The notes under the pieces were generated by a model. It was not told the DNA's origin, made no database searches, and was given only the letters and a program-made list of their open reading frames with translations. From positions 13,816,642 to 13,880,641 of the forward strand of contig OZ037770.1 of NCBI GenBank assembly GCA_964035545.1: a stretch of DNA of 64,000 nt, written 5' to 3'. Of this stretch, positions 1 through 64,000 are shown piece after piece. The position numbers were made by a program, and so were the translations under genes. The number at the start of each line of letters is the position of its first letter. The first letter of the stretch is position 1. Source of the stretch: Bugula neritina (Eukaryota > Animalia > Bryozoa).

Positions 1-834
1 TAGTATTGCCAGGTAACAGTAAGTTTAAGTGTTGCTAAGTAACAACACACTGTATCAAACAAGTGAAGTACATTGTTGACTTAAACTGTGTGCAGAGTAA
101 ATCTAACAAACCTCGAGCTGACTACAGCGGTGGGAGAGAGGTAATAGCACAACGTTCTAGAGGTGACACAATAAAGGGCAAACAAAGTAACTAATACACA
201 TTTATACAAGCAAGTAATTCAACCACTACTTGATTACTAGAATCGTGACAGCTCTATAGTCAAGTAGCAGTGTTTACTGCGACACTTACGCTCAATATAG
301 ACTAGACGCAAAAATAGAATGAATTGTGTTAATAACTTCTAGAAAATGTGACTGAGAAAAGCTTATGACATGCTTATTGCTTTCTACACTTTATCAATGG
401 TGTGAATAAATCTCATTAATAAAAACAATAGCAACAAGAATTAAATAACAAGTAATTAGTACGAAATTTTAAATTCTTACATTAGCATTACAAAGGAAGA
501 TAACTCTTGTTTATAGCTACAAATTAGTTTATTTTAATAATTAAAGTTCAAACTTACTGCCAACTTCTTTATTATTTATCAGAAATATTTATAACACAGA
601 AACTAAACTGTTTTGAAGATATACTTTGTAAGGTGAAAGAAGCTAAAATTATAAGCTATATAATACTATACTATACATGTGTAAACTTCATGGATAAGCT
701 ATATAGCTTGTAGTTTAACCAGTGTTTATATGAGTAGAGTGAACATAATAAAGCCGGGCAAACCCATCTTTAGCTTGGAAAATAGCCTGTGCTCATACAC
801 AACAAATTAGCCTGTGTTCTAGAGAACTACTCAC

Positions 835-3708
835 GTCTCTCATAGCATTCAGTATATCATCTGAGCCTTCTAAGCTGTTTATAAACTCTTTGAAGAATCT
901 CATTTTGACTTTTTTGTTTCTGATGGAGAGTCTGCCAACCGTGGCAAATGCAAACTCAATGTTCCTTCCAGCTACAAGCAGAAGATGTTCTAAAAGTTAT
1001 CTCAGTAACAGGAAACACTAGAATGTGCTGGAATATGCCACAGTATACTGAAACATACTGGAATGTACTGGAATATGCTAGAATATACTAGAAAATACTG
1101 AAATATACTAAAAAATACTGAAATATACTGGAAAATACTGGAAAATACTGAAATATACTAGAATATACTAACAAATACTGAAATATACTGGAATATACTG
1201 ACAGTTTATCAGGGGATGGAAAGTGTGTAGAGATTAACTAACAAAAATGATGTCTAAATACAAATTAAGGCAAAGGCAAAGATAGATGTTAAGAGCTGTA
1301 AGGTTCTAGTAGCATGTATTGTAGTATTGAATTGTATATGTATTGCAGTTTAGTAGCATATATTGCAAACTGATTCACCCCATATCATGTAACAAATTAC
1401 TTTGTATTCATAGTTACAATATAATATTACAGAATCTAATACAGCATTTTATTAAGGTAATACAAGAGATCAATGCATATTAATATAACTGACCACTAAG
1501 TGCTCTAGAGAACTCATTGATGACATCTCTCACACATTCCTCCACTAGGTCTCTGGTAAAAGGAGTGTCAAACGCTACTGCAGTGAAGTTCAGATCAGCT
1601 ACCGGTATTTTACCTGCAACACCACAATATGATAAGTATTTTACCTGCAATATGCATAATATTGCAAGTTAAAATATATTCAAGTGCCTTATTGTATGTA
1701 AAACTGTGAAGAAATAAGACAGAATAGTTTAAAATCTGTTTCCAGCTAAATTAGAGAAGGTTTACACTAAGACATCTTATTAAACAAAATAACAATTACT
1801 GAGTAATTCAAATTATGTATGCTTCTGAAATCCCAATCAAGTTCACTAAAAGCTGACTAAGCAAAACCTATGCAATTAATTGATTTACTTTGCATCTAGT
1901 CTGTTTAATGACATCTAAACAGGAACTTGCTCTCTGTCTCAAGAGACCTCTAATTTTTTCCTTTTTTGTTTCGGATAGCAAGTCTGCTGATTGTGGCAAA
2001 CGCAATGTTACAAGTTACAAGAAAACTTGGTCAAAATTATTTCAGCAACAGAAGAAAGATTAGAATATGAAAAAAATTGAAACAAGTACTATTTGTCCAA
2101 GTAGCTCCTATTTCGTCTTGGATGGAAAAACAAACATAAACTGCAGGATCGCAGAAACTCTTACCGGTTAGGTGATGCTTCGTTGTGGAGATTTGGTGCT
2201 GTTGAGCAAACCTTTCAGACAGGACAAAGACAGGTCTTTGGATGAGGAGGTATTTATTGTTCCCTACGTCTGTCTTCCTGTGTATGAATGTGAACTGGCC
2301 GAGACCAATGATGTTGACACCCTGTCATAACCAACGTGAAACATGTATATATAAATATATATCTAATAACTTTAATGCTTTCTGCTACCTACACACTTTT
2401 ATCATTAAAACTCTCTGATTTTAACTATCACTGTATTCATATACTCAGCATATATCACGGCATAATGAGACACAAAATTCCAAAAAAGTACAACTTAACC
2501 TACTATAATATAATTTTTTAAAACGTTTTGGCTTTCTTTTGTAATAAAATATATTTATAATTATTTTTGATACACATGTCTTGCACTCAATTTATATATT
2601 CTACTAATATAATAAATGATGGGAGCAGCTGTGAGGTTAGAGGTTAGAGCACTGATTTAGTAAACACAAAGCCAATAGGTTGAATCTAAGCAAAGGCCAT
2701 TGGTGATGTTAGGAAGAGCATTCAGTCTTAACTACTCCTTTATCACAATAGAAAGTTTTAAAATTCAAAGATACTTTAACAGAAGTCTAAACTAGCTAGT
2801 CTAAACTAAAGTCTAATAGCTTATATTCTATTATGTAATGATCAGAACATTATAACTGGACAAAAAGTTGAAAACTTTAATTCCGGTGTAGTTAAAGCAA
2901 GAGCTAATTTCTTAAAAATTTAAATTCTTATGAATATGATGAGATACTTTTACCACATAATAGCCCAATATGCATAATATGCAGATAGTATTGGAAATAT
3001 TTGGGTGAAGCTAATACAGCTCAAAGTCAACAGTCAACAACAATAGAAGGACAATCCAAGTCAATAAACACATTAGTTACCTTATTTCTTTGCATCTGAT
3101 TATTGATATATGTTGAGACATAGCTCCACACATTCACAATATCTAAAAAAAACAACACAATGCAATTCTGAAACACAAATGCTGTAGGTTAAAAAGCAAT
3201 TTCTGTTAGGAGATGTTGCTTAAAGTTAATGCTTTTACTATATACTAGGTAATAAAAATAGTGACACATTTACTAATTAATAAATCAAAATTATACTTTA
3301 AATGCTACTTGTTTGTAATTTATTATACTCAATAACAAACAAAAACAGATGGACTGTTTACAAAATTATCAAATACGCATAATTATAATATTAATGGTAA
3401 TGGCAATCATATTTTTGCAAAACAAAGTAAAACTAAAACTAAAAGCAATTGGTACATTCTCATTCTGATTCTTACTTTTTTCTCACTTACTGAATGAACA
3501 ACTATGTTATAAAAAACTTATTTTACGAAAATATATTTTCGGTCTCATTTTGAGTCTGACTCGTACTTTCACTTTGAAAAAATAGGATCAGTCTGACTCT
3601 TAAGTTGATGATCTTACCATTCGAAGAAGCACCTGTCTTTTTAAGCCTATACAGCCTATTGTCTTCAATTTTATCAGCAATCTTAGTTTCTGAATCTTGT
3701 TCAGCCAT
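835..3708 (-). CDS. CCDC81: Coiled-coil domain-containing protein 81 (HU-CCDC81 domains), 5' exons; gene continues beyond the window start
   Basis: Phase-compatible GT-AG exons 3708-3618, 3142-3081, 2321-2165, 1613-1494, 971-835 give MAEQ...DIVNVWSYVSTYINNQMQRNKGVNIIGLGQFTFIHRKTDVGNNKYLLIQRPVFVLSERFAQQH...KIPVADLNFTAVAFDTPFTRDLVEECVRDVINEFSRALSAGRNIEFAFATVGRLSIRNKKVKMRFFKEF. This matches the vertebrate CCDC81 N-terminus as I recall it (GTFTF...VGNNKFILIQRPVF...LNF...KVKMRFYKDF). Confidence 0.9.
1017..1200. repeat. ~10-bp tandem repeat (GAATATACTG/GAAAATACTG) in CCDC81 intron 4
   Basis: About 18 imperfect copies, directly visible near the exon-5 acceptor. Confidence 0.85.
1960..2070 (-). pseudogene. 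Decayed duplicate of CCDC81 exon 5 plus its upstream intron, sitting in intron 3
   Basis: 1961-2068 aligns with ~910-1026. The minus strand reads AFATISRLAIRNKKG versus AFATVGRLSIRNKKV in the real exon; the acceptor AG is lost and a stop follows. Confidence 0.75.
2621..2757 (+). mobile_element. tRNA-derived SINE-like element, family 1
   Basis: A-box-like (GAGGTTAGAGC) and B-box-like (GGTTGAATC) head followed by GGCCATTGGTGATGTTAGGAAGAGC; homologous copies at ~6000-6100 and ~11320-11420. Confidence 0.65.
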
Positions 3709-4110
3709 TTTATTAGTTGTATTAACTAAACTGCTCTTTCAAATTAAGTCAAAATTCTATTGAAAAGTTGGCTGAAAAAGATAAAGCAGTTTGTGCTTTA
3801 GAATCTTTCCCACTGCATGGTTGTATTGTACTCACTCACTGACTTGTCGTTGCTACGGATGTTGATGGTTACTATGAAAAGGACGGAGTCTATTGGCGAA
3901 TGACACTACGTCACTTAGTAGGAGAATGACCTATTCTCGACCTTGAAAATACAAAACGTGATAGAAATCGAGTTGAATATTCTCAACTGAGACTCAGACT
4001 CACAAGCTCCTTAGTTGTTGAGTAGCCACAAGTTATTTCACGTATTAGTTTAGCAATTAATAAATTGCCGCTAGAGATAAGAGTTGGGCAAATACTATCC
4101 AAATTGGAAG
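3709..4110. promoter_or_regulatory. Bidirectional promoter CCDC81/RPF2
   Basis: Divergent ATGs at 3708 (-) and 4111 (+) are only ~400 bp apart. The interval is locally CpG-richer, with X-box-like GTTGCTACGGATG (3849) and GTTACTATGAAAAG (3868). Confidence 0.65.
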
Positions 4111-7100
4111 ATGGTGATTCAACGCATTGTGTAAGTTTTAGAGGTTAGAACTAGAAGTAGAAGTACTAGTAGAAGTAGTTAAACTTGAAGTACTACTTGT
4201 ACTAGTACTACTAGTAGAACAGTATCAGTTTGAGTATGAGTAGAACTTCAAGTTCAACTAGTCAACTAGTACTACTTCAAGTTCAACTTCTCTACTACTT
4301 AATTTTAATTTTGATTTATTCATTTATTATATTTATAAGTATAACATCAATTTCAACTATAACTATAAATATAACTATAAGTTAGTGTATAAATATAATA
4401 TTATTGATAATATTAATAATGATATTGATGGTTTATTACTATTGCTATTAGTATTACTATTAAACAGAATATTTAGTTTGCTAAATCTTGAAAATGAATC
4501 TATGTTTTTATGTGCACTTAAGGACTTTATTTTAGTTAGCAGAACTTTTGTGTGGCAGTGAAGCATCTGTATTACTTGATAGGTTCCAATACAACTGGTA
4601 GTCTCTAGTCAAGTTAGCTCAATAAAGTGATTCTTTAGCCTGTGAGTTATTTAAAACATTGATTTTGTTTTTATAGAAAGCCGAAAACCCAGCAGGGCAA
4701 GAGGGTGCTGGAGTCCCGAGGACCTAAGTTACTGGAGAACAACAAGAAGACTATGGTAATGAAAGGAGCTAAGACCAGCGATGCTGTTTCTAAAGCCTTA
4801 AAAGATTTAGTAAGTTCCGTATCTATGTCGCTTTCACTGTGAAATAGAGGAAGGGAGATGTAGTCACACCACTTCTATATCGTTTGTATAATAGGCCTCT
4901 GCAATTGGGCAATCAAGATTTAAAGTTGCTTTCTCAATGTCATACAATTTCATCATTAAATGAGGTTGTTCTTTAGTTAATGTAATTTATTTATTTGTAT
5001 TTGTTTTAATAAAGTTAGGTTCAAACAGCTATTCCATTTAAATACTATAAAACTACTGATTATTTCTCGGACCAACAAAAACTTTTAGTCAGCATGTTTT
5101 AGCAGCAATTTGTTACAACTAGTGTGCAAATTTTGACGAAAAAATTCTATTTCAATATTTTATGAGAGACAATTTTACTGTTGGCCGCAGTTTCATTTAG
5201 TAGTGAAAACTCATAAACGCAAAACTAAATCACAATATTTCCTCAAATCATATTATTACCATGCTTGTTTCTGTTTCTAACTTTTCTTTAAATTACTGAA
5301 ATAACGACACAACTAAATGCACAGAATAAGGTTTTAAATCGTTTGTTTTCTTTTGCAATAATCAGATATTATCAAATAAATGCTTATGGGTTTATTGTTG
5401 ACTTGGGTTTGTATAACTGAATTTAGACTAACTCTTTTCTCACATTTCAAGCATCGAATTCTGATTTGTTATGTAACATGTGAAGTTGGTATTTGATAGA
5501 ATGTTCATGTTTATATTCCAACTCAGCACAATGCTCTCTGTGTTGTCTTGCTAGCTCTCTGTACATATTTATGTTGTGTCTCATTTACAGTACAGCATGA
5601 AGAAGCCGGATGCCGTCATGCTCTCTAGAAAGAACGAGTTTAGGCCATTCGAAGACGAGACGCCAGTCGAAGGCCTCAGTTTCAAGATGGATGCCTCACT
5701 TTTTCTCTTCGGGTCTCATACTAAGAAACGACCTCACAACCTTGTCATGGGTTTGTTCGAATAGTATTTAACTTGTAGTGGAATATGTCTACTAATATAT
5801 ACATAATGTATTTAAATTGTCTAATAATATATGTGTATATGGTTTACGGTAGGAAATGAGTAGGGCTTCAGTAGGCCTTTGCTAGTCCTCAGACTAAATA
5901 AAACACCTTCTATTTGTTCAAAGCTTCCATCTCAATGAGGTCGAATATCAAGAATTTTTAAGGGGGGGTAGAGAGCTGAGGATTTTGTATGCTGTAGTAC
6001 AGAATCAGTTATGATCTGATGTTCTTTCCGACATCACCGGTGGCTCTGCTGGGGTTTGACACTGGGCCAATGCTCTAACCACTATACCATTGCTGCTCTC
6101 TATTGTTTAATTTATATTATTTGCTTAGTAATCATTTTGAAACAAACACTGTAAAATCTCTACTGTAAATATTATATGGGGTGTTATTCAATTGTTCAAA
6201 GTGATCCTGTTAATATTAGATATCTGGTTGTTGAAAGAGTTCATGAAATAGACTGAAAACTTTATGTTGAATGTATGTGTTTTAGGGAGGATGTTCAATC
6301 ACCAAGTACTAGATATGTTTGAGTTAGGAACGGAAGGCTACAAGGGGTTTGATAGTTTTAAGAATAGCAAGACCGCGATGGGTAGTAAACCCTGTCTAAT
6401 ATTCAACGGCACGGACTGGGAAAACTCCCTCCTTTACAAGAGGCTGAAGAACATGCTTATCGGTATATTTTACTCCATATTGAAGTTAATATTATTTTGG
6501 TGGAATTATTTTTATTCTTTAGTAGATTTTACTGTTGAAATATTTTAGATAAAATTATATTATTAGTGTTTGTGTTAATTTATTTATCTCTCTGTATTTT
6601 GATGTATTTTAGTAATTTAGTGGTTCTAAACTTGAAGTTGTTTTCTGTCATTAATTTTATCGCTATGTACCAGATTTTTTCTTGGAATCCTTTAGTATTT
6701 TCTGTAACATCAGCTCACAATGTCTTCCAACTCATCACAACTTCTCGTTTACACTCAATGTAATTGCATTGTAATTGTTTTAAGAGTTATCCATCCATTC
6801 GGTGCAGTTAGTGTTGAGGAGGTAACTCCTGTTATAAATACTGCCTATTCTAAATGAGGCTATCGATAAAACACACACATGCATTTGCAATGCTTTTTTG
6901 GCAGCTGAAATTGCTGCAAGCTGATCTTAGTTTGCTCTGTTTAAATGGGACTTGGTTTAAGCTGTAGTCAATAGAAGACATTGTATAGCTATTCATTTGT
7001 ATTGTCTGTTTAAAGCAGCTGTTTTTAATTTGTGTTAAGATTTCTTCCGTGGCCCAGTAGTGGAGAAAGTACGATTAGTTGGTTTGGAGCAAGCCCTGAC

Positions 7101-8014
7101 CTTCACCTTGTCTGAAGGTCGAGTATATGCACGGAATTATAAGTAAGAACCAAGTCTATATACAGCTAACTGTCATATTTTCATTATTTTCCATGAATAA
7201 TTTAATGTCGATAGTCTAACTTATGAATTTTTTTTGCTAATCATGTTTTGTTTCAAGATGGCCGAAGCATTTCCTGTTTCACAGCTCGTCTGTTGTATAT
7301 CTCGCTGTGTGATATTGTTAGAATACTGCTGAAGAAATCCGGGTCAAAGAAGCCCAGGGTAGAGTTGGAGGAGATTGGGCCGTCCTTTGACTTTGTTGTA
7401 AGACGACACAAGCTAGGATCTGAGTCTATGTATAAAGACGCCCTCAAAGTACCTAGGGCTATCAAGGTGGGTGTCAATGCAGTGTACAGCTTACTTAGCT
7501 AGCTGTTTGTGTATGAGTAACCGTGCATGCTGTTCATGGACTTGAAACTTCCTTTAAACATATTTCTATAATGAATTATTCAACTATTAGGTTCTTCAAA
7601 CACTTAATGTTGTTATTTTGTCATTAGTTTAGTCATTGTTGGCACAGGAGGTATCTTATAAAGATGTGTTGATTCTCATAGAGTCATAATTTTTATCGTA
7701 TCGGACTTGACGTTTATTATCAGTCAGATTTGCTCTTCAAATAAATCTTTACAGTCTGAATCCACATGTAACTTGCAGCTGCCTCTCCTGTTTTGTGTAA
7801 CTAGTCTGTCTGTGTGTCCTCATAGCCAAAGAAGAAGAAGAACGTCAGCCACGACGCGTTCGGCAGCAAGCTGGGACGAATCCACATGCAGAAGCAAGAA
7901 GTAAAGAAGATGCAGCTACGTAAAATGAAGGGACTAAAACAGACTAGGCAGGAAAAACTGGCAAAGCTAAAGGCTAATAAACAGGCTAAAAATGGGCAGG
8001 ACTCCGGGGAATGA
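4111..8014 (+). CDS. RPF2: Ribosome production factor 2 homolog (Brix domain), 7 exons, ~308 aa
   Basis: Exons 4111-4130, 4677-4809, 5591-5750, 6286-6462, 7040-7142, 7322-7466, 7826-8014 total 927 nt in frame. Motifs: [110 protein letters not shown]. Confidence 0.97.
5998..6100 (-). mobile_element. tRNA-derived SINE-like element, family 1 (RPF2 intron 3)
   Basis: Reverse complement GAGAGCAGCAATGGTATAGTGGTTAGAGC...GCCACCGGTGATGTCGGAAAGAACATCAGATCATAACT is homologous to 2621-2740. Confidence 0.6.
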
Positions 8015-9469
8015 TGTTGACTCTTTATAGGATGACTGTTTTTAAATTTTAATAACCTGTAAATCTACTTTGGTCAGGTGTTGGCCTAATAACCTGGAAA
8101 CATGTAGTATAAATGTAATTGCATGTTATGTGGAAATGAATGTAATTAGCTTTGTGTAGGCTTCTTTGGTTAGTGATTTCCTCTTTAATATGTGGAATAC
8201 GTGATGTAAGGGGTCTGTTTCAATTCCCTAATGAGATATTGAATGCTGTAGTTACTCATAGCGTTTGCTGAGTTGAACTTGCATCTAATGACACCCTGTG
8301 ATTAACCTAGGTAGAACTGTTTTTTATCCCAACTCCTGTTGAAAATGACTCATTTAGTTTCTTTATAAAATATTTTATGTTTTGTACTAAGTTACAGAAC
8401 TGAATAAAGCAATTTACCATAAGCACATTTTGGTTTTGATAGAAATGTTTTATTTCAAAGATTGCGTATATCCTGCTACCTAGCAGTTGATATAATATTG
8501 TTAAGAAGCTCAAACTTTATCTTGCATACAGACATGTTCATTTGCAAATCAAACTCTATAAAAAGTCATTGGTGTAAATCTGTTTTGCTGGGAATGATAA
8601 TTCTTGTCTTCCTTCTAGCTGAAATATTTTATCTGTTTTAAAAAGCACTTTTAATGGTACATAAAATGTTGAGTTGTATTTAAGCTATTATTATGGCCAT
8701 TGTCTGAAAGCATTGCAAGATGGAAGTAAACATTTACTTTCTGTTTTCTTCCGGTAGGTTCTTTTATTTCCTGTACATTGCTGTCAGTTGTGGATTTTGA
8801 AATGTGAGTACAAGGTATAATAAAAACTTAGATGAATATAAACATACACGCAAATATACGATGATAAGAACAAAACTAAGGGAATTACAACGCAACATGA
8901 GTCCATTAAAGTCAAACTGTTGATTTATGCAGATAATCTGCTGAGATTAAAAGAGCTTGTATCGGTTTGTGTTTGTGTCTGGTTGCAAGATATGTTTTAA
9001 CTACTAGCCAACTTGGCAACAGGTTTTCGAGTTTATTAACTGTCAAATCGTACCCTATAAAATGGGAAACATTAGAAATTGTATAAATAAGTAGTCACAA
9101 TATAAATCAAAATTCAGAGGAACACTATGAATATTACAGAACCAAAAAATTGACATGAACTATTGTAATTCTAATAAACTTACAATATTGATGCGTGGAT
9201 AAAAATCTTAGCCATCACATTACCGAAACCGATAGTTTATTCATACAAAGAGTGTAAATATGGCGGTTTGATCATGATACACTGACTCATGCAGTACAGT
9301 GAATGAACTAGCTCTGCCAGCTAATAGTAGCTTTGGTAAAAGCTTTTGAAGCTTGAAAGCTTTAATGATTGGCTGCCTGCCAATACTTCTGGGTGGCATA
9401 CCAATACAGAGCTTTTTATAAAATATATTACACTAATGTATAATATGTAATATAGTAGCAGGTCTCCCA

Positions 9470-10044
9470 CCATCCAAGAGAAAATTATCATCCTAGATTA
9501 ATGTCCCTCCACTTGCTCATGAATCTGTTAGTGAGTTTGACTAGAAATATTCTCCACCAATTCAAGTTGGTAGAAGTTCTAGAAGGTTCTACAAGAACTG
9601 TTTATACCAGCAACAGAATGTCTCAACTTATCTTTAGCAAAATGTGACCAAGAGAAGTTGATTTCTTACAAACCTTTTTATTTAACCAGAAACGATACGG
9701 AGCATTGCCTTATTAAACTTCATGAATTGATGATAAGGCAAGATGCTTTAGGTCAAAATCAATTGTGTGGGTTTCTGCTATAGAATAGTGACAGTGATTG
9801 GTGGTTTCCAACTTTTAGCAATTTGCTAAGTGAATGTTGCCCATAACATGTAGGATCTAAAAACTGCTTAACAGAGAAGTTGGACAAAAGTCTCAATTCT
9901 TGCAAATTGACTATGAAATAATATTTTAAAACAAGATGGTGTAAAATTATTTGTGACATGTAGCTGAGGACAGATGATCTCAAGTTGTTCATCACTTATC
10001 ACCCTTCCTGTGACAAAACACTCCTGAAGTATATGATGGTATAG
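9470..10044 (+). pseudogene. Decayed intronless coding fragment, tandem-CARD (RIG-I-like receptor N-terminus)-like
   Basis: The single frame from 9541 reads LEIFSTNSSW*KF*KVLQELFIP...EKLISYKPFYLTRNDTEHCLIKLHELMIRQDALGQNQLCGFLL*NSDSDWWFPTFSNLLSEC. All stops are TAA/TAG. The similarity to RIG-I CARD2 was judged by eye only. Confidence 0.35.
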
Positions 10045-10867
10045 AGTCTAGAGTATAACTCTACTCACATATTAAAAGGCTATTATTACCAAATTATAAT
10101 GTTATTACATCAAATTTTAATCTGCAGAAAATAATTAAGTTTCTTTAATTATCATAATGAGGCGAAGAAATTAACCCAAATAGTGCCATACCCTGCAATG
10201 TTGAGCTACCACCTTGACAAAAACTTCTATTTAGGTGACCTTATTTGCATATTTATTACCTTTCCACAGTAACATATACAAATCAGCCTTTACTAACTTC
10301 GGATATTAGCCCTTAATTTGATGCAAATTGAACAACTTTTCAATATAGTAGTTGATGACCCAAATGCAACTCATAAAAAGCCTGGAACAACCATCAGTAT
10401 TTTCTATATCTTCACAAGCATGTTGTAAACAGTTTGAATATAAACAATATGCTTGTCACCGTAAAAATCATTTTCTCAGCTTGATGCACTCAGTTCCCTT
10501 CATTTATATTGTTACTTCAAACCACAACAAGATATTGTAATTACTAGTGTACAAACGTCATCCTTTCATCAACATTGTTATCAAATTTTGCTTGTCCCAA
10601 CAAAACATATGCAGTGACCATGGTGGTTAATAAACAGATTTAAAAGATAAATATATAATAATATTTACAATAAACCATTATATTTTTTATAAATTAAAAT
10701 AATTTAGTATAAACAAGCTTGATATGCATGTTTAACAAACCAAAGAATAGGACTCATGTTAAGGAAGAAACATTGGTTCGATTTTATATCACAAGAAATG
10801 AGTTCAAAGTTCACTTGATTGTCTTGTTTGGGCATCTAAAAACGAAATAACATGAGATATGGGGAGG

Positions 10868-13800
10868 CTAATTAGTCGCCCATTCGTGCCACCTGCTGCG
10901 GCATGTCGTAGCAGTGTTCACCATGTACCAATGGTTACATCGACAAATGTCAAGGTCAAAAACTGTGCCGGCCGGACATATCCACCTTGCCAAGGCGGCA
11001 TGCTGACCTCCAAGGTTGTAGGTTCTGTAGGCATCAATACAGAAAGTGTCTGGTCTGATGTAGTAAGTGAAATCTACAGAAAAATGACGAAATTCTTTAG
11101 AGAACATAATCTCTTCTGCAATATTTCTAATCTAGAACACAAGTTTTTCTCAACCAGTTCACTACTCACATCACCGAGTTTTGCTAGAAATCTTCCTTTG
11201 AGAAAAAGCTACATGCTACTATCTACATAAAAAACTCACTTACACAAGTATACAGTCACCATCCCTGTAAGAAAACCCTTGATGGAAAGTGTTTTTTGTT
11301 AAATGGGGCTAAGGACTTATTCAGATGTGGCGCAGGAGCTTTCCCTAACATCACCAATGGCCTTTGCTAAGGTTTGAACTCATGATTTTGTGCTTATTAG
11401 ACTAGACCATGGCTGCTCCCTAAGCTATAACAAGCTACATAGCTCTGAACTAATTAAAAGGTGGAGGACAGATGATGAGAGATTATCTACAGCTACTCAC
11501 CATCTGAACTGATGCATGTCAACGAACTCAACATCACTGGGATGTTTTCAGCAATATCAGTTGGCTGCTGTACTGGCTGGATTCCAAAACAATTCCCAAA
11601 ACAGTTTCCATCTTCGTCAGTACTGGCGCCTTGGTTTTCTACAATGTAAGTAGACTTAAGTGAGGTTAGGTTTATACTACAGCCCTATTTCAAAACTACT
11701 TCATATTAGAACTTAAGCTACAGTGTCTCCCGCTAGTTGCTCACACCTTGAATCATTTATACTGACGTATTTTATTTTATTAACAGAAACATTTCAATAG
11801 ACCAAGTTCTTTCACTATCTTTTGAATTTTAGTTTAAGGCCTAGGTTGAGATTCTCGCTATAACAAAAACTTCTTTGCTACATTTTTCATCTATTATAAT
11901 ACAGGTGTTTTCCTAACTCCTCCATTATTGCGCCTGCTCTGTATATTCCAATTATTTTTTTAAATAAAAGTGTGATTTTTTGCTTAATTAGAAATTTGAG
12001 TTCAGAATAAATGAATTTCGGACAGAAACAGTTTCTCATGCTACAGTTGCTGCTAATGTCCCGATTATAACGCCAAAACAGTATTTTACACTTATTTATT
12101 CAGAATTTGTGTTTTAAATATAAAACATTCAGCAACTTACCATTTTCTAAGCCATTGCCCTCTGTTCTATCGAAACAGTTACCAACGCAGTTACCTTTGT
12201 TGTTTCCGTTACCTGTAAAATATAACCCAAAATCATAGCATATGACTCATCATGACACTCGTATGCACTGAATTAATCATTAGTATTCCGTTACGTCACG
12301 CTGAACGCTAGAACGCACTCAACATATGCACTCCTACAAGTACAGTGTGATTTATAGTTGTCAACATCGCTTACCGCTAGTGTTGACATTTGCATTTCCG
12401 TTTGCATTTCCATCTGTGTTGTGAAAACAGTTGCCTTCGCAATTGCCATTATTATTGCCATTACCTAAAAGGAAAGTGTTATGTTGTTAACAATAAAATA
12501 AAACAAGAGTGCAAAGTTCTATAGATGTATATAAATTATATATAAATCTAGTTTTTGGTAGTATTTTCAACTGACAAATTTCAAGCATTCAGTAAAAAGA
12601 AGTTGAGCTATAAAATACTCTTGATAAGAATAACTGGTTAAATTACAAAGAGCATTTAATTACAGTATTAGACATTAAAAATAAAGTTTAAAATGTAAAT
12701 TTTGTTCTACACAAAGTTAAAATTTAGTTTGATAAGATGTTTTAGACATACTTGAGCTGTTGGTGTTTTCATTGCCATTGCCATTTCCACTCTCGTTCCC
12801 CACACAGTTTCCTTTGCAGTTGCCATTGTTGTTTCCATTCTCTGTAAAGTAGCAAAATTTTTTCAAACTAATGAAATCATTATTCATTGCAGTAAGGCGT
12901 CAATACCACATTTCCTTATCAAAGTATATGATTGTAAAACTGTCATAATATGTCTAAATATACTAGCAAAGTCAACGTATTAAATCATTTAAAATGAACA
13001 TGTAAACAATTATATTTTATAAATGTATCAGAAAATGGAATAGCTACTTTTACTGTTTACCAGGGAAGATAATAAAGTTACTATAAAACATTTGTTGTTC
13101 AAGAACGTAAGTGTGCGCTACCTTCAAGTCTACCAACAATAATGTTATTATAATATAACATATAATAAAAAACACATCATATTTAGTGTCTTTCTATAAT
13201 TTCTTCTATTGCATAACATTATCTAATATTATATTATATATAGTATTAACAATATACTATATAAACAGCTTTCAAATTTTTACTACTAAAGTTAGATAGT
13301 GGCCATTTTGTACACTGATAGCCTAGATTAATACATCCTACAACATCTCTCTACTTACCATCTCCAGTGTTGACGTTCCCATTTCCATTACCACTTTTGT
13401 TGTCTGCACAATTTCCATCGCAATTGCCATTTAAGTTTCCATTGTCTAAATTAGAATTTGTGTTATTTTAGTACATTTCATGCGATTGTGTAGCGATGAG
13501 CATATTCACAATAATATTGCAGAATAAGTGTAGAGCAGTTGCACATTATAGTATTTTAGAAGCACTTGTAGAATGATTCTAGAATAGTTATGGAAATAAT
13601 TTAGATTATTTATATAGTGGCTTATAGACAGCTTTAGAATAACCTGAGTAGATTGTAGATTGTCTTACCTGAGCCATTGTTGAAGTTGCCATTGTAATTC
13701 CCGCTGCCTCCGCTGACATCAGTCTGTCTTTTTACGATATGCGCTGCCAGACAGTTTGACAGCATCACAGCCCTGTGTAAATGAGGTCATTATATTATAT

Positions 13801-14481
13801 CATAATATAATATTATATTATATTATAATAATACAATGCAATGTCTTGTGATATAGTTACTATAGTAGTATGAGTATTATTATTAGTATATTAGTGTATT
13901 ATAATAATAGTTATACTATCATTATAATATAGTGTGATGCAACACAATAGATAATATAGTATAATATATAATACTTCAACACAATAACAATAGATAACAG
14001 TATCAGTATAATAAAATATGCGATATACATAGTAAATTGTATTAACACAGAACACAATATCTACTATTTGAATTCTAGCATATAAATGTAATAACATATC
14101 ATAGTGTAATATAGTATTAGTATACTATAGTATAATGTAATATATATATGTAAATATGCCATATTGTATTTTCGTATCTTGAATTAAGCATTATCAGCTT
14201 ACTATATTCTGCTTTACATAATTTAATCTTGCATATCAAACATGGCTAATTGGTTAAGGGTTGAAGTTTTTAAAAACCGTTCACCAACCTATTAAATAAC
14301 ACCCGTTGACTTACACTCAGTTACTTACACTACAGTTACTTACACTATGGTTACTTACACTCAGTTACTTACACTACAGTTACTTACACTATGGTTACTT
14401 ACACTACAGTTACTTACACTACAGTTAATTACACTCAGATACTTACATTAAAATACTGCAGGTTACAATAGCAAGTCTCAT
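10868..14481 (-). CDS. Paralog A: secreted Gly/Asn/Cys-repeat protein with C-terminal CBM14-like chitin-binding domain, 8 exons, ~273 aa
   Basis: Exons 14481-14447, 13772-13669, 13445-13359, 12841-12752, 12464-12375, 12212-12141, 11638-11501, 11073-10868 total 822 nt, all GT-AG and in frame: MRLAIVTCSILMAVMLSNCLAAHIVKRQTDVSGGSGNYNGNFNNGS-DNGNLNGNCDGNCADNKSGNGNGNVNTGD-ENGNNNGNCKGNCVGNESGNGNGNENTNSS-SNGNNNGNCEGNCFHNTDGNANGNANVNTS-GNGNNKGNCVGNCFDRTEGNGLEN-ENQGASTDEDGNCFGNCFGIQPVQQPTDIAENIPVMLSSLTCISSD-DFTYYIRPDTFCIDAYRTYNLGGQHAALARWICPAGTVFDLDICRCNHWYMVNTATTCRSRWHEWATN*. Confidence 0.9.
11320..11420 (-). mobile_element. tRNA-derived SINE-like element, family 1 (last intron of paralog A)
   Basis: Reverse complement GGGAGCAGCCATGGTCTAG...GAGTTCAAACCTTAGCAAAGGCCATTGGTGATGTTAGGGAAAGC closely matches 2621-2720. 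Confidence 0.65.
14309..14446 (-). repeat. ~14-15-bp tandem repeat containing GTAAGT, abutting the intron-1 donor of paralog A
   Basis: Plus strand (ACTTACACTACAGTT)n, about 9 copies; the minus-strand unit carries GTAAGTA. Confidence 0.85.
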
Positions 14482-14530
14482 TTTGGAGTATTCCGAACAG
14501 TCAGCTTTCTGAGTGGCAAGATTGTAATAC

Positions 14531-14563
14531 AACTGAACTACTTCTATTCAGTCTCCATTTATA
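14531..14563 (-). promoter_or_regulatory. TATA box + Inr of paralog A
   Basis: Minus strand TATAAAT (14563-14557) with TCAGTT (14536-14531) ~30 nt downstream, ~50 nt before the ATG. Confidence 0.65.
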
Positions 14564-17500
14564 TTAATATTAAAGAATCATTAAATTAATTTGTGACGAT
14601 ATTAATTTTTTAACCCAAGTTCTTTCAATCATGTGCTATAATTTGGTAGGGTGGACCTACTACTCTTCCTTTATAATAAAGTATAATCTCTTTCATGGAA
14701 TAAATCATTTCAGGAAGGTCTTTGCATGGATCGTTGCACACGCAATGATTACTTGGAAAACATTTATAGCTTCTTTTTTACCACCAGCTTATATCTATTG
14801 GGATGAGGTAGTTTACACCCCAACTTATCTTGATTGATGAATGCGCAGTTTACAGGCTAATCATTGACTCAACGCTTCGCCTCGGATGTTCCATATAGGG
14901 TAGGTTGATACCGAAATAATGTAGTTATTCATCATCACAAACTATTTTGGCCTGCACGTCAACTTTGGTCTTAAGTTGTGTGATTTACAGCATTAACAGC
15001 GTAGACTCTGGCTTAATGAAATACATGTTATACATTGGTGATGGCAAAATAGTAGAAAGCTAGAAAATTGCCATAAACTACTACCAGATGGAGTTTGTTC
15101 CTCCATTAATTCTTTTGTACACATATTAATTTAGAAAAGTTAGGAATGTGGTGGGATACATGCATTAAACTAATTTTATTGTAAAATCAATTTATACATG
15201 AAAATATCCTTTCAAAGTTAAGCAGCAAAGAATTACAATGTTTAATACAAATAATTTTATTTTTTCATCAAGTTAGTACAGTACGTGTTTTATTATAATA
15301 CTAGATATGTATTGCAGGAGATGTTACTGGATGCTTTACTGTAGGCGGTATACCTCAACATATAAATTATATTCTTTCTGTAACAATAATTCAAAAATAT
15401 GTCCGGAGGAAAAAACTAGAATAAATTCAAATATATATTTATATTTGTTTAAAACGCTAGAACTATTATAAAATGCCTTATGTGGCTAATAGAACTTGCA
15501 AATTAATTTCCATTTTGGTGCGTCAGAGTGAATTGGAGGCCCTGATCAAAGCTACTAATAATGTATAAATACTGCTCAATCATAAAGTTGATACAAATTA
15601 TTGTAGGCTTTTCAATTACTCACATTGACTTCATTAGAAACACCCACATTATTAATTTCTGATGAATTTATTTATAGTCATTTACAGTTTATATTTAATT
15701 GCCCAGATTATTACACATTTTGTTCAAAGTTCATTAGCTATTTGTATGCAGTGATAGCCACTGATGGCTATAAAGTATATAAATAGCACTGTGTAATATA
15801 TGCATGACGCAATTAAATTTAGGCTCTTAATATGCTGGGTTGTCTAAATTATAGTTATTACAATTCAGCAACAGCCTATTTCCTCATGCAGAAGTAGTGC
15901 TTTGTGATAACTAGGAACACTTATTGACACTAAGCTACGTTGAACGAGATTTTAAAAATGATTTGTTACCTTAAAATTAGGAGGCTCTTTTGTTCAATAA
16001 TTAAAAATTGTGAAATTTTTAACAGCAATTTTAATGGTAAACTTCATGGTCACTTTTTTTAATGAAAAACGTAAACTTTAGTAATTACAACTACTTTAAG
16101 CACATCACACGCCCATTAGAGCTTTCAAAATGATCAATCAATTATCTTATGAGAATTAATGAGTTGAATTGAATGGTTATATCTGTTATATGATCTTTTC
16201 AACCAGGTTACTTATCAACTAGGCAAATACATGAAAACACTTGATATTGAAAACATGGATATTAAATGCAACTTCAAACCTGCTTGTTTTAAAATACTTT
16301 CAATAAACTTATTATAAAAAATATTATGTAAATAATAAAAACGCCATGTTTGCCAAAAGCAATTTTGGCTCTGTAATTATATACCTGGTTGAAACTTTTG
16401 CCAGAAAGCACAGGTACTCTCAAGTCTCAAAAACAGATGTGTGCTGCCAGCTTCTTAGAAGAGAAATAAAGTTAGGAGCATAAATCCTTCACCCAATGCA
16501 TTTGCTATACAATGGCACCAAAATTGTTGAGTTTTAGCAATCAGACACAATCTATTTCGACTTTAACATGATTTGTGTCTATTTGCTTAGAGTTTCTTTT
16601 TACAAAGAGATTTCTAAAAAATCTTAAATTAGCAGTTTGAATCACTATTAATTTGAAAAGTTATTAACAATTAATAAATAACACTAGCCAGCTACGCCCT
16701 GCTACTGGTAAAAGATTTCCTGGTTTTGTGCTAATTTGCTGCACAACTTATATAATCGACTTCCATAGAATTCAAACTTAAACCTGAGGCGTGTAGTGAA
16801 ACAGTTAATGATAATGACTGCTAATTACCATATCTCAGTGATTTTCAAGTAGCAATATAATGGAAAATTGAAAAACAGGTGCTGAGTGCAAGGAACTGTG
16901 AAATTTTAGCAAAAAATTAAGTTGTTGGACAATTTTTCAAAATACTTTTAAAATAAACATTTTTCAATTGTTCTGCACATAATAGTTTTATATTTCAATA
17001 ATGTTATAAGTACTAAGTACTAAGCACCAGGAGCCAGGGAAGCAAAATCAAGTATTTTTGAATAAGTAAAAATCAGCCACTTCACAATTTGGCAATGACA
17101 ATCAAACCATTTGTTTCCAGAATTATCTTATATATACATGACTCATGTGTGGATTCACTAAGAAACCCGAGTATCTTGGCATAGCCTGTGGTCAGATGTT
17201 TCTCTCGCACCAGCTACTCTGACATCACACTGCAGGCTATGATTCTCACTCAGGTTTAAAAAAAGTTACAAAGTCATAAAGAGTGCTTCACCCCCTTCCC
17301 CCTTTCCCCTCCGCCACTTGCATAGTCTATATACAGTTATGGTAGTCTAATTTAAAGCCTTTACAGTGAAAATTGATTAATAAGTTATAAAAAACTGTTT
17401 TTGTAGACCAAGTTCTGAATATTGATATTTTTGTAAAATATAATTGTAATAAAAAATGAAAAAAAAATCAAGTAGAGCTATCATGTCTAACTGTTCAGGA

Positions 17501-19243
17501 TGAGTAGCAAGCTATTGCTATTGCGACAAAGAATGATTAAACTTTTTAGATCACTTCCTTGATCTCTCTCTCACTATGTACAGAGCAAGCTTGGCTCTTG
17601 CAGTGAAATAACCTTCTAAATTATAAATAGGGAAGTTGTTGGCTATTATGTATGTCTTCAAATGTATTCTAGTTTTGTGTCAAGTTAAGTTTTTTACTAC
17701 CATTTCTTTTGGATAAATTTAAAGCAGATGCGTACAGCTTAAAAATTAGCATAAATGCTGTGTGGGCCTGAGTTGATATGTTACAATCACTCTGGTGATC
17801 ATAACTCAGTGTCCATCATCAGGATATACGGTGTCTATCCATAGAAACATGACGAAATATTTGCGACTCCAGTAGTTTTGGCGTAGCCCTATTTCTTAGG
17901 TTACATTATCAAGTTTCAGAGGGGCACTCTATCTACCCTACCAATTCTAAGAATCGACCACAGGGCACTTTCTGGAACTGTCAGGTTTCACGTAAACAGA
18001 TATTGACTGATTTTCTGTGTTGATTCACTAAGGCTGGGGTGAATGTACAGACACCAAGCTTGTACAAGGATTAATGGGTGCAGGTATGCACCCAGCTCTC
18101 AATAATGTAATATGAGTAGAAGGTTGAACATTTGTCACTTCGTATATGGTTGTACCTCGGCGCCAATTTATGTTTTCACTTATTAGTACTTTCCACTGTT
18201 CGGAGTGTTACAATATTTCATGCACACACTAATGACTATTGTTATTTTCACTATATATAATATTCTAATAACATGCAGGTACTAAATGCATAAATCCTAA
18301 TGTTTTTATGTAAATAGATATATGTTGTTTAGGGTGAGGTTTGAATTTAAAGCACATTATTGTGTTTCAAAAGTAGACAACTCCAAAAATCACTAGATCT
18401 AGGCCTATATGGACTAAGTTCTGCTTGTACCTACTTTTAAACATAATTCACAAGAATGTAATTGAAATGCTAACTGTTAAGTTTTTTTAACAGCTTAAAG
18501 CAACTTTTTACGTCAATATAGTTAATAGCTAAAAGTCATGGCATTTAACTTTTATAACTTACTAGCTACAGTTTAGGCATGAGTTACGGAAAACTATTTC
18601 CACTTCAAGTTTAATTGTAATTGCTTAACAAGTACGTAATATACCGCCAATATTATATTAGATTATATTATATCATATTATATTATATTATATCATATTA
18701 TATCATATTATATGTGTATAGGCCTATATATATTTTTATATAAGTTTCTTTTGTAACTAAAATATTTCGCTTTGAAATACATAAATTGTTTATTTGCATA
18801 AATATTTTACCAATGTTAACATAATAAAAAATAAACTGTCACTTGGAATCATTTTATTAAACACACTAGCTATTGAAGTATATAATAAATCAAGTATGAT
18901 TATAACGTAAAATTAATTACACTAAGGGATTTAAAAAACTTTGCAATATATATTGTTTTTAACAAGCAATCTAAGTTATACACAAAGTTTACACACAGTT
19001 AAATTTTTGAAACCACTATCACATATTGCTGCGAAAACAAAAGCTATGTATTATGTGCAATGAAGTTGAACAAATCTATTTTTATTAAATGTTTATAATA
19101 TAATAAAGTTTTTGTATTGCATACAATGAAAATCTGTATGTCGTAATATCATTATAGGTTGATAGTCATGAGCTGATTGCTTAGATAATAAGTCTGGTTG
19201 GGGGTACAAAATGCATTCGGGGTTGTCTTCCCTTTTGACATGC

Positions 19244-22200
19244 TCAAATAGCCCAAGAGAACCAGTGACTCTGACACGTGTCCAACACATCTATGAAGTA
19301 CCAGTGATTACAGCTACACAGGTCAAGGTCAAATGCTGTACCTGAAGGACAGCTGAACTTGCGAAGTCGTCTTTTGCCGCCTTTTCGGTTGTTGACCCTG
19401 TGCACTTCGAGACAGCTTGAGTGAGGCGTGACGTAGTATGTGAAATCTAAAAATAGATTAGAAAGTAACTTCAACACTCAATGCTTTTCCCACACTGCAT
19501 TGTTTTAGGGTTTCCTTTACTAATAGTAGTTGACTTAGAAAAAAAAATGAATGAAAACAATATTGTAAATTATTGTTGCAGGCAGCTTGCATTTTATGTT
19601 TTAATAGACTTTGCAACATATAACACATCATTATAGTAATACTATTTTGTATACTATTATTGCTTATAGTAATATAGCCCTATATTGCACTTAGTTCTAA
19701 AAGCAGAAGCAAGACAGATTTGAATGACTGCACCGCCAAGGGTGTTAAACTCCCACATTATTTAATCAAAACTAACAGCACACTATCACCTACATAGTAC
19801 ATATTATTACAAATATGTATTTTTCTAGAGAGATTTGTAGTAATTTCTAAATTTGTAGAATATATTGCAAATTATAGTTATTCACAGCACTATATATATT
19901 ATACTATTATATTGCCCTATACCATATTTAATTACACGACCTCTATATTATATATCATTTTATATATATTACTTGATATTATATTTTATTACATTCTTTT
20001 ATACTATCATAATTTATTATATTATATTATACTATGTTATATTGCATTATATTTTACTATACTATATGAAATTTTGTTATAATATAATCTACAATATTAT
20101 AATATATTTTAAATTATATTATATTACTCATACCTGTAGAACTGACACACTTTAGCCGTGAATCCAACACAGGATACCGAGGGTTATACCCGGGCTGGGT
20201 CTGTATAGGCTGAGTACCAAAACAGTTACCAAAACAGTTGGAACTTCCAGGTTGAAGGGAGGTTGAGTCGGCTGCAAACAAACAACTCGAGATTAGGACT
20301 GATGCATTATAAAATAATGTTTATCATAATTTCAAATATATGCCGTAGAGATATTAAGGTTTTATATGCAAGCAGATTGTAAGATGAAGTGGAGAGCTCC
20401 AAAAATACAACATTTTTAGTCTTCTAGTAAAATTAATCTTTTAAAAAGCCCTAAAAATAAAAATTATTTTTGCAAATTCAACAACCTGCATTAAATTTAT
20501 GTGAGTCATTGGAAAACATATACAGAACACTTATTTATGCTTACACTACCACACTTAGACTATACTTACACTACCACACTTACACCACACTTACACTATA
20601 CCAAATTTACACTATTTAGTATTTACACTAAACTCTACACACTCTACTTACACTACAATTATATTACACGTACACTACACCTACTCTATACTTACTCTAC
20701 ACTTGCTCTATACTTACTCTACACTTACACTACACTTACCATTTCCAAGTAGGTTTCCCATAATTCTGTGAAAGCAGTTTCCTCGACAATTTCCATTGTT
20801 ATTCCCCCGTCCTGCAAAATAATTACATCCTGAGGAGTTGCTTCATCGTGTTTGATCTTTAATAAAAATATTTAAAGGACTTTGTTTTATCAACAAAAAA
20901 ACTTATTTAAAAATTTCAATATTATTTGTGCATTATGTGATGTTAAAAGTATAACATACCTTCTAATTTGCTGTTTTCATTCCCATTAAAATTTCCAGCT
21001 ACATTGTGGAAACAATTCCCGACGCAATTGCCACTATTGTTACCATTTCCTGTAAGCAAGCAATAGTAACTCTGAAAGTTATATGAAATTTTGGAATCAT
21101 AATAATTTTAATCAATTGATTAATTCGACTCAGTATTATAATATTGTGAGTAATTAAAATTCTAAAATAATAATTGCTAACTAATAGACTTGTGAGATGT
21201 GGTCTAGACACAAATTAGCTATTGTTGAAACTCACCATCATTCTGATTAGCATTACCATTGTGGTTGCCACTTCTGTTTCCAACGCAATTGCCTTTGCAG
21301 TTGCCGTTTTTATTTCCATTTCCTATGAAATTAAAAAAGTTCTTTGCATGAAAACATGACTTCCAGTTTAAAATATTTTTTGCAATGTCAAAATATAAAT
21401 GTCTACTTATCACTTACGAAGTTATTAATAAATTTATTGTGATAATTGGCCAAGATATGCTCTTTTACATGCAAGTATGGGAAATTCTAGTTTTTATATA
21501 AGCAATACAAATCTTGTTAAAATTGCTATATATATGTATATATATAGTGGGTTAATTTGGAAAAAAACTTTATATAAAACTATACGTATTGTAAATATGC
21601 ACATAATATTATAATAAATATATTGTATAATATGTACACAGTATACATATGCACAATAAAATTAATTACAATTGCACTCAAATTTTACCGGCCATTGTTT
21701 ATTAGTTTATTGAAACAAAGAATAATTCTGAATATACTTTGCACCAAAAATAGCCTGTAACTAATCAGCAAATTCTGTATTACAAGTGGTGCCCTTACCG
21801 TTCCCGCTATTCCAGTTGCCATTGCCATTTCCCAAAAAGTTCTTAGCGCAGTTTCCAATACAGTTGCCATTCTGATTACCATTTACTGTAGGAATAAAAC
21901 AGAGAACCTGCTGCACATGTATATGGATAATATAGAGAACCTGTTGCACATATGTTTTGATAATATGAACTAGAAACTTCATGGCTGGTTAAAACTAACG
22001 AAATACATTTACTATGGTTATTTTCATTCTCAACATAACACAATTTCTAACAAAACATAAAACTTTCAGTTTTCCTTTTTTGAACGTGCAAATGTTCAAA
22101 AGTTGTGATTGAATAAATCTAGCATAAATAATTATAAGGAAAGACAGCAGATGATCTCTTGTTGGTAAAGAATTTGTTAGCTTCTATGATTTTTCATTTT

Positions 22201-23323
22201 CTATAAGTTAAGACTTTTGAAAAAAGCTTCTCGGTGGAATATATTTTGAAAAAAAGAAATGGTCTTTTAGCAAAGAAAGCATAAAACTAACAAAAAGTGC
22301 AAAAGCTGGTATATGCTCTTTCTTTTCAGTAATTGACTATATGCACACAATTGTTCAATATACAGTAGAAATAGAATAGTTGAGGTAAATTACAACTTTT
22401 CGAGGCATCAAATTATTGAAACTTTGAAAATGAGAAAAACCGGCCAATATAGTGCTCAGCACTTTATTATATTTTCTATAAAAAAGAGTATTTTTGTCAC
22501 AGTTTCAGGTTTTACTAAGCCTAAAAAATCTGATTTTCAGCATGTAATAAAGCTACATGTGAAAGACAATCAGGTTCAAAAAGAACGTAATTAACCTTAG
22601 ATATATAATATTATCATGTATAATATATAATATAATATTATCATATATTATATATATTATATATAATATATAATACACTCCAAACACGCTTTAACCATTA
22701 TTACTATTTGGAGTTCTTTTCTTTAGTAAATATATTTTGATCAATAATATGAAAGAATTAAAAATTAAAAGTTTATAAAAATGTAAATAAAATATTGATA
22801 GATCACCATTTGTATGTATTGTGCATAATATGCATGTAAAGTGTAAATATATAATACTAAACTAAAAAAAATATGCATGCAAAAAACATATTACTTACCA
22901 CTGCCATTGTTCTGGTTGCCATTGAAGTTTCCTCTACTCTCAATTTTCTGCAGCAAAAGGTTTCCTTCAGTTGTGACAGCAAACATCCTGGATAACACAA
23001 AACATAGGCAGTGGATAATAGGCAATGTCATCATATATATAATAAATAATTATTAATTGCAATAGACAACAATCTTTTGACACAATATAGTTGATGAAGA
23101 AATTGAAGCAAAGCAACTCAATTTTTATATTACTGGTTTTGATCAGTTTTATTTACCAACTCCAACCCTTTGCCTCACTATACTATGCATTTATTCTATT
23201 TTGCATCTAAAAACACAGCATTTAAAATGCTTATATTTTAAAAAAATTATAAACAAAATAGACTATAACTTACATATACAAGATGAAGGGTAGAGTTAGT
23301 TGGACTCCCTTGCGGTATGCCAT
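19244..23323 (-). CDS. Paralog B: secreted Gly/Asn/Cys-repeat CBM14-like protein, 8 exons, ~271 aa
   Basis: Exons 23323-23274, 22987-22899, 21885-21799, 21322-21236, 21049-20960, 20811-20740, 20271-20134, 19446-19244 total 816 nt: MAYRKGVQLTLPFILYMMFAVTTEGNLLLQKIESRGNFNGNQNNGS-VNGNQNGNCIGNCAKNFLGNGNGNWNSGN-GNGNKNGNCKGNCVGNRSGNHNGNANQND-GNGNNSGNCVGNCFHNVAGNFNGNENSKLE-GRGNNNGNCRGNCFHRIMGNLLGN-ADSTSLQPGSSNCFGNCFGTQPIQTQPGYNPRYPVLDSRLKCVSST-DFTYYVTPHSSCLEVHRVNNRKGGKRRLRKFSCPSGTAFDLDLCSCNHWYFIDVLDTCQSHWFSWAI*. Confidence 0.9.
20540..20739 (-). repeat. Degenerate ~11-bp repeat (GTAAGTGTAGT-like) starting at the exon-6 donor of paralog B
   Basis: Minus strand reads ...GGAAATG|gtaagtgtagtgtaagtgtagagtaagtatagag... 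Confidence 0.75.
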
Positions 23324-23427
23324 GGTTCCAAGTTATGTTCCGGAATAAGGAGATGACTTTCTGGTCAAATGATTATTTTCAAATTTACTTTCCGTATAAA
23401 CTGCTACTTAATGAGTTCTGAAAAGCT

Positions 23428-23462
23428 AATGACACCAATTACTTACTCGTGTATCTTATATA
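23428..23462 (-). promoter_or_regulatory. TATA box + Inr of paralog B
   Basis: Minus strand TATATAAG (23462-23455) with TCATT (23432-23428) ~30 nt downstream. Confidence 0.6.
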
Positions 23463-23630
23463 TGCGCCAGTCATTCTGTGTATAAGCCAGTGCGTATTGC
23501 ACAATGCTCTTGAATTTCGTGTTCATCGTGGGGCATTGTCCATATCTTAAAGTTTATTGTCTTTACGCTTATACAACCAAGGAGGAATTATAATTCTTCA
23601 TCTACCAGGTTATAAAACGCATATACAAAT

Positions 23631-23662
23631 CGTCACCATGACAACGCGTCACCATGACAACG
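23631..23662. promoter_or_regulatory. Tandem X-box (RFX)-like motifs upstream of paralog B
   Basis: Exact 16-bp tandem duplication CGTCACCATGACAACG x2; each copy contains GTCACCATGACAAC. Confidence 0.4.
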
Positions 23663-24457
23663 TGCCACTTCATAGCACCTTCAACTTTCTTAAATGATTT
23701 TCTTGGCAGCCAAACGGAGAATGTCAAAACAAATTAGTCAGAGCAATAAAAACTAAACGTGTTTCAAAAGTTTGATCATTTCCTTTAGTTCCCTGTAATT
23801 AACAAATTACGTCCTTCTGTTATTGGGAGATTAACGTGTGTAACCGTGTAATGGTAACCCAGATTAAATATTACTGGTTGCATTAATCCAATTATTACAA
23901 TTACAGTTATGTTTGCATTCATTTAGTTGGGTTTGAATCATGATTACCTTGTGGTTATCAATTTCAGATTTCCCTTCATACTGTTAAGTTAGCTGAAAAT
24001 GTGTTTGAGCATGTTTACTAGAGTAAAAAACAGTATCCCTGATGAGGTCGTGAAATAATTACAGAGATGAAATTATGGCTGGTTCTGAGGAATGCAAACA
24101 AGTTTTTCTATAACTTTATTATTTTTAGTGAAGGTATCAGCATCTTTATGTTTTTAAATATGGGGCATAACTGCTTTAAGAACTGAGAATATAAAATTCA
24201 TGCATGCACCTCTTTTCTGCTGATATTAAACTTTTACTTTTGCCTAGAAGACTAAAATAAATGTCAAAACTGTGCATGTGATCTCCAGTTTTTTATAGCT
24301 GATCTAATCCCCTCTGCATTTCTTATAAAAGAAAAGTTTCATAGATTGGCTGCAAGAACCTATAAAAGGACTGCCGGGATCTATAAAATCAATGTTTTCA
24401 TTCAACATTTGAATTACCTCCAATAATCATAAAATAAATAATTTACATTGAAATCCG

Positions 24458-24505
24458 GCTGTCTGTCTGTTTGTCTGTCTGTTTGTCTGTCCGTGTGTCT
24501 GTCTG
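24458..24505. repeat. (GTCT)n-type microsatellite
   Basis: ctgtctgtctgtttgtctgtctgtttgtctgtccgtgtgtctgtctg. Confidence 0.8.
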
Positions 24506-25825
24506 CAATTATTTATTGCAATTTAAGCTATGAACTACATTAATAATTATGGGTGAAAAACGGTTTCAAACAAATATAAAACTTTGCACATAATACAAGT
24601 ATATTACAGTTCGAGTTGCGAAGCATAGATTTAGTTACGTACCATACTGGAAAACTATTGTTCGATACCGTTAGTCGGGCATTGGACCCTGACTCCATTG
24701 AATTGACTCATAATCCCCGATGTTTGTTAATACTTCTTGTGCTGCCACATTCACTGTTCTGTACCATTAGTTAAACACAACAGCTTTGCATTAGTCAGCA
24801 GAAATTTTTCATCTTGAAAAATTTCTGGTTTCTTAGATTGGCACATTTTGATTCCATGATAAAAGTAAGTAACAGGTTTTATAACAGACCTGGCACAGCC
24901 CCATAGAACAGTGTTATGGCTATATTTTACTTTAAACTGCAGTAGTACATTGTATTTGTATTCTACTTCAGTTTATAATTCTCTAACATAGGAAAAAATA
25001 TATTTCATGCAAAGTACAGAAGTTGAGGTGAAAATCAAAAAAATATCTTTGTTTTTTTTGTTTTATTAAATTAACAAATATAATTTTGCATCTAGTTTAT
25101 TTGCATTTATACTTTTATGATATCATTAGAAAGCTATAGACTTACTAATTCCATCTAATAGAGTCTATTTTAGCATGCAGAAATACATGCTACAATGTTA
25201 CAATGCTACAATGTTCAAAAAGGCAGTTGAGCAATATGTCAAAACATGCATAACGAGGCACTTGCTCTTCATAATATCTTATTGGAGCTTTTGACTTTTG
25301 ATGCCCATATGATCTTTTTATTAGGTACCTGTAGTGTGTGTCAAATTAAATCATGCCAAGAGATGCTAAGTGACAGGGGGCACAGGTACTAGCCTGTGAT
25401 AGCCTCAATTTTCATCACACATAGCACCTCTGATGCTTTGCCAGAAGTAAACCGCCTGAAATTTACTTTGCTGGATACCATAACTTTTTCACCAAAAATT
25501 CTTAAATCTTATGTAAATTTAAAAGACTGCTAACCAGACACACCTCAGCTCAAAGGCAAGCATGGTCTGCCTGTAAAAGGCAAATGTGTTACATCACTAT
25601 GAGTTGACAAACAGGGATATGTGAAATAAACCGCATGTGTAATCCAGTGCCTGATTGCAGTCACTAGATTGAGAAGTCACTGTTACTCCGAGACAACCTT
25701 TAATCTTTGATTAATGTTTCATAAGAGATTAATTGGTGTTGATAATCAATAATTATTAGTTATAGATTGAGATCAGAATAACATGATTGTAAATTGCAGA
25801 CTTTATGAAGCTACAGACATGAATG

Positions 25826-25975
25826 ATTGTGGTTCAGCGGTTAGAGCGAAGGACTTGTGTAAGCTTATAGGTCATGGGTTCGAATCCCTGAATGGCCATT
25901 GGTTTTGTTGTAGCTAATCTCTTGCTACCTTGAAAGCCCTCAAACCATGTTACCATCATGGTAAGAGTTATGCAC
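25826..25975 (+). mobile_element. tRNA-derived SINE-like element, family 2
   Basis: A box TGGTTCAGCGGTTAGAGC and B box GGTTCGAATCCC. The tail GCTACCTTGAAAGCCCTCAAACCATGTTACCAT...GTAAGAGTTATGCAC is shared with 32618-32763. Confidence 0.65.
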
Positions 25976-27621
25976 TTCTGGTACCAAGTAGATTAATCAT
26001 TTAAACAGACATGAGTATTCTTACAGATGTGAGAATATTAATTATTGAAAACATTCCATTTTTATATTAACCCAGGTTTCTTTGAAACTGTAAATATGTA
26101 AAAGCGATTCCTTATATTAATTGATGAAATTTGAAAACATCAAATTAAACTTTCCAATGTGTCAAAATGTAACTTTAGAATATTCAGGAAAGATCTAGTG
26201 ACTATGTCACAGTGCAAAGTTTCTGTTATTACAAAAGTTATTAAAAAACTATTAGAAAAACATTAGAAAACTATTTTGTAAGCTGCTGCTAATACTAAGC
26301 AAAATATTGTCTTTTAAATTTTGCAAGCATGTTGCATTTTTGTTGATTATAAAACTAATTTGCATGAACTAAAAAAAGCCTTTTACACTTTTACCTAAAA
26401 TATCTATACATGTAATGCAATTTGAGTTGTTCAGGCAATATCTTTGATAGAAAATTATTTACAAGTTGGTGCACAAAAAGTCTGTAATAAACTCTATGCT
26501 CTAACTAAATTTTAGTGCTTAGAATCTGTAATAGAAAATACAACATCAAAAGTATCTAAAAATTGAAGTAGATGAATAAAAACAAAGAATTAATTGCACT
26601 TCCCATAACTTTTATTTAAAATGTGTTGAGGCTTTAAAGAAAGCTTTACTAACAGAAGCTGCATGAACTATTTATTTTAATTATTCAATTACTTTTTTTC
26701 AGGATTTTAGACTTGGCAGGCCTAAATACAACTGAAGTACTTTAATTGACAGTAACAGAGCGGAGGCACAGCAATTTAAATTAATTTTATTAGTTGCAAT
26801 GTAACACAGCAATATATATACTAATTACCATCCTATTTGCATTTAGCAAACAATGAATTAGTTTATAGCAATTAAAATTAAAGAAAAGGACATAAGTTTA
26901 GTGCAAATGGAAAAAAGATAAAAGGAAAGCTGACAGATTATAATTGACTGATGATTGATGAGAAAACTTTTGGCCAATTTCAATAAATTCTGCATTCCAA
27001 TAGACAAGTACAACTGTAATAATTATGCATAAATTTATTGCTTACAGTTTCATAATTATGGCTGCACATGCATACAAAATAACTTCAATGATAAAGCTAA
27101 CAAAGTTTACAACAATCAAAAATTTATTTTTTCTAAAAGAATACAATGAGTTAATATAGCATCAATATTAGCCAGGTATTAAATATAATATGTATTTAAT
27201 AAACAAGAATTTTGCATTTAAGTATCATAACACTGAGATCATAAATTAATTACATACATGCTGCAAACAAGATTGGTTCTTATTATAAAGTTAGAGAGAG
27301 AGTTGCATTCTCCTGAATACATAGATGTCCTAAAAATATAGCGCATTGGGCCACTTTTCTAAGACAAATTTTTAGAAAAAAATGTGTCAATAAAATTTAG
27401 AAATTTTTTGATTGATTTGAAAAAGTTAGTCAAACATGTGCTGTCACCACCAAGTTATTCTGTTGCGTCTGGTAGGTGCTTGAGATCACAGGAAGCTAAA
27501 TGTTAAAATAGTTTTGTTTTGTTATTCATTTAATTGACATAAAATCTCACTATATGATTAATAATAGAAAACAGGAACAAAATCAGTTAATGAAGAAATA
27601 CCTCTTCTTATAGCCTGAGTT

Positions 27622-30166
27622 CTATGCTCTATTGTTAGTGAACTCCGAATGACTACTGGTACACCCTGCAACTATGTTAGTTAGGTACCAGTGGTTACAC
27701 AGGCAAATGTCAAGGTCCATTACTGTGCCTTCTGGGCATTTAAATCTTTCCAGCCTTTTCTCAGGCAAACCTGTATTAACCTCACGGTAGATTTCAAGGC
27801 AGAATGTTTCTGGTACCACGAAGAATGTATTTCCTGCAACAAAGGCCCAGATGCAGACGTACCTATTTAAATTACTGGAGTTATCTTCTTTCCTATTTTT
27901 TCATTTATTAGCAAAAGTGAGTACAATATATGTCTTTTTTTGGAATACAGATTAGAATTTGTAGTGTTTGTAAATAGCAAAAGACTTTAAGTGTTTTAAG
28001 TGTTTCCTTAAACTAATAATTTCACAAAACTCAATTTGAATAAGATCTCACAAAATATTTTGCTACTACTACTTTAAAAGTGATAAAAAAGATTTTGCCA
28101 AAATTTCTGCAATTGAAATACTGCAGTTTAAACTTGCTTAAAATAAAATTAAATATTTTTTATTCGTTAAAAATTGAAGCATATTACAATGATGCGTTGC
28201 TATCCCTTAGTTTTAGTTGCAAATTGCATGACTACCTTGACCAATCATCTGGCAGAAGAGAGGGCTGGACAGGATGTTGTACTTAGAGTCATAGTCACTA
28301 GTGGTACCAGTTGGCTGTGGGTCAAAACAGTTTCCAACGCAATTTCCTTTATTGTTGCCTTCAAGTGAAATGTGCATATTACTAAAACCTTTGAAATCAT
28401 CTTATAACTTTTGACAAAATTAGGAAATATTCAGATTGCATGTAACAGCACAGATACTTGCCACATGATTTAATACAAAGCATGCCTTGGGATGAATTTA
28501 TGTTTTTTATATATTAAATAGAGTTGTCTTTCCTTGTCATAGGTGTTCGACATATGAAAGTAGTAATTACTGTAACAATCATGCTTTTACCTTGACCTTG
28601 TGCAGTTTCTCTGATGAACTTTTCAATGACCTTTACTCTGATGTCATTTCCTTGACTATTTCCTGCAGATCGATAAAAACAGTTCCCTCGGCAAATGCCG
28701 TTTCGGTTGCCATGTCCTAAGAATATGACAAAGTCCTTTATTCACTTTTATAAACTTTCGATAACAAAAATATAAAACTTAGTTTAAAATTGATGCATAT
28801 TTCTTTCACCTCCATTGTCTCTGCATGCATATATAATTTCTGTTAAAACTACCACTCATTATTAATCTTCAGCCACCAACTGCTGCAAACCAATTACTTG
28901 CCAGACAATTATTTGTTAGAAGTCTAGAAACTGAGTGCTTTAGTCTTAAACTGTCAAACTAGAAAGATAAATTGTGACTTTTCTGTTTTTCCAAATAAGT
29001 TGAGACATACAGTATGTAAGGTTAACTACCTAACTAACCATGATAAGGAGTAGATTATAAGAGCGTATAATCAACTTATGTAAATCCATGAAAAAAACGA
29101 GGTTATTTTGTATATAAAAGCACACAGATAAAAGAAATTGATTTACAAAGATAAGAATTAATAAGAGAGTGGCTAATTAAATTTATGTACTTCAACCTAA
29201 ATTTAGTCAAAAGCATAGTATATGAAAAAAAATTAGCTACCATAGCTATTATATGCAGTTCTTATTTTGACCTAAATACAAATTTACAAAGTTTAATAAT
29301 TAAAGTCTTTGCATTTTTATCATAAAAAAGTAAGTGAGGTGACAGGAGAACTAGCAGTTACCTCCTGAAAAGACATTGTTATTGCCATTATTATTCCCTG
29401 CTACGTTGTAGAAACAGTTACCTTCGCAGTTTCCATTATGATTGCCGTTATCTATAATATAGAAAATGTTGGTGAGTAATTGAAATGTTGTCAATCAGTT
29501 TATGTAGGTACCCAGTACCCACCACATACAAGAACACTTTGATTTTAAATTTAGAAAAATGTTTCCTAGGGAATAAAAGTTATTATAATAGTTTAAAATT
29601 AAATAAAAAATTCTTGCTCACTTCTATTCAAATTTGTCCCCAATGCACTGTCATAAGCAGTGTTCTAAAAAGAAAACAATGCAGTATTTATCTAAAACAT
29701 AATGATTTAAAGTTTAGACATAAATAAAAAGTTAGTTATTAGCTGCAAAAAAGCTTTGCCATGCAGTTATATAATTGTGCGGTTTTAACTTTATCTCTAC
29801 ATACAGTTAAAAATATATTTAACTTTGTGGCTCCCAGTTCATGGGTTAAGTAATAAATGGAAAGCAAAATAATTAGTAGAATGCAACTAACAGTAGTTTC
29901 AGCTATATGAAAGAACTGGTTGATAGTTCTTAGAAAACCAACTATTAAGGTATTACGGAAGAATAACTCCTAGAAAATAGATCTATGATTAGCAGAATAT
30001 CAAATGATTCAACTTACAGTCACTGTTTTGGTTCCAATTTCCATTAACATTTCCATTAACATTTCCAATACAATTGCCAAAGCAGTTGCCATTCCCTTTA
30101 CCATTATCTAGCAAATGTAGGACATTATTCATCATTATCTGTTCCATAGTTGCAACCATGTACACA

Positions 30167-30246
<80 letters not shown>

Positions 30247-31124
30247 CACACGCACTCTTATGTGTATTATACTGGTAGAAATGATATATACCTAATTAAC
30301 TTTCGTAATTTTCATAGTTTGTTATATATGTTTCGAATATGATGTTAACAAATATCATGTTAGATGATAACAGTTGAACCTGTCAATTAAAACACTGAGC
30401 AAGAGCACTGACAACTCAAAAAAAACTCTGAAAATCATTTCCAGACAGAATGTCAAGATAGATGATAAATTGAAGGAAATTAATCATTTCACCCACACAT
30501 GAAGTTATCTGTAGCCTGAAATCTGGCATTGTCTAAGCAGTACTTACGGGTGGTCAGGTCTGTCCCTCCACCCACTGCTGCAATACTATTGGCTAGACCA
30601 TTATGTTGCTGGGCTGCACAGTTTCCTATACACAAGCCGCTAGTGTTACCAAACAGCGTCACACTCTGAAAGGACTTATGAAACAACCTATTCCGGCAAG
30701 AGAAGTAACATGAGACAAAATAATTTATACAATTGAAAATTAGTGAGTATATAAATTGAACACAGCTGCATTTTACATACATACAATATATATTACATAC
30801 ATGACATATTGCATATAATGCATATAATATATGTTGCATATAATACATTTATTACATATATTACAATAATTACATAAAAATGTATAATACATATAACGTT
30901 TCTCGCATAATATTATAATGCATATTCTACGTCTAACACAAATGTATATTGCATATAATATAGTATATGTTACGTGTTATATATTGATATAATAAATAAA
31001 ATATATGCTGCATGAAACACCACTGGCTATAAACAATTGACCATAATTAAAATCCAAAAAGTTTTAAATTCAGTTTTGTGTTTACTTACATGCACAACAC
31101 AACCAATGATTGTATTCCATACAT
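27622..31124 (-). CDS. Paralog C: secreted Gly/Asn/Cys-repeat CBM14-like protein, 7 exons, ~271 aa
   Basis: Exons 31124-31090, 30687-30548, 30107-30018, 29451-29362, 28716-28591, 28358-28236, 27833-27622 total 816 nt: MYGIQSLVVLCMLFHKSFQSVTLFGNTSGLCIGNCAAQQHNGLANSIAAVGGGTDLTT-HNGKGNGNCFGNCIGNVNGNVNGNWNQNSD-YNGNHNGNCEGNCFYNVAGNNNGNNNVFSG-GHGNRNGICRGNCFYRSAGNSQGNDIRVKVIEKFIRETAQGQ-GNNKGNCVGNCFDPQPTGTTSDYDSKYNILSSPLFCQMIGQ-GNTFFVVPETFCLEIYREVNTGLPEKRLERFKCPEGTVMDLDICLCNHWYLTNIVAGCTSSHSEFTNNRA*. Confidence 0.87.
30162..30255. repeat. (CACG)n microsatellite in paralog C intron 2
   Basis: About 20 perfect CACG units; explains the RACV/THAR ORFs. Confidence 0.95.
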
Positions 31125-31198
31125 GATATAAAAACTCTTGATAATCCTTACGCAAAAATTTAAACAGTTTTTGCTTAACTCTTGAATGCTACAGGTTC

Positions 31199-31233
31199 AA
31201 GTGACACATTGGCAAGGTGCTAGCAGGTTTATA
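31199..31233 (-). promoter_or_regulatory. TATA box + Inr of paralog C
   Basis: Minus strand TATAAA (31233-31228) with TCACTT (31204-31199) ~30 nt downstream. Confidence 0.65.
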
Positions 31234-31879
31234 GTCGCTAAACTTGGCAGGTGCAGTGACTATGAGCAGTTTGTAACTGTCAGCTAAGTCAGTCTTTGAG
31301 AGAAGGGGCGTAGCAACAAAATTCAAACTGGGAAGCCTCTATCTGGGATGAAACCATGTAAATCAAACAAACTGGAATAAATGCATCCTTGAATCATCAT
31401 CTGACATTGATATTAAAAAAACTGAACTTTTGAGAACAGAAATACCTGATTTTTATATGTAAGCAAACATTGTCTTATATAGAATTTTAATAAAATTTTT
31501 CAATTTTGCAATTGATAATGTTTACTGATTGAATGCATATAAGTACTCTGTGATTACATAAATCCTTGGTACAATTCACTAAACTACTGCACCCCTGACT
31601 GCAGGGCATCTATCCAACACTGAATAAATTAGAATGAATAATATTAAACAAAAAAATAAATTAGAATTTTCTTTCACGTCATTTTTTTTGAAGAATTATC
31701 AGAAATCTAAAAAAACATACAACTGTTGAAGCCTTCGCAATATCCTAAAACAAAATTCAATGCTTGTGGGTTCAACTTGCAGTTTGTCCATTGTTTATGG
31801 CTAGCCCCCTGACACTGCACATTAGTAAAATTCTAAACAATAGAATATTCTAGGCTGGACCATAAAGAATGACTCAGTT

Positions 31880-31985
31880 ATTTTCAGCTTTCAAGCTGTA
31901 TAGCTAGTTTAATTTCAGCTTTCAAGCTATATAGCTAGTTCAACTTCAACCTTTAAGCTATATAGCTAACAAACCAAAGCTATAT
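31880..31985. repeat. ~31-bp tandem repeat x3
   Basis: TTTCAGCTTTCAAGCT(G/A)TATAGCTAGTT units. Confidence 0.8.
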
Positions 31986-32378
31986 AATGCAAATAACTTT
32001 TTGTATATAAACATGACATGTAAAAGAATCAAACCATTCTGCAGTAGTGCTTCAACCCTGAAGCAATATTTTGAGATAAAAATTACCGAATATTTGGATT
32101 CACAAGGTAACCATTTTGCATTTTTTAATTACTTAAAACGTATATAATTGTTTGTATTATGGAACTTTATTATATTCATGACACATGAAATAGTTTTTGT
32201 GTCAAGTTTTTACATACATGTCACTTAACTGCCCTGTATACCTGGAACGTTATTTAAATGGTGCATAATTTATTGGAACTGCATGATTAAGATCCTGATT
32301 CATACTGGATATATAATGTTCTAAAAATTTTAACTCCACAGTGTCTAGTAAGTAGTAATAGAGTGGTGTTGTTTGTCA

Positions 32379-32479
32379 AACTTTTTAATGTTTTGTAAAA
32401 GATTAAATATTGTGTTTTAAATATATATATATATATATTTAAAACACAATATTTAATTTTTACGAAACATTAAGGAGTT
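32379..32479. repeat. AT-rich palindrome (hairpin/cruciform) with (AT)n centre
   Basis: Perfect core ATTAAATATTGTGTTTTAAA(TA)nTTTAAAACACAATATTTAAT (32402-32457), with imperfect arms extending ~20 bp further on each side. Confidence 0.9.
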
Positions 32480-32617
32480 ACATATAGTATATCATTGCTA
32501 TATATATTGTTATAATTATAGATTATGTAATTATTGTAGTTATTAATAATAAATAAGCATTAGTTATGTGTTGAGATTCGAATAACATGATTACAGACTC
32601 TATGCATGGAAGCTTAA

Positions 32618-32763
32618 GCAGTTACGGTTTAATGGTTAAAGAGATGAATTCGTGTAGTTGGTTTGAACACGGTGCAGGGCCATTAATCTTGTGTAAAAAA
32701 TCCTTCGCTACTCTGAAAACTCCCAAACCATGCTACCATATTATAGTAAGAATAAAGATGCAC
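32618..32763 (+). mobile_element. tRNA-derived SINE-like element, family 2 (degenerate)
   Basis: GGTTTAATGGTTAAAG...GGTTTGAACAC...GGCCATT...GCTACTCTGAAAACTCCCAAACCATGCTACCAT is homologous to 25826-25975. Confidence 0.55.
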
Positions 32764-33399
32764 AGTGTAATGCGTGTGCTATAGTTCAGTAAAATCCTAT
32801 GTTAATTTGCAGTCCATTACTTGTATATAATAGCTTTTTATAATAGCTTTTTATAATTTCTTTTGCTTATTTATGGTCAGAATTTACTCTTTATGTCAAT
32901 TTGTGTTGCTAGCTAGTTTGCCTTCCGTATGCAAAATGCTGTATTACAAGAAACTGTGATTATGTTATATATATATAGTATATAATATATAATATGTGTA
33001 TTATATTATATTATATTATATATATTATATTATATTATATATTATATTCATGAGTTGTACGTAGATCTATTTCGTAATTCCTTTCATCTCTAGTTTGAGT
33101 TTAATGAGTTTTTTTCTTTTTAGACAGCCTTTCACTTTCCTTCACTATTAGGTGGTGTGATTTCCCAGTAGCCCCTACAAGTAATACACTGGTTTGCAAA
33201 TTGGAAGATTGATCTCCACACCTGGTACAGGCAGTCATTTTACGGACACTTTCCACCATGTTGCCACTGAGTGTATCACAGGTTTTCCCTGGACAAACAT
33301 GGAAGAACTATTAATTCTGCAGGACTTATTCTTTCTCTCCAACCATTCCAAATGGTAAGAAAATAAATTTGGTAACAAAACTAAGTTCATTGTTCACTG

Positions 33400-33790
33400 G
33401 GACCAAAAACCCAGACGTGTTGCTATGCTTAGCACTAATATATTTGGTTTAAAATATATTTTCTGTCCATGTTCTGGTGAGAGGTTTTTTCTTTTCTATT
33501 GCTTTAAAATGTTCAATGAAAAAATGCATGATTTGAAATTTTATCTCAAAATAAAAAAAATCAGGGTGTTGGATGACAAAACAAATTTATTGTTAATACT
33601 TAATAGTGCAGAAAACCCAGTGGTTTTCTGATACTTCACACAAAAATAGTTGGTTTAAAAGATCATCTTTTCTTCCCTGTAGGATATGCTAGGGTAAAAG
33701 CTCTCTTTTTATTTTTTATTAATTGCTCTAAAATGTTAAATATAAGAATGCATGATTTTAAATTTTGTCCTAAAATTAATTAAAAATTTT
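33400..33790. repeat. Old degenerate ~200-bp direct duplication
   Basis: AAAACCCAG...TTGGTTTAAAA...ATTGCT(T/C)TAAAATGTT...ATGCATGATTT.AAATTTT occurs twice (~33405-33560 and ~33612-33785). Confidence 0.6.
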
Positions 33791-36175
33791 ACAGCATTTA
33801 CATGGTAGCCAACCATTTGCTTTGTTTTTTCTGTGAAGGAACTCTCAACTCTCAGCTCATTGTTCTCAGTATTGCTTGTATCGAGGATAAGCATCACCCT
33901 TGGCTAGTTAAAAGGCTTCTTCTGGAAGTGAAACTATTAATTTTACCCATGTTCTTTGTAGACCTTGTACCATATATAGCAGTCATTATTGTTAATTAAA
34001 CGGGTTTTTCTTCTAGCTCATGCATATTGTTGTTTATGGATCTTACAATAGCTATATAAACTAAGTCAGGTTAAAAACACAAAATTAAATTACAAAATTT
34101 CATTGCCAATCAAATTTACTTGAATTTACTAGTTTTTGTTAATAATTTGCTGTGTGAACTATAATCAAGTTCATCATCAGCACCTATATTCTAGGCTATT
34201 TATAGCTATCCTACTTTATAGCTATATTGATATACATACTATTGTTAAGCACTACAGCTTCTATATCATGGCTCTATTATACACATAATACATAACTATA
34301 TGCATAAACAACAATATGCTACTACAACATGAACATAACATAAAAATAGTTTTATATTTTTTTTGGATTTATCAATGATGTAAAATTATAGATGCTGGTT
34401 ATTATACCCCTTGTACATGCAGTGATACTGAAGATTGTTGCTGTGCCTATAAAAGATAACTGAGTACTTTTTACATTGTTATGGTAAAACTATTTTTATT
34501 GTAAAACTATTACTTTATAAGGTGTTTATTTTGTACTTATGCAAATATTGTAATGAACCAGTATCTTGATACAGCACAAGTGAAAAGTCGTTTCTTTTTA
34601 GTTTTCTGCATCACACTAATAGGAAATGTTATAATTTATATGTATGTCATATATGTACAATATATATTGTATACATAATATTTTTTATACCGTAACAGAA
34701 TGCTAAATAAAAGTACTGCATTTGCACTTATATATCACGTTCACGCTCTGAACCAAAAATCGTCATTAATTTGGAATTTGCTGTAAAATTTGAAATTTTT
34801 TTTTGTAAAAGTCACCTACTTTACGTGTAAGCAACAACTATAAGGACATCTTTTCAAAGTTTAAAATCTTTTTGAAGATTCTAAAGTAATTATTTGATAA
34901 TGTATGGCCAGCGTCGCAGTACAGGAAATAGTAAATCTCAAATATTTCATATAACAATATCCACTTCTAAGGAATTGATATATGTAGGTTGTACAAATTA
35001 ACAATTACATACTAAAATAAACCCCGATTAATTTTTTTTAGCAAGCTTGTACTTATAACTTCTGTATTGTAATTTTGTTTTCATATTCAAAATATACAAG
35101 TAAAACTTTATTTATAGCGCTTAAGTAAAAACTAGATAAAACATCCTAATTTGCTTCATGATTTAACTATGTAGGTTTTTACTGATCCCATCTGCACCGA
35201 ATGTATTACAAATAAATTAGAAAAGAAGCATTTATTTATAACCAGAACAAATAGTAACAGCTGTTTTATAGATTCTTTTATTATAAACTTGATATTGTTT
35301 GACTAAGGTGCCATTGGTAACCTAACACTATATTGTATAGACAGAATTGTCAAATTTGAGTATACATACAGAGAGTTTCTCAGTTAATTATAAAACTTTT
35401 TGAGATAGGTAGTACTTATAGAGTTAAGCTAGTAACATGTAAATATTGGATGAAGGAAAATCAAATTAAGTAGAAGTTTTCATTAAAAACTGTGCTATAG
35501 TTTCCGTAAGAATAATCATTTAAGTCTGCCGAACTAAAAGATAGGAAGCTAAGAAAAGTGCCTATGGAAGACACCATGTGAAAGATAACATACCAAGAAG
35601 ATAGAAAAGGGAGCTGATTGTATCGATAATCATTTGCATCACCATAAATGTTGATGCTCTGCCATTTCCTAGTCTGTCATCACACATAATATGACAACAT
35701 ATATCATCGTATAAGATTGCCTTGCCAACCAAATCAAAATGGAGTATATACCTATGCCAGTAACGTTGAGTTAATGATATTATCACATTTGTCGTATTAA
35801 TCTGTATTAAATTCTTTTGTTACTAAAATTATGCCGGATTTACATCCTGAACGATTACATCATGCGTGACAAATCATTTGATTAGAAAGGAAATACCAGA
35901 ATATAGCCTGGGTATACTCTGAAGAAAGTTGGGGGTGGCATATCTAAATCACAGTCAGTGTTTGCTCATAAAAATTGAAAGAAATTGATTATAAGATTTT
36001 TTGAAGGAGATGTGATTAACTCTAAAATTTTCTTTTTAAAAAAAGTTAGCAGATTTGAATAGTATAAAGGAAACAAACCGCCTGAGCCCATCCAATGTCG
36101 CTACTAAAACTTAGGCTATAGCTTAGAAGCAGCCTGTAGAGTCATGATGCATAATAACAAAGTTGTATAGCTCCA

Positions 36176-36217
36176 TATATATATAATTAGAACAGATCTT
36201 TAAATGCTTTCACATTT
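36176..36217 (+). promoter_or_regulatory. TATA box + Inr-like element of paralog D
   Basis: TATATATATAA at 36176-36186 and TTCACATTT ~30 nt downstream; ATG at 36242. Confidence 0.5.
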
Positions 36218-36241
36218 GAATATTTTTTTGATAGCCTAAGC

Positions 36242-39200
36242 ATGGCACTTCTATCATTATCAGACCTAGTCTATCTATTTCTTACGTAAGTTTATAACGT
36301 ATTTTTAAAATTTTTATGAATCTATTGATGCATCTGCAATTAGTTTTACAAGTTGATTGCACACAAATTGATTGCACATTTATTTGGTTACATATGTCAT
36401 AATATATTTATCTATGCTAACACGTTCGTTCATTTTTGTGTATATAGTCAACTTGCAAAGTACGCCACTTGATTTTGTAACTATTTGATTATAATAAACA
36501 CAATTTTAACCTCACATATTTCTTATTGAGAAATATGCATATAATTTGATATTTGTCTATTGTAAGGCTTTAAAAATTATTTGCATTTTTTGGTAATCAA
36601 ATCCTTGGTTTTAAGCAAATACATTATTTGTTACTTTTTTCAATTTTTTTAAAATCCTAACTTTTCTTGAAAGTTAGTTTGCTATTTTATATAGCAGATT
36701 TATTTTTTGAGCTCACATAAAAATTATTTATTATAAACAAAAGGAAACCAAATTTGTTATGTGTCTGCAGCTCAAATAGCAACTTAGATTGAGTTGAAAA
36801 TAATTAAAATATTATATATTATAATGCAATTAACTTACAAGAATTAAAGACATTACAACCAGTATGAGTAACAGTTTAGTAGCATTTATTTTTAAAATTC
36901 TTTAGCTGCATATTCTACGTATTGCAATATAAACAAATGTGAAAAAATTTTAAAAGACCTACAAAAGCATAGAAAGATACGAAAAAGTGTAATAAAGCGA
37001 GTTATTTGAACAAAATAAATATAAAATAAATGTTGTAAAACTTTAGAAACACATTGTTGGAAAACTGTGCACTTCTTAACTGCCATGCACTAATTATATT
37101 GAGTATCACTTTTAATGCTACTCAAACATTTGTACCAATTCTCTCACACTCTAGCACTAACCTGACATGTTTTACTTTTGCAGTCTTAGTTGCATACTGG
37201 CGCAGGTTGCAGGTCAAACTGTATCATTTAAAAACATTCAGAAGGACTATCTACAAAGGCAAGAGCAACTACAGAAACTCCGAACACCAAAATATGGTTA
37301 CATACGAACTTCAGGTTAGTGATGAGAAGTTGTGACTGAAAGGAGTGATTGATCACCACCTGTTTTTCACAATATGCTAGAGAAATTTTTTTAATTTATC
37401 TAACCTCATTTTATTCGACATCCCAAAATAAACGTATAGCCCTTGAAATATAATTCTGGCTTTGACTTATTGGACATAACTGCTTAATAATCTTACAATT
37501 GAATCAATCAAAAGTATGATACAATTTCCTTGACTTCCATGAGGCCAAAACGATTAAATTTGAACTATAAGTTTTATCCAGTAATTACCCATTTTGCATG
37601 TCTAGTAAACTTCAGCCAAAATCCATCTTGCATCTTGAAACTATTAATAGTAAACAACAAAAGTTATTAAAACTATAGCTTTTATAGATGCAAACAGGAA
37701 AAGTATTTTGTTCTTTAAATAACGTAAACCATATCTGTTTGTAAATTCCAAACAACTGAATAAAATAAAAATCTACAAGACTGGCTTGACTTTATTATTT
37801 TGTGACTCATTTAAAGCTTCACAAAAAACATGAGACAAAACATTTCCTTTTCCATTTTACAACTGACACCTTTTTAAAACATAAATTTCTGTCAAATGTT
37901 TCAGCAGCTAATCAGTGATGTACACGTAGCATTATAAGTCTAGTATATTTTGGCAATTGAGATCAAATTATGAGTATGATAAATAGCTATATTTATGAAC
38001 AAGTTACAATAATTTGCATAAATTATATGATGCTTAAATATTTTCATATTTTCATCACCTCCTATAGTGTGAGAGCTCCAAAAATACTATATCATAAACA
38101 CATAAATCAAATTCATTTTTTTCTAGGTAGTGTAATATTTGGCAATGGCAATGCAAATGGAAACTGTTTTGGTGATTGCTATGGCAACGAAAATGGAAAC
38201 ACAAATGGCAACCAAAACAAAGGAAAAGGTAAGCTTGATTATCACCTAAAGAAAAATAAAGTAATGATATCAAAAGACCTTCAAAAAAAAAAAGTTTTCG
38301 TAAAAAACATAGTTTAACCTTTTAATTATCTGATGCAGCTAAACTACTATTATCATCATTTAAATAGGAAATGGAAATCATAACGGGAATTGCAATGGCA
38401 ACTGTATTGGAAACACGAACGGCAACTTTAATGGGAACTACAACCAAAATAGCAACAGTATGTATAATTTATATTTAAATGGCATTAGGGTAAATAGTAA
38501 GTATTATATAGAAAAGTAAGTAAAAATGAAGTGTTGTATAGAAAATTACATAAAAAGAAAGTTTAAGCTGTGTTCATATCTATTATATACAATATATACT
38601 AGATAAGGAATGAGTAAATCGAACTACTTGTAGTATAAAAACATATTATTTGTGTATAAAAGTAACTCAGCCACACTACTATATTACAAATATGCAGTAT
38701 ACTCATAAACTTAATGCAACTTATTAGTAGATACCTAACGAATGCAATAAATGCAAAAATAATTATTGCTGCATATTGTTTGTATCAAGCATTGCATGCA
38801 CAATGCACTTTATTTTGTATATATAAAACAGCATATAGGTTGTTTAATAATTTTTGTATTATTTAAACATGCTTTTCAGACAATGGGAATCATAATGGAA
38901 ACTGCTTTGGTAACTGCTATCATAATCGAATGGGAAATGATAATGGAAATGGAAATATTGGAACAAGTGGTGAGTTGACAGCTATTTGATAGCGATTGAA
39001 ATTGTTTAAATAATCTATTTGATTTCCTAAAAAGTTTGCAGGGTTTAAATCGCTGTAGATGTTGAGTCCAGATAAGTACCAGATAAATGACATTTTATTG
39101 CTTCATGTACCATGCTCCATATTAAATTATCCGTTCGTTACCAATTACTCTAGATTTGAAAAAATATGCATACCATGCTATAGGCCATATTCAAATATAT

Positions 39201-40234
39201 AGAAAATTCGTTGATTCAGTATATTTTTATGTAATATGTAATTATCATTTAATATCTTTAAAAGATACCATTATAGCAAAAATATCTCCTAATAATTGCA
39301 GTTCTAAAAAGTCCTCCTTTTTTTTAGGTAATGGGAACCACATTGGTAACTGTAGAGGAAACTGCTTTCATTACAAGTATGGAAACAACAATGGCAACAA
39401 TAACCAAGGTACGTGAGGGGATAATAAAACATTACAGACACTAAGAATATTTGTAACAAGACATAACAAAGTTATGCAAACGAGAAGTAAATGTGTTGCT
39501 TTTACAGATGGGAGTTATCATCTACCTGTTTATGATAAGAACAGCTTAGCAAGAAGGACTTCCTGTATTGGGAATTGTTTCCCCAGACATCAGCCAAGAA
39601 AGTTATACCATGTAGCTCTTAGTCGAACTGAGATTGTACAGAGTCAACTGACCTGTGAAAGTGAAGATGGTACGACTGTTATTGGCTATAGATTATTGAT
39701 TATTGATCAGTCTAATATGTTATCTGGAATATGTTCATATTTTAGGTTGCTTAGAGATTGTATAACACAATATATATACCATTGTATATTATAATGCAAA
39801 ATAATGCAATATGTAGTATAGTGGAATGTAACAAAATGAAAATATGACACGATTATAATACAATATAAGGCAAATTTACACAATAAGATATGATACATTG
39901 TAATATATAACATGATATAAAATCCCATTTTTAAACAATAATATATTGTAATATAGTATAATGCCATATAAAATACATTCAAAACTCAAATTTATAACGC
40001 TATACTATAATATTAATTTTTGTTGCAGGGTACACTTATTATGTTAGACCAGGATCCTACTGTCTGGAGATTTATAGACAAAACCAAAAGTCTAAGCATA
40101 GTCCCCTATCAAAGACACAATGCTCTAGTGGAGAAGCGTTTGACCTTGACATATGCACCTGCAACCACTGGTGGTTTGTCAACGTTTACAAGACCTGTAG
40201 CAACATCCTCGATAACCAGAAGTCAAAGAATTAG
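36242..40234 (+). CDS. Paralog D: secreted Gly/Asn/Cys-repeat CBM14-like protein, 8 exons, ~301 aa
   Basis: Exons 36242-36285, 37184-37314, 38127-38228, 38368-38457, 38880-38969, 39328-39408, 39508-39669, 40029-40234 total 906 nt: MALLSLSDLVYLFLTLSCILAQVAGQTVSFKNIQKDYLQRQEQLQKLRTPKYGYIRTS-GSVIFGNGNANGNCFGDCYGNENGNTNGNQNKGK-GNGNHNGNCNGNCIGNTNGNFNGNYNQNSN-NNGNHNGNCFGNCYHNRMGNDNGNGNIGTS-GNGNHIGNCRGNCFHYKYGNNNGNNNQ-DGSYHLPVYDKNSLARRTSCIGNCFPRHQPRKLYHVALSRTEIVQSQLTCESED-GYTYYVRPGSYCLEIYRQNQKSKHSPLSKTQCSSGEAFDLDICTCNHWWFVNVYKTCSNILDNQKSKN*. AATAAA at 40301. Confidence 0.88.
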
Positions 40235-41955
40235 ATTTATTTGTCATAGCGATTGATTCGTATTTATACAGTGCAGCTGCTTTAATTTTGTTAGTCTGAT
40301 AATAAATGTTATTTTATTCATACTGGCAAGGTTGGGGTCAATTACATATTAATGTAATTAATTACGGTTACAAGATAATGTAATTAATTAATTAATTAAT
40401 TACATTACCTGTAGGCTGTAATTAATTACAATTGGAATTACTGTTGTTCTCTCAACTGACAAATACAAGTTATAGAATCTCACTTTTGGGGTTTAATTAC
40501 CTGGAGAAATTACCTTAACCCTGATTCCTATAGTCATGCAGGTGTAGATTGCACTGCTGTATTAGACTGAAATCATTTTCCTGGTACTAAACATTTATAT
40601 GTGAAAAGAGTGCGGCTATATATGACATTATATGTTAACATATAATTGGGTAGCTTGAAATTCTCAAAGACATAAGGTTATATAACTTCATCTTATGTTG
40701 TTTAATAAACAAATTTTATGAGTTTATATACCAGACAAAATAATATAATTTAGTAGTATGATTTCAAAGCATATTTTAAAACATGTTTATAGCTGTTTAA
40801 ACTTGGAAAATTTCAAACTTTCCCATTGTAATACATGTTTCATTTTTCTTCACTATTTAAAATATAGAAGTTTAATAACTTGTTTTCACTTTTTCTGTTT
40901 GACCTTTGCATAATTAATCTTTATTTTGTCAATTTTTTCATCAACCAAAATTTTTAAATTATTAAAGTATTTACAGTGCGTATTCTAATTTAAAGCTACT
41001 CTGCTTTTTTGAAGGGCATAAGTTGAATTAAAATGATGTGATCACTTCCTATTAATAGTAATTCTTGCCTAACCTTAAAACATGTACTAAAATAAGAGCA
41101 ATATCGCATAAATATTATTATGGCAGCAAAATGCTGAGGTTTTGCTTGTTGCCAGCTATTGGGACGGCAACAGTTCACGAAATCTCAATGTAGTAATCTT
41201 CAATCCAAAGAGATACATTATTATAGGTTTGGACTCAGAGTCTAGAAGGTGTTTGTACTGTGGAATTCAACAGTACAGACTTGCAATTAAAATTTTTGGC
41301 TGTAAAGTGAAAGGACAAAATTAACCATTTATTTATATGATCAAATCTAAATTACTGAAAACACTTATAATGCAAAGGGTTAATAAACAGTTATGTAATA
41401 ACGGTATCGTGAACTTTGATAAACTATAGCATTTCTTGACATTATTTTGGTCCGTAAAAAAAACTATTTTCTAGAAAAATCTTTTTAACACAATTATAGT
41501 TACTTTTTTCTGCTATCAATGGTTAGTAAACGCATTCAAGCTGAAATTTATTGACAATAACCGTTATTAGGTAACATTTCGCGTGCACTTTAATATAAGC
41601 GCTAGTCTAAATATGGAGTTGTCTTCTTTAACAATAGTTTTATTGTTACCGTAAAATGTTAGCCAAAAATCTAACTGAAAATAAAAAAAATAAAAGTTTT
41701 AAAGACCCGCCCGAAAAAGTTAACAAAAACCTGCGTGTGAAGTTTTTTTAGAGCTATAAAATAGACTTTATTAAACTCATTCATAGAAAGCTTCTCGAAA
41801 GGTGGTATTGGACAAAGGGTTAAACGACACGCTGATATTGGAAAAAAGGAAAAGGCAATAACCCGCGGAAACGCCAGGAGTTGGTTTTTCAGTGTCGGTG
41901 ATCAATTTAAGCTTTCTTCCACTCAGACTTAGTGGAATACTGAAACAAGTTCACC

Positions 41956-57093
<15,138 letters not shown>

Positions 57094-58239
57094 ACTGAGT
57101 GATGACTTTTTGTATATAGTGTTTTTCGTATAGACTGGGAATTCATCGCTTGTAGGTGTTTGATGAGTCAGTATTATTTCTTATGTAAATTAGATGGTGT
57201 TGGTGTATTCCTGGTACTATCTATGATATTTCTTATTTTATGTATATTCTGTATCATATGGACTTACTAATATAAACAATTTTATCAAATTTTCTACTAG
57301 TTCTTATTTCCAAAATTATTTACATTTATGCAAACCCTGCTCTATAACATGAAACAAGCAGCTGAAAATCATAGTATTTTGCAAAATCAGATTACGAAAA
57401 AATCGTTAGTCTTGAGCCAGAGTTACCATATAAATTTATAATTGATTCACTTTTGGACTTTTATATGCAACATGATAAATTTAGGCTGAATATTTTTCTT
57501 ATTTAAATTTATGTCTGTCATCTTTGAGTACACTTAGGACACGTGATACTCTTAAACTGTAGAAATTACACACAGGCTGACTTCTTCAGTTTTCTTGAAT
57601 TTTGTGACACTGTTAAATATGAATTGGTAAAAGCTATGCTGCATTTGAGACCAGCAAGCCATATATTATATTCTATCTACTGGACAAATCCATGTCTCCA
57701 AGAGAGTTAAAAGTTGAAAAAATCTTGGCTTTAGCAACTTTATTTTGGTCATCTTAGACTAACACTTGAATATCCAAAAGCAAAACAATAAATCTCCACA
57801 AAAATGACATTTGTACAGGTCAATGTGCACTGAATCATTCTATACACAGTGACTTTTTTGTTTTGGGAGTTGTCAGCTCTTCTATATGCACACTGTAATG
57901 GACAACTTTGCGAAGTTACCAATGACAACAATACTTGTATATCATCGTAATCACTGAGCTGAAATATGATAATTATTGAGTTCATTGATCGTAATTGTAA
58001 TTTTCCACAGTAGACTACCATATAGCTTGTTCTCCCCCCCCCCCCCCGTCTCAAAACTAGCGTACCCATTAGGAATAGTTTTGCAATAAAAATTATAATT
58101 AGGGCAAGCCCAATGGTTTCTTTGGAAAATGTTTCAATAATGTTATTGAGATATTGATTGGATTTGATGCACTCACGCTATTATATATTTATGTTGATTT
58201 TTGTTGAGTGAGAATCATAGGCCGTTGTATTTTCTTGTA

Positions 58240-58800
58240 ATGTAATTTATAATGATAATATTAATTGGTATGACAAAAATATAATAAAATTGAACAATCA
58301 TTAAATTAAAAAATTAAATTTTAAGATTAAATTTAATTTTAATAATAATTATAAATATTAAATTTAATATAATAATAATAAGCGTCATAATCATAATAAT
58401 ATTGAGTAATTTATAGTAATGATAATACTAATACTAATAGTCATTATAATCAATATCATCATTATGATTATGATAATCATAATGATAATCATAATCATAA
58501 TGCTTACTAAAAGTAAAACTAATGCTAATACTAATAGTAATAGTAAAACTAATAGTAATAGTAGTACTAATACTAATAGTAATAGTAATAGTAATACTAA
58601 TAGTAATAGTTATAGTAATGGCAATAGTATTACTATTAGTATTACTATTATACTTACTCTTAGTAATATCATTTTGATATTATTATTATTATAATTATTT
58701 ATGTTTAATTTTTATGGATCGTGAATATCAGTATGATAAATGACAACATTAACAAGTACTAATAGTAATGCTATCAATATCAGTGACAGTATCAATAACA
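58240..58800. repeat. AAT/AGT/ATC trinucleotide low-complexity tract upstream of the LRR gene
   Basis: Runs of ATAATC and AATAGT; explains the Ile/Asn/Ser ORF 58419-58694. Confidence 0.8.
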
Positions 58801-59365
58801 CTATGATTATCATTATGAGTCTCAGAGTCAGTGTATGAGACCTAGTTACAGTAACAGCTTGAATTACTATAAATATAGTTATAATTTAATTTTATCATTT
58901 AAAACTAAAAGTAACAGTAACCATAACTATAAAATTAAATAGTAAGTCACTAAAACTAAATGCAATGAGTACATGACTAATAACTCATAGCCATTAGTCT
59001 TAGACTTAGTTATGACTTATGGAGTAGTGGTAGCGGTACTGAATGGTATAAATATATTGAATTTGACATTAAAAAATAAATACTGATTGTCACATTGATA
59101 TAGTCATATACTATTTAATATTATTTTATTAGTTCACCCACAAAGCCTCTAAAAAGGATTTCTGAAATTTCTTCTGATATGTGCATTATTAATGATCTTA
59201 TAATGGCTGTCACTTAACTGTATTGATGATCGCTCTCCACTTTCTTTTCAGCACTCATAAGTCAAATGGAACATATACGTTGATGGTGAAGTTAATCAAT
59301 GCGCTGTGATGATGTTTAGTATATCTGTGTTTGGACGCTGAGCTTTTTCAATAAAATCAAGGAAG

Positions 59366-62300
59366 ATGAGTTCTACTCGATCTTCCAAAAGAGCTGCTCT
59401 AAGGCGAGATCTTGGTAGGTAAACATTTAAATTCAGGTATAAGTTATTCGAGTTCCCGATCAAGACATGGCGGTGAAAAGTGAAAATAAATTGTTTGAGC
59501 CATAATCAAACATTTTTACTCTTTTCTTCTAAGAGTGATTTAAAAAGTTCTTGGGACAAATTATGGCTACTAGAACAATAAAATACAAAAACCTTAAAAC
59601 AACTTGTATTGTTATAAAACCTATAGTCTGTATGTTTGTAGAGTTGTTTGAGGTTTGGTTCAAGCACACTGGCATGCATAATGCTGGCGATGAACTTCTC
59701 ATAAACAACAGTACGAGGCTTTACAGCATTGGCCAGATTCAGTCTGCTGTCGGGTGTCATACTCTAACCCACATCTTCCTTAGCAGAGAAATGCTTCCTA
59801 AAATTGATGAACTGGCGCCACAGCTTTCCCATCTTCGCCTGTTTCTTTTTACATCCCGTCAAGTTTCTAGCTCGCATTTCAGTCGGTAGGTTTGCTGAAA
59901 TTCTGATATTGCAAAAATTGAAAGTTTAAAAAGTTAAAAATAGTTTTATTGTTCATATTCAAATTTGCAGTGTTCTTAACATTTGTGAAAAGTGAATAAG
60001 CTAATAAAATGTGCATGCAACTGTGCATTATGTGAACAAACCTCTGCAGCTTACCATTGTACTCTTTGCAAAGTGCTTTAGTATGAAATTGTTCGCAGTG
60101 GAAAAATTTATGTAAAAATTCAAACATATTTCTCTAAGGAGAATAGAAGATAATATAGAATATAAATATAAATTTAAATATAAATTATAAAATAACTATA
60201 CATGTTATATAACATGAGTATCACATGTTAAACCTGATGTTAGTTGGTGCCTTTTACTAAGCTTTATTGTTTCAATAGACCCTGTATTAATCTTTCCTAT
60301 GGTATTTTCATGTCTTACATTATAAGTAGCATGTAATTGTATTTAAATGTATTTAAATAATATTTAGCTGTAATTCTTGTAATCACTGCATATTACATTG
60401 TACTATTTAAATTATAATTTTATATTATAATATTTAAACTATAATATGCAAACTATATGTAAATATGTAAATGTAAATTATAATGTTATAATATGTAAAC
60501 TATGATATTGTATTATACCTAATATGTAAATAATGCATAATATTGTATTATGATATGTAAACTATGGTATTGTATTATTATACAGTATTAGAATATGTAA
60601 ACTATAATATTATATTTTAATATTATTTTGTAGTGTTTCTCGCCTTAAGAACCTCCAAGTCCTGCACATGTCTTGTAACAGCCTGCAGCATTCTGGTCTA
60701 CCACCGGATATGTTCTACACAATGAAGTCTCTCAGAGAGATGGATGTCTCTGCATGCAATTTGTCAACTCTACCGGAGAGGTTTGTGAGTCGACATATGC
60801 TTGTCTATTTCGTAGCACGTTGTTTACTAACCATTGTAGCCTATTGGTGTCAATGTATTGACGCTGCTGCTTAAACAACAAATGTTTTTAAATGATGTTA
60901 AAGTTTTAGTTGTAGTTTTGTGTTTTTCTTCTAATTGTTTTGATAAAACCAGTTCTTTATTCTGTTGTTACGTTATAGTAAAACTCTTTTGGCGTTACTT
61001 TATCTTTGCTAGCGTAAAACGCAAGCCTTCTAATTTTTGATGACTGATAGCTATTGTAAACTACTGCTCTCGTTGGCTCTAGATGAGGACAAAAAATTTA
61101 TCTCAGTGGTTTTTGTTTTATTTTAGTTTGTTTCATCTTGAGAGTCTTGTACGATTAAACGCTTCCTTCAACAATTTCTCGACAGCGGAGTTGCCGGATT
61201 TATTTTCTTCTTTGGTATCACTGAAGGAGTTGCTGCTTCAGTGTTGTTCCCTCAAAACATTACCTCCCAGGTGAGTAAATGTCACCTGCCATATATGTCA
61301 TCAGTATACTGTAACCTGACATCACCTGCCAAATCTCATCAGTATACTGTAACCTGACATCACCTGCCATATCTCATCAGTATACTGTAACCTGACATCA
61401 CCTGCCATATCTCATTAGTATACTGTAACCTGACATCACCTGCCATATGTCATCAGTATACTGTAACCTGACATCACCTGCCATATCTCATCAGTATACT
61501 GTAACCTGACATCACCTGCCCTATATATCATCAGTATACTGTAACCTGACATCACCTGCCATATGTCATCAGTATACTGTAACCTGACATCACCTGCCAT
61601 ATGTCATCAGTATACTGTAACCTGACATCACCTGCCATATGTCATCAGTATACTGTAACCTGACATCACCTGCCCTATATGTCATCAGTATACTGTAACC
61701 TGACATCACCTGCCATATGTCATCAGTATACTGTAACCTGACATCACCTGCCATATGTCATCAGTATACTGTAACCTGACATCACCTGCCATATATATCA
61801 TCAGTATACTGTAACCTGACATCACCTGCCATATCTCATTAGTATACTGTAACCTGACATCACCTGCCATATGTCATCAGTATACTGTAACCTGACATCA
61901 CCTGCCCTATATGTCATCAGTATACTGTAACCTGACATCACCTGCCATATGTCATCAGTATACTGTAACCTGACATCACCTGCCCTATATGTCATCAGTA
62001 TACTGTAACCTGACATCACCTGCCATATATATCATCAATATACTGTAACCTGGCATCACCTGCCATATCTCATCAGTATACTGTAACCTGACATCACCTT
62101 CCATATCTCATCAGTATACTGTAACCTGCTATTGCCTGCCATATGTCATCAGTATAATGTAATTATTATGAGCTAGTAATAACTATATTGATGAGAAATA
62201 TATGTTGGTATAATACTTGAGGTAATACAAACTGTTGTTTACAATAATAACCCAATACTTTGGTTATAATCTAATTGCTTACCATTTAAAATAACTGCCA

Positions 62301-64000
62301 TATTGCATTATCATTTTAATTGGTTCATCAGCATTGAACAGAAAAACTCATAGAAATGCAAAAATATGAAATCATAATAATTATATAATATATATAATAT
62401 TATATAAATACATTTATTTATTTAAATATTAAAAAACTCTTTCCCTGAGTATAGATTCAATAAATTTATTAATTATAACCGCTGCTCTCTCTAGTGCTGG
62501 GAAGATTCCTAACTTGGAGATGCTCATTCTTTCTGAGAACTGGCTCATGACTAAACAGCTTCTGGAAGTTGTCTGCTCTATCTCTAGCCTGAAGAGAATA
62601 TTCCTTCAAAATTGTAGACTGAAAAAGTTGCCAGTCGGGTTTGTAGCCTATCATGCGTACATGTGTGTTTTTATGAACGTGTGTGAAATATTCAATGTTA
62701 TTGCTGCATTGTGGGTTATATATTATACCTGTAGGAGTGATTCAGCTGCATAATTTCAAGGTAAGGAGTTGCCTTCTCCTCTTACTATAGCATGAGTATG
62801 TTGGAAATTGCATTGGAACTAAAGCCTATGCAGCTAGCTTGTTCTCATTTTCTGTCTTTATTCCCAGCACAGCTTAAGTTTTTATTTAGATTTGTTTGCT
62901 TTGCAATGCTTGAATTCAATTTTTATGCAATTTCTGGTTAGTAAATTCAGACATTTGAGTTTTTGGGGTAAAATTATAAACAGCAAAAGAGTGTGTTGCA
63001 CAAATCGATGGAAATTATAGCACATATGCTAAACTCACAGCATTTATGCCACTTTCAAGCTATAGCTCAAAGTTATCATTAATTACTGGTATTGGGTCAT
63101 ACTTGTTGCATCTGATTTTTGCTCAAATCGAAGCTGTGAATCGATTTCAGCGGTTGTTGTAGAAGTGTTGAGTACCTGCTGCTATCTATGACTACTGCTA
63201 GTGTTATTAAAAATGTGTTGATCTCAAAAGGATTTCATAGATTTAATGGATAAATCTGGCTATATGTTTTAAACTTGTCAATCTAAGGGTATTTTTGGTA
63301 CAAGTATGATATTGTGAGTGTGATGGGAGGATTATATTTTTGCTGATTAAGATAGCTATGCATTGGCAGCTTGCAGTCTGAGTGGTAAAAAGAAAACTGT
63401 GACACAAAACATAATGAGTACTCCACTCCAAGTTGAGCTTATTTTGAGCTGTTGTTTAAATTATTCTGTACCTGGCTTTCACTTTTAGAAGGTAGATATA
63501 TTTGTGCTAGAAGTAGCTGCCTTTCTCTGCCTGTTGTTTTATTAGAATCTATCTTCAGTTAGACTATGTATATTATAGTGTTTATGCTGTTAATATAAAT
63601 TTAGTTTTTAATTTTTCAGTTTTATTATGACATCCAAAAAATATGTGAAGCTGAAACTATTTTTGTTATTAGTAATGGTTTGCTACTTATTTATTCTAGT
63701 ACTAGCGGTTGGATAAAATCCAGGTTCTACTGTTCAGTTTCTTAAATTTTCAGGATACTCCAACACTTGACTTTTTGTGAGTTATCTGCCCCACATTCAC
63801 CGCAGTTTTTCTGGTACCAATGATTAGATAAAATCATATAATTTTTTATTTACAGCATCCAGTTTCTTGACAGATTGGAATACTTGGACATTTCTCTCAA
63901 CTCGTTTGTTGATTTTCCACCCTTTATTTGTCGTATTCCCAATTTGAAAGAGTTGAACATGTCCGATTGTATGTTTCTGAAATCATTGAATTCTGGAATA
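59366..64000 (+). CDS. Leucine-rich repeat protein (intracellular-type LRRs), 5' part; continues beyond the window end
   Basis: LRR exons 60634-60780, 61127-61270, 62495-62638 and 63856->64000 (phase 2) give LKNLQVLHMSCNSL, LREMDVSACNLSTLP, LESLVRLNASFNNF, LKELLLQCCSLKTLP, LEMLILSENWL, LKRIFLQNCRLKKLP, LEYLDISLNSF, LKELNMSDC. Putative upstream exons 59366-59414 and 59642-59885 are phase-compatible but less certain. No signal peptide. Confidence 0.8.
61282..62162. repeat. 38-41-bp minisatellite starting just after an LRR exon donor
   Basis: ATCACCTGCCATAT(G/C)TCATCAGTATACTGTAACCTGAC, about 22-23 copies. Confidence 0.95.

Follow-up and report, generated by a model that had tools for sequence, protein, structure and literature searches.

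What family of proteins is encoded by the four neighboring genes found in a 64,000-nucleotide stretch of Bugula neritina DNA (the window, contig OZ037770.1), and what might it do in a bryozoan? A preliminary description, made from the sequence alone, had taken them for intact, spliced members of an undescribed secreted family in which Gly/Asn/Cys repeats are joined to a chitin-binding, CBM14-like domain. The genes are indeed intact at the places and on the strands described, with GT-AG boundaries at all introns and no internal stops, and the exon models bear out the shared intron phases (2,1,1,1...) in A-D. The features are as follows.

10868..14481, minus strand: gene A, 8 exons (14481-14447, 13772-13669, 13445-13359, 12841-12752, 12464-12375, 12212-12141, 11638-11501, 11073-10868), 273 aa
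12141..13445, minus strand: exons 3-6 of gene A, symmetric (phase 1), each encoding one repeat
11501..11638, minus strand: gene A cap/linker exon, with the fifth CxGNC, QP and the first Cys of the C-terminal domain
10868..11073, minus strand: gene A last exon, CBM14-fold domain
19244..23323, minus strand: gene B, 8 exons (23323-23274, 22987-22899, 21885-21799, 21322-21236, 21049-20960, 20811-20740, 20271-20134, 19446-19244), predicted splicing, 271 aa
19244..19446, minus strand: gene B last exon, CBM14-fold domain with a best Pfam score of 17.2 bits against a cut-off of 22.1
27622..31124, minus strand: gene C, 7 exons (31124-31090, 30687-30548, 30107-30018, 29451-29362, 28716-28591, 28358-28236, 27833-27622), predicted splicing, 271 aa
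27622..27833, minus strand: gene C last exon, CBM14-fold domain
36242..40234, plus strand: gene D, 8 exons (36242-36285, 37184-37314, 38127-38228, 38368-38457, 38880-38969, 39328-39408, 39508-39669, 40029-40234), predicted splicing, 301 aa
40029..40234, plus strand: gene D last exon, CBM14-fold domain

For gene A, splicing is visible in RNA: the joints of 7/7 introns occur in contigs assembled from three putative RNA runs, one from each of three studies. One putative RNA run has no contigs with gene A exons and another run of the same study has them; such contigs can show the presence of a transcript, not its absence. The boundaries of gene C exon 6 come from homology only, with a weak donor and an alternative in-frame acceptor at 28388. 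At the DNA level, the pattern Cx-G-[N/D]-C occurs 20 times within the window, five times per gene and never outside the genes, against an expectation of 0.40 and a maximum of 2 in shuffled sequences (n = 100). An Asn-rich stretch at 58400-58630 was rejected as a fifth gene, being a simple repeat without Cys, and four further GNCxGNC DNA matches (C1, C4, C5), isolated and adjoining stops, were rejected as chance. The upstream regions of the family genes contain no 8-mer common to all promoters. Synonymous sites are saturated and pN is 0.32-0.46, in keeping with the earlier view that the genes are old and maintained; an artefact or pseudogene reading was rejected on the strength of the intact models, the splicing of gene A and the synonymous saturation.

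The proteins share one order of parts: a signal peptide, four exon-encoded Gly/Asn/Cys repeats of ∼29-30 aa, a cap with the fifth CxGNC and a C-terminal domain with six Cys. The regular repeat had been described in 4-5 copies, but the count is four, the fifth CxGNC sitting in the linker and the first repeat of gene C being degenerate and placed inside exon 2. The C-terminal domain does have six Cys, although the first is encoded in the penultimate exon and not the last, and the motif DLD(I/L)CxCNHW, said to be invariant, is so in these four genes, whereas homologues carry CDRW, CNRW or CNNW. Secretion, also proposed earlier, is predicted from the N-terminal hydrophobic stretch with no transmembrane segment. 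The mature gene A protein is acidic (pI ∼4.5), with five N-glycosylation sequons and a KR-Q site after the signal peptide, whereas B (pI ∼8.8), D (∼8.9) and E, a fifth family gene, are cationic; the repeats in B-E are not acidic.

Gene E was overlooked in the preliminary description. It lies 680 kb away and is conserved, and it encodes the repeat without the CBM14 domain; the repeat therefore works as an independent module. In all, the genome holds five old, conserved family genes (A-E) and no recent duplicates. Separate multi-CBM14 genes are also present in the B. neritina genome. Among the matches listed, there was no full-length relative that has been characterized, and the literature search brought up no description of the family or of its repeat. 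Full-length homologues have no Pfam family, and full-length and domain-region searches with the database homologues P0015 and P0027 returned only themselves among the matches listed; a word-based homologue search with just the last exons, subject to a length window, gave no match. The only named relative among those matches is a Watersipora ortholog; the others, fragments from marine metagenomes, share the exon plan. The family appears, as suggested earlier, to be restricted to this lineage. The ortholog (Watersipora subatra XP_067951511.1) corresponds to D, with 53% identity, the same 8 exons and phases and, like D, a position adjoining an ISWI gene. This uncharacterized protein was automatically named after Dictyostelium DDB_G0282499, a name that most likely reflects Asn-rich composition only. 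By sequence, the nearest outgroups are peritrophin-like proteins of insects, which share a C-N-H motif with the family.

How far the C-terminal domain can be called CBM14-like depends on the level examined. Structure and profile matches point to the CBM14/peritrophin-A fold, a distorted β-sandwich, but the PF01607 gathering cut-off is missed (best 17.2 against 22.1 bits, with a weak match in 6/15 members). The model (pLDDT 80) has CBM14/peritrophin-A domains as 6/10 of its top structural matches, the leading VIA matches being 8IN3 (Z 4.6), 4Z4A (3.7), 6BN0 (3.6), 4ZCE (3.2) and 6SO0 (3.1), low values for a small domain, and in the Atlas it matches mostly CBM14 clusters (TM 0.48-0.55). An hhalign comparison with peritrophin CBM14 gave 96%, which is partly circular because the set compared was drawn from the same search; the domain tree had no starred branch. 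With the CBM14 proteins EHEP (8IN3), Avr4 (4Z4A/6BN0), Der p 23, CHIT1 (6SO0) and tachycitin, the domain shares a predicted fold of 3+2 β-strands, C1-X15-C2 and C4-X12-C5 spacing and the motif C-P-x-G-x-x-F-D. Unlike them, it has an extra Cys two before C5, forming CxC, and C5-X11-C6, while the canonical Cys3 is replaced by T/V/E/Q; the family spacers (14-16, 15-20, 10, 1, 11) thus depart from C-X15-C-X5-C-X9-C-X12-C-X5-9-C, in which the bonds are C1-C3, C2-C6 and C4-C5 (PMC10619976). Where CHIT1 has Trp465 and Avr4 has Tyr103 (and Trp100 at C5-1), the family has His/Arg/Asn at C5+2 and a variable non-aromatic residue at C5-1, and its invariant Trp comes one residue further on (C5+3), followed by W/Y/F/L at C5+4. 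EHEP has the CBM14 fold yet does not bind chitin (PMC10619976), and the same is true of Der p 23. We regard the C-terminus as a candidate CBM14 variant with rewired disulfides, and its chitin binding as putative only, given the subthreshold Pfam score, the missing Cys3, the added CxC and the lack of the usual binding aromatic.

The repeat region had been likened to the Gly/Asn low-complexity tracts of mollusc nacrein and pearlin, a likeness that does not hold. Autocorrelation of its N and G residues shows peaks at spacings of 4 and 30 and is negative at 3, CxGNC is fixed at five in 6/6 full proteins, and in 12/12 late repeats against 1/12 early ones an F/Y comes after the second Cys. Fixed in number and specialized by position, the repeat resembles a folded solenoid more than a low-complexity tract. 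Nacrein/N66 and pearlin/N14/N16 of pearl-oyster shell are likewise secreted and Gly/Asn-rich, and pearlin has conserved Cys (PMC4066178, PMC7677314), but this is analogy only, with no sequence match to either among the matches listed in homologue searches. The family lacks the α-carbonic anhydrase domain split by Gly-X-Asn of nacrein/N66; its 271-301-aa proteins have none of the features of pearlin/N14/N16 (13-16 kDa, four acidic regions, one pure NG run, Gly/Tyr-rich); and periods of 4 and 30 instead of 3 or 2, a Cys pair inside each repeat and a CBM14-fold C-terminus set it apart from both. Searches of Pfam, PHROGs, PDB sequences and ESM features gave no match to the repeat. An Atlas model of the Watersipora region, itself weak (pLDDT 0.52), matches β-helix clusters (TM 0.58, 0.55), and AlphaFold gave no clear fold match (best Z 2.8, LRR solenoids) and pLDDT 42, in part because every single-repeat row of the alignment was stacked onto one repeat. 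The short-period Asn/Gly repeat and Atlas matches (TM 0.55-0.58) recall parallel β-helix/β-solenoid proteins (PF13229, pectinesterase, phage tail-fibre-like), although sequence and profile matches and conserved acidic catalytic residues are absent and the models are of low confidence. Insect antifreeze solenoids, which are Cys-stapled, belong to the same comparison. The repeat is a candidate new solenoid domain, possibly a coiled β-solenoid.

We give even chances to the reading that these are secreted extracellular-matrix proteins of the bryozoan body wall (cuticle/ectocyst) or of the organic matrix of the calcified cystid. It is favored by the signal peptide, the absence of transmembrane segments and gene A transcripts in three studies; by the CBM14-fold C-terminus beside a fixed-count, period-4/30 repeat with β-helix matches; and by the biology, since B. 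neritina begins to form its chitinous, lightly calcified shell 4 h post settlement (PMC4192642) and skeletal matrices of lophotrochozoans repeatedly combine CBM14 with repetitive domains (PMC13425148, PMC7272335). Against it stand the altered Cys3 and C5+2 positions together with the non-binding EHEP and Der p 23, the low Z scores and weak repeat models, and the non-acidic repeats of B-E, unlike typical mineral-binding proteins. In such a matrix, the C-terminal domain would anchor the protein on chitin or another glycan, and four repeats plus cap would fold into a short disulfide-stapled β-solenoid with internal Asn ladders, each exon contributing roughly two coils. A regular surface for other matrix components or mineral would be built from the F/Y-H residues in repeats 3-4 together with variable residues that point outward, acidic in A but basic in B and D. 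Gene E would provide such a solenoid minus the anchor.

An adhesive or cement role (larval attachment, rhizoid or basal wall), with Cys-cross-linked or stacked solenoid fibrils and the CBM14 domain tying glue to cuticle, seems unlikely. It would suit proteins that are secreted, rich in Cys and opposite in charge between paralogues (pI 4.5 and 8.8-8.9), and the uneven occurrence of gene A contigs between runs hints at stage- or tissue-limited expression, although contigs speak for presence and not absence. The proteins have no Tyr/DOPA-, Ser- or Lys-rich tracts, their strongly conserved repeat number is unusual for glues, and the literature search brought no supporting paper. We give an equally small chance to a gut or mucus protein, whether a peritrophin-like lining, a faecal-pellet coat or an EHEP-like binder of dietary polyphenols: the best structural match is Aplysia gut EHEP, a binder of polyphenols but not of chitin, and the C-N-H motif is shared with peritrophin-like outgroups, but each protein has a single CBM14 and not a series of them joined by Thr/Pro mucin linkers, and the separate multi-CBM14 genes are better suited. 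Surface defense or recognition, as a tachycitin-like antimicrobial or a lectin directed at fouling microbes or the symbiont, is rather improbable; tachycitin and Avr4 use the CBM14 fold, the aromatic-His ladder of repeats 3-4 could make the solenoid a glycan-binding surface and B, D and E are cationic, yet five old genes without recent duplicates lack the rapid expansion typical of immune families. Very improbable, in our view, is some other extracellular coat (operculum, tentacle sheath, or envelope of the egg or brood chamber) or an Asn/Gly spacer that is disordered and forms no solenoid; it would fit the low prediction confidence for the repeat, but position-specific conservation across saturated synonymous distances speaks against it.

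What is new here, on the matrix-protein reading, is a candidate building block of cuticle or skeleton in which a regular Asn/Gly/Cys repeat is joined to a modified CBM14-type domain. Secreted orphans combining CBM14 and repeats are common in invertebrates and in the B. neritina genome, which tempers this view. Cheilostomes evolved their calcified skeleton independently (PMC7317743), and the searched literature held no description of cheilostome matrix proteins or of a bryozoan skeletal proteome; the family offers five concrete, conserved candidates for such proteins. A bolder version, to which we assign a low probability and in which mineral control would be argued by analogy only, is a new disulfide-stapled β-solenoid of cheilostome origin, one exon per double coil, anchored on chitin through a rewired CBM14 and templating or regulating CaCO3 deposition. 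If true, this would give the skeleton that cheilostomes evolved independently its first known molecular component, one convergent with nacrein and pearlin of molluscs in its Gly/Asn surface.

A six-frame scan of the window from this cheilostome bryozoan (assembly tzBugNeri2.1, 216,009,554 bases; PMC11480708) confined the repeat and C-terminal motif to four clusters at 10.9-40.2 kb, and the Cx-G-[N/D]-C codon pattern occurs there 20 times, five per gene, against 0.40 expected. The predicted proteins of genes A, B, C (minus strand) and D (plus strand) are 273, 271, 271 and 301 aa long, encoded with GT-AG introns of phases 2,1,1,1... and zero internal stops, and each repeat corresponds to a single symmetric phase-1 exon, 72-126 bases long. 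By a hydropathy heuristic, as distinct from SignalP, all four carry an N-terminal hydrophobic stretch and none a membrane helix. The preliminary description had called these four intact spliced genes; the models uphold intactness for A-D, and splicing is seen in RNA for A. The RNA-seq check that it proposed, run on gene A, joined all seven introns in contigs from three putative RNA runs of three studies, with a single contig spanning 8/8 exons. These contigs differ from the window by ∼5%, and their source is therefore a different strain or a cryptic form. A fourth putative RNA run, whose study also supplied one of the positive runs, gave no exon contigs of gene A, at most a hint of regulated expression. 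The paralogues share 40-51% identity, with synonymous sites saturated (pS 0.74-0.90) while pN is 0.33-0.42; the genes are thus old and constrained, in agreement with the earlier view of them as old and maintained.

Within an intron of gene A, an interspersed repeat of high copy number sits at 11245-11402, matched by hundreds of contigs whose summed depth is very high, and RNA contigs at 10400-11044 may represent the 3' end of a Brix-domain gene overlapping that of gene A. An exon of this RPF2-like ribosome biogenesis gene (6264-6548, plus) forms the left flank of the cluster. An ISWI/SMARCA5-type chromatin remodeller gene with HAND and SLIDE matches occupies ∼43000-57000 (plus), its introns crowded with tandem repeats, including long minisatellite arrays (46519-47600 and 49798-52920) that are a source of spurious ORFs. 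A GTGC microsatellite lies in a gene C intron (30165-30255), and a tRNA-like sequence at ∼25820-25900 (minus), with the look of A and B boxes and no ARAGORN call, is probably a tRNA-derived SINE.

Pfam CBM_14 matches the C-terminal domain weakly, at 14-17 bits, under the cut-off of 22.1. From 15 sequences AlphaFold built a model of fair confidence (pLDDT 80, one model out of five); among its 10 best structural matches, six belong to CBM14 domains, with EHEP first (Z 4.6) and Avr4 next; ESM Atlas matches are mostly CBM14 clusters. The C-terminal profile aligned with peritrophin domains at 96% and also picks up other CBM14 genes of the Bugula neritina genome. Because of these structural matches, the profile alignment and the recovery of other CBM14 genes, we judge the domain to be CBM14-derived, as predicted from model and sequence. 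The designation "CBM14-like" holds for the predicted fold and fails at the Pfam cut-off and the canonical Cys pattern. The latter is C-X15-C-X5-C-X9-C-X12-C-X5-9-C, with bonds C1-C3, C2-C6 and C4-C5 (PMC10619976), whereas the family domain lacks Cys3, has an extra Cys two residues before C5 and a C5-C6 spacing of 11. Where CHIT1 has Trp465 and Avr4 Tyr103 (PMC4844120, PMC6128652), the family has His, Arg or Asn, followed directly by an invariant Trp. Since CBM14s differ in their binding residues, and neither EHEP nor Der p 23 binds chitin (PMC10619976), putative chitin binding by the C-terminal domain is plausible only. A similar Cys3-less CxC variant of CBM14 also occurs elsewhere in the genome, in arrays whose exons are nearly identical, a recent large expansion.

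Cys3-less CxC CBM14 arrays in the genome assembly (G000)
C2, 15.59-15.62 Mb: exon array
C2, 25.10-25.20 Mb: exon array
C2, 27.39-27.45 Mb: exon array
C4, 10.42 Mb: exon array

The repeat has zero matches in Pfam, PHROGs or the PDB. CxG[N/D]C motifs number exactly five in 6/6 full proteins, mostly spaced 28-31 residues apart, and the autocorrelation of Asn and Gly peaks at 4 (0.44 and 0.46) and 30. After the second Cys, repeats 3-4 have F/Y in 12/12 cases and then His in 9/12, against 1/12 and 0/12 in repeats 1-2, all counts being non-independent as the sequences are related. The fixed motif count, the 4/30 periodicity and the position-specific F/Y-His rule out a loose low-complexity tract. For the Watersipora repeat region, the ESM Atlas model (pLDDT 0.52) matches beta-helix clusters with a TM of 0.58 over 129 residues and a PF13229 cluster with a TM of 0.55. 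AlphaFold (pLDDT 42) gave three repeats one and the same small strand pattern, with only weak matches to LRR solenoids. We reasonably infer, short of a result, that the repeats would form a disulfide-stapled beta-solenoid with two ∼14-16-residue coils per exon.

Last exons were searched against 1.84 billion representatives, which yielded nine single-exon fragments and just two relatives of full length (a 268-aa JGI transcript and XP_067951511.1 of Watersipora subatra); the remaining matches checked were multi-CBM14 proteins, the named ones all arthropod. With these queries the architecture was found in no named non-bryozoan protein, and the family is described nowhere in the literature searched, in which coverage of subscription journals was thin; the claim that no known family combines a CxGNC repeat with CBM14 stands to that extent. 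Secreted proteins that pair CBM14 with a repetitive domain are well known as a kind, and the Bugula neritina genome has many such orphans; the repeat domain and the whole architecture appear undescribed. The Watersipora gene has eight exons and phases identical to those of D, and an ISWI gene adjoins both, in opposite orientation in Watersipora. One of its introns (Watersipora locus L022, ∼21335-21454) contains a decayed second copy of the cap exon. The single-exon fragments are of marine metagenome origin and keep the family exon plan. Two bear the sample code BRYA16-1, which by itself suggests samples of a North Pacific plastic study where bryozoans made up 30-90% of eukaryotic rRNA reads (PMC5069773). 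In a C-like homologue on a marine metagenome contig (L049:700-857), a stop codon stands where the fifth Cys is otherwise conserved, reflecting a pseudogene or an assembly error. In the domain tree, D, C and others weakly join foreign sequences and not one another, with no starred branch, a grouping consistent with duplications that predate these species.

Strong matches of the C-terminal profile in the Bugula neritina genome were A-D only, and the repeat profile found a fifth gene, E, ∼680 kb away on the same contig.

Gene E, the repeat-profile match
G000:C6:13,153,211-13,160,767 (8768-1212 of L032, the piece of C6 around it), minus: repeat gene

Gene E is intact and encodes 239 aa comprising a signal peptide, repeats plus cap and a basic tail, with the CBM14-like domain missing, and its introns interrupt the repeats. 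Orthologous E-type exons recur in two metagenome contigs of another species (L051 and L054), so both subtypes, with and without the CBM14 domain, are conserved.

The likeness of the Gly/Asn repeats to pearlin (PMC7677314) and to nacrein, in which a Gly-X-Asn domain inhibits the precipitation of CaCO3 (PMC4066178), survives in composition only, the defining features of both having been looked for and not found. The repeat region is acidic in A only and basic in B, D and E, a distribution that speaks against simple binding of calcium. Roles in adhesion, the gut or defence are less probable than one in the body wall. Chitin-binding and repetitive domains recur together in lophotrochozoan skeletal matrices (PMC13425148, PMC7272335), and in Bugula neritina a lightly calcified chitinous shell starts to form ∼4 h post-settlement (PMC4192642). 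For the body wall, which we consider the most likely destination, the epidermis would secrete these proteins, the CBM14-fold domain would retain them there, and the repeats would form a rigid surface of regular pattern, turned towards mineral or other components of the matrix.
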